Virus record (IMG/VR): IMGVR_UViG_3300010885_014582
Location: 30,014 to 94,013 of that record
DNA: 64,000 nt
Strand: one strand, 5' to 3'
From: a virus
In this document: positions 1-64,000 of the stretch, piece by piece
Position numbering within the stretch: position 1 is the first letter of the stretch
Layout: the number at the start of each line of letters is the position of its first letter
The notes under the pieces: generated by a model
Database searches by the model: none
Told to the model about the DNA's origin: nothing
The model's input: the letters and a program-made list of their open reading frames with translations, nothing else
Made by a program: the position numbers and the translations under genes

Positions 1-619
1 GTACATCTACCGCAATTACTGGAACATCAGCATTAAAGATTGCATCTACGATCTCTTGCTTTGTCTTACCAACATTCTCAACACCTAGTGCCTTGGCTTG
101 ACGGCGAAGAACACCAATGTTCATGTTCATCAATTCTTCTCTGGTAAACACAAGTTCAGAAGTTTCTGGCTCAACCTCGACCTCGACAGGTTCCACCACA
201 GTTGTAGCCTCATCACCAATAACAATTGGTGTAAGTGCCATTGTCAAGTCTTTGATAGTGCACCCACCATCATGTGCCATGATCGCCATCTTGTTTGATG
301 ACTCTTCATTCTTCTCATCCCATAGGAGGAGGATCACATCAGACTCTTGAATGACAGTAAGAGTTGGGTCATCAGAAACAGTAATGCTTAGGGCGCAATC
401 AAGTAGAGGCTTAGGTGCGTTATCATCGATACGATGGATGGCAATAAAGGGTGACTCATTGTCAACAATGTAATCATAAACATCTCCAACGGATCCCTGT
501 GGTGCACGGCGAGCATGTACTACAAATACTGCTTCTGCATCACTTTCAATAATGTCTGCTAGTCCATCTCGTACCAATTTGGTATTAGCAGATCCACTGC
601 CAATAATTCCATACTTCAT
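1..619 (-). CDS. Hypothetical protein (truncated by window edge), with a Rho-N-like helical motif
   Basis: Hand-translated, not in the ORF track. ATG at 619 after GGAG; MKYGIIGSGS...EELMNMNIGVLRRQAKALGVENVGKTKQEIVDAI; open to the window edge. Confidence 0.7.
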   Translation of the reverse strand, partial: MKYGIIGSGSANTKLVRDGLADIIESDAEAVFVVHARRAPQGSVGDVYDYIVDNESPFIAIHRIDDNAPKPLLDCALSITVSDDPTLTVIQESDVILLLWDEKNEESSNKMAIMAHDGGCTIKDLTMALTPIVIGDEATTVVEPVEVEVEPETSELVFTREELMNMNIGVLRRQAKALGVENVGKTKQEIVDAIFNADVPVIAVDV

Positions 620-632
620 ATTGTGCTCCTAT

Positions 633-887
633 TTATTTGTAAGTTTTGCGAGCCGCTAAGTCCCCATGGAGAGTAATCACCCTCAAGATACCGTGGCATG
701 CACTAGCGATTGTAGCAACCACTAATCCAGATACCCACTTGTCTGGGAGGTTTATGATGAAAGATATTCCGTAGCCAAGGACAACACCTGTCAGGATCTT
801 TACCCAGGGCATTGCTTCCTTTGGGGTCATTGTGTTAAGAAACTGCATCAACTTGTATACGGCTAGTCCACTTATTAAATAGTTCAC
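633..887 (-). CDS. Small membrane protein (holin-like candidate)
   Basis: 84 aa, 2-3 hydrophobic segments, basic C-terminus. Confidence 0.5.
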   Translation of the reverse strand: MNYLISGLAVYKLMQFLNTMTPKEAMPWVKILTGVVLGYGISFIINLPDKWVSGLVVATIASACHGILRVITLHGDLAARKTYK

Positions 888-2674
888 TCAAGTACTTCCC
901 AATTGATTACATAGTTGACTGTATCGACTAAAGTAACAGGTATTACATAGTTTTTAACTATATCTTCTGTAACTTTTCGAGCACGGTGGTAATCAAGAGT
1001 GTAATAGGAAAAGTCTGTATTTATAGAACTCACTGCGTTTTGTCCCCAGTGGTAGTCATAGAGACCATCACCAGACACGCCTGCTCGTGGGATAAACCCA
1101 CCCATTGGCTCGCTTCCAGAGAAGAACACACCACTAGAGTTTTTATACTCAATCATTGGTTTAGTGAAGGTTACAGTCTTTGTTCCAGTAGCAGGATGAG
1201 CAACGCTTAGTACGAATACTCCTACAACATTAGTGGGGGTAACAGCCACACTATTTGGTGTACTAGCAGATATTTTTCTGTTGTTACCTGTTGCGTCAAG
1301 GTAACTCTCTGGTGTTCCTGATAGACCACCAGTTATCCAGTCATCAAAAAGAACTGGTGATGCTGTAGAACTATTTGCTAGTCCTTCAAAAGTTAACATT
1401 GCTGTTTTTGCCATAAACCTGACATTAAAAACATCAGATGAAAGGGCTGAACCATAATAAGTTAAATCATTATTGTAAAGAAACGACCCTCTACTGTAAA
1501 TGTATATAACGCTATTACCAGTTCCAGCAGCAAGTGTTACTGTCAGTACTCCATCAGTAATGTTAATTATATTGTTAGCAGCAAGACCTGAACTTGGTTG
1601 TACTGATGCAACACCCCAACCATACTCACGACCACCCTCATTTAACGCAGCAAAGTTTCTACGAACAATACCTGTGGTGTCTGTTGTGGTAGCACTTTGT
1701 GAAAAGAAAGGATCACTAAAAAGGTTTACACGCATGGGGTGAACATTAAATTGAATTGGAGATACACCAGTGTTGGTAGTTACGGAGCAGCCAGACATTG
1801 CAGAGATATACGCTTTGATGCTGTTTGTTGTACCCTTGGTTCGACGCAGGTATCCAATGTTGTTTAGTATTGAGCGAAGTTTTGCAGTACCTAAGGCATC
1901 TCTGTTGAACTCAACACCTGCCTGTTTGGCTAAAGCATCAATAGCAGAACTGTGTACAACTTCTGGGTCGTTTATACGCATGGTGTCATAGATAGTTGTT
2001 CGCACACGATCTAACTCCCAACCAAATAACTCTACAAAGCGATATAGAGGGCCAGTAGTAAAGGCGTAGTCCTCAGTAGCAAGCATGTAATTATCATCTA
2101 GTTGACGGTAGTACTCAGGTATATGGTTCCACAACTCTTCAGTAGACCCAAAGTTAATAGGAGTTTGTACAGATATGTCTGCTAAATTCTCATAATAAGA
2201 ATCATTAGTATTGTTTTTAAACTTTACAAACAAAGAATAGTATGACCAAGATCCTTCAGCAATGTATGGTCGAGATGTACCAGCAATGTCAATGTATTCT
2301 TCATAGTAGGTACCTTCTCCCGCAATGATACGGACAACCTCAAAACCATCAGCAGGTGTTATAGGTTCACCATCTCCAGATCCTCTAATCAAAAGTTCTA
2401 CTGGTTCAAATGCTGATGTGGTAACAGTACTGGTTAATGCTGTATCTAAACGCCATTTAAGTTCAACTTCTCCCCTTTTATAAATATTGGCAGAGAACGA
2501 TGAAGTTAAATAAGATTGCGGGACTGGTTCAAAATAACCATCAGAGCGAAGTGCACTGTCAAATAATGCAGTACCACTACCTGCTGGGGTAGTGGAGTCT
2601 TGTACTAAATTTGTACGGCGAAGAGCCGAACCATTATTATCGTCTTTACGGATCTTAAATGAGACTAAAGCCAT
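884..2674 (-). CDS. Baseplate wedge / tail protein (P2 gpI / T4 gp7-like)
   Basis: IPEYYRQLD...LYRFVELFGWELD...IGYLRRTKGT segment typical of this wedge family; follows the baseplate J-like gene. Confidence 0.7.
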   Translation of the reverse strand: MALVSFKIRKDDNNGSALRRTNLVQDSTTPAGSGTALFDSALRSDGYFEPVPQSYLTSSFSANIYKRGEVELKWRLDTALTSTVTTSAFEPVELLIRGSGDGEPITPADGFEVVRIIAGEGTYYEEYIDIAGTSRPYIAEGSWSYYSLFVKFKNNTNDSYYENLADISVQTPINFGSTEELWNHIPEYYRQLDDNYMLATEDYAFTTGPLYRFVELFGWELDRVRTTIYDTMRINDPEVVHSSAIDALAKQAGVEFNRDALGTAKLRSILNNIGYLRRTKGTTNSIKAYISAMSGCSVTTNTGVSPIQFNVHPMRVNLFSDPFFSQSATTTDTTGIVRRNFAALNEGGREYGWGVASVQPSSGLAANNIINITDGVLTVTLAAGTGNSVIYIYSRGSFLYNNDLTYYGSALSSDVFNVRFMAKTAMLTFEGLANSSTASPVLFDDWITGGLSGTPESYLDATGNNRKISASTPNSVAVTPTNVVGVFVLSVAHPATGTKTVTFTKPMIEYKNSSGVFFSGSEPMGGFIPRAGVSGDGLYDYHWGQNAVSSINTDFSYYTLDYHRARKVTEDIVKNYVIPVTLVDTVNYVINWEVLE

Positions 2675-4242
2675 TAGTTGCTACCAGTCAATCCACCAAC
2701 CATGTCAAAGTTAACAGCAATACGACTACTAATTTTGTCAGTAAAACATGGGAGTTGTGTTGCACTAACAGTCACATTGTTTACTGTACTTACAGTTGCT
2801 GGTGTTGAATCGTATGTTGTACTCAAGTTTGTAAGTATCACATAGTCAACTCCAGTGACAGATAGTGCTGCTCGGTACACTTCTCCAACAGTGAATATCT
2901 GTCCAAAAGACACATTATCAAAGGACAGCAAATCTCTAATTGCTTTGTCAACACCTGCTTGTACATAACTTTGTACATAATTAGTTTTTACATAAACTTG
3001 AATACCAACATAAATAGGTGTGCACTCAATGTACCGATCGACGCTTCCATGGTTAGCAGGGTTTACGACTGAAGCAGTTACACCCAACATTGACCTGGTT
3101 GAGAAGTACAACTCAATAGATTCTGTAGTATTCGCTGGTATTTCGATGATTACTTTGGTTGTACCAGAAGTAATTGGTTCAGGTGGGTAACTACTTTGAT
3201 AGGGAACTGGGTAGATAGTAACGGTTGGAGATGAGTATGTTGCTGTTGCTTTACTTACTGAGGGAATCTGTAAAGTTAAATCTTTATAGTCTTGTAATGA
3301 AACGGCTCGGTCTTGTGTTCGATATAGCCGAGACACATTGGATTTGATTGAACTAATTGATTCAGCATCAGCACCACCACTGGTTGCTCCAGACGACACA
3401 ACACTTATATAAGTGGACTGTGGTGAAGATGATACAAGTTTAATACCATTAGTTTGAAGGTTTCCATCGGATCCAGCAGTACTGCGGTAAGAGGCTGTAA
3501 TAGTTGCATTAGTAGTTGGCACTGTTCCGTTAAACCCATTACCAAATATGATTTGTGTGTATCCGTCAGAAGTACTTTTGGCAGTAAAAACTTTATCTAA
3601 ATAGTTAGCAGATGACAATTGTGCGACATAAGTGTACTCAACTGCTGAAGGCACACCACTAACAAGTGGTCCTTCGTAGACAAGAATGCTAATGCTGTTA
3701 ATGTCAACATTTGTTTTTAACAAAGAAAACTTTTGGTTAGTAAAACCAGCACTGGTACCAATTAGTTCATTAAAAACTAATGAACCTTGAATGACAGAAC
3801 CAGTTGCTTGTGTGGTAGTCACTAAATCTAAGGCAGGTAAATCATTAGCAAGGTAGAAATCATATTCGTTTCCATCAGCATCATAACCTTTGAAGGTAGT
3901 AAATTGTGGCACTGTGTAGGTTGTGGCACCAGCAGGTACTGAGTTTAATTTAACAGTTACTTGCCCACGAGATGCACGAGGTGATGCGGGGGCATAGTCC
4001 ATTAAGTTAGCAATTGCTAAAACTGAATCACGCTGTGTTGCAGTTTCTAAGAAAGTTTCTCCAGCAGCACGGTCAACATAAAAGTGAAGGACATCACCCA
4101 TGTACGCCCAAAGATCAACAAACATGTTTCCAAATTCGGAGGCGTCAGTGCCATCCCATTCTGGAATAGTCTTAGCGGCACGATTGATTAAATCTTGCCT
4201 GATTGATAAAAAATCTCTACTGGTGTAGTCAAATGTAGCCAT
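2674..4242 (-). CDS. Baseplate wedge protein (baseplate J / T4 gp6-like)
   Basis: DYTSRDF N-terminus, ETFLETATQRDSV, GGADAES...RAVSLQDY motifs. Confidence 0.9.
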   Translation of the reverse strand: MATFDYTSRDFLSIRQDLINRAAKTIPEWDGTDASEFGNMFVDLWAYMGDVLHFYVDRAAGETFLETATQRDSVLAIANLMDYAPASPRASRGQVTVKLNSVPAGATTYTVPQFTTFKGYDADGNEYDFYLANDLPALDLVTTTQATGSVIQGSLVFNELIGTSAGFTNQKFSLLKTNVDINSISILVYEGPLVSGVPSAVEYTYVAQLSSANYLDKVFTAKSTSDGYTQIIFGNGFNGTVPTTNATITASYRSTAGSDGNLQTNGIKLVSSSPQSTYISVVSSGATSGGADAESISSIKSNVSRLYRTQDRAVSLQDYKDLTLQIPSVSKATATYSSPTVTIYPVPYQSSYPPEPITSGTTKVIIEIPANTTESIELYFSTRSMLGVTASVVNPANHGSVDRYIECTPIYVGIQVYVKTNYVQSYVQAGVDKAIRDLLSFDNVSFGQIFTVGEVYRAALSVTGVDYVILTNLSTTYDSTPATVSTVNNVTVSATQLPCFTDKISSRIAVNFDMVGGLTGSN

Positions 4243-4244
4243 AA

Positions 4245-4649
4245 TTAAAAAGTGCTCTCTTCAGTTAAAATAGTATTAGAGTCGACAACCGCTGTGTACA
4301 CAGAAGTACCCATACCTGGAACAGCGTACACTACAGAAACAGATAATGTGGAATCACCACTACTTCTTGTTGTGTTACCTTCTGAAATCCTAATATCTTT
4401 AATAGTAGCAATACTTACATTATCGTTAATAGCCGCAAGTGCGTCCACTCGATAATCTGCAAAAACTAAAGGATCTAATGGTTCAAACAACAGCCCACTG
4501 ATACCAGCACCATATCCTGGGCGCATAACTCTTTCGGACCCTCTGGTAGCCAGCACATCTGCAATTCGTTGTTTGGCGATTACTCCAGTATCGGTAGTGT
4601 CAGGTACCTTACCACTCTCAAAACGGAAAGGTATATTAATTGATTTCAT
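4245..4649 (-). CDS. Baseplate wedge subunit gp25/GPW-like
   Basis: LATRGSERVMRPGYGAGI..LLFEP motif. Confidence 0.9.
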   Translation of the reverse strand: MKSINIPFRFESGKVPDTTDTGVIAKQRIADVLATRGSERVMRPGYGAGISGLLFEPLDPLVFADYRVDALAAINDNVSIATIKDIRISEGNTTRSSGDSTLSVSVVYAVPGMGTSVYTAVVDSNTILTEESTF

Positions 4650-4672
4650 AGGTTACCATTCTACATTGGTAT

Positions 4673-5833
4673 TTAAGAATAGACATAAATCATCTCATTT
4701 CTTGTCATCCAACGATTTCCTTTAAGTACTGGCTCAGTTAAATTAGGCATAGGTGCACTGATCACTGTGCTATCAACTGTCCCTGTGTCATTTGAGTCTT
4801 TAGCCAAAGTAAGGTACGACATTGCTGTACCACGGGATATTTCGTGCCTAACTGCTTGGACAATCCATAACCCATCTAAACCTGAGTTGTATTTGTCAAT
4901 TTTTACAACCATGCCAGGTTGGATAATAGGGTCTCCTACAATGTCTACATGAGCAATATAGGGTAAGTTGTGCCTACTGCGTCCTTTTAGGGATGCTTCT
5001 AGCATTTCTACTGAATGGGCATTACCAGAAATTTCATCTTTAAATATAGATTGAACTGTCTGACCATAGCCAGTAGACTCATTATTAGATTTGGTAATAA
5101 TTTGGTTACCAACTAATGCATGCATGGTCCCAGAAGTTTTTGCTGACAATGGGGTAATGGCTCCAATTACACCATGAAACTTAATTACTTGACCAGGTGC
5201 TGACGATAATCTTCCACTGTTACCAGACATTGCATATAAAGGTATTGATCCTGTACGACTAAAGGATGCAAATGGATCCCAGATATCAATGTGTACCCCA
5301 CGCATAATTACTTGGTAACCAAGGTAATTAGCAGCATGTACAAGTAATTCCCAATCGGACATTTCAGACTGTACTAATCTTGGAAAGACATACCTATCAT
5401 TTGGAACAGCCAATGTTAATGCATATTCGTTTGCAAGGGCTGTTGCAATTTGTGGCAAAGTCTTGTTTTCCCATGATCGTGATTTGCGACTCCGCATTGG
5501 GTATGACGAACCTAAACAATATATTCTTGTAATTTGGAATGGGCTGTTATCAATAAGACCATTTTTATTTACTGACTCTGGTTCTAGGTAAGTAATGTAC
5601 CCAACAAAACCATACATACGGATCTGACCAACACTTACTTTTATTGATATAGGTACATCAATAAAATCAGTTAAACTTTGTGGGGGTATTCCACCAACTT
5701 CTAAAATTGCAAGGTTGTGCATATTTTCTTGTAGTTCAATGTTGACACGCTTAACAGAAGCATAGTCAAGGTACATACCATTAACTATTACTTCAAATTT
5801 AATATCAAGGGGAGATGCACCAGAAGTAATCAT
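4673..5833 (-). CDS. Baseplate hub (gp27 / late control D-like)
   Basis: QSEMSDWELL and VGDPIIQPG...GLWIVQAVRH motifs; synteny. Confidence 0.8.
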   Translation of the reverse strand: MITSGASPLDIKFEVIVNGMYLDYASVKRVNIELQENMHNLAILEVGGIPPQSLTDFIDVPISIKVSVGQIRMYGFVGYITYLEPESVNKNGLIDNSPFQITRIYCLGSSYPMRSRKSRSWENKTLPQIATALANEYALTLAVPNDRYVFPRLVQSEMSDWELLVHAANYLGYQVIMRGVHIDIWDPFASFSRTGSIPLYAMSGNSGRLSSAPGQVIKFHGVIGAITPLSAKTSGTMHALVGNQIITKSNNESTGYGQTVQSIFKDEISGNAHSVEMLEASLKGRSRHNLPYIAHVDIVGDPIIQPGMVVKIDKYNSGLDGLWIVQAVRHEISRGTAMSYLTLAKDSNDTGTVDSTVISAPMPNLTEPVLKGNRWMTRNEMIYVYS

Positions 5834-6084
5834 CGTGGAATACGGATATTTGTTCCGACAGGGATGTAATCAGGAAAAGGGACCTGTGGATTAATGTCTG
5901 CAATTTTCCAATAGAATAGAGGTGAACCTAAGTATCGAGCAGACAAATTTGTAAAAGTGTCACCAAATCTAGCATAATGAGATATATAACTTGGAAGTAC
6001 CATTTGTTTACGCACAGATACAATTACAATGTTTCCATTTCGTTCTTCTGCGGTAGTTGAGTATCGAGAAAGTGCTTCTATCAT
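5830..6084 (-). CDS. LysM-like tail X / gp53-like baseplate protein
   Basis: GDTFTNLSARYLGSPLFYWKIADINP...GTNIRIP. Confidence 0.85.
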   Translation of the reverse strand: MIEALSRYSTTAEERNGNIVIVSVRKQMVLPSYISHYARFGDTFTNLSARYLGSPLFYWKIADINPQVPFPDYIPVGTNIRIPR

Positions 6085-6099
6085 TTTTGTTATTTCTTA

Positions 6100-7719
6100 C
6101 TACTTAGGAGGAGGAGGAGCAGGGTTTTGGTTTGCAATTAATTGGGGATAGGTTACTGTTCCCGTAAACGGTTGAGCATTTAGTTTTTCTTCACTATAAA
6201 ATAGTGGGGCACTCACTGACACACCTGTGTCCCCACTTCCTGCAAGTTCAACTGAATATCTAAAAGAAAGATAATTTTTTCTAAAGGAAGACACTTTGTA
6301 TTCTTTTAATAAAATGTTTACAAAATCAGAAGATTCTAAACCTCTTTCAGCAGCATCAGTTATTTTTTCTAATGGTATGTCATTAGATCCTTTATAAGTT
6401 AACGAAATGGCACTTGCTTTGTATTCCTCATCTGTTGGCGCAGTGTTTAAAGTAGTATCCGATCCTCTAACTACAGAATTTAAATTAAATTTATATTCAA
6501 GATTGACCCGAACTTTGACATCTTTAATTTCTTTTTTTTCTATTGCTTTTGCAAATTCGGTAGTTCTGTTGGCATCAATAGATGCAGAAAACCCTTCACC
6601 ACTCTCAAAACGAAAAGTATCAAAGTCTGTTCTGTAAAAGTTTACAGTAGTCAATGCTTTTTTTAATTTATTTATAACTTCTTCATCTTTAGTTATCTGC
6701 GTTGATGTGTCTTTTGCAGTATTTACTAAGTTGTCATACAAAAATGTATTCTTTTTTGCAAACCCAATATAAAGGGCGTACATATTGATGTCTACTGTGC
6801 ATTGTGTAGGTACCATGGTTTGACTAAATTTAGTAAAGTTTACAGAAACATTTGTTGCAATTCCTTCAACCATAAATAAAGTTGAGAACATCACACGAAA
6901 AGGTTGTGGGTTTAGGAAAGCAGAGTTACCAAGGTTTACTCTAAACTTTTCTGAAAGTGCATCAGGAGAAGTTTCAAGTTTTTTAAGTTTTCCAAAGACT
7001 TCACCTGCTTTTTGATCTTTTTTAGATAAATCTTTTAATGCTTCTTTTTCTGCGTCCATCTGTTGTGTCAAAAAGTCTGACTGTCTTTGAGCCAGCGCCT
7101 TGATCATGTCAGATGATATTCCTTGACCAGTAATTGTGTCTAAGACAAAAATATCTGCAAGAACACCTACTTGAGAAACTAATGCTGCTGATCCATTAGG
7201 CAACATTATTGCATCATTTTCTGTTTGTTTAGTTCCTTTATTAACTTCAGATTCCCGATTAAACATCAAACTAAACCCAAATGTTGAAACACCTGGAACT
7301 GCTTGCATGAGTTGTTCAGGGCTTTGTAACAAAGGAAGCATTGCTCCAGGTGTCTGTGACACATCTCTTCGAATAGCCTGTGGGTTAAATTGAAAGAATA
7401 ACCTACGATTTGGTGTCGTCATATCACCACCAACAATATTACCCAGATTGACATGGGGGTCAGTAATTAAACTTCTCATGTAACCACGCTGTATTTCTTG
7501 TGAAGTTTTATTGTTAGTACCATCTACATAATGTGTTTTATTTGAGGGCCAATCAAATGACGGGTTATCTGCGTCGGTATGCGTTAGATCAGATGGTTCA
7601 GTATCTAATATTCCAAAAAACTGATTAGTTGCATATCCTACATTTCCAGATAGTATTTTCCTTTTTTGAGTGCTTGGCGAAGGGGATTCTTTACCAGTTG
7701 TATCATCGTAAATAGCCAT
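6100..7719 (-). CDS. Tail tube initiator-like baseplate protein
   Basis: FQFNPQ and VNFTKFSQTMVPTQCTVDI motifs; lies between the tape measure and LysM genes. Confidence 0.65.
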   Translation of the reverse strand: MAIYDDTTGKESPSPSTQKRKILSGNVGYATNQFFGILDTEPSDLTHTDADNPSFDWPSNKTHYVDGTNNKTSQEIQRGYMRSLITDPHVNLGNIVGGDMTTPNRRLFFQFNPQAIRRDVSQTPGAMLPLLQSPEQLMQAVPGVSTFGFSLMFNRESEVNKGTKQTENDAIMLPNGSAALVSQVGVLADIFVLDTITGQGISSDMIKALAQRQSDFLTQQMDAEKEALKDLSKKDQKAGEVFGKLKKLETSPDALSEKFRVNLGNSAFLNPQPFRVMFSTLFMVEGIATNVSVNFTKFSQTMVPTQCTVDINMYALYIGFAKKNTFLYDNLVNTAKDTSTQITKDEEVINKLKKALTTVNFYRTDFDTFRFESGEGFSASIDANRTTEFAKAIEKKEIKDVKVRVNLEYKFNLNSVVRGSDTTLNTAPTDEEYKASAISLTYKGSNDIPLEKITDAAERGLESSDFVNILLKEYKVSSFRKNYLSFRYSVELAGSGDTGVSVSAPLFYSEEKLNAQPFTGTVTYPQLIANQNPAPPPPK

Positions 7720-10088
7720 TATGAAGTCCTCATCATTTTCAGTTTAACTTCCTGTTCAAGTAGGGATCCAACTTCCCGTGCAATTCGGCGCAAATCAGTT
7801 GACATATCTTGCGATCCATTTAAATAAATATTTGGAGAGATAGTAATAGTACTTCCTGCTGCTTGCCCTGATTGAGAAGATCCTTGTGCAGGAGCAGGTT
7901 GTTGCGGTGCCATACTTTGTGACAAACTTGGTCGGTAGTCAATAGGGTCACCAGAACTATTAGTTCCTTTTCCTCGTACAACAGCACTAGCACCAAGACT
8001 TAAAGAAGATATTTTGTCGGTGTTTCCAACAATAGAACCTTCAGATTTAAGTCCACCTTTTTCAATGTATGACTTGATTGATCCAGCAGCCCCACCTACC
8101 GCAGAAGTCAATGGTGCCATACTTACTTTACTAGTAGATATGCTTGTCTTTGAAAATACATTTAATTTCTTAACTGAACTTTTACTGACACCCGAAGAAC
8201 TTCCACTCTTACTTACCGAGTTTCCACCACCATACATAGAACCCATTGTTCCCGCTGGTTGAAGATGGAATGGTTCATCGCTTTGAGCACCTGCTTGTGT
8301 TCCACCATGTGCTAACCCATATTTTGCGGCATTTGCTCTAAGCCAGTTGTCATCACCAACAACATCAGCCGCTAGACCACGCTGGTGCATAGATTGACCT
8401 GGAGGAGCCATAGGATAATCTTTAGTGTTTTTCATTTCCCAAACAACGCCATTCCAAATACGACCTGTTTCACTTTTTTCAGATTGTGGTTTATCTGTTG
8501 GATAATAGCGTTGTCTAAATGACTGCTCTTGTTGTGCTTCACTTCTAACTGCATCACCAATCTTTAATGATGAGTTTGCCTCAAGAACTCTTCGAAGAGG
8601 TATAGCAAGTCTTGGATCTAATGTTGCTAATTTATCTTCGTTGTTTTTGCTTAACTTTTTGACATTTTGCTCTGCTCCAGCAGGTCCTGCATCTGCTGTA
8701 GATCCCTTAGTTGGCGCTGTTGTGGTTGTTGACACACTTTTTTGTTTGCTGTCGACCGCATCTCCACCAGGTCCCCCACCTGCGGCTAACCCTGCTAAGT
8801 CAAACGCAGTTACTGCTGCGTTCTTTCCAAAGTTAATTCCTGTTCCAACGCCATACTTTAGGGCTTCAGTTACAGGGTGACCTTTAGCGCTTATATACAT
8901 ACCAATAACTGATTGCATTGCATCTTCTAATTTTGCAAACATTTGAGTTGTTGTGCGAAGGTTTCTTTCAAATTGAGCAAAACTATCTGTTTGACGACCA
9001 TAAAACCGTTCTTCACGCTTGAGTCTTTCACCAGTAGTCTTTTCATGTTGAACAGCGTAGGTTCCTTCAATACCAGTTACTTCTCTGTCCTCTTGGACCG
9101 AGGGGTCATACATAACATTTTTGCCGCTCTTTTTTTGAAAAGAGTTATTTTGCATGGCATATTGAATAACTAGGTCTTGCATATCCTGTGGTACACCCAT
9201 TGCATCCAAACGCTGGCGGGTGTTAGACCCTTGTTGAAGGGCGCCCTTTAGCGCATCAGGGTTAGTCAATCCAGTACGACGAACAATATCTTGGATGGAT
9301 TGCATACCTGAGCGTTGCTTTCCCCCAATGCCATACATGCCAGTTCCACCCATCATAAACATTTTGTTTGCTACATCTGGAGAACCCATAGTGGATAGCA
9401 TCTTTGTGATGTCTCCAGAACCATAAGAGAATCCTGATACAGCACGGAGAGACTCTACGGTGGAAGCATTTTTTTCAGCAGATAATCCTGTGCTTGCCTG
9501 CATTCCTAAAAGATCATTGATAGCAGTACCACCACCAAGAAGGTAGTGGCTAGTAAGTGGCATACGCAATTGGTTACGGACTTGTCTATTTGACATTCCA
9601 TACATTTGTTGTAGTTGTACAGACATTCGGTCGGCTTGCAAAGAGTACTGAGCACCACGCTCCACACGGGCACCTATTGCCGACATGGCGTCACCTATTG
9701 GTTTCATGCCAGCGTTAATGGTGTTCATGACATTGTTGCCAATAGTTCCGCCACCGCCTCCGCCACCGCCTCCAGGTATAGGGGGGGTTCCTCCGCCTCC
9801 ACCACCGCCAACAGAAGGTATTGCAGATAGTGATGAGGACATAGAAGCAGCAACTGAGGTGTTACCAGCACCACTAGTCGTACCACTAGTGGTCATTCCT
9901 CGTCCACCACTACTCATTGCCCTAGCAGCACCAGATGCAGCGGTCCTTAATTTTTCATAAGCACCAGTAATTTTGGTAATACCAGCAACTACTTTGTCTA
10001 CGGCACGGTCATCAAGACCTAAAGTAGTACGCCCACCAACGCTGGCTTTCATAACACCTGCGTGATCAATTGGGGTTTCTTCGGGCAT
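7719..10088 (-). CDS. Tape measure protein with M15/VanY-like peptidoglycan peptidase domain
   Basis: Long Ala/Gly/Met-rich helical protein after the tail chaperone; RSEAQQ...APPGQSMHQRGLAAD...EPFHLQ zinc peptidase motif. Confidence 0.85.
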   Translation of the reverse strand: MPEETPIDHAGVMKASVGGRTTLGLDDRAVDKVVAGITKITGAYEKLRTAASGAARAMSSGGRGMTTSGTTSGAGNTSVAASMSSSLSAIPSVGGGGGGGTPPIPGGGGGGGGGTIGNNVMNTINAGMKPIGDAMSAIGARVERGAQYSLQADRMSVQLQQMYGMSNRQVRNQLRMPLTSHYLLGGGTAINDLLGMQASTGLSAEKNASTVESLRAVSGFSYGSGDITKMLSTMGSPDVANKMFMMGGTGMYGIGGKQRSGMQSIQDIVRRTGLTNPDALKGALQQGSNTRQRLDAMGVPQDMQDLVIQYAMQNNSFQKKSGKNVMYDPSVQEDREVTGIEGTYAVQHEKTTGERLKREERFYGRQTDSFAQFERNLRTTTQMFAKLEDAMQSVIGMYISAKGHPVTEALKYGVGTGINFGKNAAVTAFDLAGLAAGGGPGGDAVDSKQKSVSTTTTAPTKGSTADAGPAGAEQNVKKLSKNNEDKLATLDPRLAIPLRRVLEANSSLKIGDAVRSEAQQEQSFRQRYYPTDKPQSEKSETGRIWNGVVWEMKNTKDYPMAPPGQSMHQRGLAADVVGDDNWLRANAAKYGLAHGGTQAGAQSDEPFHLQPAGTMGSMYGGGNSVSKSGSSSGVSKSSVKKLNVFSKTSISTSKVSMAPLTSAVGGAAGSIKSYIEKGGLKSEGSIVGNTDKISSLSLGASAVVRGKGTNSSGDPIDYRPSLSQSMAPQQPAPAQGSSQSGQAAGSTITISPNIYLNGSQDMSTDLRRIAREVGSLLEQEVKLKMMRTS

Positions 10089-10098
10089 GTTTTAATTC

Positions 10099-10250
10099 CT
10101 AATTATTGCGCCATTTTGCCATACCGAACCAGTAGGCACGCTGACGCACGGACATTGATTTAAGGTCGCTAAGACCAAAACCTCTGTACGAAGAGGCAAT
10201 CTTTTCATATTCCCAATATATAAGTTTCAGATTAACTGAATAAAAGTGAG
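10099..10250 (-). CDS. Tail assembly chaperone extension (GT / gp51-like), probably reached by frameshift
   Basis: Open frame HFYSVNLKLIYWEYEKIASSYRGFGLSDLKSMSVRQRAYWFGMAKWRNN* overlaps the end of the chaperone gene and has no obvious start of its own. Confidence 0.6.
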
Positions 10251-11032
10251 ACCCAATCGAGAACCACTGTTAAATTTTCTTCACAGTGGGCACATTGAGT
10301 CTCCACCTCCCCCATACGGGGACCTGGTTGTACCGAGGTGATTTTCTTTAAGATCTTTTTACGATCCGCTACATTTAGTTTCTTTGACCAAGATTCACGA
10401 GATGAAGGTGTTCCCTCATCTGATTGTAAACACCGAGCAATAATAAAAGTATTTTGCTCGGCTACAGTCTTACCCTTTTTTGATGCGTAAAGACTGTCTC
10501 CAGTTGTTGGCAAGTTAAACGATAAAGTGTTTCCATCTTTTAGTTTGACAAGTATTGGTTGACTTAGGTCATCCTCAACTTTTTCCATTTTAAAATCTTC
10601 GTCTAAGTCAATTGCGACATCGTTGCTTCCCCCGCAACTGCCACAACTTAATTGTACTTCACGGGTTTTACCATAGGTAGCCCGTACAATTGCTAAAAAT
10701 AAAACATCTCTATCACCAATAATTAAATTATCAATGATGTCTTTGTTCTTATTTACTTCTTGTGAACCAATAGACACGACTGCTCGTTGTAGTAAGTGGG
10801 CAAGGTATTCACCATAGGTAACACCTTCCTTTGAATCAAAAGTAGCAAGGGCTTCTTCATCTTCTCCTGTCAACTCTCTCACAACGGCTGTAGTTTGCCA
10901 TTCCCCAGATTCTGTGTTGAACAACCCCCGTAGTAACTGAATATCAGTTACTGGAGGGGAGTCAATATATGGTGCTGGGTCTGTAATAGCAGTATTGGCG
11001 CTTTGTGCAAGCGAAGACAAGTTATCTGACAT
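10232..11032 (-). CDS. Tail assembly chaperone / T4 gp26-like hub assembly protein
   Basis: VRELTGEDEE, GDRDVLFLAIVRATYG, two CxxC pairs; between tube and tape measure genes. Confidence 0.8.
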   Translation of the reverse strand: MSDNLSSLAQSANTAITDPAPYIDSPPVTDIQLLRGLFNTESGEWQTTAVVRELTGEDEEALATFDSKEGVTYGEYLAHLLQRAVVSIGSQEVNKNKDIIDNLIIGDRDVLFLAIVRATYGKTREVQLSCGSCGGSNDVAIDLDEDFKMEKVEDDLSQPILVKLKDGNTLSFNLPTTGDSLYASKKGKTVAEQNTFIIARCLQSDEGTPSSRESWSKKLNVADRKKILKKITSVQPGPRMGEVETQCAHCEENLTVVLDWVSLLFS

Positions 11033-11054
11033 TTAGTATTCCTTTATTAAAGTG

Positions 11055-11666
11055 TTACCAGTTAAGGCTGTAGTTAGTAGCATCTGCTTGATTGAATGCT
11101 AACACAAATCCTTCGTGGTGGACTGTAAGTTCCTGTACCAGGATTCCACTGTCACCAGCACTTAAACCACCAAGACTGAATACTCCAGGCCAGCAGTTGA
11201 ACAACTTCATCATGAGGCGCTTGTTACCAGGGGTTGGTTCAATAGCAATACCATCTCCACCTGAATAGGTGTAGTTATTGCTAGTGGTTGGATGATCATA
11301 GACAGTTACTGTGATGTCACAGCGGTAATCTTGAGCAGCGCCAGTTCCCTTACTTCCGTTAGGTACTCCACCTTCCCATGAATGGATGAATTGTTGCCAC
11401 TTCCAAAGTTCATTGCCATCAGCAAAGACTCCACGAACAAATGATACGGCGCTAAAGTCTGACAGACCAACCATTTTATGAGTGTGGGTGTTCATTCCAC
11501 CTTCACGATAGGCAAGCATGTCATTAGTAACACTAAGACCACTCATTGTTGTAAATCCAAGTTTGGCTAACTTGGGGGAAAGTGATGCTAATGCACTATT
11601 AGTTGGTTCGATTTCTACTTGAAACTTAAAGTTACGAAGTGGATCGGTGCGTTGTGCTCTTGACAT
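11055..11666 (-). CDS. Tail tube protein (T4 gp19-like family)
   Basis: DPLRNFKFQVE, YREGG, NCWP...QELTVHHEG. Confidence 0.93.
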   Translation of the reverse strand: MSRAQRTDPLRNFKFQVEIEPTNSALASLSPKLAKLGFTTMSGLSVTNDMLAYREGGMNTHTHKMVGLSDFSAVSFVRGVFADGNELWKWQQFIHSWEGGVPNGSKGTGAAQDYRCDITVTVYDHPTTSNNYTYSGGDGIAIEPTPGNKRLMMKLFNCWPGVFSLGGLSAGDSGILVQELTVHHEGFVLAFNQADATNYSLNW

Positions 11667-11675
11667 TTTTACTCC

Positions 11676-13259
11676 TTAAACCGTTTCTACGGTGGTGTTG
11701 GATCCGCCAGAGAACTGGCTGATATTAATAACAATAAATTCAGCAGGTGCTTGTAAAGCCACACCTACCTCGACATGAAGTTCACCATTTTGTATTGCAT
11801 AGTCAGGGTTGTTTGTAGAGTTACAAATTACATAGAAAGATTCAAGTGAATTGCGTCCTTTAAGTGCCCCAGCAGACCACAGGTCTGAGAGGAACCGTGA
11901 GATACGACTGTTCAATTGTGACCATGTACGCTCACCGTTTGGTTCAAACAAAGCAGATTGAGCAATTTCTTCAACATTTGCTTTTACAAAGTTGAGTGTA
12001 CGGCGGACAGGAACATACTTTGTAATGTCTGTTTTTTTAAGTGTGCGGGAACCATTAATGATTACCCCACCACCAGGAATGTTTTTCATGGTGTTGACAT
12101 GGGCATCATACAAAAGACCAGTTTCAGCATTAGTGAAGTTTACTGCAAGACCATAGGTCCCACGAACATCATAAGCATATCCAGCAGGCGCTTTTCCAAC
12201 GGAACGATCTGCTTCCACACGGGTGTACAAACCAGCAACTGCTCCACCTGGGTAGGTGTTTCGCAATGTTGCAGAACCAGCACGGGCTGGGTCTGGCATT
12301 TGGAGCATTGGATAATACACTGCACCATAGGATGACTTGCTGTAGTTACTGGTCACACCAGTGATTCCTGCGGTAAGTGTCTGAGTTGGGTCTGCATCAA
12401 TGATTACAAAAGCATTTCCACGGGATTCAGCGTAGGTAAGTGCGTAGTTTACTCGTGTAGAAGTTGTCTGTCCTACAAGGTTGACCAAGATTGAACCATT
12501 AACATAGTTAAGGGAATCTACAGCAGCATTCCAGTCAGCATCTACGACAGCACCATTAGTTCCCGCAGTGACTCCTAGAGTGTATGTCGCAGCAGTAATG
12601 GTGTAAACCACGCCAGCAACAAGTGTGGCATCTACTTCATAAACATCTACAAAAGTTGAATAAGAGTTAACAATTGTAGTGATGTATTGTGGGGAGTCTG
12701 GATCAAGTGATACTTCAGTCCAGCGCTCTACTTCAGCGCCATTAAACAAAACAGCAAGGTTGAAAGTAAGGGGGGTACCTGTGCCACCAAGGCTTTCAGC
12801 AACACCATTACGCAATCCAGCAGTGATAATTACTTTAAGACCAACTTCTGTTGTAGTAGAAGTTGCAGCAGCGTAGTTTGCCCAAGTACCAACATTTTTT
12901 GCTTGTACTCTGAACAATGTTGTATTAGCACCACCAGCGATGGTTCCTGTAATTGATCCAGATTTTGCTTTGAGAGCAGCGGCACCACCAGTAGTAGTGG
13001 AGTGTGTAACACGGGTTACATAAGCCGTGCGACCACCGTTGGAGAAGAAGTGATAAACGGCGTAGCCGAGATCAGATGAGTTAGTGAGATCACCATAGAG
13101 TGTCTTATACTGACCCCAAGAGTCAATACGAGTTGGTAGTACAGGACCACGGGCGGCTGTACCGAGGAACGCTGTGGGCGTTACTTCAGTTCCAGTTTGC
13201 GTGACTGTAGAGAATGGGCCTTCGGTGATATATACACCTGGGCGGGAGTATGTTGCCAT
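11676..13259 (-). CDS. Contractile tail sheath protein
   Basis: YSRPGVYITE, VGKAPAG, YVPVRR, FEPN, PAEFIVI. Confidence 0.96.
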   Translation of the reverse strand: MATYSRPGVYITEGPFSTVTQTGTEVTPTAFLGTAARGPVLPTRIDSWGQYKTLYGDLTNSSDLGYAVYHFFSNGGRTAYVTRVTHSTTTGGAAALKAKSGSITGTIAGGANTTLFRVQAKNVGTWANYAAATSTTTEVGLKVIITAGLRNGVAESLGGTGTPLTFNLAVLFNGAEVERWTEVSLDPDSPQYITTIVNSYSTFVDVYEVDATLVAGVVYTITAATYTLGVTAGTNGAVVDADWNAAVDSLNYVNGSILVNLVGQTTSTRVNYALTYAESRGNAFVIIDADPTQTLTAGITGVTSNYSKSSYGAVYYPMLQMPDPARAGSATLRNTYPGGAVAGLYTRVEADRSVGKAPAGYAYDVRGTYGLAVNFTNAETGLLYDAHVNTMKNIPGGGVIINGSRTLKKTDITKYVPVRRTLNFVKANVEEIAQSALFEPNGERTWSQLNSRISRFLSDLWSAGALKGRNSLESFYVICNSTNNPDYAIQNGELHVEVGVALQAPAEFIVINISQFSGGSNTTVETV

Positions 13260-13285
13260 TTTTGCTCCTTAGCAATAGACGGGGG

Positions 13286-13966
13286 TTACGGGGTACTTGT
13301 GAGTGCTTCGATTGTTGGGATAATGCTGGTGACTTGGTGTAGGCCATACATGTCTGCTGATGGTATCTCAGCAGTCATTTGAAGAGTATAAATCTTGCGA
13401 AAAATACGCTTACGGTATCCAGACTCAGAGTCTAGAAGGTCCGCCGTTGTCCAATCTAAAAGATCAAGACGACGAGTTGTGCCATCCTCTGGGATATCAA
13501 TGTACCCTTTTCGGAATGGAACAATTGTACTCAACATTTGACTGCTAAGTTGGCGATCGTGTAGGGCGCTACGAGTAAATGTAGAAACTTGATACAAAAG
13601 GTCTACTGGGACAAACTCTTTGCTAGTAATGAACTCAATGGTTGTAGTACCAGTAATAGTGTTCATGTTTGAAATGCGGCTAGGCCAGTATTGCAATTCA
13701 TTGGGTCTTCCAATAAACCTACTTCGTTGAGGTATTCCGACCTTGGCGTAAGTCAAATCTACTTCTGAATGCTGACGGTTCTTGGCGTGAACTAAGTCAA
13801 TCATCTCAATAGTCAAGAAAGGGTAAGACCGCTCAGTCTCTGCTTCTGGGTAGCGATAAAAAACTTGCACTGGACGAGAGCCATTGCGGTCATCCGAGAC
13901 AGACAATGTGGCAAACCGTGCTTTAAGGGCAGCATCTTCAGCAAGAAGGAATCCAGGATTAGGCAT
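13286..13966 (-). CDS. Tail terminator / completion protein
   Basis: Immediately upstream of the sheath; PVDLLYQV...HDRQL pattern. Confidence 0.6.
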   Translation of the reverse strand: MPNPGFLLAEDAALKARFATLSVSDDRNGSRPVQVFYRYPEAETERSYPFLTIEMIDLVHAKNRQHSEVDLTYAKVGIPQRSRFIGRPNELQYWPSRISNMNTITGTTTIEFITSKEFVPVDLLYQVSTFTRSALHDRQLSSQMLSTIVPFRKGYIDIPEDGTTRRLDLLDWTTADLLDSESGYRKRIFRKIYTLQMTAEIPSADMYGLHQVTSIIPTIEALTSTP

Positions 13967-14378
13967 TGTTCCCCGACAGTTTCTTAGAAAGTAAGGAAGT
14001 TAATTCTTTTTTGAGATCTTGACCACGCTTGAAAGCCGTAGACCGAAGAAGCCCAGTAGCAACAACTTGTTGAGTTGGATCACCATACTCAAGCATGGTT
14101 ACTTCATTTGTGGGGGTATTTACGCTGTATTCAACATGACCATCGACTAGACCAACCTTAGCCTGGTCTGACAGGTGCGCCCAGTCTGGGTGGTTTGACA
14201 TGTTACTAGCAAGGTGTGATTGCTCGTTTTCAAGAAGTTCTTTAACGGAGGCAATTACGGCTTTTGGATAAGCCTCTAGGAGATCCTCAAAGAACCAAGA
14301 AGTTGGGAACTCTCCACGGATAATGCTATTAGAGTTCGTGGATGTATGCAATTGTGCAGAAGTCATTACTTCTCCCAC
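13959..14378 (-). CDS. Putative neck / tail completion protein
   Basis: Synteny within the neck module; LEYG motif. Confidence 0.5.
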   Translation of the reverse strand: MGEVMTSAQLHTSTNSNSIIRGEFPTSWFFEDLLEAYPKAVIASVKELLENEQSHLASNMSNHPDWAHLSDQAKVGLVDGHVEYSVNTPTNEVTMLEYGDPTQQVVATGLLRSTAFKRGQDLKKELTSLLSKKLSGNNA

Positions 14379-14430
14379 GAGACTCTAGGCGTTGTAAATC
14401 TTGGCGCTCACCGAGATTACTTCCAGTTTA

Positions 14431-14967
14431 TCAGAGTTGAGGTAGGGTAGAAGGCCAAGGAAGATTCTGGGATGAGGTGGCAGTCGGACCCACATCAAAA
14501 GGCATTTCCTGATTGATGTATACCTCAATACCTTCAACGACGAGAATGACATCATCAGATGCTCGTCCTCTGACACGGTAAGAAGTTACTGAAAAATAAC
14601 GACCATCATAGAAGAACATATCGTTAAGGTGACCACGGTACTCATAGGGGGTAGTAACCCCAGCATCCCTAAAGTCCTGGATGGACGCCACGAAGTTAGT
14701 TAATTGGACAGCCTGACGACCTTCAGGGATGGCACGCTTCTGATCTTCAGCCTCGGTAATCATCAGGACTGGTACTACCACTCCCTTTTTGTACTTGCGA
14801 CCACCAGTTCCAGGCACACCCTCGTCGTAGACATCATCGTAGACAGATGCCGTTGTGGTGTTTGTACCCAGCGGTGTGAACTCAAACCATACAATAGACT
14901 CACCGTAGGCTTGCTGGTACCTACGGTAGTGCTTCCTAATGCTGGCTAATTCTCTCCGAATTTCCAT
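14431..14967 (-). CDS. Head closure / stopper protein
   Basis: YDDVYDEG and DMFFYDGRYFSV motifs; follows the adaptor gene. Confidence 0.6.
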   Translation of the reverse strand: MEIRRELASIRKHYRRYQQAYGESIVWFEFTPLGTNTTTASVYDDVYDEGVPGTGGRKYKKGVVVPVLMITEAEDQKRAIPEGRQAVQLTNFVASIQDFRDAGVTTPYEYRGHLNDMFFYDGRYFSVTSYRVRGRASDDVILVVEGIEVYINQEMPFDVGPTATSSQNLPWPSTLPQL

Positions 14968-15785
14968 TAAAAGTAAGATTCACTAGTGTATGCAGTTGGA
15001 GGAACCCCTTCGATGAATACATCCTCCCGCAATGGTTCGTCTTGTTCTTCAATAAGGATATGACCTTCTGTGTCTTCTTTGAAAATGCGCTCCAGAGGAC
15101 CGTACTCGCCAAGTTCTTTACCCACATACAGTGGTACATAGCGGTTAGTTGTGCGTGAGATACGGCGAAGGCTGAACTGCTCGATACGCTCAGGACCAAT
15201 GTTGAGGTTATTGGCGTGTTTGCGGTACTCAACTTCCCATGCTTGGACAAGGCTTTGGAGCATACGGAAACGCTGAGAACCAGGGATGTGAATGGACTCA
15301 GAAGTCATTACATCGATGTCACGGGCATATTCTGTCATAAGTGACTGTAGTGCCTCTACAAGCGCTCCCAGACCCACTACATCCAATACTGCGGCGCTTG
15401 CCTGCTCTAGAGGAATCTTAATAGTTGGTTTGTGGAAGTTAATTGAACGCTCTGCGTAAAACTCAAGATCTTGGGGAAGAATCCACTCATAGTAATAACC
15501 TTCAACCATGATGGTTGTATTAGAAGGTGGGGTTCCTGCAAGGCGCATAATACCATTACGGTTATCGATGCTGTATTGAGAAGTAGTGAGTTGTGTAACA
15601 ACACCCGAAGTTACCGTCGCAACCCACAAAGTCGTTGAGTCAATGTTTACTTGACCCAGTTCATAGGTGCGACCGATGGTATCAAAAGAGACCTGAAAGA
15701 ACTTAGGAAAGTCACGAAGATAGTTTCGGGCTAACTGGACAGTGTGTTCCAGAACGGTTAGACCACTACTAGTTGTTCCAGCCAT
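14967..15785 (-). CDS. Head-tail adaptor protein
   Basis: Synteny; C-terminal DIDVMTSESIHIPGSQRFRML helical adaptor-like region. Confidence 0.6.
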   Translation of the reverse strand: MAGTTSSGLTVLEHTVQLARNYLRDFPKFFQVSFDTIGRTYELGQVNIDSTTLWVATVTSGVVTQLTTSQYSIDNRNGIMRLAGTPPSNTTIMVEGYYYEWILPQDLEFYAERSINFHKPTIKIPLEQASAAVLDVVGLGALVEALQSLMTEYARDIDVMTSESIHIPGSQRFRMLQSLVQAWEVEYRKHANNLNIGPERIEQFSLRRISRTTNRYVPLYVGKELGEYGPLERIFKEDTEGHILIEEQDEPLREDVFIEGVPPTAYTSESYF

Positions 15786-15937
15786 TATTGATCTCCTGAA
15801 CTTACACCTGGGATGGTGTCTAGGGACGCTTGGTTAATCTGAGGCTGTTGCTCACGGTGCCTATGAGACATCACGGTACGCACACGGGTGATGTCTGCGA
15901 CAGTCCCTGTTGGTGTAGGGATGGGGCGCTCATCCAT
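15785..15937 (-). CDS. Small hypothetical protein (50 aa)
   Basis: Hand-translated MDERPIPTPTG...SSGDQ*; TAATG overlaps with both neighbouring genes. Confidence 0.6.
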   Translation of the reverse strand: MDERPIPTPTGTVADITRVRTVMSHRHREQQPQINQASLDTIPGVSSGDQ

Positions 15938-17454
15938 TATGGAGCCTCTAGGGCTTCAACTTTTGCGGAAAGTTCCTGGACTGCTTGTACAAGGATAGAA
16001 ATAACATCGTTTGTTTTCCACATTTGTGGAACAATTTCTCCATCTGTAATACCAAACTCAATGAGTTGTGGTTGTACTTCTAAGATTTCATCAACAATAA
16101 AACCATGACTAATACTGTTTTCGTATTGATCTTTTTCAATTACTCCGTCAGATTCTTGAGGGATTGCTTTAAAGGTACGGGGAGTTAAAGAATTGATGAT
16201 ATTTAAACCATCAGTAAAAGAGTTAATTTGTTCTTTGTATTTACGAAGTGAGGTAACGGTTGCAACTTCTCCACCTGCAAGAACACGCATGTTAGCAGCG
16301 GCTGTTGTAGTACGGGTACCACCAAATATAAATGTTCCAATAGATAATGTTCCAGAAACAGCCCACCAACCAGAACCACTGCTCCAACCAATGTATGGTC
16401 CACCAAGCGGGTCCACATTGACAATTGCAGAAAGATAACCTGCTGTAGAAGCACTTCCTGCGCTACCAGCACTACCAGCACTGCCAGTAATGTTAATGCT
16501 ATAAGTACCACCATCATTATAGGCAATGGCTGGTTTACCACTAACATTTGCCCAACTGACTGCATTAGCAGCAGCAGCAGTGCCAGAAATATTGATGTTG
16601 TAAGTTCCACCGTCATTGAAAACATTTCCAATAGCAGGCTTACCACTAACATTTGCCCAAGTTACTGCGTTGGCGCTATCAGCCACACCAGCAGTTGCGG
16701 CTTTACCAGTTGTGCTCTGATTCCAAGTAGGGACAGTTCCAGTTAAACCTGAGTAAGGGACGCTACTAGCAGATGAGGCGTTGCCTACAAAACCACCGTT
16801 TGCGGTGATAGTGCCCGTTGTAGAGATGTTGCTGTTGGCTGTCCAGTAAGAAAGGTTGTACCAAGTACTACCTACTTTTACTGAGAATGGTGAGGCAGTG
16901 GTGCTGTTAGGTGTCCATGCAGTATTGACATAGGTGTCACCTGCTGAACCACGGTTAGAAGAAACTGTGTCTGTAAGTGTGCGAGCAGTACTGGAGCGAA
17001 CAAAAATGCGCTTATCAGTAATTGCTTGTGCAACAGGTATACCACTATCAACACGCCATACAGCGGCTAGTACAACATCAGTTGAATCAATGTTTACATC
17101 ATTGGTACCAGTACCAGATGAAGGGAATCGTGGGTTAGTACTTCCAGCGGCTGGTCGTACTGCAAAGCAAGTAATTGAACCGCTTGATAATCGAGCATGA
17201 ATGATGTCAAAGAAAGCAGGAGATGTATATGGGGTTAATAAAACCGTGCCACCTGCGTATGGGTAATAAGCCCCATTGATAAGTACTTCACCAGCAGAGA
17301 CTGTGACAGTCTGTGTAGCAGATCCTGGTGCAACGACCAGTCCACTGACAACACCACTTTTTTGATTTCCAAGAATCTGGAAGTCTAGGGAGTCTGGCTC
17401 TGCCTGATTTTGATTGAATGAATCAGGCGTATTTGGAATTGTAAAGCCAGACAT
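15937..17454 (-). CDS. Virion fibre with C-terminal intramolecular chaperone (Peptidase S74-like)
   Basis: Ser/Thr/Gly-rich; internal repeat ANAV(T/S)WANVSGKPAI..NDGGTY; SLRKYKEQI...HGFIVDE...VQAVQELSAKV chaperone. Confidence 0.8.
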   Translation of the reverse strand: MSGFTIPNTPDSFNQNQAEPDSLDFQILGNQKSGVVSGLVVAPGSATQTVTVSAGEVLINGAYYPYAGGTVLLTPYTSPAFFDIIHARLSSGSITCFAVRPAAGSTNPRFPSSGTGTNDVNIDSTDVVLAAVWRVDSGIPVAQAITDKRIFVRSSTARTLTDTVSSNRGSAGDTYVNTAWTPNSTTASPFSVKVGSTWYNLSYWTANSNISTTGTITANGGFVGNASSASSVPYSGLTGTVPTWNQSTTGKAATAGVADSANAVTWANVSGKPAIGNVFNDGGTYNINISGTAAAANAVSWANVSGKPAIAYNDGGTYSINITGSAGSAGSAGSASTAGYLSAIVNVDPLGGPYIGWSSGSGWWAVSGTLSIGTFIFGGTRTTTAAANMRVLAGGEVATVTSLRKYKEQINSFTDGLNIINSLTPRTFKAIPQESDGVIEKDQYENSISHGFIVDEILEVQPQLIEFGITDGEIVPQMWKTNDVISILVQAVQELSAKVEALEAP

Positions 17455-17461
17455 TTATTCC

Positions 17462-17731
17462 TTAGAGAGTGTCGTAGATGTTCCCGTGGTTTTTAAGGTG
17501 GTCATACAAACCTGCGGGAAGTGTATAAGTTGTCCCATCCTCAAAGTCAAAAGTTTCTTGACCCCAGTACATCTTCCATGTGCCTTTAACTCGGCCTTTT
17601 TTGGTATCAGGTGCGCCAGGAGAAACGACAGTAGTACTTTCAGGTACTGATGTCTCCACTACTTCAGTAGTGGTCTCTTCTGGTTCTGAGAAGATATCTG
17701 TGGTTGTAACATTTGTGCGTTTCGTAGCCAT
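17462..17731 (-). CDS. Small head-associated hypothetical protein
   Basis: GGAG RBS; directly downstream of the capsid gene. Confidence 0.6.
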   Translation of the reverse strand: MATKRTNVTTTDIFSEPEETTTEVVETSVPESTTVVSPGAPDTKKGRVKGTWKMYWGQETFDFEDGTTYTLPAGLYDHLKNHGNIYDTL

Positions 17732-17756
17732 GGCTACTCCTTTTGGTAGTGGTTAA

Positions 17757-17812
17757 AAATTTAACTTAAAAAGTGGGGTACTAGGCTTGCGCCATTCCCC
17801 CACTTTAAGTTG
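17757..17812 (-). terminator. Stem-loop / intrinsic terminator after the major capsid gene
   Basis: Minus strand AACTTAAAGTGGGG...CCCCACTTTTTAAGTT followed by a T-rich run. Confidence 0.7.
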
Positions 17813-17822
17813 ACCTAGTGGA

Positions 17823-18902
17823 TTAGGCAGTTGGTACTGCGCCACCGAGTGTGTTGATGATAACACGAGATTCGTGTGTGATGACACCGAAGCCCCAGAT
17901 TGCGTACCATGACAAGCCGTGCTCACGACCGAAGTCGATTACACCACCATCACGGAGTTCAACTGGAAGGGCAATTGCTTGTCCGAATGCGTTGTCACCG
18001 ATCATGATTGAAGAGAACGAGTTCGAAAGAACTGCGTCACGGGTACTTGTTGCTGGGTTGGAGTCAACCAAACCAAGACCAGACTTAACCTGGGTGGTTT
18101 CAATGAAGACCACATCGTACAAACGACCAATTTCACCGAGCATGAAGTTACCTGGAGCGGCATACTTTGTTACTTCGATGAATTCTGGCCAGTCACGAAG
18201 CGCACGGCTCTGTGAAGGGTGTACGAAACATACATAGGTATCGCCAAGGCGAGGGATGTTCTGGTTAGCCAAGATCTCAACTGCGTCCTTGACGGTTGCA
18301 GGTGACATGTAGCCAGGTGCGCCTGAGTTACCAGCGGCTGCGTACTCGTAAGGAGCACGAGGACCACGGGTAGAAGGAGCGGTGCGTCCGAAGACTACTG
18401 ACGGTGCAACGGCAGAGCCGCCACCGAAAGGAACACCTGATGCGTACAGCGTGTTACGAGCCTGGATGTCCATGGACTGAGCCATGTGACGACCAAGAAG
18501 GCGTGAAGACGAAGCCATAACATCATCGAAAGAAGCGTTGAGGAGGAGTTCGGTAACCGAAACTGCCTTACCTTGTTCTTTAACAGTGATCTGGATCTGA
18601 CTTGCTGAAAGTGCTGAAGGCTCCATACGGGTACCTTCTGTCAATTCTGCACCTGTTGACTCGTCCGTTGCAAGGTTGTTGTAACGCATGAAGTTAATGG
18701 TGAGACCTGGCATGACGCCCAGTTCCGTCTTCTTGACGGCAAACTGTTCAAAGCGAAGCACTGGCATCGCCTGGAAAAGAATTTCTTTCGACCAGATAGT
18801 CTGGATCGCTGGGCTGAGAGCGGTGCCGCCAACGGTATAGCCAGTTGCGCTTGTCGCACCTGCCGTTGTTACTGCGCCACCTACGGGACCTGGAAGGGCC
18901 AT
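17823..18902 (-). CDS. Major capsid protein (N4 gp56-like family, HK97 fold)
   Basis: WSKEILFQAMP.LRFEQFA, PGLTINFMRY, GEIGRLYDVVFIET, DFGREHGLSWYAIWG. Confidence 0.95.
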   Translation of the reverse strand: MALPGPVGGAVTTAGATSATGYTVGGTALSPAIQTIWSKEILFQAMPVLRFEQFAVKKTELGVMPGLTINFMRYNNLATDESTGAELTEGTRMEPSALSASQIQITVKEQGKAVSVTELLLNASFDDVMASSSRLLGRHMAQSMDIQARNTLYASGVPFGGGSAVAPSVVFGRTAPSTRGPRAPYEYAAAGNSGAPGYMSPATVKDAVEILANQNIPRLGDTYVCFVHPSQSRALRDWPEFIEVTKYAAPGNFMLGEIGRLYDVVFIETTQVKSGLGLVDSNPATSTRDAVLSNSFSSIMIGDNAFGQAIALPVELRDGGVIDFGREHGLSWYAIWGFGVITHESRVIINTLGGAVPTA

Positions 18903-18936
18903 GGGTTTATCCTCCGTGGATAGGGGTTGTTATGTT

Positions 18937-19740
18937 TTAGAAACGGCCTCTAGGAGACCGTGCGTTCAGGAGCCTATCCCGCATTTTTGAGTACTGATCC
19001 ATCGACATATTGCGGATATCATCCGCACTTAACTGTTGGTATTCCGTTTGAGTTTCCATTGGCCCAACAGGAGGCGCCGTTACGGGTGCCCCCCTCAAGC
19101 GACCTTGCTGTTGCTGAGTCGCTTGCTGGATTGATTCAATAATAGCAGATGAACGCTCACGCAGTACAGCAATTGATTGTTCGATCTCATCCTCGCTGTT
19201 TCCTGACACAAGATCGATCAATTCTGGGATGATTGATTCTTGTTCTGCTTGCAGACGAGTATTGCGATAATGGGTCAAAGCCTGCATCTGGCGCTCTTTA
19301 TCGAGCAATGCTTCTTGGGCTTGGCGTTGTGCTTCAATGGTTTCAAGGCGTGCTTGCCACTCTTGCTCAACGGTATTGATGCGCTGATTGAATTCATCTT
19401 CCTGTTTAAGGAGAAGTTCTTTAGCGCTGAGTTCGTCGATTTCACGCTGACGCAGAATTTCCGATTCTTTTTTAGAAAGGGCTTCTGCTTGCTTGCGGGC
19501 TTCTTCTCGCTCCTTGGCAATAAGTGACATCTGCTCTTCCATGTTTTTCACACGGACATCTGCCTCTTCAAGACGCTTGTACATCTTGTCTTTTTCCTGC
19601 TTACGGATACCTTCTACCTCATCTTCAGAGAAGAGTTTGGCGTTTGTACTTTTCATTGCGTCTTCAACAAATTGCTCCACTTGTGGAGAATCCATTGGGA
19701 CAGAAATAATGTCCCCTTCGGGGACGGTGTTCTTGGACAT
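18937..19740 (-). CDS. Capsid scaffolding protein
   Basis: Coiled-coil, Glu/Gln-rich; C-terminal IRNMSMDQYSKMRDRLL; between portal and capsid genes. Confidence 0.85.
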   Translation of the reverse strand: MSKNTVPEGDIISVPMDSPQVEQFVEDAMKSTNAKLFSEDEVEGIRKQEKDKMYKRLEEADVRVKNMEEQMSLIAKEREEARKQAEALSKKESEILRQREIDELSAKELLLKQEDEFNQRINTVEQEWQARLETIEAQRQAQEALLDKERQMQALTHYRNTRLQAEQESIIPELIDLVSGNSEDEIEQSIAVLRERSSAIIESIQQATQQQQGRLRGAPVTAPPVGPMETQTEYQQLSADDIRNMSMDQYSKMRDRLLNARSPRGRF

Positions 19741-19793
19741 TAATTACCTACTTACTTTGTTAGTTTTGCTTTTTAGGGCTTGAATTGTTTGAC

Positions 19794-21488
19794 TTATGAT
19801 TCTTCGTCAGGCACACGACGCTGGGCGAACCGTGCTCCGTATGCCTTTGCTACAAGTTGATTTACCATCTGCTCTTCTTGTGGAGTGACCACTGCACCAG
19901 GCATTGGTCCACCACTATCAGGAGAGCCTCCTGTGGAAGATACATTAGCACCTCCAGCAGAAGCCATTTCTGGACCATCAGATCCAGGAATCATTCCAGT
20001 AGCCAGCATTACTGCTTGGCTGATCTGGGCACGGAGCATATCAAGTGCTCCTTGATCGACTGCGTCGTCTTGCAGTTCCTCAAAAATTTCGTCCATCTTC
20101 TCGTTCGGGAATTCTTCTCCAAGAAGGCGCAAAGCACCACGCTTGGATTCCAAACCAAGAGCCATCTTGGCTTGAACCTCATTGAGTTTGATGAGTTGGT
20201 CGACAGGGAGTGGCTCAGGCCAGTGAACCATTGTCTTGTAAGTAAGGGGGTCAGCAGGGTCTAGTGCCGTTGCTTGATCACGCTCAGGCATCGCTGCTTT
20301 ACTTGGATCATATTGAAGCATCTGTGGTTCAAACACAGCAGCAGTACGAATGATAATTTCATTTATACGCTCAAGACCTTTAGTAAAGTGAACCTTTTTC
20401 ATCATGAAACGGTTCATCATTGGCTGATACTGAATTGCCAAAGCAACACCAGAGGTGTTAGATACAGGTTGGAATTGACCAAGAGCGGTCTCAGGTACAC
20501 CAGTCATCTCATGCATAGAACGCTTAATGAAAGTGATGTATTCAAGAGCGCCAGCCATGTTTCCACTGGACTCAAGGTTGAATACGCTGGCGTCCTTAGG
20601 AAGACCTGCCCAAACTTTCTTAGGTCCACGCTCCAATTGAGAAGCCTTAGCGCCAGTAATAATAGTTACAGGAGCGGCGTGGTAGTTGATGATGTCAGAA
20701 ACTTCAACCATCTTCTCATTGAGTTCACGGTTAAGTGGGATGATATCCCAGATGTCTGACTGACCCCATGGAGAAGAAGAGATAGAGGTGTTGGGGATAT
20801 GCACAACAGGGATAGTTCCCAAAGCGTTGTCGTATTGATCAATTAGTTCGTCATTGATGAATTGTTGAATCATGTCATCAGAAAGAATTTCGGTAAAGGT
20901 GTAAACCTGACGAGTTCCTTCAGGAGATGTACCCCAGAAACGGTATTTAAGTTTAAAGCGAAGCAATCGGTCACGGTCATGTGGGTGATACTCAGGGAAG
21001 CAATGTGCTGGGTTCAACGGGATAACACGGATACGACCTTCAACAGGGATACCAACGCTGTCTACATATGGTTCTTCATATGCAATCTTTACAAAACAGT
21101 CACCAGTAACGGATGCTAGTTGACCCATTTCCCAAAGGACATAATGCTTGTTGTTATGGTTTTCCCATACTTGCGCCAGCAAATGAGGGATGATGGCTGA
21201 GTTTTGTTCTGGGCAACGAAATTGAACACCTTTACCAAAGCAAAAGTTGGTGATGTAGTCAGACATCGTGCGGACATAGTTAAGGTAGAACTGGGACTCA
21301 CCCATTTCACGACGGTATGACCAGTGGTGACCAAGGTACCAAGCCCATGCGGCTGAGTAACGGTTTAAGCGAGGTCCATGTACTTCAAACTCTTCGTCTG
21401 CTAATTCCACCAAACCAAGTGGGGAGATAGCAACAGTGAGGTCACTCGATGCTGCTCTATAAGATGGTGACCAGAAGTCCATTGCCAT
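19794..21488 (-). CDS. Portal protein (SPP1 gp6-like)
   Basis: TGDCFVK, IPVVHIPN, WGQSDI, SNTSGVAL motifs. Confidence 0.93.
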   Translation of the reverse strand: MAMDFWSPSYRAASSDLTVAISPLGLVELADEEFEVHGPRLNRYSAAWAWYLGHHWSYRREMGESQFYLNYVRTMSDYITNFCFGKGVQFRCPEQNSAIIPHLLAQVWENHNNKHYVLWEMGQLASVTGDCFVKIAYEEPYVDSVGIPVEGRIRVIPLNPAHCFPEYHPHDRDRLLRFKLKYRFWGTSPEGTRQVYTFTEILSDDMIQQFINDELIDQYDNALGTIPVVHIPNTSISSSPWGQSDIWDIIPLNRELNEKMVEVSDIINYHAAPVTIITGAKASQLERGPKKVWAGLPKDASVFNLESSGNMAGALEYITFIKRSMHEMTGVPETALGQFQPVSNTSGVALAIQYQPMMNRFMMKKVHFTKGLERINEIIIRTAAVFEPQMLQYDPSKAAMPERDQATALDPADPLTYKTMVHWPEPLPVDQLIKLNEVQAKMALGLESKRGALRLLGEEFPNEKMDEIFEELQDDAVDQGALDMLRAQISQAVMLATGMIPGSDGPEMASAGGANVSSTGGSPDSGGPMPGAVVTPQEEQMVNQLVAKAYGARFAQRRVPDEES

Positions 21489-21501
21489 GAGTTAGACCTT
21501 A

Positions 21502-22170
21502 CTACTTTTTTGTGGTTGGTGGAGGCTGTAATTGACTACCAGCACCAGTAAAGATGAATGTTCCTTGACCCGCTGGAACTACTGCTTTTTTACGACCACG
21601 ACCACGGGAGAATCTTTGTGTTTCTGTTGTAGCACCAGTAACTACTTCTGTACCGACAGGTGCTTCTGAAGTAGTGTATCGCTCTGCTTCACCTGGGTCT
21701 AACTCAACATTTCCACCAGCCCTTTTTAAAACATCAGGATGTGTGGGGTTATATTCTGTAGTAAATGTTTCAATATTGTAGATACCCATTTGGTTTCCAC
21801 CAACAGCGGAAGTTCGTGCTAAGCGATTACTGCGTGGGGTGTCTTTAAATACACGAGAAACATCTTGAAAGATGTGAGGCTTACCTGATTCGTCAGTATC
21901 CGCCCACATACCGAGTGCACGGTTAGGACGACCCGTTAGTTTTGCGTGATTTTCTGGTGTATGCATATAACGCATTACATCAGTAACACCAAAGTCATCT
22001 GTTGGCACACGCTCTTCATGACCAGGTAGAGATACAGAAGTACCAGAAGTTGGTGATTTTCCAGAAGCAAAGGTGGTTGATCCACCATTTGCAAGAGTGT
22101 CAGCAACTAATTTATGTGGGTCAATTCCTGGGTATAGAAATTCACCATTATCAAATGTCTTTTCTGACAT
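21502..22170 (-). CDS. Hypothetical protein (candidate internal virion protein)
   Basis: Full ORF coupled to its neighbours, in the head module. Confidence 0.6.
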   Translation of the reverse strand: MSEKTFDNGEFLYPGIDPHKLVADTLANGGSTTFASGKSPTSGTSVSLPGHEERVPTDDFGVTDVMRYMHTPENHAKLTGRPNRALGMWADTDESGKPHIFQDVSRVFKDTPRSNRLARTSAVGGNQMGIYNIETFTTEYNPTHPDVLKRAGGNVELDPGEAERYTTSEAPVGTEVVTGATTETQRFSRGRGRKKAVVPAGQGTFIFTGAGSQLQPPPTTKK

Positions 22171-22502
22171 CAGGCACCAGCCTTAGGAGCCGCCTTCTTA
22201 GCAGGAGCCGCCTTCTTAGCAGGGGCTTTTTTCTTTGCTACTGCAACAGTCAATTCTTCAACAACTTCAGGAAGTTCTACGGAAGCCTTGGCTAGGAAGT
22301 TAGCAGTTCCCTTGTCACCAACGAGGGTGCTGGCATAAGCAAGACCTGTAATAACGAGTGGCATAATTGCAGCCTGTGCGCCTGGATCAATATTTGCCTT
22401 AGCAAGGAAATAAGAGAGTGCGCCGACAGCGGCACCCTTGAGAGTCTGGTCTGCGACCTGTTGGTTCTTTGTAGCCATGAATGCTCCTAGTAGAAGTGAC
22501 AC
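22170..22502 (-). CDS. Membrane protein with Lys/Ala/Pro histone-like tail
   Basis: Two hydrophobic helices, then KKAPAKKAAPAKKAAPK; the true start may be the ATG of MATKNQ. Confidence 0.65.
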   Translation of the reverse strand: MSLLLGAFMATKNQQVADQTLKGAAVGALSYFLAKANIDPGAQAAIMPLVITGLAYASTLVGDKGTANFLAKASVELPEVVEELTVAVAKKKAPAKKAAPAKKAAPKAGA

Positions 22503-22511
22503 TCAATGATA

Positions 22512-23126
22512 CTATTTTTTAGAATCTCGTTCTTGCATAAAGGATTGGAAGGGTGCTCCCGTGTATGGATCAAACTTACTAGCCACGGTAATTGCCTTAT
22601 TTGCAACGGTTTTAGCCTGCTGTGGTGTCAACTGTTTACCTACCGCAAGGGTGTGTAAAGCGCCCAAAGCGTAAGAGGAACCTGTACCTACAGCGTAAAT
22701 ACCATTGCTATCGCTAGTCCAAGAGTAGTCACCCTCAAGAATATAGATAGTCCCATGGACAACTACAATGATGGTTGACCCTTGTTCAGCAATATGTTCT
22801 TTGTCATCTTTTGCTGAGGAATAACCCTGCTCGTCAAAACAAGACCTAAGAGAAGGTATGAACTGACGGGTAATGAACTGATCAAGTTTCTTACCAAGAG
22901 TATTGGCAGGTGGTATTGGTGGAACAAACACATGCTGAAGGATGTTGATTGCTCGAACATCTCCAGCAGCGCCCATGATGTACTTACCATTAGCGGCAAT
23001 CTTGGATGTTCCAGCCCCAAGGGTAGTTACCTGATATGCCGACCCTGAGTCGTCAAATGAGGCAATACGACTATCTGTGCAAAGTACCGCATAGTTGTCA
23101 CCTTGGATACCCACAATAGTTGTCAT
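22512..23126 (-). CDS. HslV / proteasome beta-type Ntn protease
   Basis: Start reassigned to MTTIVG (N-terminal Thr nucleophile, TAATG coupling); DSR, GAAGD, AVGTGSSYALGAL, DPYTG. Confidence 0.88.
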   Translation of the reverse strand: MTTIVGIQGDNYAVLCTDSRIASFDDSGSAYQVTTLGAGTSKIAANGKYIMGAAGDVRAINILQHVFVPPIPPANTLGKKLDQFITRQFIPSLRSCFDEQGYSSAKDDKEHIAEQGSTIIVVVHGTIYILEGDYSWTSDSNGIYAVGTGSSYALGALHTLAVGKQLTPQQAKTVANKAITVASKFDPYTGAPFQSFMQERDSKK

Positions 23127-24289
23127 TAGGCGGTGTATTCCTTGTTGTGGTACATCGCCCAACCATCTCGGATGGGGATCATCTCAAGGTTGAATTCGGC
23201 ATCACCATCTTTGTAGTTGACTACACAGAGACCCTGTTGCCAGTTCTCAGTGATTGTCATCGGGCGACCGTCAAGGTCGATACCACCTTTAGTAGATGGT
23301 ACAGCGCCATCAACACGAGCAAGGCAACCAGCAGAAGCCGCAAGGATGGTCTTACGACCGTCATAGTCTTCACGGGTTACTTCTGCCCACTCACGGCGGT
23401 GGATGTGTCCATAGAGCACTGAGGTCTTTTCATTAGCCAAATACATGTGTGCTGTAGAGCCGTTGCTTTTAACACGAGTACCATGGATAACTTTCAACTT
23501 CTGATTAATCCAATAGTAACCAGCAGGGTAGCCAGGAACATATTGAATATTGAAATCATTAAAACGACAGAGGAACGGAACCGAAAGTACGGGCCAGTTG
23601 TCTGGTGTGTCTCCACGCCTCAAACCAAAAGAAGCCTTTGCATTATCTAATGTGTAGTTAACAAGACGCTCTTCATGGTTTCCAGCAAGCCAAACAATTT
23701 CAGCGTCAGGAGCAGCAGCACGAATACGAGCCATAAGAATTGTTGCGTAGTCAATTGATTTTTGAGTTGTCAATGCATAGGCAGGACTAAGTCGGTATTT
23801 ACCAAACTCAGCAAAGTCCAAGTTGTCACCATGCATGACTACTTTTTCAGGCTTTAAATCCTTGATCATTGCAACGCAGATGTCGATAGCCCGCTCATCA
23901 TGGATACCTTCAAGTTCACCTAATGCATTACGAAAGTAGCCGATCTGCATGTCAGGTAGGACTACTGCTGTATTCCACTCTGTTTTCTTTGGTGTTTTAG
24001 TTACATTGTTTGTTGGCAATTTAACAGCAGGACCTTGGTTAACAGGATCCCATTCAGGACCTTCTGCCCACTTTGGTGAGAACTGAATAGCCGCAAGGTC
24101 GTGAATTTGTGCTTCACCATCTTGGTCTTTAGTTAGTGATTGATAAAGAGATACACGCTTTACTGAACCAATTTCGTCAATGTCAATCTTCTGACGATCA
24201 AGAATCTCAAGAAGTTTTCCAAGAGCCTTAGCGTTGTTTGCTGGTTTGTCTAGATCATTCGCCAAGTTGCTCACAAGGACACTCCCCAT
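23126..24289 (-). CDS. Calcineurin-like metallophosphoesterase
   Basis: PDMQ, GDNLD, GNHE, HG, GHIHR motifs. Confidence 0.88.
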   Translation of the reverse strand: MGSVLVSNLANDLDKPANNAKALGKLLEILDRQKIDIDEIGSVKRVSLYQSLTKDQDGEAQIHDLAAIQFSPKWAEGPEWDPVNQGPAVKLPTNNVTKTPKKTEWNTAVVLPDMQIGYFRNALGELEGIHDERAIDICVAMIKDLKPEKVVMHGDNLDFAEFGKYRLSPAYALTTQKSIDYATILMARIRAAAPDAEIVWLAGNHEERLVNYTLDNAKASFGLRRGDTPDNWPVLSVPFLCRFNDFNIQYVPGYPAGYYWINQKLKVIHGTRVKSNGSTAHMYLANEKTSVLYGHIHRREWAEVTREDYDGRKTILAASAGCLARVDGAVPSTKGGIDLDGRPMTITENWQQGLCVVNYKDGDAEFNLEMIPIRDGWAMYHNKEYTA

Positions 24290-24548
24290 TTATATGTCGT
24301 TGGATTGTACTGATGCTTACTGAATGTCCATGCTTACGCAAATTCTGTGTAAGCCAAGAAGCGCTGTAAGTCTTTGAACGACCTTGTCCTCTGTCTGCTT
24401 TGATTAAAGCAATTGCTCTGTTAAGAGCCTCAATGTCTTTTGTTTCCATGTCTGACATGATGACGGACAACTTGCAATGAACTTGGTTAGCGTTCAAGCG
24501 AGGTTCCATCAAATCGTCATACAAAGACCTACTGGTCTTATCTGCCAT
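24255..24548 (-). CDS. Hypothetical protein, possible HTH with terminal CxC
   Basis: ASWLTQNLRKHGHSVSISTIQRHINGECPC. Confidence 0.6.
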   Translation of the reverse strand: MADKTSRSLYDDLMEPRLNANQVHCKLSVIMSDMETKDIEALNRAIALIKADRGQGRSKTYSASWLTQNLRKHGHSVSISTIQRHINGECPCEQLGE

Positions 24549-24633
24549 TTTGACTCCCTAGGATATCTATGCAGAGTTCTATTCAAGAACTCACTGTGCA
24601 TCGTATCACGAACTAATGCACGATGCTAAGACT

Positions 24634-24831
24634 TTACTTCTTCAGGTGCCAATCAACATGGTCGTCAAGTCTTTCAGCGACATGGTTAACGCTGTCTTGA
24701 ACTTTATCCAAGCGTTGCATTACTTGACCGTGGTCAAGCGAGTTAGCCTTCTTCATTGATTTAAACTCTTTAATTGAAAAACCAAAGGTAGTAATTACTG
24801 CAACAATAATGGTGGCGATTGCGGGATCCAT
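24634..24831 (-). CDS. Small single-TM coiled-coil protein (holin/lysis-associated-like)
   Basis: N-terminal TM helix, DHG motif, RLDDHVDWH tail. Confidence 0.6.
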   Translation of the reverse strand: MDPAIATIIVAVITTFGFSIKEFKSMKKANSLDHGQVMQRLDKVQDSVNHVAERLDDHVDWHLKK

Positions 24832-24833
24832 AA

Positions 24834-25544
24834 TTAATCTGTAATACCATGGATATTACGCCATCTAACCCAGTTGATTGCTTGAGTTTGCCCAGGGTTT
24901 AAACCTTCTAAACCAGAAACGGTATTTAGTCGGTTGGTTGCAGCCATGTGAGCATCTACAAAAGTGCTGTAACGACCAATTGCGCCAAGTCTTCGATCAC
25001 GACCACCCCAACGCTCGTTGATTGTTGCGTCATGAGCATGTCGATCAATAGTTACCGCAGAACTGTCAGAGGGGTCATTTATATTTCTAAAAAAATGACC
25101 AGTCTTTACCTTCATAGGAAGTAGTTCTTCGGGATCTCGTCCTTCACGAATTTCATTTGCACGCCTAATAGTGTCTTGAGTAATGAATCCGTGGGTGGTT
25201 CCAGTACGACCAATTTCTCTAGCCATTCGAACATTCTCACCCCAAGAGTTTTGAGGACTTGTTATTGCCAAGATTCCTGCACCCTTGCGGATGTCACCAT
25301 TACCTACTTCATGTGCAATTTCTTGAGCCTTGGGATACCACATTTTCCCTGATTCAATCTCATCATCTGAAGCGGTTAGTACACCATGTTCAATGTTTCT
25401 TGTCATGGTTGCAAATTGTTGTGGATGTAAGTTTTTTCCTCTAACACCAATAACATCACCACCTTTTGCAGGAAGTACTCGTCGTGGTGTGTAACTTAGA
25501 CCTTTGTCATCTGGGACAATTAGCCCACTCTCAGTCATAGCCAT
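24834..25544 (-). CDS. HhH DNA-glycosylase-like protein (DUF7178-like, tentative)
   Basis: GKMWY, AITSPQNSWGEN, KTGHFFRNI, VTIDRHA, QAINW. Confidence 0.55.
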   Translation of the reverse strand: MAMTESGLIVPDDKGLSYTPRRVLPAKGGDVIGVRGKNLHPQQFATMTRNIEHGVLTASDDEIESGKMWYPKAQEIAHEVGNGDIRKGAGILAITSPQNSWGENVRMAREIGRTGTTHGFITQDTIRRANEIREGRDPEELLPMKVKTGHFFRNINDPSDSSAVTIDRHAHDATINERWGGRDRRLGAIGRYSTFVDAHMAATNRLNTVSGLEGLNPGQTQAINWVRWRNIHGITD

Positions 25545-26014
25545 CAGTACTGACCGCCAGAATCAGTATTCTCTTTGTTTACTTTACGGTATGAAGAGGT
25601 TCCACGCTGACGCTGACGGCTTGAGTCTGTAGGGCGAGAAGGACGACGGACACCCTCTTGCTTCTTATCAATGTCACTACCTTGTGACTTAAATAGGTCA
25701 AGAGGATCAGTGTAAGGGGTACCAGTTCCAGCCATATGGCGCTCGACATCAATACCACCACGAGGACCCATTGGCGTTGGTACAAACGGACTTGGATAGT
25801 CAGTGCCGTAATCTTGGCGTTGGTAGAACTGCTCGCTCAGAAATTCTTTTTTGCGAGTACGCAAAGCAGGAGAAAAGTTATATGGAACCATTGATCCTGC
25901 GTATACAGGAGCAATTGGCATGCTTTCAGTTGTGGTTGGGCCGCTACTGTCCTGTGCGGGAGCGCTGGCTTCACCTGCGCCTTCTGCACCGTCTGCGCCT
26001 TCTGCGCCTTCCAT
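25544..26014 (-). CDS. Hypothetical low-complexity protein
   Basis: ORF in operon; contains LSEQF. Confidence 0.6.
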   Translation of the reverse strand: MEGAEGADGAEGAGEASAPAQDSSGPTTTESMPIAPVYAGSMVPYNFSPALRTRKKEFLSEQFYQRQDYGTDYPSPFVPTPMGPRGGIDVERHMAGTGTPYTDPLDLFKSQGSDIDKKQEGVRRPSRPTDSSRQRQRGTSSYRKVNKENTDSGGQY

Positions 26015-26019
26015 GAGTA

Positions 26020-26421
26020 CTAGTCGTTAACGACTGTTGGGTTTGGACGGTTCATGTGTCCACCCGTGTTGTACTCATACTCGAAATATGGCATTGAGTC
26101 ACCAGCGACTGAACCCTGTACGAACTCTGAAAGAACCGTAGGAGCCTCAATCCAAGCAGCAGCGCCAACATGGGCACGCTCTTGCATTGTCTGTTCTGCA
26201 TGCTTGTAGAACATCTCTGGGTTGTTATGGTTCATGCGACCACGAGCAGGTGCGGTATCAAGATACGCTCCCTGAGCGAAGTCATTAGGAACATCGGTGT
26301 CTGTGGCGACACCCTCTTCAAAACGAAGAGGTCCTTTGTTACCTGGAATGCTTGGAGCGAAACTGCGCTCAAATACATTTGGCGCCTTTTCTGCGAACTG
26401 TGGGCTTGGTGCTACTGACAC
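26020..26421 (-). CDS. Hypothetical virion-associated protein
   Basis: Strong GGAGG RBS; GPLRFEEGVATDTDVP, ERAHVGAAAW. Confidence 0.7.
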   Translation of the reverse strand: MSVAPSPQFAEKAPNVFERSFAPSIPGNKGPLRFEEGVATDTDVPNDFAQGAYLDTAPARGRMNHNNPEMFYKHAEQTMQERAHVGAAAWIEAPTVLSEFVQGSVAGDSMPYFEYEYNTGGHMNRPNPTVVND

Positions 26422-26482
26422 TATTTACTCCTCCATAAAGGGGTATTGACTTATTTACAAGAATATCATTTTTAAGAGGGTG

Positions 26483-28045
26483 TTATCTGAAAAACGGGCT
26501 AGTTGAGGCTTGAACCTGTGGCATCGTATCCATAACTGTCAAAGCACAAGCAATAGCAAGGCTGTCAGGATAGTCGTCAAAAGCACCACGCTCATTGGGA
26601 GCAGCCGCTAAAAGGTACGGTCCTTTATAGATTTTTTCAAGGTCAGACATTTGTTGGTTAAAGCGCTTCCATGTGCGGGTACGCCTAGCCTTAGAATGTC
26701 CTGGAAGAATTAACTGATCTCTCTGAATTAATTCGGTTAAATGCACCCAGCGCTCGTTCTGAGCCTTTGAATCCGATGAGATGGGCAATACCTCAATATC
26801 AGGCAGTAGAAGCGCCAGACGCTCTGCTACAGCGCCTCCGACGCCCTGTGAGTCCACTCCCACCCTTAGGAGGTCGTAATGTCGCAGGAAATCAATAATA
26901 TGGAAATATTGTGCTTCCCATTCCTCATTGTTAATCTCAAGCCAGTTGAGGACACGGTGTTCATAGAAACCAAATGGGTCTGGATGATCCCAGTCAACCC
27001 ATACAACGGTAACTACTGTGGAGTCATTTGAGCGAGCCACATCGATTCCTGCCACACAGGGTGTACGCCACCATTCTTTAACCAAAGGCATGGACTGGTC
27101 GTACAGACGATCCATACGCTCTTCAGTAACGAACATTCCTTTTTCAAGAATGAACTTATTGCAGTACGACATCTGGAACTCGTCCGAGTCTTCCCCGATG
27201 CGTAACTTCTCTTTAGAGATAAACTTTGAGTAGTTGTCGTTGTACTTTGAGGCAACCCTATGGTCGTACTCAAAGTGAGCCTCACGGAAACGCTTTCCAC
27301 CGTTAGCGGAACGACGCTTGTTGTACTGAATCATACGGTAGAAATAGGATTTCTGACGGTTAGCAGTTCCTGTAAGAGCAATCGATCCGTTGTTGAACGC
27401 CAGCATGGGTTTGATTGACTTAGCGATCATGGTCTCATCGGCTTCCTGAGCCTCATCGATAAGGACGAAGTGGTAAGTCTTAGACTCAATCTTTGCCTTA
27501 GGGTTACATGTCTGCATACGGCAGAGTGATCCAGCATGCTTCAAAGTGATTAGGCGACCACGACCACGGGTACCACCACCTGTTGCCTTGTCATCAATCT
27601 CAGGGTCAAGAAGGAACTGCATAGCGTGGTCACTAGTTAGTTTTGTGACAATACGACTAAATACAGTTTCTGCCTGCTCTTCGGTAGGAGCAAACACGCC
27701 TACCCAAAAACCTCTGTCAAACTTCTCTAACCATGTCGGATAGATGGGTGCCAACTTAGGAAGGATGACCATCATGCCAGCCATAACTGCTGAAAGAACT
27801 TCTGACTTACCTGACTGACGGGTAGCGACCACAGTCAACTCATCACCATCTCCCAGAACTACAGATTCAATAATGCGGTAGGCAATAGGTATCTGGTAGG
27901 GAAAGAACTCAATATCACAGAACTCTTCTGTAAAGATTATAATTCGTTTTACTAGTTGGTCAATAAATTCCGCAGAAGTTTCGTCCAGTTCTTCGGGGTC
28001 ACCAAAGTCTTCCAGTGGTTCGACTAGGTCTTCCTGCTCGATCAT
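26483..28045 (-). CDS. terL: Terminase large subunit
   Basis: Walker A RQSGKS, Walker B LIDEAQ, nuclease GIDVA and DDYPDS. Confidence 0.95.
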   Translation of the reverse strand: MIEQEDLVEPLEDFGDPEELDETSAEFIDQLVKRIIIFTEEFCDIEFFPYQIPIAYRIIESVVLGDGDELTVVATRQSGKSEVLSAVMAGMMVILPKLAPIYPTWLEKFDRGFWVGVFAPTEEQAETVFSRIVTKLTSDHAMQFLLDPEIDDKATGGGTRGRGRLITLKHAGSLCRMQTCNPKAKIESKTYHFVLIDEAQEADETMIAKSIKPMLAFNNGSIALTGTANRQKSYFYRMIQYNKRRSANGGKRFREAHFEYDHRVASKYNDNYSKFISKEKLRIGEDSDEFQMSYCNKFILEKGMFVTEERMDRLYDQSMPLVKEWWRTPCVAGIDVARSNDSTVVTVVWVDWDHPDPFGFYEHRVLNWLEINNEEWEAQYFHIIDFLRHYDLLRVGVDSQGVGGAVAERLALLLPDIEVLPISSDSKAQNERWVHLTELIQRDQLILPGHSKARRTRTWKRFNQQMSDLEKIYKGPYLLAAAPNERGAFDDYPDSLAIACALTVMDTMPQVQASTSPFFR

Positions 28046-28290
28046 GTGACGATGCGGCTCCGTTGTTCATCCCATAAGTCTTTTACAAGATTCATGATTG
28101 TAGTAAATTCGTCTGGGTCACCTTTGTGGAAAGCCCATTTGTCGTAAGCCGCACCTAGTTCCATCAAGCATGAATTAAGCCAACCACGAAGTTGGATATC
28201 ATCCATGTTCTTGATTCGGTCAGGCCGTGGTCGTTCTGGTTGTTTTGCTTCTTTTCTGAATATCATTCCAATTCCCAATTTCTTTGGCAC
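28042..28290 (-). CDS. Hypothetical protein (start uncertain)
   Basis: Overlaps the terL start (ATGA). Confidence 0.55.
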   Translation of the reverse strand: MPKKLGIGMIFRKEAKQPERPRPDRIKNMDDIQLRGWLNSCLMELGAAYDKWAFHKGDPDEFTTIMNLVKDLWDEQRSRIVT

Positions 28291-28681
28291 TGATGTCTAG
28301 GTACTTACCTTGAATGGCAGAGAGCGTACCTGCTGTATCATCAAGATTTTGCTTATGGCATAAACCAATCTGGATACTGCGCTTAAATACAGCAACATAG
28401 ATTCCTGCGCCTTTTCTCCATGGAGCGCTCAACTCATGCATAGTACCAAACCCAGCAGACAACTGGCGAGGGTCATGTCGGGTAATCCAATACACAGGAC
28501 CAATACCTTGGACGATGTCTGTAGTTCCCCTAAACACTAAATATGCGTAAGTAAGAAAAGGAATAATAAATGAGGGGTGTAGAACCACCGTCATGTACAG
28601 ATATACCAACATAAAAACTAAGGGTGCATACCCCAGTATGTGTTGTGCCTTCTTATAGATCGTCCGTGTTTGCTGTGTCAT
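28220..28681 (-). CDS. Hypothetical membrane protein
   Basis: Two N-terminal TM segments. Confidence 0.55.
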   Translation of the reverse strand: MTQQTRTIYKKAQHILGYAPLVFMLVYLYMTVVLHPSFIIPFLTYAYLVFRGTTDIVQGIGPVYWITRHDPRQLSAGFGTMHELSAPWRKGAGIYVAVFKRSIQIGLCHKQNLDDTAGTLSAIQGKYLDISAKEIGNWNDIQKRSKTTRTTTA

Positions 28682-29234
28682 CTCGTGAACCTATTCTGCT
28701 GTATTTGTAGTTGTTAAGGAATTGATTAATAAATCTGCCCTTAGACTCACTGTTTGCAAAGTTGTTGTAAACGCTTTCTGGAACATGTGAGTATTTATAG
28801 ATGTCATTAGCATGACTTCCATTAAGGTGTGGTTGAAATCTAACATACACAGTACCCAATGTGTTTGTCCTTGTAGCCACTCCTGCTTTTTCAATCAGGT
28901 ATGTGCGGTCAGGAGAGTGCGGAACAAACTTGTGTGACCTAACCCGTGTACTGCTACCAGGACCTCTTCCATAGTTATCCTTTGGAGGCTTTGCATCGAT
29001 GACTTCCTGTGTGGCGTAATCAATGGGTATCCCACTATTCTCACCAATTGTGTCGGGGGTTTTTCGTGCACCCCAAGGTTGACCAAACATGTTGAATTCA
29101 GAAAGTTCATTTCCTTGTTCAGAGGAAGGTGCTTCTGTAGGGATCTGACGCATATTCCTGTTGGTGTTAATGCGACCTTCTTCAGCAAGTATGTCATTAA
29201 GTGACTTGCCCAGTCTTCTTTTTGGTGTTGCCAT
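28653..29234 (-). CDS. KTSC-domain protein
   Basis: GTVYVRF...YKYSHVPESVYNNF..SESKGRFIN. Confidence 0.75.
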   Translation of the reverse strand: MATPKRRLGKSLNDILAEEGRINTNRNMRQIPTEAPSSEQGNELSEFNMFGQPWGARKTPDTIGENSGIPIDYATQEVIDAKPPKDNYGRGPGSSTRVRSHKFVPHSPDRTYLIEKAGVATRTNTLGTVYVRFQPHLNGSHANDIYKYSHVPESVYNNFANSESKGRFINQFLNNYKYSRIGSRDDTANTDDL

Positions 29235-29761
29235 TATTCAGGCTTAGGAAGTGCCCGCCACGCTGCTTCAAACTTTGCGGCGTCTTTTGCCATCTCTGGA
29301 GAAAGTTCTAAATGCAACCAAAAACCGCCGAATGAACCAGCATTATCGGACTCACTAAAAATCTTCACCCCTTGTAAATTTTCGCCTCTTGAACAGCGGA
29401 AGCCTCTTCCATAACCTTTGTTTTTGTCTTTAGGATTTGCGTCAAAGGCGTAGTCGTGAATTTCTTCAATTCCTAATTCTTTTGTGTACTTGATAAACCA
29501 GTCCCACATGGCAACGCCAACCTTGCGGTCGTCATACCCAATATCGACCGCAGCCCCAGTGGAATGGACTGAAAGCCATTTTTCCATGCCAGGGTCGCCA
29601 ATCTTCTTACCCTCGGTATGAGAGTTCCTCATCAATCTGGCGGAATAAATCCCCAGGTTCTTAGTTTTCCATCTGGCCGCACAAAGCGCAGCGAGTTTTT
29701 CTGTGCCAGGCTGTGCCTTTTTTCCGTCAAAACTGGGGTAATAAGAATATTTTCTGGGCAT
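29234..29761 (-). CDS. Zinc peptidase of the M15/extensin-like clan; candidate endolysin
   Basis: SVHSTGAAVD...WLHLE metal-binding motif. Confidence 0.7.
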   Translation of the reverse strand: MPRKYSYYPSFDGKKAQPGTEKLAALCAARWKTKNLGIYSARLMRNSHTEGKKIGDPGMEKWLSVHSTGAAVDIGYDDRKVGVAMWDWFIKYTKELGIEEIHDYAFDANPKDKNKGYGRGFRCSRGENLQGVKIFSESDNAGSFGGFWLHLELSPEMAKDAAKFEAAWRALPKPE

Positions 29762-29769
29762 AATGTTCC

Positions 29770-30894
29770 TTAGGGATTAGTTAACTCTTCTATTTTAGCC
29801 TCTAATTCAGACACTTTCTGGGACAGTTCCTGTATGGATTTTACTGCCAAGGCTATTATGGCATGGTGTTTCCACATTTGTGGTTCCGTGCCATTTTCTC
29901 CCTCTTCATGGTGAATAAGGTCTGGATTAACTTCTTGTATTTCTTCGACAATAAAACCATATTGGCGTTGGGTTCTTCTACAAAATACTTCATATGGCTC
30001 ATCCATTGAAGTGTGTTCTTCTTTGAAGATAAAGGTTCGTGGTCGTAAATTGTTAATTATACTTAAACCATTATTTAAGTCTTCTATTTGCTCTTTATGG
30101 TCACGCAACGAAGACACTGCATTGAAACGGATTCCATAGGCAGGGGAACCAGTAACAGATAGCCTTACTAAAGCATTAAGAGAAGATGAAGATGGCGGGT
30201 TGTAAATAAATTCATTTAGGCTCAATGTCCCGTTGCTTGTTACATTATTGAAAGTGACATTGCTTGTAGTGTCAAGTGCTTGGTTAGCACCTGGACCTGC
30301 GGGACCTGAAGGTCCAGATGGACCTGCACCGCCGTTTGTACCATTTGTACCATTTGTACCATTTGTACCAGCCACACCACTGACACCTTGTGCACCTTGT
30401 GCACCTGATGGACCTGCTACACCTTGTGGACCTGATGGACCTGATGGACCTGATGGACCTTGAGGTCCTGATGGACCTGCTACACCTTGAGGTCCAGTAG
30501 GACCTGATGGTCCACCAGGTGTTCCACTGACTCCTGAGACACCTTGAGGTCCAGTTGCACCTGTAGGACCTGAAGGACCACTTGGACCTTGGATACCTTG
30601 AGGACCAGAAGGTCCGCTTGGACCTGAAGGACCAGAAACAGTCGATGGTGTACCGCTAACTCCCTGAGGACCACTGGGTCCTGAGGGGCCAGACGGTCCA
30701 GGAACAGTAGAACCTGGACCTGTTGGTCCTGCGGGTCCTGATGAATAGGCAAGCGCTGTCCATGCACTAGCACCATTGCCTACTTTAAATTTACCTGTGT
30801 CAGTTTCCGAACCTAGTTCACCAGCAGCAAGAGTTGGGTTTGCAGCAGTCCATTGAGCGGCTGTTCCCCTACGAAGTTGTATTTTAATAGGCAC
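29770..30894 (-). CDS. Collagen-like tail fibre with Mtd-N-like head and S74 chaperone
   Basis: [24 protein letters not shown]; long GPS/GPQ repeats; SLRDHKEQI...YGFIVEE. Confidence 0.85.
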
Positions 30895-31211
30895 TACACA
30901 CCACCTGCGTTAATCTCATCGATCCCAACATATGAAGAATCAGGGAATCCCCCATCCATATTAGACGAAGAACTAGCGGCTGGTTCTATTTGAACCCAAA
31001 ACACATTAGTCAAGTTAGCATCATCCGATGTAACCACGATCTGCTCACCAATATCTGGGACAGCCCATGGGTCTCTACGCCCAATATATGAGATAGATAC
31101 TTCGGAGTTAGCCCCCAGCAATGATGGAATCTTTACACGGATTTCACCAGTGGCGGTACTGGAATAAGTAACTAGCGCCCTGTGGACAGGGGGTGTGTTT
31201 GAACTGTGCAT
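30894..31211 (-). CDS. Short gp5/gpV-like spike OB-fold protein
   Basis: [12 protein letters not shown]...[10 protein letters not shown]...NVFW; no beta-helix follows. Confidence 0.6.
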
Positions 31212-31352
31212 TTACTCTTCTGTGTCAGGCGTTTCGCCCATTGGGGTTGCTTGCATACGCTGTAATGCTGCCTTGTAAGCGATATTTTCCAAGGTAAGGC
31301 GCTTTACTTCGTCAAGTAGTCCGTTGATGAGGTCATCAGTTTGTAATTCCAT
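31212..31352 (-). CDS. Small coiled-coil protein (46 aa)
   Basis: Hand-translated MELQTDDLINGLLDEVKRLTLENIAYKAAL... Confidence 0.55.
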   Translation of the reverse strand: MELQTDDLINGLLDEVKRLTLENIAYKAALQRMQATPMGETPDTEE

Positions 31353-32421
31353 TTAAGGTTCCTTCTTTGATTTCATAGAATCCTTTGCCCCAGAGAGACA
31401 AAAGACGGTTGAAGTATCTATCATACAGCAAAGCGTTGGCATCTAGCCCAAAGCGGTTAACTGCGTACTCTCTAATGGCTTTGCGGTCAAGGCTTGGTGC
31501 CTTTTCAGCAGCCTCAATAAATTCCTGCAATGTCCGACAACGGAAGCCACTAACTCCTTGAACTACATTCTCAGGGAAAGCACCCCAGTCTGTGGTAATT
31601 ACAGGAGTGCCACATGCCATGGCTTCAGCCACAACTAACCCAAATGGCTCGGTGTAGATGGTGGGGGCAAATGAGGCTATTGCGCCACCCATTAGTTTGG
31701 CTCGTTCTTCTGTACCCACGACTCCTACATATTCTCCGTAGTCGGGAACTGTTCCTTGTCCAGCAATGATCAACCGCTTACCAAGGTGCCTACAAACATC
31801 TACTGCCACCTGGTAGCCCTTACGGTCAATCAATCGACCCATGAAAAGGTAGTAATCATCGGGAGTCTCTCTAAAGGGGAAATCCTTGATGTCAACATGA
31901 CCTGGGATTACATCGTCAAAAAACTGACCATCCACATCGTGGGGGTTATTAGTTGCTGCTCCATAACAGACATGCATCCATGCGTATGACTCAAACACCT
32001 TGTACTTGGCAAAGGTTCCACCGTAACCAACTTCGAACTCTACGGTCATGTGGTTAGGAAAGGCATCAGCAATTACTTTGTGTGCCCTTCCTCCAATAAC
32101 GCAAATAAAGTCTTTGGGCTGGATCCTTTTGCCTATTTCCTCGATTGCAGTGTTGTTGAACTTTACCCAATGAGGCAGAGCGTAGTCAAAGGAGGCAAGG
32201 GAATAGTGTTTGCCCTCTAGGGAGTCAAGGCGCTCCTGCTCGGAAATGCACATGATGTTCTCATCACAAGGCGCATCAGTAAATTCCCCACCATAAAGAA
32301 AAACCTCATGGTTGAGAGATTTCATCATAATTGCAAATTTACGAACATTCTCAGTAAAAGCGCAAGCCGTGAAATCTAGGGTCGTATTAGCGTGGGGTAA
32401 ACCAACTACATGAAATCTCAT
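31336..32421 (-). CDS. GT-B (family 4-like) glycosyltransferase
   Basis: FMGRLIDRKG, EPFGLVVAEAMACGTPVI. Confidence 0.93.
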   Translation of the reverse strand: MRFHVVGLPHANTTLDFTACAFTENVRKFAIMMKSLNHEVFLYGGEFTDAPCDENIMCISEQERLDSLEGKHYSLASFDYALPHWVKFNNTAIEEIGKRIQPKDFICVIGGRAHKVIADAFPNHMTVEFEVGYGGTFAKYKVFESYAWMHVCYGAATNNPHDVDGQFFDDVIPGHVDIKDFPFRETPDDYYLFMGRLIDRKGYQVAVDVCRHLGKRLIIAGQGTVPDYGEYVGVVGTEERAKLMGGAIASFAPTIYTEPFGLVVAEAMACGTPVITTDWGAFPENVVQGVSGFRCRTLQEFIEAAEKAPSLDRKAIREYAVNRFGLDANALLYDRYFNRLLSLWGKGFYEIKEGTLNGITN

Positions 32422-32433
32422 GCTGGAATACTA

Positions 32434-33444
32434 TCAGGAACCTTTAAGTGTGTCTACTTCTAGTTTAAGGTCTGCTACCTGAGAAGACAGTTCTTTTACG
32501 GCTGATACAAGCAATGAAATAACATCGTTTGTTTTCCACATGATTGCTTTACGAGAGCCATCTGTGTCGGGGATATAATGAAGAAGGTCGGCTGATACTT
32601 CTTCTATTTCTTGGACTATAAAACCGTGTTCTGTGTAGTCACGGTGTAATCCTTTTTCAAACTCTGGGTCATCAGGTGCATCGTTCCATTTGAATGTGCG
32701 TGGTCGCAATTGATTAACTATTTCTAAACCATTGTCAAAATCAGCAATGTCATTTTTTAGTTCTCTGCGTGAACTGCTTACTCTCACAGCACCATTTGAT
32801 ACCCTTATTAAAGAAGTACCAGAGCCAGTAGTGGAAGAGTATGAACCAATCAAAGAAATTTCTGCGTTAGTAGCATAAATTATTGGTGTATCAATACCAC
32901 TTTGAATCTGCCATAGACCAGCATTGCGCAAAATGTTAGACCCTTCATCTGAAAGGCTTGTTGCTGTGTACGAGGTTGAACCAGCAGGACCTTGAATACC
33001 TTGTGGACCTTGAGCACCTGTTCCACCAGCAGCACCTTGTGGACCTTGTGCACCAGTGCCACCCGTGCTTCCTGCTACACCTTGAGGTCCTGATGGACCT
33101 GATGGACCTGCTACACCCTGTGCACCTTGAGGTCCACTAGGACCTGCTACACCCTGAGGTCCAGTTGCGCCCGTAGTACCTTGAGGTCCCGTTGCACCTA
33201 CAGCACCATTGGTCCCTGGCACACCACTCACACCTTGTGGTCCAGATGGTCCAGCAACACTAGAAGGGGTACCACTCACACCTTGTGGTCCTGTAGCCCC
33301 TGCTGGACCACTAGGACCTGTTGCCCCTGTGACACCTAGAGAGTTGACATTGAGCGCCCACTTACCATCTGTAAATGTCCAAGTTTTGCCGCTTACTGTG
33401 TAGTTATCACCAGGCGCAGGGGAGTTTGGGAAATCAATAGCCAT
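32434..33444 (-). CDS. Collagen-like fibre with S74 chaperone
   Basis: MAIDFPNSP N-module, G-X-Y repeats, SRRELKNDI...HGFIVQE. Confidence 0.85.
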   Translation of the reverse strand: MAIDFPNSPAPGDNYTVSGKTWTFTDGKWALNVNSLGVTGATGPSGPAGATGPQGVSGTPSSVAGPSGPQGVSGVPGTNGAVGATGPQGTTGATGPQGVAGPSGPQGAQGVAGPSGPSGPQGVAGSTGGTGAQGPQGAAGGTGAQGPQGIQGPAGSTSYTATSLSDEGSNILRNAGLWQIQSGIDTPIIYATNAEISLIGSYSSTTGSGTSLIRVSNGAVRVSSSRRELKNDIADFDNGLEIVNQLRPRTFKWNDAPDDPEFEKGLHRDYTEHGFIVQEIEEVSADLLHYIPDTDGSRKAIMWKTNDVISLLVSAVKELSSQVADLKLEVDTLKGS

Positions 33445-33478
33445 AAGTAACCAGTTTACCGTATAGGGCTATAGTCGG

Positions 33479-33763
33479 TCAGAGCCACCAAAAGTGTTTA
33501 ATGATTGAGAGACTAGCCAAGATCACCCACGCCACATTGAAAAGGATGATTGTGGGAAGGGTCTTTTCGGTCGATGACCAAATCAGGGCAATGCTTGAAG
33601 CGATGGCAAAGATATAAACCCACCACCATTGGTAACCAAGAAGCAGTCCAGGAAAGATAATGGCAATCTTGGTAGAAAAACCCCATGCTTCCACGATGTT
33701 TGGTTTAGTCCAATATCCTTTGTGGGACATTGTCTTTGTTGCTTGAATTACTTTTTTTAACAT
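33479..33763 (-). CDS. Small multi-pass membrane protein
   Basis: Three hydrophobic segments. Confidence 0.65.
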   Translation of the reverse strand: MLKKVIQATKTMSHKGYWTKPNIVEAWGFSTKIAIIFPGLLLGYQWWWVYIFAIASSIALIWSSTEKTLPTIILFNVAWVILASLSIIKHFWWL

Positions 33764-34872
33764 TAGTTATATGCTATATAAGACAATAATGCTTTTCTTG
33801 CTGCATACATTTCAGGGCGACTTAAATCTTCTGATTGCCAAATATTTGGAAATTCAACTATACTCAGTGCTTCTTTAGGGGTCGCTATCAAGTCGTTAAT
33901 TGATAAAAGTGCGCAATATTTGTATACATCTTTTTCAATAGATACTCGTTCTGTTTCCAGTATGTCTGAATCAATATTTACAGTTCTTGGATGGTTGGCA
34001 ACTAAGGAATTTAAAGAAAGATACCTAACTTTAGACTTTAACCAGTTTTCAAACAATGGACCCACGGTTGTACTTTCCTCAAAATCAAAGCGGGCGTTGC
34101 TCATTCCTTTAAGATACCTGTACAGAGGCATGTCTTCTTGAATGCCAATAAACTCATCCATAATGTCTTGACCTATTTCAAGTTTTTTAAGAAGTTCTGC
34201 ACAGTCAAGTACGATTTCCTCGGTGCTATTAAATGGTTCTTCTTTAAGAGAAGCCCACTCTATGAGCAATTTTATAGCACCTACAAATGACTTGGACATA
34301 CGGGTTACCCCAGGCCAATCTCGATAATCAGTACCTTGCCCAACCATCTTAAAATAAACAATATGAGCATCGCCAACAGAATTTATTAATGGCAAAGAAA
34401 GTTTTATTGTTTGACCATTTACAGTCTCAGGATTTACTGATGATTCTTTTACTCCATCAAGAATAGCGTATGCTTTTCCACCGTATGTTTCAGTGTCACA
34501 CCTTTGTTCATAGGCAATTATAGGGTTGTGGTTACTAGACATTAAGTTTGGCATAGATACGGAGTCTAAAATTGTATATACACCGTCTTCGGTAATGTTT
34601 GATTCGTTGATGTATTCACGAGCAAACTCGTAACACGACCATTGAATCAGTGATTCTTTACCGTTTGATACCAACACATAGTTATACTCAACTTTATAAA
34701 AGTTGAAATCTTTAAAGGCAATTATTGTTTTGTCATCTGCTGTAAATGTGTCATATTCAGTATATTCAATATCGCCATCGGGATAGCGTCTATACAACTT
34801 AAATGCGTCTAGTGATTCATAGACATAGTAACAACCATAAAGAGATACATCGATCTGTGCTGTGTTATTCAT
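33763..34872 (-). CDS. Hypothetical protein
   Basis: 369 aa ORF in the halogenase operon. Confidence 0.7.
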   Translation of the reverse strand: MNNTAQIDVSLYGCYYVYESLDAFKLYRRYPDGDIEYTEYDTFTADDKTIIAFKDFNFYKVEYNYVLVSNGKESLIQWSCYEFAREYINESNITEDGVYTILDSVSMPNLMSSNHNPIIAYEQRCDTETYGGKAYAILDGVKESSVNPETVNGQTIKLSLPLINSVGDAHIVYFKMVGQGTDYRDWPGVTRMSKSFVGAIKLLIEWASLKEEPFNSTEEIVLDCAELLKKLEIGQDIMDEFIGIQEDMPLYRYLKGMSNARFDFEESTTVGPLFENWLKSKVRYLSLNSLVANHPRTVNIDSDILETERVSIEKDVYKYCALLSINDLIATPKEALSIVEFPNIWQSEDLSRPEMYAARKALLSYIAYN

Positions 34873-34875
34873 GTA

Positions 34876-35682
34876 TTAACCTCTTTTAAAGATTTTACTA
34901 AAAATACCTTTTTTGGTATCTTCTTCTTCTAAAGCCTTGTCGACTCGTATGCGTTCACGCCTGTATGGTGCGGCTGTACCTTCGGCTGGCATGATGTGTC
35001 CAAAGCCAAAACCTTTGTTCGCTACATATTTATATGTAGATTCATCAGCCAAAATTACTTTATTAATGTTGTTCTTGCGCTCAAATGGCACCAAATGTGC
35101 CAGAGGTGTTCCATATTTAATGGAGAATTCTTTATCACCAGTTATGTTTAAAACAATATTAGCGGTGTGGTAAAAGTCGGTGTGAACAATAGCGGGCATT
35201 ATTGTGTAGTTAGGGTTTGGTTCCCATAACACTGGCAAGAATAACACCGACCACCCTGGCGCTGTCTCTATTTTCCACGGATTTACTATTTTTGGAAACC
35301 CTGCTTGACTAAATTCAGAAGACCGTATACTTGTTACAGGGCACTCACCTGTTGACTCATACGGAAAACCTTGAATTACTGAAATATCATTATTTTCAAC
35401 TTGAAAACCAAAGTTGTCTGCTCGTGTTTCCCAGTCCCCGCTAGGTCCTGGCCTAAACTTATAGTTTGTCCACGCAGGAATGGTTATTCCAGTGCTGAAG
35501 TAATCATTAATCCCAGCGCAACGGCGAAGAGAGCCTTCACCTTTATGGATACGCTTGAACCACGGGCGCTGTGTTTCTACCGAGTTTTTGTACGGAGGCA
35601 TCTCATTAAGCCTGTTATCGAGAGGGGTAATCCTGATTTCTCCAGGTTTTACTTTTTCTTGCTTATTCATTTTCATAGCCAA
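34876..35682 (-). CDS. DUF6065-like protein (commonly oxygenase-associated)
   Basis: LRRCAGINDYF..G.TIPAW, PWKIETAPGWS, IKYGTPLAHLVPFER. Confidence 0.6.
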   Translation of the reverse strand: MAMKMNKQEKVKPGEIRITPLDNRLNEMPPYKNSVETQRPWFKRIHKGEGSLRRCAGINDYFSTGITIPAWTNYKFRPGPSGDWETRADNFGFQVENNDISVIQGFPYESTGECPVTSIRSSEFSQAGFPKIVNPWKIETAPGWSVLFLPVLWEPNPNYTIMPAIVHTDFYHTANIVLNITGDKEFSIKYGTPLAHLVPFERKNNINKVILADESTYKYVANKGFGFGHIMPAEGTAAPYRRERIRVDKALEEEDTKKGIFSKIFKRG

Positions 35683-37184
35683 TCGTCGTCTACTTTACTA
35701 AGTTGTTGTAGGGCTAGAGCATGGTCAATCAATTCATGATTGTGCCGTTCTTCTCGCATTTGGGCAACAACATTTTCTGTTTCTTGTCTGATGTTTAGTC
35801 TATCAAGAACCCTCGTAGATGGCTCTACTGAGAAAACTCCTTGCCCTTGAGCAACATGCGCCATATGGGGGGTCGCAAACAACTCTGCATGAAGGTGTGG
35901 GACATCGTTTCTAACAGGTGGTCGTTCTGACCATAGATCAAGCAACTCTTGGAGTTCATGGTTTATTGGCATATCCGCCATTGCCGACCAGAATGGGGTG
36001 TCTCGTCGATCACTGTAGTAATGCAATCTAATCATTGTGAGAATATTACGCATAACCTCACTAAACGCCTTATTAAAGTGCTTTTGAGATTTTGTATACG
36101 AAGAATCGTATGACGCCATGTATGGAATCATCATTTTAACTTGTTGGATAGTTGAGCCAATACTCGTTGCTTCTAAAGGCTCGACAAATGATGATGCCAA
36201 TCCAACTGCTACACAGTTGTTTTTCCAAGGCTCATCGAGATACCCAGCGTCAAACTTAATAGACCTGTGCTTATCTATTTTGTATCCAGATATTTCTTCG
36301 GCTTCTTTAACAATCTCTTCTTCCGTGGCAAACTGGGAAGAATACACATAACCATTTCCTCGTCGAGATTGGGTAGGTATTTCCCACACCCATCCGTTCG
36401 TTGCAGCAATTGCACGGGTGTATGGACGAATCTCTCCTGATGGATCAGACTCTGTAGGGAAGGCAATAGAGGAATCACACAAAAGATACTTATTAAATGA
36501 GTTCCACTTAACATCTCCTAGGTTATTCATTAATACTCGTCTAAAACCAGAAGCATCAAACCAAAAGTCAGCGTTTACTACGCTTCCCTCTTCTGTTTTT
36601 ACAGAAGTAATATTCCCATTTTCTTCTTGATTAACTTCAGTTACTGTTCCTTCAATAAACTTAATGCTTCGTTTAAAACACAATTCAGTAAAATACTCGT
36701 TTAATTTGAAGGTATCAAAGTGGTACTGGTTAGTGTTGCGGTGAAGCCCAAGAACCCTAATTTGGTTACGAACAAGCCCTACGCTGGTTGTTTGGTTTGT
36801 AAACAACCTTTCATTCTCTAGGAAACTTGCATAGGTGGCGTGCACTCCCCACCCAAATATTTCATCAACATTTCCTACACTATGGAAGTACCTAGGGATG
36901 TTTTCTGTCCATCCCTCAAACCGAATCCCATATTTATGAGTTGCTCCAGTAGAAACAAGCATGTCCTCAAGAGGAATATCACAATGTTTCATGAACTCTG
37001 ACCAGTGCTCAGTGCTACCTTCTCCAACGCCAATAATGCCAATATCTGAAGATACAACGACAGTTATTTCTGACATTGGGAACGCCTTGCGTAAAAGTAA
37101 CGCTGAAACTAACCCTGCGGTGCCAGCACCGACTATCCCTATAGATAACTGATGAGTAAATTGTTTCTGATTCATTGAAACCAA
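35673..37184 (-). CDS. Flavin-dependent (tryptophan halogenase family) halogenase
   Basis: GAGTAG, IGVGEGS, ATHKYGI (catalytic Lys region), WVWEIP (WxWxIP), FVEPLEATS. Confidence 0.93.
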   Translation of the reverse strand: MVSMNQKQFTHQLSIGIVGAGTAGLVSALLLRKAFPMSEITVVVSSDIGIIGVGEGSTEHWSEFMKHCDIPLEDMLVSTGATHKYGIRFEGWTENIPRYFHSVGNVDEIFGWGVHATYASFLENERLFTNQTTSVGLVRNQIRVLGLHRNTNQYHFDTFKLNEYFTELCFKRSIKFIEGTVTEVNQEENGNITSVKTEEGSVVNADFWFDASGFRRVLMNNLGDVKWNSFNKYLLCDSSIAFPTESDPSGEIRPYTRAIAATNGWVWEIPTQSRRGNGYVYSSQFATEEEIVKEAEEISGYKIDKHRSIKFDAGYLDEPWKNNCVAVGLASSFVEPLEATSIGSTIQQVKMMIPYMASYDSSYTKSQKHFNKAFSEVMRNILTMIRLHYYSDRRDTPFWSAMADMPINHELQELLDLWSERPPVRNDVPHLHAELFATPHMAHVAQGQGVFSVEPSTRVLDRLNIRQETENVVAQMREERHNHELIDHALALQQLSKVDDDWL

Positions 37185-37747
37185 GTTACCATAGAATATT
37201 TGGTTCCACTCGTAACGGGGTGTGCAATGTGCATATACGGAAAGTTGCTAGGAAACAATATTACCGAACCAGCATCTAAGGACACTGTTACATCTAAGTT
37301 TGGAAACTCCAAATGACCACCCTCTTCGGCTGCACCCAAACATGCAATTGCACTAAACACCCGTCGACTGTCTGGGGAGTGATCGTAGTGGGCGTGGTAT
37401 TCAGCAAGCCCAGAATACTTTAAAACTGATATGAGTTCATGACCTGCTCCAGGAAGTTGGTACTCCTCTGCATAGTCATTTACTACTTTTATAAAAGGAT
37501 TATAAATTGCTTCCCTGAATAACTGAGACAACCCAGTGGTTTGGTAAGGTGGAAGCAGAGTAGTCAGCATGCAGGAAAGTGATGTCCTGTGTTGACCAAT
37601 TCTCCCGTTGCCGACTAGAGAAGTATCCCAAGATAGATCTTCGCCAAAGTTGTCTTCTATGTTTTTCTCTAGGGCTTTAATAAACTCTGTTGGTTCAAGC
37701 GCATCTCTATATACAGAGATACATAGACCTGGTTTTTCTACAATCAT
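37172..37747 (-). CDS. 2OG-Fe(II) oxygenase, prolyl-hydroxylase-like
   Basis: HYD...GGHLEF...FPSNFPYMHIAHPVTSGTKYS. Confidence 0.92.
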   Translation of the reverse strand: MIVEKPGLCISVYRDALEPTEFIKALEKNIEDNFGEDLSWDTSLVGNGRIGQHRTSLSCMLTTLLPPYQTTGLSQLFREAIYNPFIKVVNDYAEEYQLPGAGHELISVLKYSGLAEYHAHYDHSPDSRRVFSAIACLGAAEEGGHLEFPNLDVTVSLDAGSVILFPSNFPYMHIAHPVTSGTKYSMVTWFQ

Positions 37748-38166
37748 GATACTTCAAACTTTCCTTCTTGTATAACCCCATGGAGGGAGGAACTTACTAC
37801 GAAACTGTAGATTCCTATCTCGTTAAACCTATCACGGTACTTAACTACATGGCTTTCTTTAAGTTTTGGAGTTAATTCTATTTGGGTGCCAGTAGCACCA
37901 TCTTGGTTGACAACACACTTTAAATCTTTTGGGAACACAATAAATTCATTGGTGTAGTCAATTGGTTGGATAAACCCAACTTCTACAATTTTTTTGTAGT
38001 CAATTGCATGTTTTTCTGGTATTTGAACTACACAAATATCTGTTTCTGAGTCTTCCTCAGTACCAATTCGAACAGGTAGTTGTGTTTCTTTGGCTAGTGC
38101 CAGTGCTTCTTCTGGTATTTTTTCGTCTATGTATAAAGACGCAGGTACATGAATTAATCGTTTCAT
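37744..38166 (-). CDS. Hypothetical protein
   Basis: Coupled ORF in the cassette. Confidence 0.65.
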   Translation of the reverse strand: MKRLIHVPASLYIDEKIPEEALALAKETQLPVRIGTEEDSETDICVVQIPEKHAIDYKKIVEVGFIQPIDYTNEFIVFPKDLKCVVNQDGATGTQIELTPKLKESHVVKYRDRFNEIGIYSFVVSSSLHGVIQEGKFEVS

Positions 38167-38170
38167 GACC

Positions 38171-38413
38171 TTATGATAGCGACTGAATCTTCGCCTTTAC
38201 ACTATTGTAAGCGGTCAACAACTTGCGTAAACGCATAATTTCTCCCTCATACCCTGCGACTGTAGAGTCATCCATAGCGTCTAAATCGCTTGCTTGAAAA
38301 GCATCTGGGTCAAGATTGATTCTCAAAAGAAGATTGTAAATTTCGTGGCTTAGTGCCACCTCTGATCCTTCAAGTGATTGAAGTTTTTGAGCAGATGTAA
38401 GATTGAGTTCCAT
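38171..38413 (-). CDS. Hypothetical protein (possible fibre chaperone)
   Basis: 80 aa, directly after the His-rich fibre gene. Confidence 0.6.
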   Translation of the reverse strand: MELNLTSAQKLQSLEGSEVALSHEIYNLLLRINLDPDAFQASDLDAMDDSTVAGYEGEIMRLRKLLTAYNSVKAKIQSLS

Positions 38414-38421
38414 GGTCTTTC

Positions 38422-40164
38422 CTATGTGTTGAGTAGAACATACGCTGTTCCGCTTCCAGCAGGGTTACCCCCAGCAGCCAAGACGCTTCCGCCTCCTGTG
38501 TTGTATGTGATTGTACCAGAAACGGAATCTGTTACTACAAGGATAGCACCTCCGCCTCCAGGACCTCCATGAGTTCCATTTGGAGCCTGTAAAGCAGGAG
38601 CACCTCTACCAAAGGTAGTTCCGTTGTTTACACCACCAGCACCACCTGTCCAGTGACCATTAGGTTGTGCCGTATGGGTGTTGGGGTTTGCATGGTGAGA
38701 ATGTCGTGCAGCGGTAAAATAACCATTTGAATAAGTGTGTGGTCCGTGGTGGTGACCACCACTAACTTGCATTCCTCCACCTTGGTTAGTTCCATTTCCT
38801 AGGTCGCTACCGTTGGCGTGAGTGTGGGTATGGGGCGGGATGGCTTGACCTGCGTGGATATGACCGTCATGTCCACCAGCATGTTGATGATAGACCCTTC
38901 CTTCAAAATGCCCATAAGTAGCAGGATGAGAGTGTTGGGCAGCATGGTTTGTTTTAGCATTGGTATGGATGACACTGGGCCAGTTGTGGATGTGGGTTAA
39001 CGCACCATGCCCATCATTGGAGTGTGGGTGGTGTGCTCCACCAGTGTGGTGGTAGTGACCAGAGTTATGGTTATGTCCAGGGTAATGCTGTCCGCCGTAG
39101 TGAGAAGCAGGGTTATGAGAAGCGGGGTTATGGTGCGTGTGGTGGTATTTATCGCCACCATCATGTGCTCCAGGATAATGCTGTCCACCATAGTGGGATG
39201 CAGCGTTATGGGATGCACAACAATGTGGGTGTGGGTTAACAATGTGCAGGTGATGGTCAGCAAATCTTGCATAACCATGGTGATGGCTAGGGTTGTGTGT
39301 AGGTGCTACATGGTTTGGAGTAGGAGCCACATGGTAAGCAAGATCTGGTGCTTTAGCGCCATCGGCACCTTGAGTACCAGCATTTCCAGTTGTTCCATTA
39401 GTGGCTGTTCCACCAGTGTTACCTATAGAAATAAACTTTCCTGAGCCAACAATTACCTTTGCGACAACACAAACAACACCACCGCCAAGTCCACCAGCAC
39501 CGCCAGTTCCAGGGGTTCCTGCGGTCCATCCCGTCACATTACCATCTGATGCTGTTGCACCTTTTCCACCAGGAACACTAACTGTGTCTTTGTAAGGGTT
39601 TGCAACGCTGTTTACTGAACCAGTTGCGGAACCTGCTGTTCCAACAGCACCCGCTTTTCCTGACCATGTATCAGAGTTAGTTAATGGGGTTACTGCTGCT
39701 CCATTGGCTCCAGCACCACCAAAACCACCACCTCGTATTGGTGTTACACCAGTAGTGGGGTCTGTAAATACCCCGCCAGACATTGCGTTGATACTTTTAA
39801 ATAAAAAACTTGGAAGAAGTGTGGACGAGTCAGTTCCACCTGCTCCACCAGCACGGTATGTGATTGCGCCAGTTGTATGACCACCGACTGTTCCGTCGGC
39901 AACGGTTGACGCAGCAGGTCCTAATACACCCGCTGGTGCAGTTCCTATGCCAATATAACCATTTAAAGTTAATGTGTTCTTTACAAAGACTCGAAAACCA
40001 TTGGTGTTGAGGACAACACCCGCATCTACGGTTAAGTTTCTGTAGTAAGTATCAGAGGTAATGTTTGTGTTAGTAGTAATGACCACATCGCCGTCAACAC
40101 CTGATCCGTAAACAGCATCATTCGCAATGCGAGCAACGCTCGTTTCAATTCTTGAAATAGCCAT
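38422..40164 (-). CDS. Gly-rich virion fibre with a large His-rich insertion
   Basis: YGSGVDGD...NLT...NGFRVFVK scaffold shared with the 40167..40931 gene; ~230 aa His-rich block. Confidence 0.8.
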   Translation of the reverse strand: MAISRIETSVARIANDAVYGSGVDGDVVITTNTNITSDTYYRNLTVDAGVVLNTNGFRVFVKNTLTLNGYIGIGTAPAGVLGPAASTVADGTVGGHTTGAITYRAGGAGGTDSSTLLPSFLFKSINAMSGGVFTDPTTGVTPIRGGGFGGAGANGAAVTPLTNSDTWSGKAGAVGTAGSATGSVNSVANPYKDTVSVPGGKGATASDGNVTGWTAGTPGTGGAGGLGGGVVCVVAKVIVGSGKFISIGNTGGTATNGTTGNAGTQGADGAKAPDLAYHVAPTPNHVAPTHNPSHHHGYARFADHHLHIVNPHPHCCASHNAASHYGGQHYPGAHDGGDKYHHTHHNPASHNPASHYGGQHYPGHNHNSGHYHHTGGAHHPHSNDGHGALTHIHNWPSVIHTNAKTNHAAQHSHPATYGHFEGRVYHQHAGGHDGHIHAGQAIPPHTHTHANGSDLGNGTNQGGGMQVSGGHHHGPHTYSNGYFTAARHSHHANPNTHTAQPNGHWTGGAGGVNNGTTFGRGAPALQAPNGTHGGPGGGGAILVVTDSVSGTITYNTGGGSVLAAGGNPAGSGTAYVLLNT

Positions 40165-40166
40165 AT

Positions 40167-40931
40167 TTAAACCTGCTGAATATAGTTTACAGTTCCAGCA
40201 TTGGCACCAGTTACATCTGTTGCGACAGTAGCAGGAAGTGCGCTTGCGGAAGAAACTATAATTATGACTCCGCCACCACCAGGGGATACGGCTGGTGCTT
40301 TAATGTAGCCAGTTCCAGAAGCGGGACCGCTGATGTAACGAGCGGCAAGGATAACAATTCCGCCACCTTCCTTACTAGCCCCACCTGCGCCTCCACGAAG
40401 CCATGTAGGGCCTCCTGATGCTGTTATAGAGTATCCTGTGATGGCTTGCAGTGGTTGTTTAAAGTAGTTAGCGCCACCTAATGCAGAAGTAGGTGCAGTG
40501 GCTGTATAAGTTGCGGCTGCGTTCCCACCGAGACTGTGTGTGACTGATGTAGCAACTGCTCCGCCCTGCATGATTGAACCTGAAGTTGAATAACCAGCCT
40601 GAAAACCAACAATAGAACTTGTACCAAAGCGCAAAGTTCCTTTAACAAATATACGATAACCGTTAGGTGAAAGACGAACGCTATTACCTAATGTTAAATC
40701 ATTGAAGTACATATCTTGTGTCATGGCATAAGTACTTGAAAATGGCACCATTCCTAGAACAGTCGTGGTTCCGTCCAGTACGGCATCTCCGTCAGCGCCT
40801 GTTCCGTAAACAGAGTCAACGCCTTCGTTGTAGTAGGCGTTCCATACAGAACCATCCCATTGCCAACTTTTGGAACCAACAGTGTAAATCTGGTTTGTGT
40901 ATGGAGAAGCAGGAAAAGTAATCGCTGGCAT
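40167..40931 (-). CDS. Gly-rich virion protein (paralog lacking the His block)
   Basis: FPASP N-module; YGTGADGD...NGYRIFVK...GGGGVIII. Confidence 0.75.
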   Translation of the reverse strand: MPAITFPASPYTNQIYTVGSKSWQWDGSVWNAYYNEGVDSVYGTGADGDAVLDGTTTVLGMVPFSSTYAMTQDMYFNDLTLGNSVRLSPNGYRIFVKGTLRFGTSSIVGFQAGYSTSGSIMQGGAVATSVTHSLGGNAAATYTATAPTSALGGANYFKQPLQAITGYSITASGGPTWLRGGAGGASKEGGGIVILAARYISGPASGTGYIKAPAVSPGGGGVIIIVSSASALPATVATDVTGANAGTVNYIQQV

Positions 40932-42244
40932 TAGGCAGGACCAATATCTTCTACTATAATTTGAATTGGCTGTGAAGCACTTGCTTCTGCTTTAGATGTA
41001 GCATTTTCACAGGCTCCACGAAGTTTATAAGTAACAGAACCACTAATACCACTGGCTATAAAAAATGAAGATGCATTCCAATATCCAGATGCATTGGCGG
41101 TAACATCCATTTGTTGTTGAGTTGTATTAGCAGAGTTTGTAAGAGAAATGCTTGTATATCCAGCAGTAGTATATTTGAATCCAGTTGACGCCCATGAAAT
41201 TTTATAAAGTCTGCCACTTATAGCAGTCCATGTTGCACTACATCCAGTAATGTCTATTGGAGATGTTGAACTAAAAGTGGTGCCACCTGATGTTCTATTT
41301 GTAAAAGCAACCTGTCCCCAAGGCAAGTTCCAGTTTGGATACCATGCCGTACCGTTCCAAAACAGCATCTTGTCTGTATCTGTTTCGTAAATTGTCTGAC
41401 CTTCCCACGGTGCAGATGGACGAGTAGATGAAGTACACTGATACGGCGACATCGTGCCACCACCTAATTCAACCCATGCTGAGTTGTAATAGATGTACGA
41501 AGCACCACTATTGGTGTCAAACCAAACTTGACCAGCAACTGGGGATACTGGAGCGGTTGCAGAACTTGTAATCGCAGTAGGTCCTGTTACGCCAGTCGCC
41601 CCAGTTACACCAGTTGGTCCTGTTGGACCTGTCGGTCCAGTAGCGCCAATAACACCTGAAACTCCGCTAACACCTGAAACTCCACTGACACCCTGAACTC
41701 CAGTAGGACCAGTAGGTCCTGTGACTCCAGTTGCGCCAATTACACCACTAACACCACTAACACCAGATACTCCTGAAACACCAGAAACACCTTGAACCCC
41801 AGTAGGACCAGTAGGACCAATAAGGATTACACCAGCAGGCCAAGTACCTGCTGCTTTTGGACCATAGATAGTGTTTGTAACAGTATTGACATAGAAGTCA
41901 CCGTTAACACCTTGGGTTGTCGGCGCAACAGTTCCGTAAAGGATTGTGTTTCCTGGAACACCAGTTACACCAGATACGCCTGAAACTCCACTGACACCTG
42001 AAACACCTGAAACACCAGATACACCCTGTATTCCAGTGGGTCCTGTAGGTCCAACAGGACCAGTCGGGCCAGTAGGTCCAGCAGGACCAGTACTGTAAGC
42101 AAGGGAAGTCCAAGCAGTGGAGCCAGTACCAACTTTAAACTTTCCTGTATCGGTTTCTGCGCCAAGTTCTCCTACAGCAAGAGTAGGGTTTGAAGCCGTC
42201 CACTCTGCGGCAGTGCCTCGTCTAATTTGAATTTGAATAGCCAC
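40931..42244 (-). CDS. Collagen-like fibre with Mtd-N-like head
   Basis: [11 protein letters not shown]; GVS/GPT repeats; C-terminal ...VEDIGPA receptor-binding-like domain. Confidence 0.85.
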
Positions 42245-42759
42245 TAAACACCTCCTGAATCAAGTGTAGTAATACCGCCGTAGTTAGATGAAGGTACACC
42301 ACCATCAATGTTCACAACAGAGGATCCTGTAGGACCTGTAGGTCCAGTATACCCTGTAGGACCAGTGGGTCCTGAAGGTCCAGATGGCCCTGTAGGTCCG
42401 ATCTGTCCCAATGGTTGTGCACCAACTTCAATCCATGACGAGTCATAATACACAAAAGTTTTACCAGTATCAGACTCAAACCAAATCTGTCCAGCAACAG
42501 GGGTGCTCGGAGCGGCATCAGATATTGTTGCGCCACCAGCGGCATTAGCATTTACCCACTGAGTACCATTCCATTGAAGAACTTGGTTGGTAACACTGCT
42601 TACTATGGTTACATCTGTTAAATCATCAAGGGAGGCAACGGTGGACGCAATTCCTGGAAGGAACTTAGTTCCGTTGAATTTAAGTACTTGATCGCTAGTT
42701 GCACCAGCGGGGTCAATCTCAACGCCCTTGATAAATAATGATTTGAGAAAGTTAGCCAT
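42244..42759 (-). CDS. Short fibre / adaptor protein
   Basis: [24 protein letters not shown], collagen stretch, IDGG tail. Confidence 0.75.
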
Positions 42760-42792
42760 AATAAACCTCTACTAAGGTAGCACGAGGCTACC

Positions 42793-44019
42793 CTAAGCCA
42801 GGATGACTACTCGGTACTGGTTAGCAGTTGGGGCTACCGCAAAAGATAGTGTGGTTGTGGTGCTGGTATTGACAATGTCAGCGTAGACAACTTCACCAGT
42901 AGATACCTCATAAACATTAACTACTAAGTCTGCGGTTGCAAGACCATGTGTGATGGCGTAGGAAGTAGAAGATGTCGAAAGAGTTTCAGCATGCTTCTTC
43001 TTTGTCCATACAGGAGCAGATGCTCCTGCGATAAGAGCATAACCCGTAGTACCGAGTGCAAGGGTGCTTGTTGTAGCAGAACCTGTCTGATAAACAATTG
43101 AACCAGCGGCACCACCAGTGACATTTGTTGCTGTTGTAGCGGTTGAAGCATTACCTGTGTATTGGGTTGCTGACAGTACTTGGGTACCCGCAATCTTGAT
43201 GACTTTTCCAGATGCAAGGTCAATATGCTCAGAAGATGTCCATGCTGCTGTACTAAGTACCCAGTTCCATGTTTTGTCAATCGTTGCTTTAAGGGTAATA
43301 CCACCACCATCAGCGCCTGCGTCTGACGGGCTTGCAATTGAACCAAGTTCAAGGTTCTTATCGTCTACCGTGATTGTGGTTGAGTTTACGGTAGTTGTTG
43401 TACCATTAACGGTCAAGTTACCAGCAATGGTAACTGTTGTACCACTTCCACCCATGTTAATATCTGCTGCACCACCAAAGTTAATTGTTGTAGCAGTAGC
43501 ATTTAAAAGGTTAAATGAAGTGCTTGCTGTAGTAAGCGAGGTTGTGATTGCAGGGCTGGTACCAAATACAAGGGCACCAGAGCCAGTTTCATCAGAGATG
43601 ACTCCAGCCAGTTCGGCAGATGTAGTTGCCGCAAAAACGCTTAACTTGTCAGTTGTCTTAGCAACATTGGTGATGGCACCAGAGACACCATTGACCGTTG
43701 TAACACCTGTAGTATTCGTTAAATAGGTTGTGGTGTCTAGTGCCCATGTATTAGCAGCAGTCTTAATAAGAAAACCAGTGGTCCCTGTAAGGGCGGCAAT
43801 TGCAGTTAGGTCACCATCAGCAGGTTGCCAAGTACCAGCAGCACCAGATGATAGTTCTACCCATGCACCACCTGTGTAGTATTTAAGTCTGTTTGTGCCT
43901 GTATCAAAGTAAATACCACCAGACTTAGCACTAGGTGTAGGTGCTGTTCCAAGGTTTTGAACAACCACATTGCGGAGTTCATTACCATTTAGGTCAACAT
44001 TATTTAGAAACTTTGACAT
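42793..44019 (-). CDS. Tail fibre / structural protein
   Basis: GNLTVNGTTTTVNSTTITVDDKNLELG; C-terminal ITHGL...YRVVI. Confidence 0.8.
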   Translation of the reverse strand: MSKFLNNVDLNGNELRNVVVQNLGTAPTPSAKSGGIYFDTGTNRLKYYTGGAWVELSSGAAGTWQPADGDLTAIAALTGTTGFLIKTAANTWALDTTTYLTNTTGVTTVNGVSGAITNVAKTTDKLSVFAATTSAELAGVISDETGSGALVFGTSPAITTSLTTASTSFNLLNATATTINFGGAADINMGGSGTTVTIAGNLTVNGTTTTVNSTTITVDDKNLELGSIASPSDAGADGGGITLKATIDKTWNWVLSTAAWTSSEHIDLASGKVIKIAGTQVLSATQYTGNASTATTATNVTGGAAGSIVYQTGSATTSTLALGTTGYALIAGASAPVWTKKKHAETLSTSSTSYAITHGLATADLVVNVYEVSTGEVVYADIVNTSTTTTLSFAVAPTANQYRVVILA

Positions 44020-44027
44020 TTAAATCC

Positions 44028-44429
44028 TTACGAGAAGTAGGCTTTTCCGCCAAAACTGGACGAAAATGCGATGGAAACTTGATTCACTGATATATATGAT
44101 ACATCACCTTCGACCACTGACCCGCCGCTGTCAATCACAGACACAGCGGGAAAGAAACCCAAACCATGAGTCACGATCCAAGTAGATGCAGAAACACTTT
44201 GGGTATGGACATACTGACCTGCCATTGGTAAAACAAAATTAATTGTTTGAGCGGGGGCAACCCCTGTAAGGGTCACGGCTGGGCTTATACCAGTTGCTAC
44301 AGTGCCTACCGCTAGGATGTTTGGTGGACCAGCAACACCAGGATCACTGACCTCAATTACTGAGTTTCGTGATGGAGAGGAGACAACTACCGACTTGCGG
44401 TTCTCCCTAGTGACTTCTACAGTACTCAT
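44028..44429 (-). CDS. Structural protein
   Basis: YVHTQSVSASTWIVTHGLGFFPAVSV...FGGKAYFS. Confidence 0.7.
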   Translation of the reverse strand: MSTVEVTRENRKSVVVSSPSRNSVIEVSDPGVAGPPNILAVGTVATGISPAVTLTGVAPAQTINFVLPMAGQYVHTQSVSASTWIVTHGLGFFPAVSVIDSGGSVVEGDVSYISVNQVSIAFSSSFGGKAYFS

Positions 44430-45136
44430 ACAGGTGGTGCTGAGACCGCTGGTTCAACGACTAAAGTTCCTGATGACAAACAATCCCAATCCCCTGCTGA
44501 GTCTTGTACAAAGAGATCGTAAGAATATACACCTGAAGCCACATTATTTGTATTAGAAATGTGCAACTCTAGGGTTGCTCCAGTTGCTGGAGCCAAATAA
44601 CCACGCTTGTTGGCTGGAGTCAAGCCAATTACCGTTGACTCAGATGGTTTAGGTGAATACCAGCGTAAATCCACAACAGTGGTGCCAGTAGCGGTCTTAG
44701 CCTGCATGAATGCGCTTTGGACAGCAATAACGACCCCATCTGCGTCTTTCCATGTAAAGGTACGGCGATAGTCCGTGTATTGCTTGTAACGGATTTCCAT
44801 AGCGTCTGAGTCCTCCAGAGGGGTGATATTGTTCAAAGCGGATACAGAAATTGTACCCTGTGATACAGGCTGCTGAACTCCATTGATAGTGGCAAGAACA
44901 TCATAGAACAGGTCACCCAATGGAAGATCTTGTGTCTCTTCTGCTGTCAATGATAGGGCAATACCATTTTCTGATGTCAAAGTAGTGGTTAACTCAGCAA
45001 CCGTGATTGCCCCTGTACGAACATAGGCACGAGCATCAGTAGGGCGTTGTAGGTGATGCGTTCTCTTATCTTTTACGATAATCAAGCGCTCCCATGGTAA
45101 ACCCCGAACTAGGGTGTAATTAACTGTGCGAACCAT
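44426..45136 (-). CDS. Structural protein with tandem BppU-like beta-sandwich domains
   Basis: Two repeats, each ending in YD(V/L)...G. Confidence 0.6.
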   Translation of the reverse strand: MVRTVNYTLVRGLPWERLIIVKDKRTHHLQRPTDARAYVRTGAITVAELTTTLTSENGIALSLTAEETQDLPLGDLFYDVLATINGVQQPVSQGTISVSALNNITPLEDSDAMEIRYKQYTDYRRTFTWKDADGVVIAVQSAFMQAKTATGTTVVDLRWYSPKPSESTVIGLTPANKRGYLAPATGATLELHISNTNNVASGVYSYDLFVQDSAGDWDCLSSGTLVVEPAVSAPPV

Positions 45137-45162
45137 AACTACTATTCTACTTCAGTATGGGT

Positions 45163-45327
45163 TTACTCGCCGCCTTTAAACAGAGCAGATATGAGGTGAA
45201 CTGTTAGTGCAGCACCACTTATCCAGAGACCATAGGTTTGTACTTTGCCAGACAAAGTAATTAAAACTAGTCCTGTACCAGCGATGGTAAAAGCCAAACC
45301 TTGCAGTTCTTCAAAAAATCTATTCAT
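45163..45327 (-). CDS. Small 2-TM membrane protein (54 aa)
   Basis: Hand-translated MNRFFEELQGLAFTIAGTGLVLITLSG...; TAATG-coupled to the Thr-rich gene. Confidence 0.7.
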   Translation of the reverse strand: MNRFFEELQGLAFTIAGTGLVLITLSGKVQTYGLWISGAALTVHLISALFKGGE

Positions 45328-46625
45328 TATTTCTTTCTACGGGATTTATTGTCGGATGACTGGGAACCGCTTGAAGACGAAGAAACTGGAACTACTGGTG
45401 CCATAAATAATACCCCAGTTGCGGCTACCAATACTTTTCTCTGCCCCACATTGATCTTCGAGCCAATCGGCACATACTTATTAAACTTGCCCCCAAAGAT
45501 ATTAATCTGTTCTTCAAAAGCAGCCTTCACTTCCTCAGGGGCGTTTTGGACTGCTTCAATCAGTTGATCCGCTTGTGCGTCGGACAAATTAGATACTTCA
45601 ACGGCAGCAAAGATTTCAGTTGCTTGTTCTGATGTAACCGACTGGAGGACCTCTGGGTTAGTGGCAAGGGCGGTTGCTTCATCAGCACTGACGCCCTGCT
45701 CGATGATGTTATCCACAGCCGCTGCGATCTCAGATTGTGGGAGGTTGTTAATGGCACCCAATAAAGCGGTCACTTCTGGGTCAACTTGTACAAGTTCTTG
45801 TACAGGTGGGACTGTAGTGGTTGTGGTAGTCGTAGGAAGCACCGTAGAGGTCGTAGAGGTCGTAGAGGTACTTGTAGTGGTCGTGGTGGGCACAGGAGCC
45901 AAAGTTGTCGTGGTAGTGCTTGTGGTTCCTGTCACAGGTGATATCGTGGTAGTAGTCTCAGGAACTGTCGTGGAGGTAGTCGATGTTGTTGTGGGTAATA
46001 CTGTTGTTGTCGGCGGCTCTGTTGTCGTTGTCGTTGTCGAAGAAGTGGTGGTAGTTGATGTCGTGGTTGTGGTTGGTGCCAGTGTTGTTGTGGTTGTGGA
46101 TGTTGTGGAAGTCGTGGTAGATGTCGTCGTGGAGGATGTGGTTGTGGTTGGTGCCAGCGTTGATGTTGTCGTGGGTGGCACGGTCGTTTGAGGAACAGTT
46201 GTTTGAGGAATGGTAGATGTGGTCTGAGTAGACCCAACACCATTGAAACCTAGTTCGTACCGTAAGTTCCATCCCCCATTTGTACGCCAAGCATTGGGGT
46301 CACCACAACAAATACCAGCCCTCAGTCTGTAACGACCAGCAGGTACTTCAATTGAAATGTACGACTGCAAGCCAATAGAGTCGTCATTGGCTGCAAGTTG
46401 CGTTCCTGCTTCGTTGTATAGCCACAACATAGGATCTGAGTTGTACCCAGTGATCATATAGGTTTGGGCAATAAACTGTGTTGTCTCACTGTAATCAAAC
46501 CAAACATCTGTTGGCTCTGTGATTATTAGGTTTTCGGCTTTAGCGGGGGAAGACGGATAAAGACCCAAAAATGTGAGAACTACCCACAAAAAACAACTTG
46601 TAACCCGCACACGGGATTTACGCAT
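45327..46625 (-). CDS. Secreted, membrane-anchored Thr-rich (mucin-like) protein with PPC-like domain
   Basis: Signal peptide ending AKA; SDPMLWLY..NDD...GRYRLR; long poly-Thr stalk; C-terminal hydrophobic anchor with basic tail. Confidence 0.8.
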   Translation of the reverse strand: MRKSRVRVTSCFLWVVLTFLGLYPSSPAKAENLIITEPTDVWFDYSETTQFIAQTYMITGYNSDPMLWLYNEAGTQLAANDDSIGLQSYISIEVPAGRYRLRAGICCGDPNAWRTNGGWNLRYELGFNGVGSTQTTSTIPQTTVPQTTVPPTTTSTLAPTTTTSSTTTSTTTSTTSTTTTTLAPTTTTTSTTTTSSTTTTTTEPPTTTVLPTTTSTTSTTVPETTTTISPVTGTTSTTTTTLAPVPTTTTTSTSTTSTTSTVLPTTTTTTTVPPVQELVQVDPEVTALLGAINNLPQSEIAAAVDNIIEQGVSADEATALATNPEVLQSVTSEQATEIFAAVEVSNLSDAQADQLIEAVQNAPEEVKAAFEEQINIFGGKFNKYVPIGSKINVGQRKVLVAATGVLFMAPVVPVSSSSSGSQSSDNKSRRKK

Positions 46626-46640
46626 TAATTAAGTTTATCA

Positions 46641-47087
46641 CTACTTGTATTTAACGCCAGTTGGACCTAGTCGTACTCCACTCATACCTGTTGATACATC
46701 TTCACCTGTATCTTCATCAGTCATTGACCCTGGGCGGATTTTTAGTGTTTTATCAGCAGGTTCGATTGGTACTGGATGAATGGTACCTTCAGCAAAAGTA
46801 TTTCGTGTTTTAGCACCTGTAGAACTAGAGAGGTGATTTTCAAGTTCCCTTTTGTTTACTTTCATTTTTACATCTTTTAAGTAGATGTCATCTGAATGAC
46901 CAACTACTTTTCCAGAAACAAGAACACTGTAGATAGGGCGACCAAGTGCTGTAGTTGCAGGGGTGTGCATATGAACTTGTGCTTTTGTACCTACAAGATC
47001 ACCAAGACCTATCTCACTAAGGATGTTTACAGAAACACCACGAACTTTGTGTGTTTCTTTAAACTGAGGTCCATCAGGTATTGGCAT
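46641..47087 (-). CDS. Hypothetical protein with N-terminal GPQF motif
   Basis: Own leaderless promoter; MPIPDGPQF. Confidence 0.7.
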   Translation of the reverse strand: MPIPDGPQFKETHKVRGVSVNILSEIGLGDLVGTKAQVHMHTPATTALGRPIYSVLVSGKVVGHSDDIYLKDVKMKVNKRELENHLSSSTGAKTRNTFAEGTIHPVPIEPADKTLKIRPGSMTDEDTGEDVSTGMSGVRLGPTGVKYK

Positions 47088-47164
47088 GATTCAATATTAC
47101 CAGAGACACGAAGACGGACCGCCCTCAAGCAGCCCGCCTCGGTGGGTAAGAACCTCATTAATAA

Positions 47165-47196
47165 TTATACACACATGTGAATAAACATGTGGATAA
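47165..47196. promoter_or_regulatory. Cluster of three DnaA-box consensus sites (TTATNCACA)
   Basis: TTATACACA (+, 47165-47173), TTATTCACA (-, 47176-47184), TTATCCACA (-, 47188-47196). Confidence 0.7.
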
Positions 47197-47592
47197 CTAC
47201 TCAGTATCAGGATGTCCTGAGTACATACCTTCTGTGCCCTCAACATGCTCGTCATGGTTTGGCTCATATGCAGTACGGTTGTAATACTTATCTTCAAACT
47301 GTGAAGCCAAGTGTGTAGCGGCTGGGTGGATTGTCAAACCCCAGTTAATAAATGATTTAGGATAACGGTCATATACATGTTGCATTAATGCTTTAGCGTG
47401 ACCTTTTCCTTCACGATGGCTTTTTAAATAGTCAATATCAATTTGGGAGTTGCCGTCTTCATTGGTGTAATTATCAAAAGAAACACGAGCAAGGTTTCCA
47501 CTATCCATGTTGGATAATGTCAGGGAATGTGAACCTTTATCAAGTTTGCTATGGGTTACATGGAATTGACTACTCAAGTTATTGCGATTCAT
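47197..47592 (-). CDS. GNAT-family acetyltransferase
   Basis: IDYLKSHREGKGHAKALMQHVY (acetyl-CoA motif A); N-terminal NLSSQF. Confidence 0.7.
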   Translation of the reverse strand: MNRNNLSSQFHVTHSKLDKGSHSLTLSNMDSGNLARVSFDNYTNEDGNSQIDIDYLKSHREGKGHAKALMQHVYDRYPKSFINWGLTIHPAATHLASQFEDKYYNRTAYEPNHDEHVEGTEGMYSGHPDTE

Positions 47593-47723
47593 CAATAAAC
47601 TCCCTCACAACAAGAGTCCCTAGAGCCACAAGATTCGCACCGATAATGAGCGTGTTCAGGGCGCATTTTACCGCCACACCAAACACATTGCTCAGACAGG
47701 TCACAGGACTTTTCATCTGTCAT
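47592..47723 (-). CDS. Small zinc-ribbon protein (43 aa)
   Basis: Hand-translated CVWCGGKMRPEHAHYRCESCGSRDSCCEG. Confidence 0.65.
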   Translation of the reverse strand: MTDEKSCDLSEQCVWCGGKMRPEHAHYRCESCGSRDSCCEGVY

Positions 47724-47875
47724 GAAACTACTAGGACAACATCCCAAGAACTAGCCGCAATTTGGATAGCCTTGGAGACAGTTACATTCTTGTAACCACT
47801 GGCACGGGCAAGGTTTGTTGCAATCTTAATTGCGTCAGACATAAGGACAGTGCTAACGGGGTAAGTAACGAACAT
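47720..47875 (-). CDS. Small hypothetical protein (51 aa)
   Basis: Hand-translated MFVTYPVSTV...; ATGA overlap with the next gene. Confidence 0.5.
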   Translation of the reverse strand: MFVTYPVSTVLMSDAIKIATNLARASGYKNVTVSKAIQIAASSWDVVLVVS

Positions 47876-47909
47876 GAGTATTTTCTATCACACTTATTGT
47901 GTAATAAAT

Positions 47910-48140
47910 TTAGTACTGTGTTCCTGGGTTTGCCACTGCTTGAGAGATCGAGCGGTGCAGTTCACACTGACCACATGGGCAATCTCCTGCGATAGCACCG
48001 AGAAAGGCCGCTTGGTTGCGCTCTGCACGAGTAAAGCGCCCACCGTTCCATCCACCTTTGCTGTCTGCGGGGATGGCTGTGAGTGAGGAACCACTTTCGT
48101 CACTTCCAGACTTTGAACTTGATTTTCCTAAAATAGCCAT
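47910..48140 (-). CDS. Hypothetical protein
   Basis: TAAACT-6nt-ATG leaderless start; CPCGQC. Confidence 0.6.
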   Translation of the reverse strand: MAILGKSSSKSGSDESGSSLTAIPADSKGGWNGGRFTRAERNQAAFLGAIAGDCPCGQCELHRSISQAVANPGTQY

Positions 48141-48179
48141 GGTCTTAGTTTACCTCATCTAAAGATATGAGTTTTAAAA

Positions 48180-48407
48180 TCAGTTCTTTTTATCTACTTT
48201 GTTGAAGACATCGTTGATCTCTTCAATGCTGAGTTTTCCGTCATCCATGTAGGCTCGTGCGAGACCTTCAACAACAAAACTGACTCCACCGATACCAGCC
48301 ATCAACATGGCCTTCCATAGTGGTATTCCTGCGATAGCGCCTGCTCCAACCACTGAAAGACCAGTGGCAGCAAAGGCAGCCAGGATTCGGAGCAAAATCT
48401 GTTTCAT
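48180..48407 (-). CDS. Holin-like 2-TM membrane protein
   Basis: Two TM helices, DDGKLSIEEIN tail. Confidence 0.6.
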   Translation of the reverse strand: MKQILLRILAAFAATGLSVVGAGAIAGIPLWKAMLMAGIGGVSFVVEGLARAYMDDGKLSIEEINDVFNKVDKKN

Positions 48408-48967
48408 TATTTTCTCTTACGACGCTTCACATACTGAACAGCACCACCATCACCAATTTGTGATTTTGGAACCATCCATGAAATACTTCCCACATCTTCA
48501 CGACGGTTTCGGTATGGGGTAACAATTCCTTTTTCAGCAACACCTTTGGTGTCAGGTGCGGTTTCTTCAAACAACCCAGGTTGTTTTCCTGACATACGCT
48601 CTTGGAAATGGGCATACAACTCGCCAGCCTCTCCACCCATGACTTCATTGGTGTCACCTTTTTGGGCGCTAATTTCTGCTACTTCACTATCTATTGCATG
48701 ATCCATTTTTAATATTGAAGGAGATTCACCAAAAGTAACTGGTGACACTGATGGGTGATTAACATTAATCCTGTACTCATGGATATTGTTTCTCATGGGC
48801 CAATCTTGCGCTGATTCCCTTGTACCCATATGGAGGATGTCTGGGTGAACATTGTCTCCTTCTTTGAAACTATGAAACACAGGGTGTGCATGTTGAAGGT
48901 GTGGAGGGGTCGCTTCATTAGAAGAATGGAACACACTTATAAATTGAGGTCCAGAAGGCTTTGGCAT
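48407..48967 (-). CDS. ADP-ribosyltransferase-like protein (ART-PolyVal-like)
   Basis: VFHSS...HMGT...IHEY...YRNRREDVGSISWMV; paralog of 50551..51021. Confidence 0.6.
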   Translation of the reverse strand: MPKPSGPQFISVFHSSNEATPPHLQHAHPVFHSFKEGDNVHPDILHMGTRESAQDWPMRNNIHEYRINVNHPSVSPVTFGESPSILKMDHAIDSEVAEISAQKGDTNEVMGGEAGELYAHFQERMSGKQPGLFEETAPDTKGVAEKGIVTPYRNRREDVGSISWMVPKSQIGDGGAVQYVKRRKRK

Positions 48968-48981
48968 CCTTCAATTATACT

Positions 48982-49155
48982 TCAACCGCCGTTGCGGTAA
49001 TAACCTTTGCCTACAAGGTTGAATGTAGGGGCGCTAAAGACTTTCTTCATTTCTTCTGAGCATGCTGTACAGATAAGAATAGGCTCTCTGTCATGGATTG
49101 ACCTATCTTCTTCATAGAAGTGGTCATTAGGGCACTTGTATTGGTATATAGGCAT
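48982..49155 (-). CDS. FmdB-family zinc ribbon protein
   Basis: MPIYQYKC..DH...CTAC...KVFSAP....GKGYY. Confidence 0.85.
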   Translation of the reverse strand: MPIYQYKCPNDHFYEEDRSIHDREPILICTACSEEMKKVFSAPTFNLVGKGYYRNGG

Positions 49156-49165
49156 ATTGCCTACT

Positions 49166-49897
49166 CTACACAAAACCTTCCATACCTGGGAGAAATTGGT
49201 TACTTAAACCTTTAGGTGTCACAGGGGTGCTACTGCGCTTCCTGCTATTGCGTAAAGACTGTCGGACATCATTCTGTGCAACCATGACTTCACCTTGTGT
49301 CACTGGTTGCATTTTCTCATGTGCATAGTCAATCTCGTTTAGTCCTGCCCAGCGCTCTACTTTGTCAATGTCATTTTTGGGTTCTGCCTCTGTATTTAAG
49401 GGATTTGTCTGGACCAATCCCTTACTGGCAGCATTTTTAACTAATTTACTGCTATGTGGAGATAAATCAGAGTCTGCCATTAAAACTTCAGGTTTATGCT
49501 TATTTTTAGCAAGTTGTGCCATTGTCAAGGCTGTGGATGACATAGACGGGTCTGCAAACATACGGGTTATGTGTGTAGTTGAAGGGATTGTGTCAAAAAG
49601 AGTATCTTGTTGGAAATAAGGATGATTTGTGTTTCTTCCAGCGGCAAAAGAATCGCTGTCAGGGTCAGTAGCCCAGTTTTCTGTATATAACTTGTCTGCT
49701 TTCTTATGAGCATGTCCAGAAAAGCCACTTGGCATAGTATTATCGAAGTTCGGTAAGAATTTTGGTGGGTGATAGGTAGCACCTAACTCAGCCACTTTCC
49801 GATTACCTTGCTCATCTGACTCGCCAAAAGCAATGTAGGACTGGTATACCCTGCCATCAGGGGCTTTTGCGTCGTTACTGTAGTAATCAGCCATCAC
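49166..49897 (-). CDS. Divergent GNAT-like protein
   Basis: ITRMFADPSM...DLSPHSSKLV resembles a GNAT core; C-terminal GLSNQF. Confidence 0.45.
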   Translation of the reverse strand: MMADYYSNDAKAPDGRVYQSYIAFGESDEQGNRKVAELGATYHPPKFLPNFDNTMPSGFSGHAHKKADKLYTENWATDPDSDSFAAGRNTNHPYFQQDTLFDTIPSTTHITRMFADPSMSSTALTMAQLAKNKHKPEVLMADSDLSPHSSKLVKNAASKGLVQTNPLNTEAEPKNDIDKVERWAGLNEIDYAHEKMQPVTQGEVMVAQNDVRQSLRNSRKRSSTPVTPKGLSNQFLPGMEGFV

Positions 49898-49956
49898 CAA
49901 TAATACCTTAAATGGTCAAACGCAAATTTTTTTACTTCTTACTTGTCATGACGGCG

Positions 49957-50541
49957 CTAAGAGCCACTACCAGCCCTCTTTACACCAGCGTTCTTCTTAG
50001 GATTACGACTAAACATGACCTTCATATCCGCACGACCTGGGTTTTTCTCGTTGATGTTGTCAACAATGTTCATAGTTGCCTCATGCATAGCCTTACCCAT
50101 ATTAATTGTGGATGAAGGGTCGGTAGTGCGATCCAAATGGTTGACCATCTCTGCTGCAATACCACGCTGTTGGTGGTCTGGGTGAACATTCATGAAGCCA
50201 ATATTGGTATCAGCCGCATGGTAGGTCCTGTCTTGCTCGATATAAGACCCATCTGGCTGTTCTACATTGTATATGAACCCTCTTTTAGTCATAGGTTCAC
50301 GATAAAAGTCTGTATAACCGATTAAACCTTGTGTTCCTGTCTCACTGGGTCGTACATAACCCTTTTCAATGGTGAATTTACGGGTCTCATTCGGGTCAAT
50401 CACCTGTAGACGGCGTGGTTCTCCATAGGATTTGAGTGGGTGGTCATATGCATGGTCTTGAGGCATAGGAAATTCCATGTAGTGGCGACCTACATGGTCT
50501 GTAAATTGAGCACCAAGGTGTGGGATTGGGTTATCAGCCAT
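49957..50541 (-). CDS. GNAT-family acetyltransferase
   Basis: IGFMNVHPDHQQRGIAAEMV motif A; N-terminal HLGAQF. Confidence 0.8.
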   Translation of the reverse strand: MADNPIPHLGAQFTDHVGRHYMEFPMPQDHAYDHPLKSYGEPRRLQVIDPNETRKFTIEKGYVRPSETGTQGLIGYTDFYREPMTKRGFIYNVEQPDGSYIEQDRTYHAADTNIGFMNVHPDHQQRGIAAEMVNHLDRTTDPSSTINMGKAMHEATMNIVDNINEKNPGRADMKVMFSRNPKKNAGVKRAGSGS

Positions 50542-50550
50542 ATAACTAGT

Positions 50551-51021
50551 TTACTTCTTAAATGGCCCGCCAGCCATTACAGATATAGTACCCATAAATG
50601 CCTTTTCTGAGTCAGCATCCGCATTGAGTAGGAATTGTTGTGTGTTCAAATGCTTAACATGATTACCAACGAATGCAGCAGGAACCACATAAGAAGTTGA
50701 ACCTTTGTCTTCACGCTCATTTTTGTAAGGGTAAATTCGTGTTTGACTATGTTCAGGGACTGTTCTGCTCTCATCTTCTGAAAACATGGGGTCTTCCCAC
50801 ACTCTCCTAGATGTTGGAGCAGAATCAGATATCTCATAAGCATGTATTTGACCGATACCCACTTGGGCTTTACCCGTACCTTCGGGGTCCCAGTCCACAC
50901 CATGCTCAATTTCATCGTCTAGACGGTCATTGGCGGCTTTGTGCGTGCCTGCGTGGAAGGGGTAACCATGTTCATGTGGTGCTTGACCACTCAAAGTGCC
51001 GTGGTAAACAATCTTTCCCAT
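50551..51021 (-). CDS. ADP-ribosyltransferase-like protein (ART-PolyVal-like)
   Basis: VYHGT...HAGT..AA..R...YKNEREDKGSTSYVV. Confidence 0.65.
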   Translation of the reverse strand: MGKIVYHGTLSGQAPHEHGYPFHAGTHKAANDRLDDEIEHGVDWDPEGTGKAQVGIGQIHAYEISDSAPTSRRVWEDPMFSEDESRTVPEHSQTRIYPYKNEREDKGSTSYVVPAAFVGNHVKHLNTQQFLLNADADSEKAFMGTISVMAGGPFKK

Positions 51022-51026
51022 AACTA

Positions 51027-51392
51027 CTAGTTTACTCTACGGGTATAGGCTCTACGAATAACACGATAACCCTCAGGAGAGGTGTGTTGTCTCAACGAAC
51101 CGTCACGAAACTTGGTCTCTGTCCATTCAGCGGTTTCTGGGTTGACTGGCTCTACTTGATATACCCGTGTGCGGGCATCAGGACGGTCATTCATTATCTT
51201 GGAGACACCACCGTAGTACTTAGCGGTCTCTAGGTCATCGGTGGCATAGGCAAGGTTAGGGTCATTCTTGCTCTTGGCACCCCAGTTGCGTGTTGCACCT
51301 GTCTGTGAGGGAGGGAGAATCAGGTCACCAGTCTTGAACTTACGGCTTGTCCCATGAAAGAGGGTCTCATTGACATGTTCCGATGCTGACAT
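51027..51392 (-). CDS. Arr-like (rifampin ADP-ribosyltransferase fold) protein
   Basis: LFHGT...GDLILP...AYAT...A..Y...RVYQVEP...SPEGYRV. Confidence 0.75.
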   Translation of the reverse strand: MSASEHVNETLFHGTSRKFKTGDLILPPSQTGATRNWGAKSKNDPNLAYATDDLETAKYYGGVSKIMNDRPDARTRVYQVEPVNPETAEWTETKFRDGSLRQHTSPEGYRVIRRAYTRRVN

Positions 51393-51408
51393 CTATCTAG
51401 TTTACTAC

Positions 51409-51930
51409 CTAGTAACCACGCTCTTGCTTGAGTTTGGCTGCATGTGCTTCGACATCTGATGGCTTGAACTGGACAGACAACTTGTGTGTACCACCTTCGG
51501 TAGCCCATGGGAACCATCCTCTGACATGATCAGGGTGTATACCCTCTACTGGGCGTGTTCCCTGTGCCATCTCCTGTAGTCCCTTGACGGTCCCAACCAC
51601 GGCTGACCTCAGTGTTCGTCCAGCAGGAACATTAAACTCATGAAATGGTTGGTCACTGGCTGAACTAATCAACTTAACCCTGGCGTAAGCCTCATCCCAA
51701 ACTGGGGTACCTTTTTTAGTCGTGCCTTTTTGGCGGGGAGTACTGTGTTCTACATGGGCTTGTATCATTGAAGAGTTACCATATGGAACATCCAGGATGG
51801 CATGGGAAGCAATTGTTGGGTTTTCAAAGTCATCTTCTGATGATTGCCACTGGTCGTCATGCTCTGGACCTGTGGATAGGCGGGCGACAATATGGTTATG
51901 TCCTGAATTAAAGGCTTCGTTACGACTCAT
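51409..51930 (-). CDS. Hypothetical protein (first gene of the minus-strand arm)
   Basis: TATACT-6nt-ATG leaderless start. Confidence 0.7.
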   Translation of the reverse strand: MSRNEAFNSGHNHIVARLSTGPEHDDQWQSSEDDFENPTIASHAILDVPYGNSSMIQAHVEHSTPRQKGTTKKGTPVWDEAYARVKLISSASDQPFHEFNVPAGRTLRSAVVGTVKGLQEMAQGTRPVEGIHPDHVRGWFPWATEGGTHKLSVQFKPSDVEAHAAKLKQERGY

Positions 51931-52040
51931 ATATCTAGTATAGGGCTATCTGGGGCGGGTTTTTTGTTTACCCCATTTCCTGGATAGGGCTACATGGCGG
52001 ATCTGTGTGTCTTGGGGGGATGTTCCCTACCCCCCGACCC

Positions 52041-52242
52041 TGTGACGGGCGTCACTTAACCATGGGGGGGTGTGACAAATGGCACATGTGACGAAGGTCA
52101 CACCGCCAAACCATGTGACATTCGTCACTATCCCTTGACAGGAGACCCGATCTATGACCAGTAAATGAAACCCTTATATCATATGGGTCGCAGGGGTAGT
52201 CATACCATAGGGCGCCCTTTGTCAAGTGTGACATTTGCCACT
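52041..52242. repeat. Five TGTGA-N6-TCACA-like palindromes (CRP/GlxR-box-like)
   Basis: 52041-56, 52071-86, 52087-102 (perfect), 52114-29, 52227-42. Confidence 0.75.
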
Positions 52243-52723
52243 TACCCATGGGTAAACCCTTATGCCATAAGGAAACCCCACCAGACACGCCAGAACGCCC
52301 CTTACCCGTGAGTAACCCCTGTTTGGGGGTGCTTATACCTTTTTGCGATTTTGGGCGCTTAAACGGCGTCGCTACCCCCTGAAAAGGGGTCAAAATGGGG
52401 GCAATTACCCCTGATTTCATTGGCTATCTGCGTATATTCACATTTTTCAATTGAAATCTCTGGGGATGGGTCGAGGGCTATCGATGGGGGCGCTGGGGCG
52501 TGAGGGCGATGTGGGTAGGTCACATGACCCCCAGAGCCACAGGAATCACAATGAGCCAGCCACGCCAGCCACCAGCCACACATGCACCTGCATCCCCTCC
52601 TGTTCCTTCCCTTGGAACCCTCTGGAAACGATTCGGTTTTGCGCCCTTTTCCTTGCCCTGTAAGGCTCAGAATCGATCGTCCACGAGCACATATATATGC
52701 CCCAGAAACTTTGATTGAAACTA

Positions 52724-52815
52724 TTGACGCCAGCCCATCCACCTGCGAGACTGGGAACGGAGGGCACATATTCCCCTCCGAGTGGCTTGACACCGCTCCA
52801 CGGTCAATTAATTGC
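52724..52815 (+). promoter_or_regulatory. Candidate early sigma70-type promoters
   Basis: TTGACG-17-GAGACT (52724-52752) and TTGACA (52787) with a weak AT-rich -10. Confidence 0.4.
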
Positions 52816-53075
52816 TAGGCGCCTTCGGGCTTGCAAAGGCTCCCGTGGAGATGCCAGTAAACAGAGGTGAAGGGAACATGGCGTGAGCCATGGGTGATGC
52901 AACACACCCCAATAACAAAGCCTGTCATCTTGGTAGAGATGGCTGATTCGGCGCCCACGATATGGCGCCCCAATTCACAGTCCTGCACTTCTCTTCGGAT
53001 GAGTTCAGTGAGAGCAACCTTTCACTGTCGGAGCAACACCGAGCGCAGGGGCTAATGCCACACGGCATTTACAAC
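52815..53075 (+). ncRNA. Highly structured leader / candidate ncRNA
   Basis: Dense hairpins with UUCG and GNRA loops; multibranch junction at 52978-53053. Confidence 0.55.
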
Positions 53076-53089
53076 AAAGGAGCACCACG

Positions 53090-53272
53090 ATGGCAACATC
53101 GACATACTCAATCAAAGTCAATCGTCACGAAGGTGACGGTTGGCAAATCTGGGCAATTCTTCTCACCAAAGAAGAGGGTCTCAAGCAAGTCCGTGAGTCC
53201 AATAAATGGGCGAAGGACAACGGCTTTCAGTGGACATACCTCCTCTGCCGTCCGACTCTGCCAGAGGGTTAG
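53090..53272 (+). CDS. Early hypothetical protein
   Basis: AAAGGAG RBS. Confidence 0.7.
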   Translation: MATSTYSIKVNRHEGDGWQIWAILLTKEEGLKQVRESNKWAKDNGFQWTYLLCRPTLPEG

Positions 53273-53284
53273 TAACACTCACCT

Positions 53285-53370
53285 GCATCACCGCTTCGGC
53301 GGTGGTGCTCACAAAGGGCATTGGCTTCGGTCAGTGCCTTTTGTGAGCATCTGCTCAAGCACCACCACAA
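53285..53370 (+). repeat. Three-hairpin structured element, copy 1
   Basis: GCATCACCGC-TTCG-GCGGTGGTGC; CTCACAAAGGGCATTGGC-TTCG-GTCAGTGCCTTTTGTGAG; GAGCA/TGCTC; AGCACCACCAC. Confidence 0.75.
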
Positions 53371-53383
53371 CAAAGGAGTTCAC

Positions 53384-53974
53384 ATGAACAGATATCAAAA
53401 CTTAAAGCATTACGCCCAAATCAAAGCGAACATCAAGAAGCGCAACTCAAACTTTGCAGAGCGCAACTTGTGGGACGCAATTCCAGTCATCAACGAAGAT
53501 TCCCAGTGGGGACAACTTGTCAAAGACTTCAGCATCGACTCGCACGATGGTCATGTTGGCGTCGTGTCCAGCCGTGAGCCGTTCAAGAAGCGTGACGGTC
53601 GCTGTGGTGTCCGCATCGAGATGGAGTTCATCAACCACACAACAGCGAATGAGTACAGCCCAGATGTGCGGACACGCAAGTTTGAGTTCATCTACAAGCC
53701 AGAAGCACCTGTTGCGACTGCGACTGTGCGTGAGTTCAACTTCGTAGTGGTCGCCACTGTCGACGAGCACGGTGTGACCACCTTCTCGATTGACTCTGCT
53801 CGCAGTGACGCTTGCGTCGATGCGGTGTACGAGTACCCAGCAGGCACTGACCAGTACGACCCACGATGTGACCAGCGTGGTTACAACGGTGTTGGTGAGC
53901 ACGAGACAGCCTCTCGAATCGTTGACCTACTCGCTGATGCGCTCGTATCCATCTCATACCCAACCAACGCCTAG
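53384..53974 (+). CDS. Early hypothetical protein
   Basis: Start moved to MNRYQ after the AAAGGAG RBS. Confidence 0.75.
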   Translation: MNRYQNLKHYAQIKANIKKRNSNFAERNLWDAIPVINEDSQWGQLVKDFSIDSHDGHVGVVSSREPFKKRDGRCGVRIEMEFINHTTANEYSPDVRTRKFEFIYKPEAPVATATVREFNFVVVATVDEHGVTTFSIDSARSDACVDAVYEYPAGTDQYDPRCDQRGYNGVGEHETASRIVDLLADALVSISYPTNA

Positions 53975-53984
53975 GAGGCACCAC

Positions 53985-54311
53985 ATGAACAGCAACCGCA
54001 AAGGAATCATCCACGAGTGCCAGCCAGAAGTATCTGACTGGATTCTCTGCGCCGACTTCGAGGACGAGATGCCTCATGACAACCCAGAGCGTCACAAGTG
54101 GCACAACCGTGTCCTAGGCGACTTCCAGACGGAGACAGGCGTGTACCTGCTCGACCTGACAGTCGACGAGAACGACGGTGACCCCGACTATGACGAGGTC
54201 GCATTCAGACTCACGAATCACGGGTTCGACATCTACAACAGCGACACCTACTTCGAGGTGTACAACAAAGCAGTCTTCTGCGACGACGAAGAGTGTGGGG
54301 AGGTTCGCTGA
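53985..54311 (+). CDS. Acidic early protein
   Basis: Start MNSNRK after AGGAGG. Confidence 0.75.
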   Translation: MNSNRKGIIHECQPEVSDWILCADFEDEMPHDNPERHKWHNRVLGDFQTETGVYLLDLTVDENDGDPDYDEVAFRLTNHGFDIYNSDTYFEVYNKAVFCDDEECGEVR

Positions 54312-54375
54312 CCCAGACAACCATCCATCGATCCCTTTCAACCACACACCACCCAAACCGCCTAGGAGGCACACA

Positions 54376-55290
54376 ATGAGCACCAGCACATCAATCCATG
54401 AGCACGCAGTCGAAATCGACACACGGCTCGCTACGACCTACAAGCACCTGTCCGACATCGAGTACAGCATCGAGCGTGCTGAGAGCGCCATTCGCCGTGC
54501 GACTGGTCAGACCTACCACCACGGTCAGTGGGACGGCACACTGCACGACGCACTGATAGTGACTACCTTCCGCACCGAGTGGGACGCCAGAGGTCATGAA
54601 GATGGCATCAAGTCACTCAATGACTTGCGCCCAGTGCGTGACTCACTGAATGTCATCATCGATGCCTGCAACGCCGACTGGCGTGACAATGGTCGCTGGT
54701 CGAGGTTCTATCTGGTCACCAACACCAACGGTCACATCCACTCCAGCCTCGGTTGCTCGACCTGCTTCCGTGACACCAACTTTGCTTGGCTCACTCATCT
54801 CTCAGGACTCGATGAGGCAGACGCTGTGCAGGCGGAAGGCGAAGTGCTCTGCACAATCTGTTACCCGTCAGCGCCAGTGTCATGGACGAACGGCATCAGC
54901 CGTCGTGACAAGGAAGCCAAGGCACTGCGTGAAGCCGAGAAGGCAGAGCGTCAGCGCATCAAGGCTGAGAAGTCACTGAGCATCAACGGTGATGTGGTCA
55001 GCATCCGCATCGACCCGAAGGAAGGCTCTCGCTACTACGGTCACAAAGACTTCAAGACATTGCGCTCTGCGGAGTTGTGGCTCGTCGAGGCATACACACA
55101 TGTCTTAATCGAGTCATGGAAATCCCTTGGCGATACGAACTGCTGGTCAGTGACACCTGATGCCTTCAGCAATGAGAACCACGCTCTCGTGCTCGACCTG
55201 TACCTCAAGAAGACAGGCAAGGCGTTCGACGATGTCGTGCCTGCCTTCCTCAAGAAGGCTGAGAAGAAGGCACGAGGCAATCGCTACTAG
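54376..55290 (+). CDS. Early protein with Cys/His (Zn-binding) motif of actinophage type
   Basis: WSRFYLVT...GHIHSS..CSTC...LCTICYPSAPV; start MSTSTS after AGGAGG. Confidence 0.75.
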   Translation: MSTSTSIHEHAVEIDTRLATTYKHLSDIEYSIERAESAIRRATGQTYHHGQWDGTLHDALIVTTFRTEWDARGHEDGIKSLNDLRPVRDSLNVIIDACNADWRDNGRWSRFYLVTNTNGHIHSSLGCSTCFRDTNFAWLTHLSGLDEADAVQAEGEVLCTICYPSAPVSWTNGISRRDKEAKALREAEKAERQRIKAEKSLSINGDVVSIRIDPKEGSRYYGHKDFKTLRSAELWLVEAYTHVLIESWKSLGDTNCWSVTPDAFSNENHALVLDLYLKKTGKAFDDVVPAFLKKAEKKARGNRY

Positions 55291-55295
55291 TAACT

Positions 55296-55400
55296 GGGGC
55301 GTCACAGCATCGCTGTGGCGCTCTCAGAGGGCATCAGACACGCTCTGGTGCCTTCTGAGGGCGGACACCGCCCAGCACCACCACAACGACCTTAGGAGGT
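55296..55400 (+). repeat. Three-hairpin structured element, copy 2
   Basis: GGGGCGTCACAGC/GCTGTGGCGCTCT; CTCAGAGGGCATCAGA/TCTGGTGCCTTCTGAG; GGGCGG/CCGCCC. Confidence 0.75.
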
Positions 55401-55406
55401 CACACA

Positions 55407-55916
55407 ATGTCCATTTACTCATACGGCATCACTGGTACCCGTCATCTCGACGGCATCGGTCAAGTCTCAACAGTCAAGTTCCGCTTCTCTCGCTCATACG
55501 CAGACAACGCACGCATTGCACGCCAAGAGCGTGCGGACAAGGCGTACATCGATCGATTCGATGGCGTCAAGTTCCCTCATCTCGTCGCTTACCGTGGCGC
55601 TCTTGGTGTGTGGACAAGTGACAGTGTCATCGGTGACGAGTGCATCGAGAACTTGCGTGGTGGTGTCCTGAAGTACCTGCCAGAAGCAGAGTTGAACGCT
55701 CTTCCCTTGTGGGTCATCTTCGCTGTTCAAGCAGTCGACCGAGGCGACATTCCATTCGTGCCGACCAGCGAGAAGGAATACCAACTCATCACCGATGCCT
55801 ACATCACCTTGCGCTTGCGCCAGCGTGGTGACCGCAACGCTCAACCACTCATCCGTAACAACAAGTGGTGGGTCAAGTTGCTCGACAGCAACTTCCACCA
55901 AACAGCAACCGCCTAG
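55407..55916 (+). CDS. Early hypothetical protein
   Basis: AGGAGG RBS. Confidence 0.75.
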   Translation: MSIYSYGITGTRHLDGIGQVSTVKFRFSRSYADNARIARQERADKAYIDRFDGVKFPHLVAYRGALGVWTSDSVIGDECIENLRGGVLKYLPEAELNALPLWVIFAVQAVDRGDIPFVPTSEKEYQLITDAYITLRLRQRGDRNAQPLIRNNKWWVKLLDSNFHQTATA

Positions 55917-55925
55917 GAGGCACAC

Positions 55926-56150
55926 ATGTACATCATTCAACTTAGTTTCACGAGGTCACCACGCATACCGAAGTACCTGAAGGCACATCACTTGCGTGGA
56001 GGCAGAATCGTCACCACCCGTCACCAACACTGTGCACGCAAGTTCAAGTCTGAAGCAGAGGCGCAAGAGTTTGTAGACAAACTCAGCATCTACTACCTCG
56101 GCTATGTCTGGACAGTCGTACCGTTCATCCCACAATCAGTAAGCGCCTAG
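55926..56150 (+). CDS. Small basic early protein
   Basis: AGGAGG RBS; ARKFKSEAEA. Confidence 0.7.
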   Translation: MYIIQLSFTRSPRIPKYLKAHHLRGGRIVTTRHQHCARKFKSEAEAQEFVDKLSIYYLGYVWTVVPFIPQSVSA

Positions 56151-56162
56151 GAGGCACACACA

Positions 56163-56822
56163 ATGTCAGCAACCACCATTACCCCCAAGCAACAATCCTT
56201 CGTGCGCTCATTGCTCACTGAGCGCCAAGCAGTGCTCGGTATCGATGACATCGATGCGTACATCAGGGAGAAGGGCATCGATCGATTGACTGGTGCATCT
56301 GCCAGCAAGGTCATCGAGCAACTGCTCACGATTGCCAAGCCAGTGAACCCAGAGCACGCTCACCTGCCCCAAGGTCATGTCATCGTCAACAAGCGTGACG
56401 GTGTCTGCACCAAGTGCAACGGTGAGGTGCTCAAGTTCGACGGCTTCGCTGTCGCTGTCAACGGAGGTTGGAAGACCTTCCACAAGGCAGATGAGTGCCT
56501 ACCAGAACCAGCCACGCTCGAAGCCATCGAGTTCGGCTACTACGCACTGCCCAGTGCCACTGGCAACAACGACCTCGACTTCTTCTTCGTCAGTAAGAGC
56601 CGTGAGATACGCCGTGTACTCGGTGGTCATGCACCGCTCCGCATCTCGACGACAGAGGTCAAGCAAGTAGTCGAGCGCCTCACAGCGCTCACAGAAGAGC
56701 AGGTGCGTGACGCACACATCCTCTACGGTCAAGAGATTGGCTCGTGCGGATTGTGTGGTCGGTCACTCACTGATGAAGCGAGCCGTGCTCGTGGACTTGG
56801 TTCTGACTGCGCCAGCAAGTAA
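56163..56822 (+). CDS. DUF6011-like zinc-finger protein
   Basis: TPKQQSF...ASKVIEQL N-domain; CGLCGRSLTDEASRARGLGSDC. Confidence 0.8.
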   Translation: MSATTITPKQQSFVRSLLTERQAVLGIDDIDAYIREKGIDRLTGASASKVIEQLLTIAKPVNPEHAHLPQGHVIVNKRDGVCTKCNGEVLKFDGFAVAVNGGWKTFHKADECLPEPATLEAIEFGYYALPSATGNNDLDFFFVSKSREIRRVLGGHAPLRISTTEVKQVVERLTALTEEQVRDAHILYGQEIGSCGLCGRSLTDEASRARGLGSDCASK

Positions 56823-56864
56823 CCTCAACACCCCAAGCAAGCACCACCACAAGAAGGAAACGAA

Positions 56865-58406
56865 ATGTCCAATGAAAGAAATGCCCTTGACGCCCTGCTC
56901 GCAGGCTCCGTCAAGGTTCAACCACCACAAGATGTCAACCCAGAACTCACAGCACTGTCCAGTGCACACGACTTCGATCTTGGCTTCGACCTAGCACTGC
57001 CACTGCTCCCGTACCAGCGTGCTGGTGCTGGCTACGCACTCAAGCAACGCCGTGTCATCCTCGGTGATGAGATGGGCTTAGGTAAGACACCTCAACTCAT
57101 CGCTGTTGCTGTCAAGGCTGTTGAAGAGGGACACCGTGTCCTCATCAGCGTGCCACCGTCACTGCGTATCAACTGGGTGCGAGAGATTGCCAAGTTCACT
57201 GACAATGCGTTGAGCGTTGAAGTCATCGATGGTACGAAGCCGTACAAGTTGTCTGGCGCTGATGTCACCGTCATTGGTGACGCTGGACTCACTGGCTGGG
57301 CACCTGCGCTCGACCGTCAAGGCTTCGGTGCACTGCTAGTCGATGAGGCACACCGCTTCAAGAACGCCAAGTCAAAGCGCACCATTGCTCTTCAGGGCAT
57401 CGCTCGTGGCATCCCACAGGATGGGTATGTCGTGCTCGCCTCTGGTACGCCAGCGGTCAACCGTCCAGTCGAACTGGTGGCACTGCTCGACATCATTGGC
57501 ACGCTCGACCCAGTGTTCGGTAGTGCTGGCTCATTCAAGTTCCGCTACTGCGACCCAGTGAAGAACAACTTCGGTTGGACATTCGTTGGTTCATCGAACA
57601 GTGCAGAACTACACGCCAAGTTGCGTGGCACCTGCTACATCCGTCGTCGCAAGAATGATGTGCTCACTGAGTTGCCTGCGAAGCGTCGTGCATCTGTAGC
57701 GATCGAATTGTCAGACACTGAGTTGAAGGAATATCTCAAGATTGAGAATGAGTTCCTCGGCTGGGTGTTCGAGAAGGGCGGTCGTGAGGCTGTGCTGAAA
57801 GCATCTCGTGCTGAAGCAATCACCAAACTCACCGCACTGCGTCAGTCAATTGCCAAGGCAAAGATAAAGCACGCCATCAACCACATCGAGACCATCATTG
57901 ATGGTGACGAGCCAGTGGTGGTGTTCGGGCATCACCGCTCAGTGCTCAACGCAATCATCGATGAGTGTCGTGCACGCTCCGTTGAAGACCCACGATGGAA
58001 TGTCGTGAGTGTTCTCGGTGGCATGACTGACAGTGCCAAGCAGTTAGCGGTTGACGACTTCCAATCTGGTCGTGCGTCAATCTTCGTAGGCAACTACGAG
58101 TCTGCTGGTGTCGGTCTCACACTCACCCGTGCGAACCAGTGGGTGTCTGTGGAGAATCCATGGACGCCTGCCTCACTCAGTCAAGCCGAAGACCGTTGCC
58201 ACCGATTCGGGCAGAGCGAAGCAGTCACCTGCTGGAACCTGCTCGGTGTGCGTAGCAACGGTGTCGACACGATCGATGAGCGCTTGTTCGCACTGCTCAA
58301 CTCAAAGCAAGAAGTACTGAGTTCAGTGCTCGACGGATTCGCTGAAGACTTGAACGCTGACAACGACTCACTGTTGTCATCGCTCTTGTCCGACTGGGTC
58401 GGTTAA
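56865..58406 (+). CDS. SNF2-family (SMARCAL1/HARP-like) helicase/ATPase
   Basis: DEMGLGKT, DEAH, SGTP..NRP, RRRKNDVLTELP, GVGLTLT, QAEDRCHRFGQ. Confidence 0.93.
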   Translation: MSNERNALDALLAGSVKVQPPQDVNPELTALSSAHDFDLGFDLALPLLPYQRAGAGYALKQRRVILGDEMGLGKTPQLIAVAVKAVEEGHRVLISVPPSLRINWVREIAKFTDNALSVEVIDGTKPYKLSGADVTVIGDAGLTGWAPALDRQGFGALLVDEAHRFKNAKSKRTIALQGIARGIPQDGYVVLASGTPAVNRPVELVALLDIIGTLDPVFGSAGSFKFRYCDPVKNNFGWTFVGSSNSAELHAKLRGTCYIRRRKNDVLTELPAKRRASVAIELSDTELKEYLKIENEFLGWVFEKGGREAVLKASRAEAITKLTALRQSIAKAKIKHAINHIETIIDGDEPVVVFGHHRSVLNAIIDECRARSVEDPRWNVVSVLGGMTDSAKQLAVDDFQSGRASIFVGNYESAGVGLTLTRANQWVSVENPWTPASLSQAEDRCHRFGQSEAVTCWNLLGVRSNGVDTIDERLFALLNSKQEVLSSVLDGFAEDLNADNDSLLSSLLSDWVG

Positions 58407-58430
58407 CAAACAATCTGAGGTGGTGCTCAT

Positions 58431-58542
58431 GGGCGTCACGAGGGCAACCTCGTGGCGTGCCAAGGGCACTGTGACACCCCCCCGTGCCACAGTGTCTTTG
58501 GGACGCAAGTCCACAAGCACCCAACCAATGCCTAAGGAGGCA
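58431..58542 (+). repeat. Three-hairpin structured element, copy 3
   Basis: GGCGTCACGAGG-GCAA-CCTCGTGGCGT; CCAAGGGCACTGTG/CACAGTGTCTTTGG; GGAC-GCAA-GTCC. Confidence 0.75.
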
Positions 58543-58546
58543 ACCA

Positions 58547-58780
58547 ATGTCCACACGAATAAGTACACACTCTGTAAAAGCAGAGTCCATCAAAATAAGA
58601 GTTTCTTCTACTCAAGAGTCAGGTAGTGGTTTCGACATCACAGTCCATGATGATGAGGGAGCACGCACTTGCTTTCAATTGTTCCTTGCTGATGGTGACA
58701 CAGTCCGACAGGCTCTTGAGCAACTGTTGAACCAAGTCATTGCAGGCATCGTCACACTTGAAGTGCTGGGTAAGAAATGA
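58547..58780 (+). CDS. Early hypothetical protein
   Basis: Start MSTRIS after AAGGAGG. Confidence 0.7.
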   Translation: MSTRISTHSVKAESIKIRVSSTQESGSGFDITVHDDEGARTCFQLFLADGDTVRQALEQLLNQVIAGIVTLEVLGKK

Positions 58781-59067
58781 GCACAGACAAAGCACCTATC
58801 GGTATCGACTGTGCCGTGACATACCACGACAGTCCAGACGGTTACGAAGATGCATACATCTCGTTCTCGGAGGAATTACTCAACCATGAAGGCGAGCCAG
58901 CAGAGGAAGACATCTACGGCGTGCCCGACGATCGAATCTTCTTCTACTTCAACGCTGAACAGCAAGAGGCACTGGGCGTAGCAATCGCTGAGGACAAGGA
59001 CAAGTTCCACCTCGGAGAAGAGTGGTACATCGACCTCGAAGAGGGCTACACACTCGTCTACGAATAG
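58777..59067 (+). CDS. Highly acidic early protein
   Basis: ATGA overlap; Asp/Glu-rich. Confidence 0.75.
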   Translation: MSTDKAPIGIDCAVTYHDSPDGYEDAYISFSEELLNHEGEPAEEDIYGVPDDRIFFYFNAEQQEALGVAIAEDKDKFHLGEEWYIDLEEGYTLVYE

Positions 59068-59072
59068 ACAAT

Positions 59073-59178
59073 GGCATCACTGGCACACAGGTGCCAGTGG
59101 TGTCCTTAGAGGGCTTAGGAGTCGTCCTGAGCCTTGTAAGGGCATCGCCCAAAGCAACCACCACGACCTTAGGAGGTC
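59073..59178 (+). repeat. Three-hairpin structured element, copy 4
   Basis: GGCATCACTGGCAC/GTGCCAGTGGTGTC; CCTTAGAGGGCTTAGGA/TCCTGAGCCTTGTAAGG; GGGC/GCCC. Confidence 0.75.
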
Positions 59179-59180
59179 AC

Positions 59181-59615
59181 ATGAAAACCCAACTACTACT
59201 CACCATCGACCATCCAGATGATGTGCCTGCACATGACTTCATTGCTATCGCTATCAAGAGCGTGCTCAATGACATCAATGCAGACCTCGACGATGACTGG
59301 TCACTCACTGCCACCGACATTCAGCCACGCAACTACCAGTTCTTGCAGGACTACGCATTGAAGTGCTCACTCGAACACCACCTGTGCAATGTTGAAGAAC
59401 TCATCGATGAAGGGAAAGCACCTGCCGACATTCTTGATCTTGTAGAGGCTGGCTCCAATGACCCAGTGATCTGGGAGCGTTACGAATACGACCCACGAGA
59501 AGATGTCGTCGAGTCAATCGAAGATGCACGAGGTGTGCACCTCTTCAACTTCAGTGAACTACTCAAAGAAATCAACGGTGAACAATGGTTCACCAACTTC
59601 AAGGAAGGTAAGTAA
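59181..59615 (+). CDS. Acidic early protein
   Basis: Start MKTQLL after AGGAGG. Confidence 0.75.
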   Translation: MKTQLLLTIDHPDDVPAHDFIAIAIKSVLNDINADLDDDWSLTATDIQPRNYQFLQDYALKCSLEHHLCNVEELIDEGKAPADILDLVEAGSNDPVIWERYEYDPREDVVESIEDARGVHLFNFSELLKEINGEQWFTNFKEGK

Positions 59616-59617
59616 CA

Positions 59618-59950
59618 ATGAGCGATATAAAAATCGACGAGATAACCCAGTGGGAAGAGAAGTACAAGCCCATCGCTAACCACATCGACTCTGGCGCAAG
59701 TTGGACGAATGACAAGGGTGAGGGACTTATGTTCGAGACCTACGGTGCCGAAGAAGACTTCGTCCGCCAACAGCCAGACAACAATGTGTGGACATGGGTA
59801 GACGGTGATGGGGGATCATTCATCATCACTGGCATGGCGTTCGTGAATCGCATTGGTTACTTCGTGACCAGCGAGCCATGGACTGACCATGTCGAAGTAC
59901 AGGTCGACACATACGAAGACAGCGACGACGAAGACGACGAGGAATCATGA
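59618..59950 (+). CDS. Acidic early protein
   Basis: FETYG...VWT...VNRIGYFVT..PW pattern. Confidence 0.8.
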   Translation: MSDIKIDEITQWEEKYKPIANHIDSGASWTNDKGEGLMFETYGAEEDFVRQQPDNNVWTWVDGDGGSFIITGMAFVNRIGYFVTSEPWTDHVEVQVDTYEDSDDEDDEES

Positions 59951-60195
59951 AGACCAAACAATTAGAGAATTTCTGTGAGGCACTAGCAAGCCTCTACGAA
60001 TCAGAGTTATGCACGGCACCAGAGGACACTGAGACCGACTGGTGGCATGCATTCAATGAATACATCGATGTGAACCTTTGGTCAGATGGCGAGCGCTTGC
60101 TCGTCAGTGCCTATCGGTACACAGAAGACGGTCTCGACACAACCACCCATACCAACATCATCGACAAACAAATCAAACCAAGGAGTCAGCAATGA
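59947..60195 (+). CDS. Early hypothetical protein
   Basis: ATGA coupling. Confidence 0.7.
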   Translation: MKTKQLENFCEALASLYESELCTAPEDTETDWWHAFNEYIDVNLWSDGERLLVSAYRYTEDGLDTTTHTNIIDKQIKPRSQQ

Positions 60196-60557
60196 GTAAG
60201 ACCTACGATCACTTGCACAACATCCAGCAACGCCAACACGCACTGGAACAGCGCATCAACAACGCTGTGAAGGTTCGCATCTACCCACTTGACCTCATTG
60301 ATGAGCCAATGAGCGAGTGGGAATGGCATGTTGAAATAACTATCCCAAACAATCAGTGGGAGGACTCAGATGAAGATGGAAACTTCTTCGTCCACCGTGC
60401 AGGCATTGACGCTTTCTACTCCCTCGACGATGCGTTCAAATGGGCGTACAAGTGGTTGAATGGTCGTGGCTACGACCTCTCAAGCATTGAATTAAACCTC
60501 GACTCCATCTTCTGTGATGGCATTATCAAAAAACAACCAACAAGGAGCCAGCAATGA
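60192..60557 (+). CDS. Early hypothetical protein
   Basis: Start MSKTYD after AAGGAG. Confidence 0.7.
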   Translation: MSKTYDHLHNIQQRQHALEQRINNAVKVRIYPLDLIDEPMSEWEWHVEITIPNNQWEDSDEDGNFFVHRAGIDAFYSLDDAFKWAYKWLNGRGYDLSSIELNLDSIFCDGIIKKQPTRSQQ

Positions 60558-61447
60558 CTACACAAGTAACACCCAACAAACAACATGTAAACCATCCCTT
60601 CGACGGTCGATCCCGTGAAGGCAAGATTGCCAAGCAACTACGAAACCTCAAGGACTGGGATCACGCCGAGTACACCGAGACTTCAGTCAATGAATACGGC
60701 AGAGAAGTAGCCACCTACACCACTGAACTTGACTTGGTCATCGAAGATGCACACATCGAGGTGCTGAAGAAACTGGTTGAACTCAATGGCTCTGTCCCAC
60801 AGCAGTACTTGGTGACTCGTATTGTCATCGATGTCGTCAAAGATGAAGCCATCTCAATCACTTACAAGGAACTGGGAGTGCAAGAGAACGACGGACTCGA
60901 ACTCACTGTGAGCGGTAGTTCATCTACTGTGAAGCCTGACAGGTGGGAAGACCCACTAGGTTGGGCGTTCTGGCACAGGTTGGTCACTGCGTATCACACT
61001 GGTACTGCGTTCAACCTCGATGAGCAGACGCTTGCATACGGGCTGGAGTCACTTGCCAAACAGCAAGAGCGTCTAGCAAAGCGTGAAGCATTGCTGGCAA
61101 ACTTCGAGCCGTCATCTATTGACCTCAGGACAATTGCACGACTTGAAGAAGTTGTGGCGAATGATGACAAGCAAATATCAGGGTGGAGCGACTCTGAGAA
61201 GGCACTGAACGCAATCATCTGGGAAGGTGTTCGTTACTGTTCACGGTACGCACTGGAGTTCGCACACAAGACAACTTACGATGGTCGTCATTACATATTT
61301 GACACATCAGATCATCATGTCATCACTGTCACTGAGGCATACGGATACACCGTGTCTCACCTGCTGACCAGCAACAACGATCATGTGGTAGAGGCGCTAC
61401 AGCGTCAAGTACTTCAGTCATTCACCAAACTAATTCAGAGATGGTAA
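60554..61447 (+). CDS. Early hypothetical protein
   Basis: 297 aa, AAGGAG RBS, DGRSREGK motif. Confidence 0.75.
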   Translation: MTTQVTPNKQHVNHPFDGRSREGKIAKQLRNLKDWDHAEYTETSVNEYGREVATYTTELDLVIEDAHIEVLKKLVELNGSVPQQYLVTRIVIDVVKDEAISITYKELGVQENDGLELTVSGSSSTVKPDRWEDPLGWAFWHRLVTAYHTGTAFNLDEQTLAYGLESLAKQQERLAKREALLANFEPSSIDLRTIARLEEVVANDDKQISGWSDSEKALNAIIWEGVRYCSRYALEFAHKTTYDGRHYIFDTSDHHVITVTEAYGYTVSHLLTSNNDHVVEALQRQVLQSFTKLIQRW

Positions 61448-61457
61448 GGAGATAACC

Positions 61458-62003
61458 ATGGACGACACAATAACCAACTGCCCAGAATGCAAAGAGGAGT
61501 TCGACACACAAGAGTGTGGAGTGTTCTCAGAGATAAAGGGGGACTACTACTGCGAAGCGTGCTATCAAAACGACCTTGAGTATTCGTCCACCTTGATCGT
61601 GTTTGATCGTGGGGAGGTAAAGCGATACAACATCGGTGACCTCTTCCGTGTCAACGAATACGGTGACGATGCTTCCATCGAAGTCGAGCGCAAGTACACC
61701 TCAACTGATGCATGGCGTGGATTCCACAACACATCAGTGGTTGGTTCAGTCACTGTGCTCGATGGTTGGACTACTGGTGGCTGGGGTGACCCAGTCGCTG
61801 ACCGCAAGGCAGTGTTCAATGACTGGCTCGAAAACAATTTGGAGTATCCACCAGTGATCCCTTATTCTTTCTCTGTGAGCATCGACCCAACATCAAACCT
61901 CTTCTCATCATCCATAACTGTGCAGGTCGGCGCTGACAACGCTGATGACTTCAAGTTCTGGCTCGCTGAGGAACTAGACCAACTACAACAAGCACTCTCG
62001 TAA
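61458..62003 (+). CDS. Early protein with N-terminal zinc finger
   Basis: CPEC...YCEAC; STDAWRG. Confidence 0.75.
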   Translation: MDDTITNCPECKEEFDTQECGVFSEIKGDYYCEACYQNDLEYSSTLIVFDRGEVKRYNIGDLFRVNEYGDDASIEVERKYTSTDAWRGFHNTSVVGSVTVLDGWTTGGWGDPVADRKAVFNDWLENNLEYPPVIPYSFSVSIDPTSNLFSSSITVQVGADNADDFKFWLAEELDQLQQALS

Positions 62004-62014
62004 AGGAGATACCA

Positions 62015-62254
62015 ATGAAACAACCAACACTTACCTGCCTTGGTTTCAAGGCTGATGTCATTTGGGGAGGCTCTGGTGAGGTGTCACACATCTATGTGTC
62101 ACTCACCGATGCCACCAGCGAGTACTACATGACCAAGAGCGATCTTGACACATGGCTCAACGACCCAGAGCACTACTCATACATCCTTGCGTGCGAGTTC
62201 CTCTCACACTCAAATGAAATCGAATGGGTCTTCGACCTAGAGGAGGTTCAGTAA
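62015..62254 (+). CDS. Early hypothetical protein
   Basis: AAAGGAG RBS. Confidence 0.7.
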   Translation: MKQPTLTCLGFKADVIWGGSGEVSHIYVSLTDATSEYYMTKSDLDTWLNDPEHYSYILACEFLSHSNEIEWVFDLEEVQ

Positions 62255-62415
62255 TGCTGGAGCAACACATACAACTACATAAGTTTGTGGCGTCAATCGA
62301 TAAAGATTCGTTGCACACTGACTGGCATGTATCCGAACTGTGTCACATAATCGAAACACTCAATGAATCACTCGGTGAGTTAATTGAACTACTTGAAAAA
62401 GGAGAACAGAAATGA
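62254..62415 (+). CDS. Early hypothetical protein
   Basis: Start MLEQH, TAATG overlap, GGAGG. Confidence 0.6.
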   Translation: MLEQHIQLHKFVASIDKDSLHTDWHVSELCHIIETLNESLGELIELLEKGEQK

Positions 62416-62660
62416 CAATCATTATTCGTGACTACAAAGAGGGTGAAAATATCCCTGATGCAGAGAACAATATGTCTTACAGATATGAACAACTAGACGG
62501 GGCGGTGTATCTCCGTAGCGATGACATCACAGGTGCAGAGACCTATCTGCTTACTAACGGTACTGTAGCAGTCCTACAATCCATCGACCTTGAATGGGTG
62601 GAGCCACTTAACATCCGCCTTCTAATAACAAAACCAGTCCCACCAACAGAGGAGTACTGA
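62412..62660 (+). CDS. Early hypothetical protein
   Basis: AAGGAG RBS. Confidence 0.7.
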   Translation: MTIIIRDYKEGENIPDAENNMSYRYEQLDGAVYLRSDDITGAETYLLTNGTVAVLQSIDLEWVEPLNIRLLITKPVPPTEEY

Positions 62661-62661
62661 C

Positions 62662-62835
62662 ATGCCGTTGTACACAATGACATACGAAATAATCACCCGT
62701 CACATACATGAAGTAGAGGCTGACAGCGAATTTGAGGCAACGCTCAAGTTCGGCTGGAATGAATCTGTGTGTGTTGACACGACACAAGAAGTAATAGCAA
62801 CAGCAACCAAAGAAATAGAAAGGTCTCAGCGATGA
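62662..62835 (+). CDS. Small early protein with EVEAxxExEA motif
   Basis: Hand-translated MPLYTMTYEIITRHIHEVEADSEFEA... Confidence 0.65.
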   Translation: MPLYTMTYEIITRHIHEVEADSEFEATLKFGWNESVCVDTTQEVIATATKEIERSQR

Positions 62836-63077
62836 GCATATTCAAATTCAACATCCAGTGGACGCATGAAATCGAAGTCGAGGCAATCGATGAAGATGAA
62901 GCGTTCGAGATCGTCTACGGCGGAGTCATCCTTGATGACTACGGCAAGGGCAAGGGTTACTTATCTGTCGAACTAGAAGTAGACGACAGTGCAACCACAG
63001 AGTGGGGACTGTTTGACACAGACCCTGAAGAAGAAGACATCACCTACCTCAGCCTCAATGATGCTGAGTATCTCTAA
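62832..63077 (+). CDS. Acidic early protein with EVEAxDEDEA motif
   Basis: Motif shared with the previous gene. Confidence 0.7.
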   Translation: MSIFKFNIQWTHEIEVEAIDEDEAFEIVYGGVILDDYGKGKGYLSVELEVDDSATTEWGLFDTDPEEEDITYLSLNDAEYL

Positions 63078-63088
63078 GGAGAGAAACA

Positions 63089-63328
63089 ATGACAACAGAT
63101 AACCTCACCCTGTTCTGCCGAGAATGTCTCACGACATGGCATAACATCGATCCTGATACTGGCGTGTGCACTGTGTGTGAAACACCAAACATCTTGGAAC
63201 GATTCAAGTTCACCCTTGATTGCAGTCTCACTGGCTACGACCGCACTGACCTTGTCAGCGAGTTGCAGTTCTTCGTTGAACTTGCAATCGAGCGTGGTCT
63301 ACTCCCACAGGACACGGTGGTCATCTAA
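63089..63328 (+). CDS. Early zinc-finger protein
   Basis: CREC...CTVC. Confidence 0.7.
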   Translation: MTTDNLTLFCRECLTTWHNIDPDTGVCTVCETPNILERFKFTLDCSLTGYDRTDLVSELQFFVELAIERGLLPQDTVVI

Positions 63329-63552
63329 TGAGCATGACCGACCCAAGCCCGTACCTAAATAGACAAGAGGGATTCGAAGTCTGGTGGGCATCCGTTGGAT
63401 GTCTGCCAGATGCAGAGTCACCAGCGTTCATTGGAACTATCTCTGAGTGCATTGCTTACACGCAAGACGACCCAGATGGTTACTTCGACACCGTAGGTGA
63501 CTACAACCTTTATACATTCACCATTCAACCCCACAATCCTGAGGAGGACTAA
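63328..63552 (+). CDS. Early hypothetical protein
   Basis: GCLPD motif; TAATG coupling. Confidence 0.7.
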   Translation: MSMTDPSPYLNRQEGFEVWWASVGCLPDAESPAFIGTISECIAYTQDDPDGYFDTVGDYNLYTFTIQPHNPEED

Positions 63553-63555
63553 CAC

Positions 63556-63852
63556 ATGGGTTACTTAACCGCATACGACACATTCACGCAAGCAGGAGAC
63601 CTGAGTGAAGCACTCAGCATCCACTTCTCATCTAACTGCTATCCACCAGTGCCCCAGTACATGGTCGCTGTTGCTGTAGAGGCAATTGAGAATGTGCTCA
63701 ATGAAGAAGACTCTGCACCAATAGATCTTCCAGAAGGCGTCACATGGCGTGGAGAGCGCACTGTGCGTTCTCTGTCTGCCATTGAGTCACTGCACTTGGA
63801 AGCATTCGTGGATGCCCTGCTCGACGGGGAGTACGCAGATGAAGATCAGTAA
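63556..63852 (+). CDS. Acidic early protein
   Basis: HFSSNCYPPVP...IDLPEGV...HLEAF. Confidence 0.75.
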   Translation: MGYLTAYDTFTQAGDLSEALSIHFSSNCYPPVPQYMVAVAVEAIENVLNEEDSAPIDLPEGVTWRGERTVRSLSAIESLHLEAFVDALLDGEYADEDQ

Positions 63853-64000
63853 CTACGAAAAGTTTCGTAACCGAGTACTCATCCCACTGTCTGTCCCGTT
63901 CTACGCATTCGGTGCGTACCTTGGGCTGTTCATGAATGTGTACTTTCGTGGTCAACCGATCACCTTCATCGTGTCCTTTGCTTTAATCGGTACAGGCATG
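63839..64000 (+). CDS. Membrane protein (truncated by window edge)
   Basis: MKISNYEKFRNRVLIPLSVPFYAFGAYLGLF...; GGGGAG upstream. Confidence 0.55.
   Translation, partial: MKISNYEKFRNRVLIPLSVPFYAFGAYLGLFMNVYFRGQPITFIVSFALIGTGM

Follow-up and report, generated by a model that had tools for sequence, protein, structure and literature searches.

The capsid targeting sequence of T4 (CTS, MKTYQEFIAE) is carried by the internal proteins IPI-III and by Alt, with the internal-protein locus of the T-even phages being hypervariable. The peptide described here, a short motif ending in Gln-Phe (the QF tag), is similar to the CTS in that ~10 residues open otherwise unrelated small proteins, with an ADP-ribosyltransferase (ART) among the cargo and with a locus whose content turns over fast between relatives. 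In contrast to the CTS, the QF tag is unrelated in sequence, lacks the L/I-x-E cleavage motif, can also follow a domain or an extension of the N-terminus, and occurs here without a gp21-type prohead protease. Furthermore, both the virion residence and the late expression of the QF-tagged proteins are putative.

The motifs that bind the beta sliding clamp, Q-L-[SD]-L-F and Q-phi-x-[LM]-[FL] or Q-phi-x-[LM]-x-[FL], with Q-L-S-L-P-L at the N-terminus of Hda, also combine Gln with an aromatic or aliphatic residue in a short stretch at either terminus of unrelated proteins. Several island proteins carry textbook-like forms of these motifs (QLSLF, QLNLFD and QFKLF), sometimes fused to the tag, however the QF tag is conserved upstream of the Gln and stops at the Phe, without the L-F two to three residues on. 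The capsid and scaffold proteins of Staphylococcus phage 80alpha reportedly copy an N-terminal leader of the type found on ribosomal protein L27 (L-N-L-Q-F-F↓A), which is cut by the protease Prp and is not known from actinobacteria. Whilst this leader (M-L-K-L-N-L-Q-F-F↓A) shares with the tag an N-terminal L-N-x-Q-F core ~9–14 residues into phage proteins, the complete genome of the phage yielded no match to Peptidase_Prp (PF04327) at E ≤ 1, the head proteins lack the motif, and the cargo consists of accessory enzymes.

Encapsulin cargo-loading peptides are likewise short, portable, terminal at either end and uncleaved, and the tag could similarly address the interior of an HK97-fold shell, however their consensus is rich in Gly, Ser and Leu, and they are known from encapsulins only, not from tailed phages. 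Polyvalent proteins, reportedly found in phages and conjugative elements, contain ART, acetyltransferase and nuclease-like modules like those seen here, thought to act on the recipient at entry. In this locus, by contrast, the modules are separate genes with their own start and often their own promoter, and the fused form was not found. Literature searches returned no description of the QF tag.

Enrichment and genomic setting of the QF tag

Judged on the genome of the window alone (the window being the whole 64,000-nucleotide stretch of viral DNA that was analysed), the signal is weak and suggestive, with 8 QF dipeptides in residues 2–14 of the encoded proteins compared with 3.0 expected (p = 0.01), ranking QF 8th of 400 dipeptides in this N-terminal region. 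The comparison set comprised three whole relatives and 52 related IMG/VR loci, the latter gathered with a conserved 236-aa gene at the island boundary (44426..45136, minus strand) as anchor. In 1484 ORFs from the 52 loci, QF positions show a sharp peak at residues 6–12. Counted per sequence cluster, i.e. per independent family, and with the internal motif rate as the expectation, [LIVMF]-[NSG]-x(1,2)-Q-F occurs in the N-terminal zone (approximately the first 20 residues) of 26 clusters compared with 3.15 expected (p = 1e-15), and G-x-Q-F in 7 clusters compared with 0.48 expected, with 41 clusters carrying QF inside residues 4–18. The enrichment and terminal bias for which the sequence-only reading had proposed a search in this and related phages are both present, and the motif is real.

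The consensus is roughly [H/N/D/E]-[L/I/V/M]-[N/S/G]-x(1-2)-Q-F, with the shorter flavours M-x-L-N-x-x-Q-F and M-P-x-P-x-G-P-Q-F, and the rare endings Q-L, Q-W and L-F. The tag typically ends 7–13 residues from the protein start, its final residue always being aromatic or large and hydrophobic (F, rarely L, W, M or Y), and some tags are preceded by extensions of 15–60 residues, often after basic residues. Codon choice varies both within the tag (Gln CAG 53, CAA 34; Phe TTT 59, TTC 28) and at the third positions of the leader, and orthologues of one protein (cluster 43) have different leaders or none with QF kept. As synonymous codons vary, and as orthologues exchange leaders yet retain QF, selection is acting on the peptide. 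An identical tag type stands at the head of unrelated folds, and in one family the motif lies behind the domain rather than in front of it. From sequence comparison, the QF peptide is clearly a selected, portable label on dozens of unrelated small enzymes. This agrees with the earlier proposal of a portable tag on interchangeable, unrelated modifying enzymes, with more than 26 independent families bearing a selected peptide whose leader flavours are swapped.

The label marks a single hyperplastic gene island. Nearly all tagged genes fall within 10 kb upstream of the 236-aa gene, on either strand, and the claim that tail and early proteins lack the tag is mostly borne out. The island adjoins a divergent early region, with gene content that changes fast between relatives (52 loci), and its tagged genes are free-standing cassettes, many with their own −10 and leaderless start (TAnAnT-N6-ATG, with a host-type −10). 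Leaderless starts are found in 27% of tagged families compared with 6% of others, and tags follow both Shine-Dalgarno-led and leaderless starts. The same −10-N6-ATG design also precedes some conserved structural genes, so that tagged genes may be co-expressed with virion genes. The cargo includes ART-like, GNAT-like and DUF7178 proteins, and many proteins with no assigned fold. The tag-bearing lineage consists of uncultured lake phages of actinobacteria, in which no cultured member was found, with the tag absent from the cultured relative Streptomyces phage LuckySocke (1/111 ORFs) and retained among relatives with a locus GC of 44% to 61%. So far, the tag is limited to a single phage lineage, which has a single head module.

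Tagged genes in the window

Nine peptides had been listed from the letters of the window, and all are present in genes on the minus strand. Seven hold, whilst FLSEQF is not conserved and APSPQF is marginal; comparison with orthologues or paralogues upholds the instances at 46641, 47197, 48407, 49166, 50551 and 24834. MPIPDGPQF (47061..47087, minus strand) opens the 148-aa protein encoded by 46641-47087, with PDGPQF forming residues 4–9. Its orthologues (cluster 43) begin with MAGTENSEQF or MASRRDLNGIQF leaders, one having no leader, and in one relative's contig the whole gene is missing, with 46634 joined to 47097. MNRNNLSSQF (47563..47592, minus strand) places NLSSQF at residues 5–10 of the 131-aa protein of 47197-47592, which is GNAT-like by a weak Pfam match only, and its orthologues are tagged in 4/4 cases (NLSSQF, NLGGQF and HLSQQF; cluster 53). 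In the ART-like 186-aa protein of 48407-48967, whose start is preceded by TATAAT-N6-ATG, MPKPSGPQF (48941..48967, minus strand) provides PSGPQF at residues 4–9, the orthologues (cluster 36) bearing either MPKPTGPQF or the variant DHLNLDLF. The GNAT of 49957-50541, for which the matches are weak, follows TAAACT-N6-ATG and begins with MADNPIPHLGAQF (50503..50541, minus strand). HLGAQF forms residues 8–13 of this protein, and is assigned as a tag from the pattern alone, with no orthologue in the comparison set.

Two proteins carry the motif towards the C-terminus. That of 49166-49900 ends in a composite of GLSNQF and LPGMEGFV (49169..49210, minus strand), with GLSNQF at residues 231–236 of 244. 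In an alignment of 23 unique members of this family, L-P-G-[MI] is invariant and [LM]-S-x-Q-F is variably present, with a GC-rich relative terminating in NPNQFKLF instead. HLNTQQF (50632..50652, minus strand) follows the ART-like domain of 50551-51021, at residues 124–130 of 156, and [HY]-L-[GNS]-x-Q(Q)F is retained in 7/7 paralogues. The AlphaFold2 model of this protein places the motif in the last beta-strand (residues 122–131), followed by a disordered tail, with a fold search giving only weak matches within the ART superfamily (RES toxin, pertussis toxin S1 and PARP; E = 0.06–0.3).

The Arr-like ART of 51027-51392 (Pfam Arr-ms, E = 1.5e-5) also follows TAAACT-N6-ATG and begins with MSASEHVNETLF (51357..51392, minus strand). 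Its HVNETLF, previously regarded as a weaker form, is a true tag variant, with H-L-N-E-x-L-F kept in 47/49 homologues as part of the start M-x-A-S-[ED]-H-[LIV]-N-E-x-L-F-HGT. In the model of this protein, residues 1–10 have a mean pLDDT of 62, and L-F-H-G-T forms strand 1. FDNGEF (21502), also put forward as a weak variant, is rejected.

NLHPQQF (25413..25433, minus strand) is internal, forming residues 38–44 of the protein of 24834-25544 at the start of a DUF7178 domain (Pfam, E = 5.6e-45, from residue 41). L-H-P-x-Q-F is limited to the protein's own clade, with distant relatives varying at this site. MSVAPSPQF (26395..26421, minus strand) contains APSPQF as residues 4–9 of 26020-26421, which is encoded directly after the terminase. 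QF is retained in the close relatives G002 and G003, and one locus has P-M-F, but the L-[NS] element is lacking, and LuckySocke gp71 has no such motif. On this comparison, APSPQF is doubtful as a tag. FLSEQF (25826..25843, minus strand), at internal residues 58–63 of 25544-26014, is probably not a tag, being present in a near-identical orthologue and lost in the 43%-identical orthologue of G002. Two further cases, MTLNNNQF and MPTFRGQRQF, lie in a small-gene array outside the window.

Candidate readers and destinations

The QF peptide would serve as a short linear label, for addressing or for docking, and it is probably read by one common partner. Our best single guess, made tentatively, is that this partner belongs to the virion and that the enzymes are loaded into the head. 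A lineage of freshwater actinophages would place the label on small accessory enzymes of fast turnover, the most likely destination being the assembling head, reached via the portal, the scaffold or the inner capsid face, with the enzymes then entering the next cell along with the DNA, as do T4 internal proteins and Alt. As the lineage is without a conserved head protease, no clipping is proposed, and the tag would stay intact during loading. A T4-type prohead protease was not found, nor was a conserved one between the portal and capsid genes. The head module encodes a single protease, an HslV/proteasome-like peptidase (22512..23162, minus strand; phrog_1040, E = 7e-27; Pfam Proteasome, E = 2.6e-8), which is dispensable in the lineage. 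It was considered as the tag reader and rejected, as three complete relatives with tagged loci (G003, G007 and G009) do not have it.

Several observations are in keeping with capsid loading. The Arr-like ART, the ART-like fold and the GNATs are cargo types thought to be delivered with invading DNA, the island behaves like the T-even internal-protein locus in its variable content, clean cassette loss and fixed place, and the tag accompanies one head module in one lineage. Against capsid loading, neither a conserved tag nor a common cleavage motif is present on the portal, the scaffold or the major capsid protein, and the cassettes lie beside the divergent early region in both orientations, many with host-type −10 leaderless starts. 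Additionally, the final F or L-F in the ART families is the start of strand 1 or lies in the last strand, so that in these models the tag is perhaps not free to dock. The tagged proteins are not unusually basic (basic tails in 5/24 compared with 16/147 others, p = 0.18), and a search for longer homologues of the DUF7178 cargo returned none, with no polyvalent or MuF fusions seen (weak evidence). A more elaborate form of capsid loading, which we regard as unlikely, is a two-label delivery in which an uncleaved, encapsulin-like peptide of 8–12 residues (core L-[SN]-x-Q-F) packs ARTs, acetyltransferases and other enzymes into the HK97-fold capsid for co-injection, with some then homing to the host sliding clamp via a C-terminal Q-L-x-L-F.

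If one reader recognises the peptide, a few residues would suffice to enrol any enzyme into the accessory arsenal of the phage, which would explain the rapid exchange of effectors among these abundant lake phages. A capsid destination would make the tag the first code for addressing the capsid to be described beyond the T4-like and jumbo phages, one free of proteolysis, and a simple handle for protein loading into phage particles. Whichever the destination, the tag offers a practical way to locate effector genes in the genomes of uncultured actinophages.

Docking on a conserved hub in the infected cell, be it a host protein, for example the beta sliding clamp, or a phage protein of replication or transcription, is a possible alternative, nearly as likely as capsid loading. 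Nothing would be packaged, and early host-takeover or anti-defence enzymes would be brought to the DNA or machinery that they modify, pointing to a new attack site in the most abundant freshwater bacteria should the hub be that of the host. This is consistent with the free-standing tagged genes on either strand beside the divergent early region, many with TAnAnT-N6-ATG leaderless starts, and with the lack of a clamp gene in the phage, whilst the persistence of the tag over 44–61% GC fits a conserved host reader equally well. Some of the tagged proteins carry clamp-binding-like peptides that fit the published consensus Q-phi-x-[LM]-[FL] (bioRxiv 10.64898/2026.09.19.751633), with a 49-member family starting ...Q-[LFMY]-x-[LM]-F as a direct extension of the leader, as in HENLSGQLSMF, the 49166-49900 family ending in QFLPGM, QLTLPGI or NPNQFKLF, and other families in QLSLF, QLKLFED, QLELPL or QLNLFD, one alternating between QPTLPGM and QLNLFD. 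However, only these separate C-terminal motifs and the 49-member family match the clamp consensus, with the common N-terminal tag departing from it. Mostly polar residues follow Q-F, about 33% of 83 non-redundant tags have a hydrophobic residue at the fourth position (hand count), which is not above background, and the conserved part lies upstream of the Gln, where clamp-binding motifs need none. Counted by family, the clamp-like pattern shows no terminal enrichment, and no candidate hub was identified.

The tag may instead be a cleavable propeptide or protease site, cut after the aromatic residue, on the model of the Prp cleavage described above, by a host or phage protease, with the enzymes activated or timed in this way. 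M-x-L-N-x-x-Q-F and L-S-x-Q-F resemble the L27/80alpha leader, the tag end is suited to the P1 site of chymotrypsin-like or proteasome-like enzymes, the window encodes an HslV-like peptidase in its head module, and certain tags follow 15–60-residue extensions, often after basic residues, all of which would fit such cleavage. We nevertheless consider it improbable, with no Peptidase_Prp match in the phage genome, no HslV-like gene in three complete relatives with tagged loci, no motif on capsid, scaffold or portal, and a cut after the Phe predicted to take away part of strand 1 in the ART families. We give little credence to the tag being a shared handle by which a single chaperone or inhibitor, encoded by the phage, would keep toxic enzymes silent or soluble in the producer cell. 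Many of the cargos are toxin-like (ART, GNAT), a single shared handle would let one partner serve a changing enzyme set, and the tag abuts the catalytic H-G-T strand in some models, however no conserved small partner gene was identified beside the island and the chaperone reading is purely inferential. Chance, composition, a need of leaderless-mRNA translation or convergent structure is very improbable and already disfavoured. Although the dipeptide enrichment is modest within the window, the motif lies within a beta-strand in two modelled families and leaderless starts are more frequent among tagged families, the enrichment at the family level (p ~ 1e-15), the free variation of synonymous codons and the presence of tags behind both kinds of start argue for a selected peptide, as does the occurrence of the same peptide ahead of unrelated folds.

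Terminal enrichment of the Gln-Phe tag

In the single genome the signal of the tag, a short peptide ending in Gln-Phe (QF) near a terminus of otherwise unrelated small proteins, is modest, with QF present within residues 2-14 of 8 ORFs out of 154, where 3.0 would be expected (p = 0.01), and ranking only 8th of the 400 dipeptides at these positions. Relatives were therefore collected, comprising three loci found via the ART-like protein (ART, ADP-ribosyltransferase), 52 via the conserved 236-residue neighbour (44426-45136), and three whole genomes. Across these relatives the N-terminal enrichment of QF is unambiguous, with its position peaking sharply at residues 6-12 (103 occurrences compared with ~2.4 expected per position; 1484 ORFs). 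Proteins were also clustered on their bodies, with 18 residues trimmed from each end, so that a family counts only once. On this basis 26 families carry [LIVMF]-[NSG]-x(1,2)-Q-F in the N-terminal zone, where its internal frequency predicts 3.15 (p = 1e-15), 7 carry G-x-Q-F there (0.48 expected), and QF lies within residues 4-18 in 41. The proposal, made in the sequence-only reading, that dissimilar proteins share a QF motif is thus borne out in both enrichment and terminal bias. Every peptide listed there was found in its gene, and the instances at 46641, 47197, 48407, 49166 (C-terminal), 50551, and 24834, together with that of the Arr-like ART at 51027, are upheld. The instance at 49957 fits by pattern only, and that at 26020 is marginal: close relatives retain the QF, but the instance lacks the L-[NS] part, is replaced by P-M-F in one locus, and is absent in LuckySocke gp71. 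Two others were not retained, with FLSEQF of 25544-26014 gone from a 43%-identical orthologue and FDNGEF finding no support.

The tag occurs in several flavours (M-A-A-H-E-N-L-S-G-Q-F or M-S-A-S-E-H-L-x-x-Q-F, a short M-x-L-N-P-x-Q-F, and M-P-x-P-x-G-P-Q-F). In the Arr-like family its form is H-L-N-E-x-L-F, present in 47 of the 49 homologues, which reach down to 44% identity. Orthologues of 46641-47087 start MPIPDGPQF, MAGTENSEQF or MASRRDLNGIQF, or are without any leader, and those of 48407-48967 have MPKPxGPQF or a DHLNLDLF variant; the tag is modular. Inside families, the four residues preceding QF are no better kept than the twelve after it, and what stays constant is Q-F together with a loose pairing of a hydrophobic and a small-polar residue before it. 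Searching IMG/VR with a degenerate DNA pattern for MAAHENLxxQF recovered only four loci, all apparently of one lineage. Codon use within the tags is mixed (Gln CAG 53, CAA 34; Phe TTT 59, TTC 28) and the third positions of the leaders vary; since synonymous codons vary, the tag is a peptide rather than a DNA element, and this variation rules out a nucleotide-level element or recombination junction as its explanation. With 26 independent families tagged, and leaders swapped or absent among orthologues, the idea of a portable tag on interchangeable enzymes stands, and the peptide is very likely a selected label read by some common partner.

Genomic setting and start design of the tagged genes

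The window spans positions 30014-94013 of an IMG/VR virus record that is complete at 94 kb, a myovirus-type genome encoding an SPP1-type portal, a large terminase, and collagen-like fibres, with a major capsid protein 58% identical to those of Streptomyces phages BRock and LuckySocke. The minus strand carries every gene named in the sequence-only reading. The ART/GNAT block at 46.6-51.9 kb opens a long leftward arm and abuts the divergent junction with a GC-rich rightward early arm, and in related loci the tagged genes are found almost solely in the 10 kb upstream of the 236-residue gene, on both strands. The gene content of this island varies among close relatives. In the contig of one related phage 46634 is joined directly to 47097, so that exactly gene 46641-47087 is missing, and 50541-51908 is replaced, which is cassette-wise gain and loss. 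Inside the island ~590 bases (47592-48180) are without a convincing gene, with a Cys-rich 51-residue ORF at 47592-47747 and other small Cys-rich ORFs at this place in relatives. Some 16-22 kb before the window (8003-13800 of the whole source record), an array of ~21 small genes includes two further QF-tagged starts, MTLNNNQF and MPTFRGQRQF, and also carries other repeated N-terminal classes.

Many tagged genes are preceded by TA-n-A-n-T, six bases, and ATG. The start design (G)TA[AT]A[AC]T-N6-ATG, without a Shine-Dalgarno sequence, is present on the minus strand at 46626-46645, 48968-48985, 50542-50560, 51393-51410, and 51931-51950, and also in three related genomes (G002, G003, and G004). The TA-n-A-n-T sequence would be a -10 element set so that the transcript begins at the start codon, predicting leaderless transcripts. 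This design precedes 27% of tagged families compared with 6% of others, and an identical one is found before the 236-residue gene and a conserved ~270-residue structural gene in relatives. Shine-Dalgarno-led starts carry tags too, ruling out a leaderless-translation requirement as the cause of the tag. With their own -10 elements and leaderless starts the cassettes would be autonomous, although their timing is not fixed thereby. Sigma-70 and terminator sites, sought by a simple scan across 44-53.5 kb, were no more numerous than in shuffles, and two metatranscriptome runs with related sequence, available as assembled contigs only, show flat depth across both arms.

Protein models and clamp-like ends

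In the model of the Arr-like protein (51027-51392) the leader is of low confidence (mean pLDDT 62 over residues 1-10) and its final L-F starts strand 1 (L-F-H-G-T); in that of 50551-51021, H-L-N-T-Q-Q-F forms the final strand of the domain, beyond which the tail is disordered. This strand placement in both ART models suggests that the final aromatic residue of the tag can be part of the fold. A fold search with the ART-like model gave weak ART-superfamily matches only (E 0.06-0.3). No informative family emerged when the island proteins, and ten larger proteins of relatives with a tag or a C-terminal tag, were scanned against Pfam and PHROG. A search for fused (polyvalent) forms of the DUF7178 cargo (24834-25544) found none, a negative of little weight.

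Among relatives, several proteins of the island have QLSLF, QLKLFED, QLELPL, or QLNLFD at the C-terminus. Such C-termini, with QFKLF and Q-x-x-LPG[FM], are carried by unrelated accessory proteins of related IMG/VR loci (L017:2280-3985, L026:2389-4080, L080:5217-5996) and related genomes (G004 46251-46487 and 47005-47565, locus L069; G003 95986-97302, locus L065), with QPTLPGM and QLNLFD alternating within one accessory protein family, and QFLPGM, QLTLPGI, or NPNQFKLF ending members of the 49166-49900 family. In a 49-member family the leader runs directly into Q-[LFMY]-x-[LM]-F at the N-terminus. These ends, and the start of the 49-member family, fit the published sliding-clamp consensus (Q-phi-x-[LM]-[FL], bioRxiv 10.64898/2026.09.19.751633, or Q-phi-x-[LM]-x-[FL]), whereas the common N-terminal tag does not: polar residues predominate after Q-F, and by hand count about one in three of 83 non-redundant tags has a hydrophobic residue at the fourth position. 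The clamp-like ends appear to form a second label, distinct from the tag and borne by some members of this gene set; the proteins with such ends, at least, would then be destined to act at DNA within a cell. No phage-encoded sliding clamp was found.

Candidate readers and roles of the tag

Were the tag a cleavable propeptide, the HslV/proteasome-like peptidase encoded in the head module between terminase and portal (22512-23162, minus strand) would suit a cut after an aromatic residue; in this peptidase an internal Met precedes T-T-I-V-G, resembling the surroundings of the HslV active-site threonine. The tag does resemble the Prp-cleaved leader found on L27 and on head proteins of phage 80alpha. 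However, the HslV-like gene, present in G001, G002, G004, and G010, is missing from the complete relatives G003, G007, and G009 and is thus accessory; because loci of those three genomes carry tags, the peptidase is not an obligate reader. Furthermore, no Prp gene was found in the phage genome, and no conserved tag, as a common maturation site or otherwise, was seen on portal (19794-21488), scaffold (18937-19740), or capsid protein (17823-18902). We consider a propeptide very unlikely.

The loading of the enzymes into the phage head, as the sequence-only reading had proposed, is doubtful but the likeliest single reading. Head loading is favoured by the kinds of cargo, by how closely the island resembles the T-even internal-protein locus, and by the confinement of the tag to one phage lineage, whilst the position of the island beside the early region, its host-type promoters, the untagged head proteins, the lack of a protease, and the possible burial of the aromatic residue are neutral or count against it. 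The tagged proteins likewise show no significant excess of high pI or of basic DNA-binding tails, features that would mark internal proteins. Docking of the enzymes on a cytoplasmic hub is rather unlikely, though barely less likely than head loading, a handle for a chaperone or inhibitor highly improbable, and a tag without function hardly credible.

A search for cultured relatives among 50,697 phage records, by megablast and tblastn with the region and with two of the tagged proteins, gave no match, and in LuckySocke a tag-like start is present in 1 of 111 ORFs (91 kb of the 114.6-kb genome). A literature search returned no description of the tag, with a paper on freshwater actinophages mentioning ART toxins and no tag. 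The family-level statistics, the verdicts on single instances, the predicted leaderless cassette design, the exclusion of the HslV-like peptidase and Prp as readers, the modelled placement of the final aromatic residue, and the second, clamp-binding-like label are new.

Two further features of the head region were observed. A metallophosphoesterase (23126-24289, minus strand) and the DUF7178 protein (24834-25544, minus strand) lie between terminase and portal, an odd place for enzymes, where LuckySocke has five small hypothetical genes. Additionally, in the start of the major capsid protein, encoded at 18780-18902 (minus strand), the initial ~28 residues differ among relatives and are unalignable to the Streptomyces phage proteins, with a conserved L-S-P-A-I-Q-T-I-W following this variable start.

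Follow-up and report, generated by a model that had tools for sequence, protein, structure and literature searches.

An uncultured lake phage, represented by a 94-kb record, carries an optional 7.5-kb module in which a pair of Gly-rich, putatively fibre-like genes is joined to an enzyme block including a flavin-dependent halogenase and a prolyl 4-hydroxylase (P4H)-like 2-oxoglutarate (2OG)-Fe(II) oxygenase. The module occupies positions 33479-40931 of the 64,000-nt stretch of this record analysed here (the window) and is gained and lost jointly. From this gene context, we tentatively propose, at a probability of roughly 0.4, that both enzymes act on the adjacent Gly/His-rich fibre, which would be hydroxylated by the oxygenase and halogenated by the halogenase. 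The carrier is probably a freshwater phage of an actinobacterial host. The proposal offers a testable guess for the native substrate of viral halogenases: the fibre itself.

Extent and mobility of the module

A sequence-only reading of the window had described a cassette of halogenase, 2OG oxygenase, collagen fibre and GT4 glycosyltransferase genes. This gene set was borne out: its members are present, co-directional and tightly packed, and every gene described here is encoded on the minus strand at its stated coordinates. Between 40931 and 33479, neighbouring genes overlap by up to 13 nt or are separated by up to 8 nt, as judged from open reading frame (ORF) coordinates. The co-varying members are para254 and the His-rich protein (the fibre pair), the small genes s80 and s140, the 2OG oxygenase, the halogenase, p7084 and the membrane protein mem94, with probably three transmembrane segments.

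The suggestion that the cassette might co-vary with the His-rich fibre was confirmed, the halogenase/2OG/p7084 block and the para254-His-rich pair being jointly present or absent. All loci identified with a para254 profile and reaching ~5 kb or more beyond para254 contain a His-rich Gly-rich ORF, a halogenase and p7084, and no para254-positive, halogenase-negative locus was seen among those with enough flanking sequence; such counts overstate independence, since the loci share descent. Among 42 terminase-related loci (77-97% TerL identity), only three carry the halogenase, and the same three carry the fibre pair. Both halogenase and para254 are missing from nine out of ten whole records of terminase relatives, four of these nine being at least 99% complete, and the tenth (G004) packs p7084, halogenase, 2OG oxygenase, mem94 and the two para254-like genes into 9 kb. 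On a contig with a 97% identical TerL, the halogenase is absent from the 22 kb upstream, which argues that the module is mobile.

The linkage between fibre pair and enzymes survives rearrangement and recombination. At least 25 gene orders were found, some with the enzyme block upstream of the fibre pair, and the order halogenase then p7084 was constant in every arrangement. Halogenase divergence correlated with that of p7084 (rho = 0.76) and the 2OG oxygenase (0.72), but not with that of para254 (0.19). Halogenase loci devoid of para254 encode Pfam Gly_rich_2 proteins and other oxygenases (PF05118 and other 2OG types) just upstream, which is a case of non-orthologous replacement; homology between para254 and Gly_rich_2 was not detectable.

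Two genes that had been counted as cassette members, the collagen-like tail fibre (32434-33444; C-terminal S74 intramolecular chaperone; PF01391 and PF13884, with matches to tail-fibre PHROGs) and the GT4 glycosyltransferase (31336-32421; PF00534, E = 1e-16; PF13692; phrog_3408, E = 6e-78), fall outside the co-varying unit, because both occur in relatives without halogenase or adjacent 2OG gene. GT4 was found in the cassette-less loci L134, L179 and L198, and most cassette-bearing loci are devoid of it. Fibre regions are also recombination hot spots that gather accessory genes, an observation that counts against the fibre as substrate.

Fibre pair and enzyme block

The 254-aa Gly-rich protein para254 (40167-40931) begins with a shared fibre N-terminal motif, followed by a beta-helix. 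Its AF2 model (pLDDT 73.8) is a beta-solenoid whose best PDB matches, beta-helices of adhesins or bactofilins, are weak (Z = 6.4), and among viral proteins it matched collagen or fibre proteins. para254 is paralogous to the scaffold of the 580-aa His-rich Gly-rich protein (38422-40164), which combines this para254-like scaffold with a His-rich insertion of ~230 aa and contains 57 His (9.8%) and 110 Gly (19%). The homologs adjoining every halogenase block have 4-11% His. Trp167, like many of the His and Pro residues, is conserved at ≥90% among 20 close homologs, and HxH-type runs occur, for instance in the conserved PPHTHTH. Family evidence comprises a PHROG match of unknown function and a weak beta-helix match. 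We regard this putative virion protein as the candidate substrate of the enzyme block.

The small helical protein s80 (38171-38413; 80 aa) accompanies the enzymes: it was found by HMM in loci where BLAST gave none, and it is still next to the other enzyme-block genes where the locus is rearranged (L028 and L030). It is conserved over its full length and a short precursor with a variable core was not found, so that the label 'RiPP-like', given to the cassette earlier, does not hold. s140 (37744-38166; 140 aa), present in most loci and without a family match in profile searches, overlaps the start of the 2OG gene by 4 nt.

The oxygenase (37172-37747) matched PF13640 (E = 1.5e-11; 45.5 bits versus a cut-off of 27). 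Its nearest solved structures, the P4Hs of Bacillus anthracis and Chlamydomonas, are weak matches (E = 2.5e-4); H120, D122, H173 and K183, which align to the metal and 2OG ligands of the B. anthracis enzyme, are invariant in 23 homologs. The halogenase (35673-37184; PF04820, E = 3e-102) retains intact GAGTAG, Lys84, GWVWEIP and EPLE motifs, and 31 homologs all conserve GxGxxG, Lys84, WxWxIP and E335/E338. Translation more likely starts at an ATG four codons into the ORF, which overlaps the 2OG stop codon. Full-length structure alignments were obtained only with uncharacterised or 'putative' halogenases, RebH and Thal aligning to the core only; PDB 6qgm, VirX1 of Syn10, was among the structure matches.

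The next gene product, p7084 (34876-35682; 268 aa), matched phrog_7084 (E = 1e-22). It had been called 'DUF6065-like', a label that stands for its remote relatives at sub-threshold scores (E = 2.7e-4 to 8e-3) but not for p7084 itself, which matched neither the dUTPase nor, even at E ≤ 10, the DUF6065 Pfam model. Instead, its AF2 model (pLDDT 80.6) predicts a dUTPase-superfamily fold: the top 22 PDB matches are all dUTPases or dCTP deaminases, with Z = 8-9.8 over ~110-135 residues against dUTPases, 5 of 19 homologs matched PF00692, and remnants of dUTPase-like motifs are kept. Compared with dUTPases, p7084 is about twice as long, with insertions and a C-terminal helix.

A variable member inside the block, unk369 (33763-34872; 369 aa), gave no family match in profile searches, changes position between loci and has weak relatives (23-29% identity) in cassette-less loci. 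mem94 (33479-33763; 94 aa) is hydrophobic and Trp-rich (9 Trp), 59-98% identical across loci, and restricted to the cassette-bearing record among five near-complete relatives compared; ESM features place it close to viral DUF6552 and CBU_0592-like clusters. A flavin reductase (PF01613) is absent from the whole 94-kb record, and no carrier-protein or biosynthetic-scaffold family was detected among ~29 late-region proteins scanned (window 23126-48967), in agreement with the sequence-only reading. Its cassette interpretation is upheld in the co-variation and in the lack of reductase and scaffold, but not in the membership of collagen and GT4 or in the comparison with RiPPs.

Candidate targets of the enzymes

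Should the fibre be the substrate, exposed residues of the His-rich protein would be hydroxylated by the oxygenase and halogenated by the halogenase late in infection, before or during assembly, with Pro, His, Tyr and the conserved Trp167 as candidate targets and with reduced flavin supplied by the host. The modification may tune the stability, metal binding or receptor contact of this protein. The module would then represent a Gly-rich beta-helix fibre-like pair joined to an enzyme block (s80, s140, 2OG oxygenase, halogenase, p7084 and membrane protein), in which p7084 may act as obligatory halogenase partner, perhaps in substrate recruitment or cofactor handling. Counted in favour of the fibre as substrate were the joint occurrence of fibre pair and enzymes across rearranged loci, the Gly_rich_2 genes at halogenase loci devoid of para254, the halogenase-p7084 pair beside Gly-rich tail-fibre genes in marine cyanophages, the lack of reductase and scaffold families within the scope given above, the invariant catalytic residues, and an oxygenase closest to protein prolyl hydroxylases. 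Known flavin-dependent halogenases act on small molecules, carrier-bound intermediates and peptides, and we know of none that acts on a folded structural protein, which weighs against it.

A serious alternative, only somewhat less probable, is that the enzymes make or alter a free metabolite during infection, for instance an amino acid, indole or nucleotide-like compound bearing a halogen or hydroxyl group; their position would then reflect only the readiness of the fibre region to accept accessory genes, with the fibre pair co-transferred. Viral (VirX1) and related 'open-site' halogenases take free aromatic compounds as substrates in vitro, which favours such a pathway. The halogenases of P-SSM2, S-PM2 and HTVC008M lie far from fibres, and the predicted nucleotide-hydrolase fold of p7084, together with its motif remnants, would more naturally fit a nucleotide-like ligand; both points also count against the fibre as substrate. 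Further, a p7084 relative stands without a neighbouring halogenase in S-RIM4, and Iyer et al. 2021 predicted a halogenase/2OG/cupin cluster of jumbo cyanophages to be a secondary-metabolite or capsule-decoration system (PMC7824862). However, genes for a scaffold, a carrier, a tailoring transferase or export are lacking from the block, as are counterparts of the carbamoyltransferase, methylase and phosphatase known from the cyanophage cluster. A metabolic role also leaves unexplained why the fibre pair never occurs without the enzymes despite separate evolutionary histories, and why, in other lineages, this place is filled by Gly-rich proteins of unrelated sequence.

Improbable, in our view, is a different macromolecular target, either the host envelope or host proteins (in takeover or superinfection exclusion) or virion proteins other than the adjacent fibre; the fibre pair would then provide the corresponding receptor-binding component of a single host-range module. 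The mobility and patchy distribution of the module among close relatives resemble those of host-range modules, and a small membrane protein, mem94, co-varies with it, yet the enzyme sequences showed neither signal peptides nor envelope-targeting domains, the requirements for FADH2, 2OG, Fe and O2 place the enzymes in the cytoplasm, and no specific candidate target emerged.

Still less credible is a scheme in which a single cassette serves to decorate every neighbouring fibre, with the P4H-like enzyme hydroxylating collagen Pro and GT4 O-glycosylating collagen Ser/Thr. Collagen-like fibres of giant viruses and Bacillus are hydroxylated or glycosylated, the collagen fibre and GT4 adjoin the cassette, and Ser or Thr takes 17 of 39 collagen Y positions, all of which favours this scheme. 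Actinophage-encoded glycosyltransferases have, in addition, been reported to glycosylate mycobacteriophage virions (Freeman 2023, as cited in PMC12801897). Against it stand the distributions of collagen fibres and GT4 described above and, as had been cautioned, the placement of collagen Pro mostly at X (15 versus 2 at Y over 39 triplets), so that collagen is an unlikely substrate of a P4H-like enzyme. Finally, alteration of a nucleotide for phage DNA by the dUTPase-fold protein, oxygenase and halogenase is very improbable: it would suit the predicted fold of p7084, one cyanophage relative of which is annotated as a triphosphate nucleotidohydrolase, but the block lies among fibre genes, upstream of the terminase in the same co-directional run and away from replication genes, the oxygenase is of P4H rather than TET/JBP type, and we know of no halogenated DNA base in phages.

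Relation to known systems

Cyanophage halogenases (VirX1; 'prnA' of P-SSM2, Syn9 and S-PM2) share with the present one the Pfam family and the GxGxxG/Lys/WxWxIP/Glu set. Like them, it is borne by a lytic phage, whose record here lacks a cognate flavin reductase. Syn9, Sf-FR1, S-SZBM1 and P-RSM6 have Gly_rich_2 'tail fiber' genes, then halogenase(s), then 2OG oxygenases, and in Syn9, Sf-FR1 and (by tblastn) Syn10, the VirX1 genome, a p7084 relative follows the halogenase, which lies beside 2OG oxygenases, as here. In contrast, the window halogenase is only 25-38% identical to those of cyanophages, its host is probably a freshwater actinobacterium, and its gene is linked to that of a His-rich fibre-like protein. 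The cyanophage genes have been read as transient, antibiotic-related or metabolic rather than fibre-directed (PMC1079782, PMC2984593, PMC3037559). The cluster of Iyer et al. 2021 likewise co-locates a halogenase with 2OG-type hydroxylases in a phage; its carbamoyltransferase, HemK-like methylase and HAD phosphatase are missing here, the third constant member is a predicted dUTPase-fold protein instead of a cupin, and co-variation with fibre-like genes distinguishes the present block.

As in virion glycosylation and collagen-fibre hydroxylation, the proposal has a virus-encoded enzyme modifying surface proteins of the same virus. The oxygenase finds its nearest counterpart in the collagen prolyl hydroxylase of B. 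anthracis, although the probable target here is a Gly/His-rich beta-helix protein and not collagen. To our knowledge, halogenation of a virion protein is without precedent. MibH and SrpI are peptide-directed Trp halogenases whose substrates are short, leader-bearing RiPP peptides; the proposed reaction would resemble theirs in that a flavin-dependent halogenase acts on a ribosomal product and not a free amino acid, but here the protein proposed as substrate is structural and 580 aa long, and a RiPP precursor peptide or recognition element was not found at this locus. Two analogies, both without homology, concern the His-rich protein itself: HxH-type runs also form the iron-binding needle of T4 gp37, and the jaw protein Nvjp-1 of Nereis, which is described as halogenated, cross-linked and Zn-binding (PMC13120676), brings a Gly- and His-rich structural protein together with halogen chemistry.

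Extent and co-variation of the fibre-enzyme module

The cassette lies on the minus strand, within the run of fibre genes and just upstream of the terminase in transcription order. It comprises a putative fibre pair, i.e. the 254-aa Gly-rich protein para254 (40167-40931) and a 580-aa His-rich protein (38422-40164), as well as two small proteins (s80 and s140), a 2OG-Fe(II) oxygenase (2OG; 37172-37747), a halogenase (35673-37184), the 268-aa protein p7084 (34876-35682), a 369-aa protein (unk369; 33763-34872) and a 94-aa protein (mem94; 33479-33763). The gene coordinates and identities of the sequence-only reading all held in ORF calls and in Pfam and PHROG profile matches. The virus record itself is one contig of 94,013 bp that CheckV rates as 100% complete, and the window makes up its right-hand 64 kb; the encoded large terminase shares 45% identity with the terminases of BRock-type Streptomyces phages. 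The window stretch was found in freshwater and lake metagenomes, and the phage collection held no near-identical DNA.

In counts that cover kin loci, and so are not independent events, fibre pair and enzymes were present or absent together, the co-variation with the His-rich fibre that had been proposed as a check. A halogenase-based search gave 36 IMG/VR loci, with 2OG, halogenase and p7084 kept in 33 and the fibre pair within 5 kb in most; HMMs recovered s80 and s140 in loci missed by BLAST. A para254-based search (80 loci kept) gave the reciprocal picture: every locus reaching at least ~5 kb further carried a His-rich Gly-rich ORF, then halogenase and p7084, and none of these had the fibre pair alone. 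In the terminase-based set (42 loci, 5 kb or more of upstream sequence, 77-97% identity), only three had the halogenase, and these three also had the fibre pair. As whole records, nine of ten terminase relatives lacked both halogenase and para254, four of these being at least 99% complete, and a contig with a 97% identical terminase had no halogenase across ~22 kb upstream. One whole-record relative (G004; 98 kb, terminal repeats) held p7084, halogenase, 2OG, both para254-like genes and mem94 inside 9 kb. This joint presence and absence, together with the halogenase-less close relatives, identifies the block as an optional, mobile module whose fibre pair and enzymes are gained and lost together. 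The G+C content of the enzyme genes (0.40 for 34001-38000, versus 0.44-0.48 either side) fits a separate origin of the module.

The cassette had originally been drawn at 31336-40164, with a collagen fibre and a GT4 glycosyltransferase as members. Both are well-supported genes: the collagen fibre (336 aa) has 39 G-X-Y triplets (PF01391, E 4e-15) and a C-terminal Peptidase_S74 domain (PF13884, E 3e-11), and the GT4 (361 aa) matches Glycos_transf_1 at 61.4 bits (cut-off 26.4) and phrog_3408 at E 6e-78. However, their membership had to be given up, as both occur in halogenase-less relatives (L134, L179, L198 and others) and are missing from most cassette-bearing loci. By analogy with the virion-protein glycosylation reported for mycobacteriophages (Freeman 2023, as cited in PMC12801897), the GT4 could glycosylate virion proteins, apart from the module. 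For the gene after the GT4 (30894-31211, 105 aa), the Phage_base_V OB domain was matched faintly (E 0.039).

The mem94 gene is the region's most conserved one (59-98% identity); its product, probably a membrane protein, contains 9 Trp and some three hydrophobic stretches. The gene co-varies with the enzyme block, being absent from four near-complete cassette-less relatives and following the enzymes even where para254 is absent (L027, L031). ESM features put it near viral DUF6552 and CBU_0592-like clusters, and a role as a channel for halide or metal would be a guess. Weak relatives of unk369 occur in cassette-less phages. With collagen fibre and GT4 independent of the halogenase and mem94 co-varying with it, the unit is 33479-40931.

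The modification had also been termed 'RiPP-like', a term that does not suit it, since the scans revealed no precursor peptide: no gene matched RiPP-related families in Pfam and profile scans, s80 is conserved along its entire length, with helical ends, and the candidate substrate has 580 aa. Pfam, PHROG and ESM Atlas gave no lead for s140, so that it can be called neither a flavin reductase nor an element for peptide recognition.

Between the window start and ~52 kb, nearly every gene is encoded on the minus strand. Promoter-like sites occurred at shuffle expectation and terminator-like sites in modest excess (25 versus 15.8 expected, sd 3.4); with no convincing site of either kind at any boundary, sub-operon boundaries cannot be drawn. 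A lake metatranscriptome contained two short contigs identical to cassette parts, which may be DNA carry-over and were not counted as expression, and a marine one contained contigs ~92-94% alike across p7084 and halogenase, which may likewise be carry-over.

The module, with unchanged synteny, is also present on contigs filed under one MAG each of Actinomycetota (L041, RHAS01000028.1) and Gammaproteobacteria (L042 and L043, PBNR01000003.1 and PBNR01000075.1). A profile search of genome contigs for cellular p7084 counterparts returned three loci only, all in phage synteny. L041-L043 appear to be phage contigs that ended up in MAG bins, and are thus weak evidence for the host.

Conserved enzymes and a dUTPase-fold partner

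The halogenase matched PF04820 (Trp_halogenase) over residues 15-453 with 343 bits (cut-off 21, E 3e-102). Its GAGTAG (the GxGxxG flavin site), GWVWEIP (WxWxIP), K84 and E335/E338 within EPLE coincide in alignments with the corresponding residues of solved halogenase structures and do not vary among 31 distinct homologs. Of the free-tryptophan halogenases, whose type includes a C-terminal tryptophan-binding module, RebH, Thal and PyrH align only across ~residues 133-424, and full-length alignments were confined to structures of uncharacterised or 'putative' halogenases. The 191-aa 2OG matched PF13640 (prolyl-4-hydroxylase-like; 45.5 bits, cut-off 27), a family that also includes hydroxylases other than prolyl hydroxylases. 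In a weak match (E 2.5e-4), its H120-x-D122, H173 and K183 line up with the residues that bind iron and 2-oxoglutarate in the Bacillus anthracis P4H, and all four are invariant in 23 distinct homologs. Judged by these invariant catalytic residues, both proteins are predicted to be working enzymes under selection. No flavin reductase was found in the whole 94-kb record, which extends to the record what the sequence-only reading had said of the window.

The third enzyme-block protein, p7084 (phrog_7084), had been labelled 'DUF6065-like'. As a remote hint the label was fair: relatives of p7084 scored 16-21 bits against DUF6065 (PF19541), below the cut-off of 26.6, among them one cyanophage relative and four of ten distant relatives. 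The window protein itself, however, matched neither DUF6065 nor any other Pfam family at E<=10, and among 19 homologs a dUTPase match was found in five (best 1e-6) versus DUF6065 in one (0.21). In line with the former, the top 22 VIA-align chains and the top Foldseek matches of its AlphaFold (AF2) model (pLDDT 80.6) all belonged to the dUTPase/dCTP deaminase superfamily (best match Z 9.8, rmsd 3.3 Å over 118 residues), the jelly-roll fold of which the model adopts. Conserved stretches resemble dUTPase motifs (RxCAGxxD, TAPGWS, VxTD(F/Y)YH, GTP...P and GFG), with a spacing unlike that of trimeric dUTPases. On this model-based evidence, p7084 is a predicted dUTPase-fold protein from an undescribed and large family (2,852 representatives at E<=0.001). 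Two other assignments were discarded: SapC of proteobacterial TonB-receptor/halogenase/hydroxylase loci, whose profile matches nothing in the genome, and kinship with the S-PM2 'S-layer protein' adjoining a halogenase, an SLH-domain protein unrelated to p7084.

Gene order within and beyond the lineage

At least 25 gene orders were found. The 2OG gene precedes the halogenase or follows p7084, the position of unk369 shifts, and in L028, L030 and L092 the entire enzyme block precedes the fibre pair; the sole constant is the halogenase followed by p7084. Halogenase divergence tracks that of p7084 and 2OG (Spearman 0.76 and 0.72); para254 shows no such correspondence (0.19), so that enzymes and fibre genes differ in history yet stay linked. 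Selection for their co-occurrence fits this better than shared descent alone.

The few halogenase loci without para254 (L026, L027/L031 and L035/L036) have Gly_rich_2 (PF21722) proteins 1-3 genes upstream, and their oxygenases differ, being of PF05118 or divergent 2OG types. In the more distant phage locus L035 (IMGVR_UViG_3300046003_004947, 2116-18141), four halogenase paralogs, an S74 fibre and three paralogs of Gly_rich_2 are packed together with one p7084 relative, PF13640 oxygenases (at least three) and several further small 2OG-like genes on the other strand; a GroEL gene lies nearby.

Nine cultured halogenase phages were compared. In the marine cyanomyoviruses Syn9, Sf-FR1, S-SZBM1 and P-RSM6, ~250-290-aa genes with Gly_rich_2 domains carry the annotation 'tail fiber' or 'tail fiber assembly'; next come a small gene, then one or two halogenases, then 2OG oxygenases. 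With the p7084 profile, a relative was found directly after the halogenase in Syn9 (E 1e-21) and Sf-FR1 (E 1e-10); those of Syn9 (gp43, L204:5986-6774) and Syn10 (HQ634191.1, 113407-113997) are annotated as hypothetical. Tblastn placed a p7084-type gene in Syn10 (the source of the halogenase VirX1; here directly downstream of the halogenase), Sf-FP1 and Sf-CH3, and near the halogenase in S-RIM44. The S-SRM01 halogenase is flanked by a tail-fibre gene on one side and by a gene for an 'adhesin tip' on the other. Exceptions are P-SSM2 and S-PM2 (halogenase in the post-nrdAB region), HTVC008M (between terminase genes) and S-H38 (fibre gene 6.5 kb away).

Two annotations in these loci deserve comment. 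Genes named 'DNA endonuclease V' or 'ferrochelatase' stand beside halogenases, amid 2OG oxygenase genes, in L204, L205, L206 and L208; phrog_2297 and phrog_3531, which bear those names, match the 2OG of the window, and the labels may be misannotations of 2OG oxygenases. Syn9 gp39 (L204:1081-2259, 392 aa, 'tail fiber assembly') reads as two Gly_rich_2-like halves with an odd hydrophobic joint, which points to a tandem duplicate that is frameshifted or fused in the record.

The fibre pair and the candidate substrate

Para254 is modelled as a beta-helix, with weak best PDB matches (Z 6.4) to adhesin and bactofilin solenoids. The His-rich protein carries the para254 scaffold at both ends with ~230 His-rich residues between, and its homologs (4-11% His) retain runs such as PPHTHTH. 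Gly_rich_2 had no match in the phage's own genome at E<=10, and profile comparison detected no homology to para254 (hhalign probability <1%); the likeness of the two is therefore only one of composition and gene position. A short N-terminal motif of ~30-50 residues is common to four fibre-type genes (40167-40931, 32434-33444, 40931-42244 and 29770-30894) and matches many cyanophage tail-fibre N-termini (phrog_697, phrog_19200; BFVD); it is probably a common attachment module.

Our preferred reading, with a probability of roughly 0.4, is that the adjacent Gly/His-rich protein is what the enzymes act on. What the analysis showed directly is the identity of the genes, the conservation of their active sites, the boundaries of the module, its co-variation and the constant halogenase-p7084 pair across phage families. 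Inferred are the status of the His-rich protein as virion fibre and as substrate, the residues modified, and the roles of p7084, s80 and s140. The main rival, a small-molecule or nucleotide-directed pathway, is in our view somewhat less likely. VirX1-type viral halogenases act on free aromatic compounds in vitro, and this behaviour speaks for it, as does the predicted dUTPase fold of p7084; against it stand the lack of scaffold genes among the late-region proteins scanned and the fibre linkage. The reading of a cyanophage halogenase cluster by Iyer et al. (PMC7824862) also favours it, but the carbamoyltransferase, HemK-like methylase and HAD phosphatase that accompany halogenase and 2OG oxygenases in their cyanophage cluster (Iyer 2021) are all absent from 31336-40931.

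What viral flavin-dependent halogenases and the many 2OG oxygenases of aquatic phages act on in nature has been an open question since the first cyanophage genomes; papers on them call these enzymes transient, metabolic or repair-related (PMC1079782, PMC2984593, PMC3037559). We found no literature account of DUF6065, of a halogenase with a glycine-rich domain or of an actinophage halogenase. The gains here are a defined mobile module, a constant and previously unnoticed dUTPase-fold halogenase partner, also present in Syn9 and Syn10, and a specific candidate substrate in the adjacent Gly-rich, here His-rich, fibre protein. Tentatively, phage halogenases in general, VirX1 type included, might have their own Gly-rich tail-fibre tip proteins as native substrate and, with 2OG hydroxylases and the dUTPase-fold partner, build a halogenated, hydroxylated fibre, here probably a metal-loaded, His-rich one. 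On this view, a halogenated virion protein and a flavin-dependent halogenase working on a structural protein would both be firsts. If the hypothesis is right, phage biology gains a new kind of protein modification and enzymology a protein-directed halogenase. If false, the halogenase-p7084 constancy still narrows the hunt for the true substrate.

Two known systems offer leads rather than evidence as to the possible benefit of a modified fibre, be it hardness, metal loading or protease resistance. The needle of T4 gp37 binds iron through HxH motifs, which the HxH runs of the His-rich protein recall. The jaw proteins of Nereis are Zn-binding and halogenated (PMC13120676), and thus combine a Gly/His-rich structural protein with halogen chemistry, a combination that the module resembles in likeness only.

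Follow-up and report, generated by a model that had tools for sequence, protein, structure and literature searches.

A repeated, covarying three-hairpin RNA element at gene borders in the presumed early arm of an uncultured phage lineage: a candidate intercistronic processing and stability module

In the early region of phage T7, RNase III processes the message at intercistronic sites (R0.3 to R1.3), and the upstream mRNA that such a cut releases ends in a protective 3' hairpin. A different kind of repeated unit, the PeSL cassette of T4-type phages, consists of an early promoter plus a stem-loop. Hammerhead ribozyme arrays in phages and prophages have the same layout as the element considered here and have been read as processing long phage transcripts into mRNAs one gene in length (Perreault 2011, PMC3088659), and the put RNA of HK022 is a double hairpin of ~65 nt (PMC8632103). 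In cluster K mycobacteriophages there are the SAS, with a 13-nt consensus GGGATAGGAGCCC at gene starts (Pope et al. 2011, PMC3203893), and the ESAS, 17-bp imperfect inverted repeats whose departures from symmetry do not support RNA pairing and for which the authors favoured DNA binding (PMC3203893).

The window analysed, 64,000 nucleotides of IMG/VR virus record IMGVR_UViG_3300010885_014582 (positions 30,014 to 94,013), had been described in a preliminary way as carrying four intergenic copies of a three-hairpin element, at 53285, 55296, 58431 and 59073, and four copies there are, all on the + strand, the third starting at 58432. The first, c1 (53285..53357; HP1 53285-53308, HP2 53309-53346, HP3 53344-53357), follows a 60-aa gene with its stop codon at 53270-53272, has UUCG loops on both a 10-bp HP1 and a 17-bp HP2, and is succeeded by a CA-rich linker, a Shine-Dalgarno (SD) sequence and an ATG at 53384; its score with covariance model R1 is 89.2 bits (E 4.6e-28). 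The second, c2 (55296..55373; HP1 55296-55324, HP2 55323-55359, HP3 55359-55373; 82.1 bits), lies between a 304-aa gene (stop 55288-55290) and a linker, SD mini-hairpin (55388-55401) and ATG at 55407. Copy c3 (58432..58512; HP1 58432-58458, HP2 58460-58501, HP3 58501-58512; 60.4 bits) is immediately 3' of the SNF2 helicase gene (stop 58404-58406), has a GCAA loop on both HP1 and HP3, may gain an extra closing stem from pairing of its 5' flank (58419-58427) with the linker (58516-58521), and precedes an SD hairpin at 58529-58542 and an ATG at 58547. An open reading frame at 58429-58626 also has its start in the flank 5' of c3, but it was judged non-coding because its ATG is AGG in a relative of 83% identity. 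The last, c4 (59073..59150; HP1 59073-59104, HP2 59104-59141, HP3 59140-59150; 76.1 bits), comes after a 96-aa gene (stop 59065-59067) and before an SD hairpin (59165-59178) and an ATG at 59181.

From stop codon to element start the distance is 5-25 nt in all four, and from element end to the next start codon ~25-40 nt. The folding energies of the copies as + strand RNA lie between -50 and -74 kcal/mol, with z-scores between -6.1 and -6.8 and 0/200 shuffles equalling them, the opposite strand folding more weakly (z -2.7 to -4.0). Across the whole 94,013-bp record a regular expression for the HP1 motif found these four on the + strand plus one unrelated match on the minus strand, and a covariance model built from the four copies found exactly those four in the 94-kb genome. 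Most of the anatomy first reported from the letters was verified in the window: the same U-G wobble in hairpin 1 of every copy, a hairpin 3 that overlaps the foot of hairpin 2, UUCG and GCAA loops, and a CA-rich linker before the ribosome-binding site. A hairpin 2 of the form AGGGC...G(C/T)CTT is real for this phage's copies but is not that of the family, for which the consensus foot is CUCACAG/UUGUGAG.

The covariance-model search that had been called for widened the picture: ~158 strong matches, with at least 112 distinct sequences among them, were found in related uncultured phages, so that 'repeated four times' is right for this phage and wrong as a limit. [quoted passage not shown] In the 112 distinct sequences, on which the covariation statistics are based, 98.0% of pair cells are paired, versus 76.6% in shuffles and 29-50% with slid partners, and double compensatory change is seen at 23/24 pairs, so that the shared architecture with compensated outer stems, proposed from four copies, holds well beyond them. 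An example is a relative of c4 (L033:4450-4552) in which a G-C pair of HP2 has become C-G. RNAalifold independently recovers the same two helices. A second, unrelated structured module occupies other gaps of the same arms in the relatives.

What the family preserves is a module of ~100 nt in which three hairpins are contiguous, with no spacer between them. HP1, of ~10 bp and a mean stability of -17 kcal/mol, has the conserved foot GCRUCAC/GUGGYGC with its fixed U-G wobble (kept in 104/112 sequences; the foot also has a C-G pair in 112/112 and an A-U pair in 109/112), and its loop is a GNRA or UNCG tetraloop in 87/112 (78%). HP2 is fully paired in 84 of the 112 and has a median length of 17 bp (5th-95th percentile 15-18), even though between orthologues its sequence turns over completely, only the foot being conserved. 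HP1 and HP2 together span ~62-75 nt and HP3, of 4-7 bp, always comes next, to be followed by a short single-stranded linker (47% A, 9% G) and then the SD mini-hairpin, here NNCCU-GAGG-AGGNN or GCCUAGGAGGC. Strict sequence conservation, the U-G wobble included, is confined to the surroundings of the three-helix junction, where ~15 bp between HP1 and HP2 share the continuous strand GUGGYGY-N-CUCACAG. Stretches of the HP1 and HP2 arms that resemble SD-like words or the 16S 3' tail were considered too short to carry meaning and were set aside. The register with the flanking genes is likewise narrow: HP1 mostly begins 5-26 nt after the stop codon, the start codon lies a median of 108 nt from where HP1 starts (10th-90th percentile 99-115), and 10-30 nt separated element end from the next start codon in the placement survey.

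Relative to Rfam the family is undescribed; it may be among the 8,495 anonymous candidate RNAs drawn from IMG/VR by Fremin et al. 2023 (PMC10690425). A match to a known Rfam family would have removed its novelty, and with Rfam 15 the whole window gave none at gathering scores, while a permissive search of 52800-59400 (E up to 5) gave only chance-level hits, at most 19.7 bits on the elements versus gathering scores of 48-70. Megablast with 53000-59400 as the query matched none of 50,697 phage records. The nearest cultured phages by tblastn are Streptomyces phages (TerL 45% identity, SNF2 at most 34%), by which measure this phage is without a close cultured relative. A pattern specific to the main subfamily, which divergent copies in hosts could escape, had 22 matches in the genomes of 185,579 species of bacteria and archaea against a rough chance estimate of ~40, and none of the 22 was element-like by covariance model (at most 23 bits versus ~25-89 in true members).

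On the + strand the arm itself, whose label 'early' is inferred, begins with TTGACA at 52788, a candidate promoter of host type, followed by a leader of ~265 nt that is structured, together 52788..53089. Its leader has no copy of the element; relatives have one of their 7-8 there, 100-200 nt downstream of the TTGACA promoter and ahead of the first gene. A consensus scan of 51500-64000 for promoters and terminators stayed at shuffle level, with none within the four elements, and no intrinsic terminator was detected inside the arm. A scan of large proteins turned up no RNA polymerase of the phage's own; the phage does have a WhiB-like regulator, as well as TTGACA promoters of host type, and it is proposed that this is an actinobacterial myophage dependent on host RNA polymerase.

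To which neighbour does such an element belong? Because the SNF2-linked copy persists while the downstream gene differs among relatives, the comparison of sequences ties it to the upstream gene; all relatives with an SNF2 at least ~50% identical retain the positional orthologue of c3. In one natural variant precisely the SD, the 60-aa gene and the c1 hairpins are missing, the junction joining 53074 to 53356 at a CAA microhomology. Related sequence is present in two metatranscriptome runs as long contigs of even depth across both gene arms, probably through DNA carry-over, and those contigs were used solely for indel junctions.

For an element whose structure, strand, conservation, placement and association with cassette borders can be read directly, the predicted function is probably punctuation of the long early mRNA. 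The anatomy leans towards processing with end protection, or towards a platform for binding a factor, because of the linkage to the upstream gene, the tetraloop-capped HP1, the fixed length of HP2, the A-rich linker and the flanking of gene blocks. The reading tentatively preferred, with a probability of about 0.4, makes the element a module for intercistronic processing and stability, equivalent to the T7 RNase III sites or to phage hammerhead arrays but dependent on a protein. As a cis-acting structured module of the polycistronic early mRNA it would be the place where an endoribonuclease, of the host or recruited by the phage, cuts the transcript, whether within HP2 by an enzyme of RNase III type or in the linker by one of RNase E/J type. 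HP1 would then cap and shield the 3' end of the upstream cistron, and HP3 with the SD hairpin would shield the downstream cistron's 5' end or set where it lies, adjacent gene cassettes thereby gaining independent stability and translation. The fixed length of HP2 has the look of a ruler used by an enzyme that binds dsRNA, and the high stability of HP1 is as expected of a block to 3' exonucleases.

Like the T7 sites, the elements are stable hairpins present in several copies per early polycistronic mRNA, intercistronic in that they come after a stop codon and ahead of the ribosome-binding site that follows it, and their architecture is common to the copies and to related phages. However, a T7 site consists of one hairpin, cut at an internal loop, whereas here, where cleavage is a prediction, there are three contiguous, fully paired hairpins with a sequence-conserved junction; and T7 grows in Escherichia coli, whereas an actinobacterium would be the host here. 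In place of some two turns of dsRNA with an internal loop, HP2 offers 15-18 bp and has no such loop, a point against processing, although HP1 and HP2 stacked end to end would total ~27 bp. A further point against is that the leader copy of the relatives has no upstream cistron to protect. With clustered hammerheads the elements share the flanking of single genes or short blocks of varying identity by multiple structured units, but there is no catalytic core and almost no conserved unpaired nucleotide: the helices adjoin, and no Rfam ribozyme (hammerhead, twister, pistol, hatchet or HDV-like) matches, so that any cleavage would need a protein. Since a second structured module fills gaps in the relatives, the role may be a generic one, or there may be several readers.

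The strictness of the HP1 foot exceeds what a pure stability or processing role needs and therefore suggests a specific reader. A more specialised proposal, possible but doubtful, is that the element is the site of a dedicated, sequence-specific system of RNA processing or marking and at the same time the joint at which cassettes of 'gene plus 3' module' are exchanged. A host or phage protein would then read the ~15-bp HP1-HP2 junction, U-G wobble included, measure the 17 bp of HP2, and cleave or mark the polycistronic early mRNA where each cassette has its 3' border, doing with a protein what hammerhead arrays do in phages.

An unlikely, though not far-fetched, role is processive antitermination or anti-Rho activity, the nascent HP1-HP2 junction binding RNA polymerase or a factor so that elongation continues along the 13-kb operon with its many small genes, either as RNA alone in the manner of put or with a phage or host protein in the manner of nut. 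Two abutting hairpins do resemble the put double hairpin of ~65 nt (PMC8632103), which likewise belongs to nascent early RNA, varies in sequence while conserving structure and acts in cis with host polymerase, on which this phage relies too; and conserved feet with free apices would suit a binding site. The copy in the leader of relatives, 100-200 nt past the promoter, keeps a put-like role alive. What weakens it is the number of copies, 4-8 per operon, with no recognisable terminators downstream: the known put, nut, EAR and canT elements come one to a transcription unit, put once downstream of each early promoter of HK022, whereas these elements, with their third hairpin, are at gene 3' ends, and in this phage no single promoter-proximal copy stands upstream of terminators, the leader having none. 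Nor was a conserved first gene able to encode an N-like factor found.

That a phage or host protein reads the ~15-bp junction as an operator, repressing or activating in concert the translation or decay of early genes after the fashion of T4 RegA-type control or of the SAS/ESAS motifs, is quite improbable. Strict conservation around the three-helix junction only, with its invariable wobble, and a constant distance to the SD hairpin would fit such a protein. So would the SAS/ESAS-like distribution (PMC3203893): both are in actinobacteriophages, in the non-structural arm only and in one orientation, and both have variable-spacer inverted repeats just upstream of a conserved SD-containing motif, itself symmetric at its ends, near starts. 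But there is no sequence similarity to SAS/ESAS (which were compared by their published description), the SD context differs, and pairing covaries as RNA helices at 23/24 positions. The conserved part is at least 60 nt upstream of the SD, too distant for direct ribosome block. As to the protein itself, PHROGs and Pfam gave no RNA-binding or RNase domain in any arm protein. Two arm proteins, encoded at 61458-62003 and 63556-63852 and without an assigned fold, are found only in element-bearing relatives (22-23/32 loci versus 0/8 without), which may reflect mere clade membership; the 181-aa product of 61458-62003, clade-specific and with a confident predicted model (pLDDT 87.9), had no fold match (Foldseek E of 0.025 or more, VIA-align Z at most 3.9).

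Stable GC-rich hairpins directly after stop codons, in an element that moves with the upstream gene, might also bring to mind factor-independent terminators or attenuators without U-tracts, grading transcription or insulating cassettes, and an in silico study has put forward hairpin clusters as terminators (PMC8355165). This has little likelihood. A canonical intrinsic terminator has a hairpin followed by a U-tract of 7-9 nt; hairpins are found here, but HP1, HP2 and HP3 all lack a U-tract behind them, both in the window, as initially noted, and across the family, and mycobacterial RNA polymerase does not terminate at U-tract-free hairpins even with NusA and NusG (PMC3993855). As most copies have no promoter-like sequence before the next gene, efficient termination would silence the genes downstream, and one subfamily precedes the first gene. 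Most copies show no -10/-35 match, one subfamily having TACAAT in the HP3 loop. Absence of a promoter from the four elements, in an arm where promoter-like sites are at shuffle level, also sets them apart from T4 PeSL cassettes, with which they share being a repeated regulatory unit at the borders of small early genes shuffled among related phages.

Folded single-stranded DNA had been raised as an alternative to RNA, and the evidence points to an element acting as sense-strand RNA, since G-U pairs are conserved on that strand and HP1 is capped by a GNRA or UNCG loop in 78% of cases. A DNA-level or selfish element, be it an attC- or ssi-like folded site for recombination or priming or a REP/MITE-like hairpin repeat that spreads and merely marks cassette joints, is therefore disfavoured to the point of being very improbable: gene content does vary 3' of orthologous copies, indel junctions of natural variants do fall at linker or SD, and copies share one orientation as in integron cassettes, but RNA signatures are plain, register with stop and start codons is constant, the observed deletion joint is outside the hairpins, no copy was found outside this phage lineage, and no integrase or other recombinase appeared among the ~50 proteins scanned. 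An integron attC is a single imperfect hairpin with conserved R/L boxes and extrahelical bases, recombined by an adjacent integron integrase; the architecture here is a different one, of three perfect hairpins with RNA-type tetraloops.

Little is known of post-transcriptional control of early operons in phages of Actinomycetota, and the only comparable repeated motifs, SAS/ESAS, have been unexplained since 2011. The present family is a clean system for its study, with over 100 natural variants, near-perfect covariation, a fixed wobble pair, a ruler-like hairpin length and a definite spacing relative to stop and start codons. Should it prove to be a site of processing or stabilisation, it would provide a compact, portable intercistronic insulator for synthetic operons in actinobacteria and a handle on RNase specificity in actinobacterial hosts; should it prove an antiterminator or operator, the RNA would belong to a new class that binds RNA polymerase or a protein. 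In either event the element marks the borders at which early gene cassettes swap, and so bears on the origin of phage mosaicism.

All four copies of the element claimed in the preliminary description, a three-hairpin RNA (HP1 to HP3) of ~100 nt, are present on the + strand of the window at 53285-53357, 55296-55373, 58432-58512 and 59073-59150 (c1 to c4), and their intergenic setting holds, each copy starting 5-25 nt past a stop codon and leading through a CA-rich linker to a Shine-Dalgarno (SD) sequence, as had been described, and on to an ATG. Folded as + strand RNA they reach -50 to -74 kcal/mol (z -6.1 to -6.8), versus z -2.7 to -4.0 for the complementary strand, which folds worse because G-U pairs turn into A-C mismatches. 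In the 94 kb searched, the + strand HP1 motif occurs at these four sites only, and R1, the covariance model of the element, scores them at 60-89 bits with the rest of the genome at no more than 18. GGUGGUGCU complements the linker word AGCACC(ACC). A copy of it in the 5' flank of c3 and of the c3 orthologues can enclose the three hairpins as a cloverleaf-like four-way junction (58419-58427 with 58516-58521), and in c1 the linker word could rival the HP1 5' arm for the 3' arm (53300-53309 with 53358-53366); such pairing was seen in this phage's subclade only.

Relatives were collected via the SNF2 helicase gene directly upstream of c3 (stop 58404-58406). R1 finds ~158 matches in them at E < 1e-5, all on the coding strand and all in loci whose SNF2 is ~49% identical or more; the loci at 45% and those at or below 41% have none. 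Three complete relatives of 95-97 kb carry 7-8 copies each, within ~7.5 kb around SNF2. A strict main-subfamily pattern matched 40 IMG/VR stretches, many on contigs already obtained through SNF2, and gave chance-level matches only in 185,579 prokaryotic species genomes. One locus of Schaalia suimastitidis DSM 15538 has a 23-bit R1 match (L131:3764-3857), below all true members and away from its pattern match.

Alignment of the 150 best of the ~158 matches left 112 distinct sequences, and in this alignment, fitted to R1 and hence biased towards structure, paired cells amount to 98.0% versus 76.6% in shuffles and 29-50% with slid partners, both-side changes occur at 23 of 24 pairs, and 546 double-change cells stand against 137 expected. 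RNAalifold, unaided, returned the same helices. Orthologous SNF2-linked copies share almost no sequence beyond the HP1 foot and keep all three hairpins.

HP1 (median 10 bp) has a foot of G-C, C-G, R-Y, U-G, C-G, A-U and C-G pairs, in which the R-Y position is A-U in 61 and G-C in 45 of the 112 sequences, the wobble remarked on earlier is U-G in 104, the C-G next to it is kept in 112/112 and the A-U in 109/112; above the foot come a GC-rich extension of free sequence and a loop that is GNRA or UNCG in 87. HP2 does abut HP1, there being no spacer, and spans 15-18 bp (median 17; full pairing in 84/112), with a conserved foot, CUCACAG/UUGUGAGG, that has a recurrent G-U, and a free upper half and loop. 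The described overlap also stands, the first two bases of HP3 being the last two of HP2; HP3 itself has 4-7 bp of diverse sequence (GGAC/GUCC, GGGCA/UGCCC, GAACAUC/GAUGUUC and others), its segment averaging z -2.9. Two bases at the HP1/HP2 border can pair with the start of either HP1 or HP3, and both registers covary; given this and the conserved feet, conservation is centred on the meeting point of the three helices. There follow a linker (median 10 nt, 47% A, 9% G) and an SD mini-hairpin with covarying outer pairs (GA..UC, GU..AC, UA..UA), the start codon lying 99-115 nt from the HP1 start in 80% of cases. Most starts in the arm (window 53965-59181; in relatives, for example, L038-L060) have the SD inside such a 4-6 bp mini-hairpin, GCCU-AGG-AGGC or NNCCU-GAGG-AGGNN, with outer-pair covariation between genes and phages; their symmetry on either side of AGGAG is reminiscent of the SAS motif of cluster K mycobacteriophages.

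The IMG/VR record, 94,013 bp long and judged complete, of which the window covers bases 30014-94013, belongs to a myophage by its tail sheath, baseplate wedge, portal and large terminase genes (protein scan), and encodes a WhiB-like regulator, a family A DNA polymerase, a DnaB-like helicase, a UvsX-like recombinase and a Cas4-type exonuclease; the large proteins that were scanned include no RNA polymerase. The terminase shares 45% identity with its counterparts in Streptomyces phages BRock and LuckySocke, and arm proteins 54376-55290 and 56163-56822 match only phages of Actinomycetota, from which we infer an actinobacterial host; one run containing the sequence is a freshwater metatranscriptome. 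The genome also codes for a second SNF2-family helicase (518 aa; 22912-24468 of the record, L114:4912-6468, minus strand), amid replication genes, and a queuine tRNA-ribosyltransferase-like protein (L113:5114-6553).

Minus-strand genes run up to ~52800, from where the + strand arm takes over; it reaches the end of the record and, in a permuted genome, would continue through the record's first 1.8 kb. The arm opens with a TTGACA box (52788) followed by a structured leader of ~265 nt, at z only -2.4, the two together spanning 52788-53089; the equivalent leader of relatives has two TTGACA boxes and one copy of the element. Its small acidic proteins, DUF6011 protein and SNF2 helicase suggest that the arm is early. 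G+C is 53-56% in the arm versus 44-47% elsewhere; the arm's first 8 kb (52000-60000) has 52-56% versus 36-50% in the rest of the window, its coding strand having C > G and A > T. The strand-switch region (52041-52240) holds several palindromes of the TGTGAC-N4-GTCACA type.

Copies border single genes or short blocks of varying identity, and locus comparison suggests that the module stays with its upstream gene. Every member of the element-bearing clade has the SNF2-linked copy, and the next gene differs among this phage, L033 and L034; the copy after the 96-aa gene (58777-59067) moved along with that gene relative to a 144-aa gene; and a natural variant lacks exactly an SD, a 60-aa gene and the c1 hairpins. 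Contigs of two metatranscriptome runs come from related phages that depart from the window by cassette-sized indels or replacements (53074/53356, 55406/56028, 62658/62832), whose junctions lie at the linker or SD or coincide exactly with a start codon. Relatives have a second, unrelated intergenic module of ~95-110 nt in gaps closer to the arm start (L047:2982-3075, 3328-3427; L058:2537-2641, 3155-3255; L053:4528-4624, 5027-5137), a CCCCAG/CUGGGG stem around two small hairpins, one of them with the loop UUCAAU, then a separate 6-7 bp hairpin, linker and SD hairpin; R1 does not match this module, and a regex written for it had no hit in this genome.

What might such an element do? Hammerhead clusters in prophages also flank variable single genes or short blocks and were read as processing long transcripts (Perreault et al.). 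This likeness of borders, together with the module staying with its upstream gene, suggests a three-part design, tentatively preferred (probability about 0.4): HP1 would shield the 3' end of the upstream message, cutting would take place in HP2 or the linker, and HP3 with the SD hairpin would define the downstream 5' end. The strict HP1 foot implies a specific reader, and RNA polymerase itself, a nuclease or a regulator that binds RNA would each be compatible; this leaves room for antitermination as a minority reading and for an operator role, slightly less probable still. A search for the reader found no RNA-related domains in arm proteins. Two proteins (61458-62003 and 63556-63852) are restricted to element-bearing relatives, and the first (181 aa, a CxxC...CxxC N-terminus, an invariant GWTTG motif) gave a confident predicted model (pLDDT 87.9) with no structural relative detected.

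Efficient termination is unlikely, since, as had been stated, no U-tract follows the element, U-less hairpins do not halt mycobacterial RNA polymerase, even in the presence of NusA and NusG (PMC3993855), no general promoter was found after the element, and one subfamily sits in the leader ahead of relatives' first gene, 100-200 nt past the TTGACA boxes. A ribozyme is unlikely given the lack of conserved unpaired core nucleotides and of any Rfam match. A folded-DNA role is unlikely because UNCG/GNRA tetraloops and fixed G-U pairs are hallmarks of RNA.

T7 RNase III sites and phage hammerhead arrays come closest to the working logic of the proposed processing and protection; by host range and layout the nearest are the SAS/ESAS motifs of cluster K, themselves unexplained, and by shape the HK022 put double hairpin. 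Since it lacks one or more defining features of each, we file the element as a new variant among the intercistronic structured RNA elements of phage early operons.
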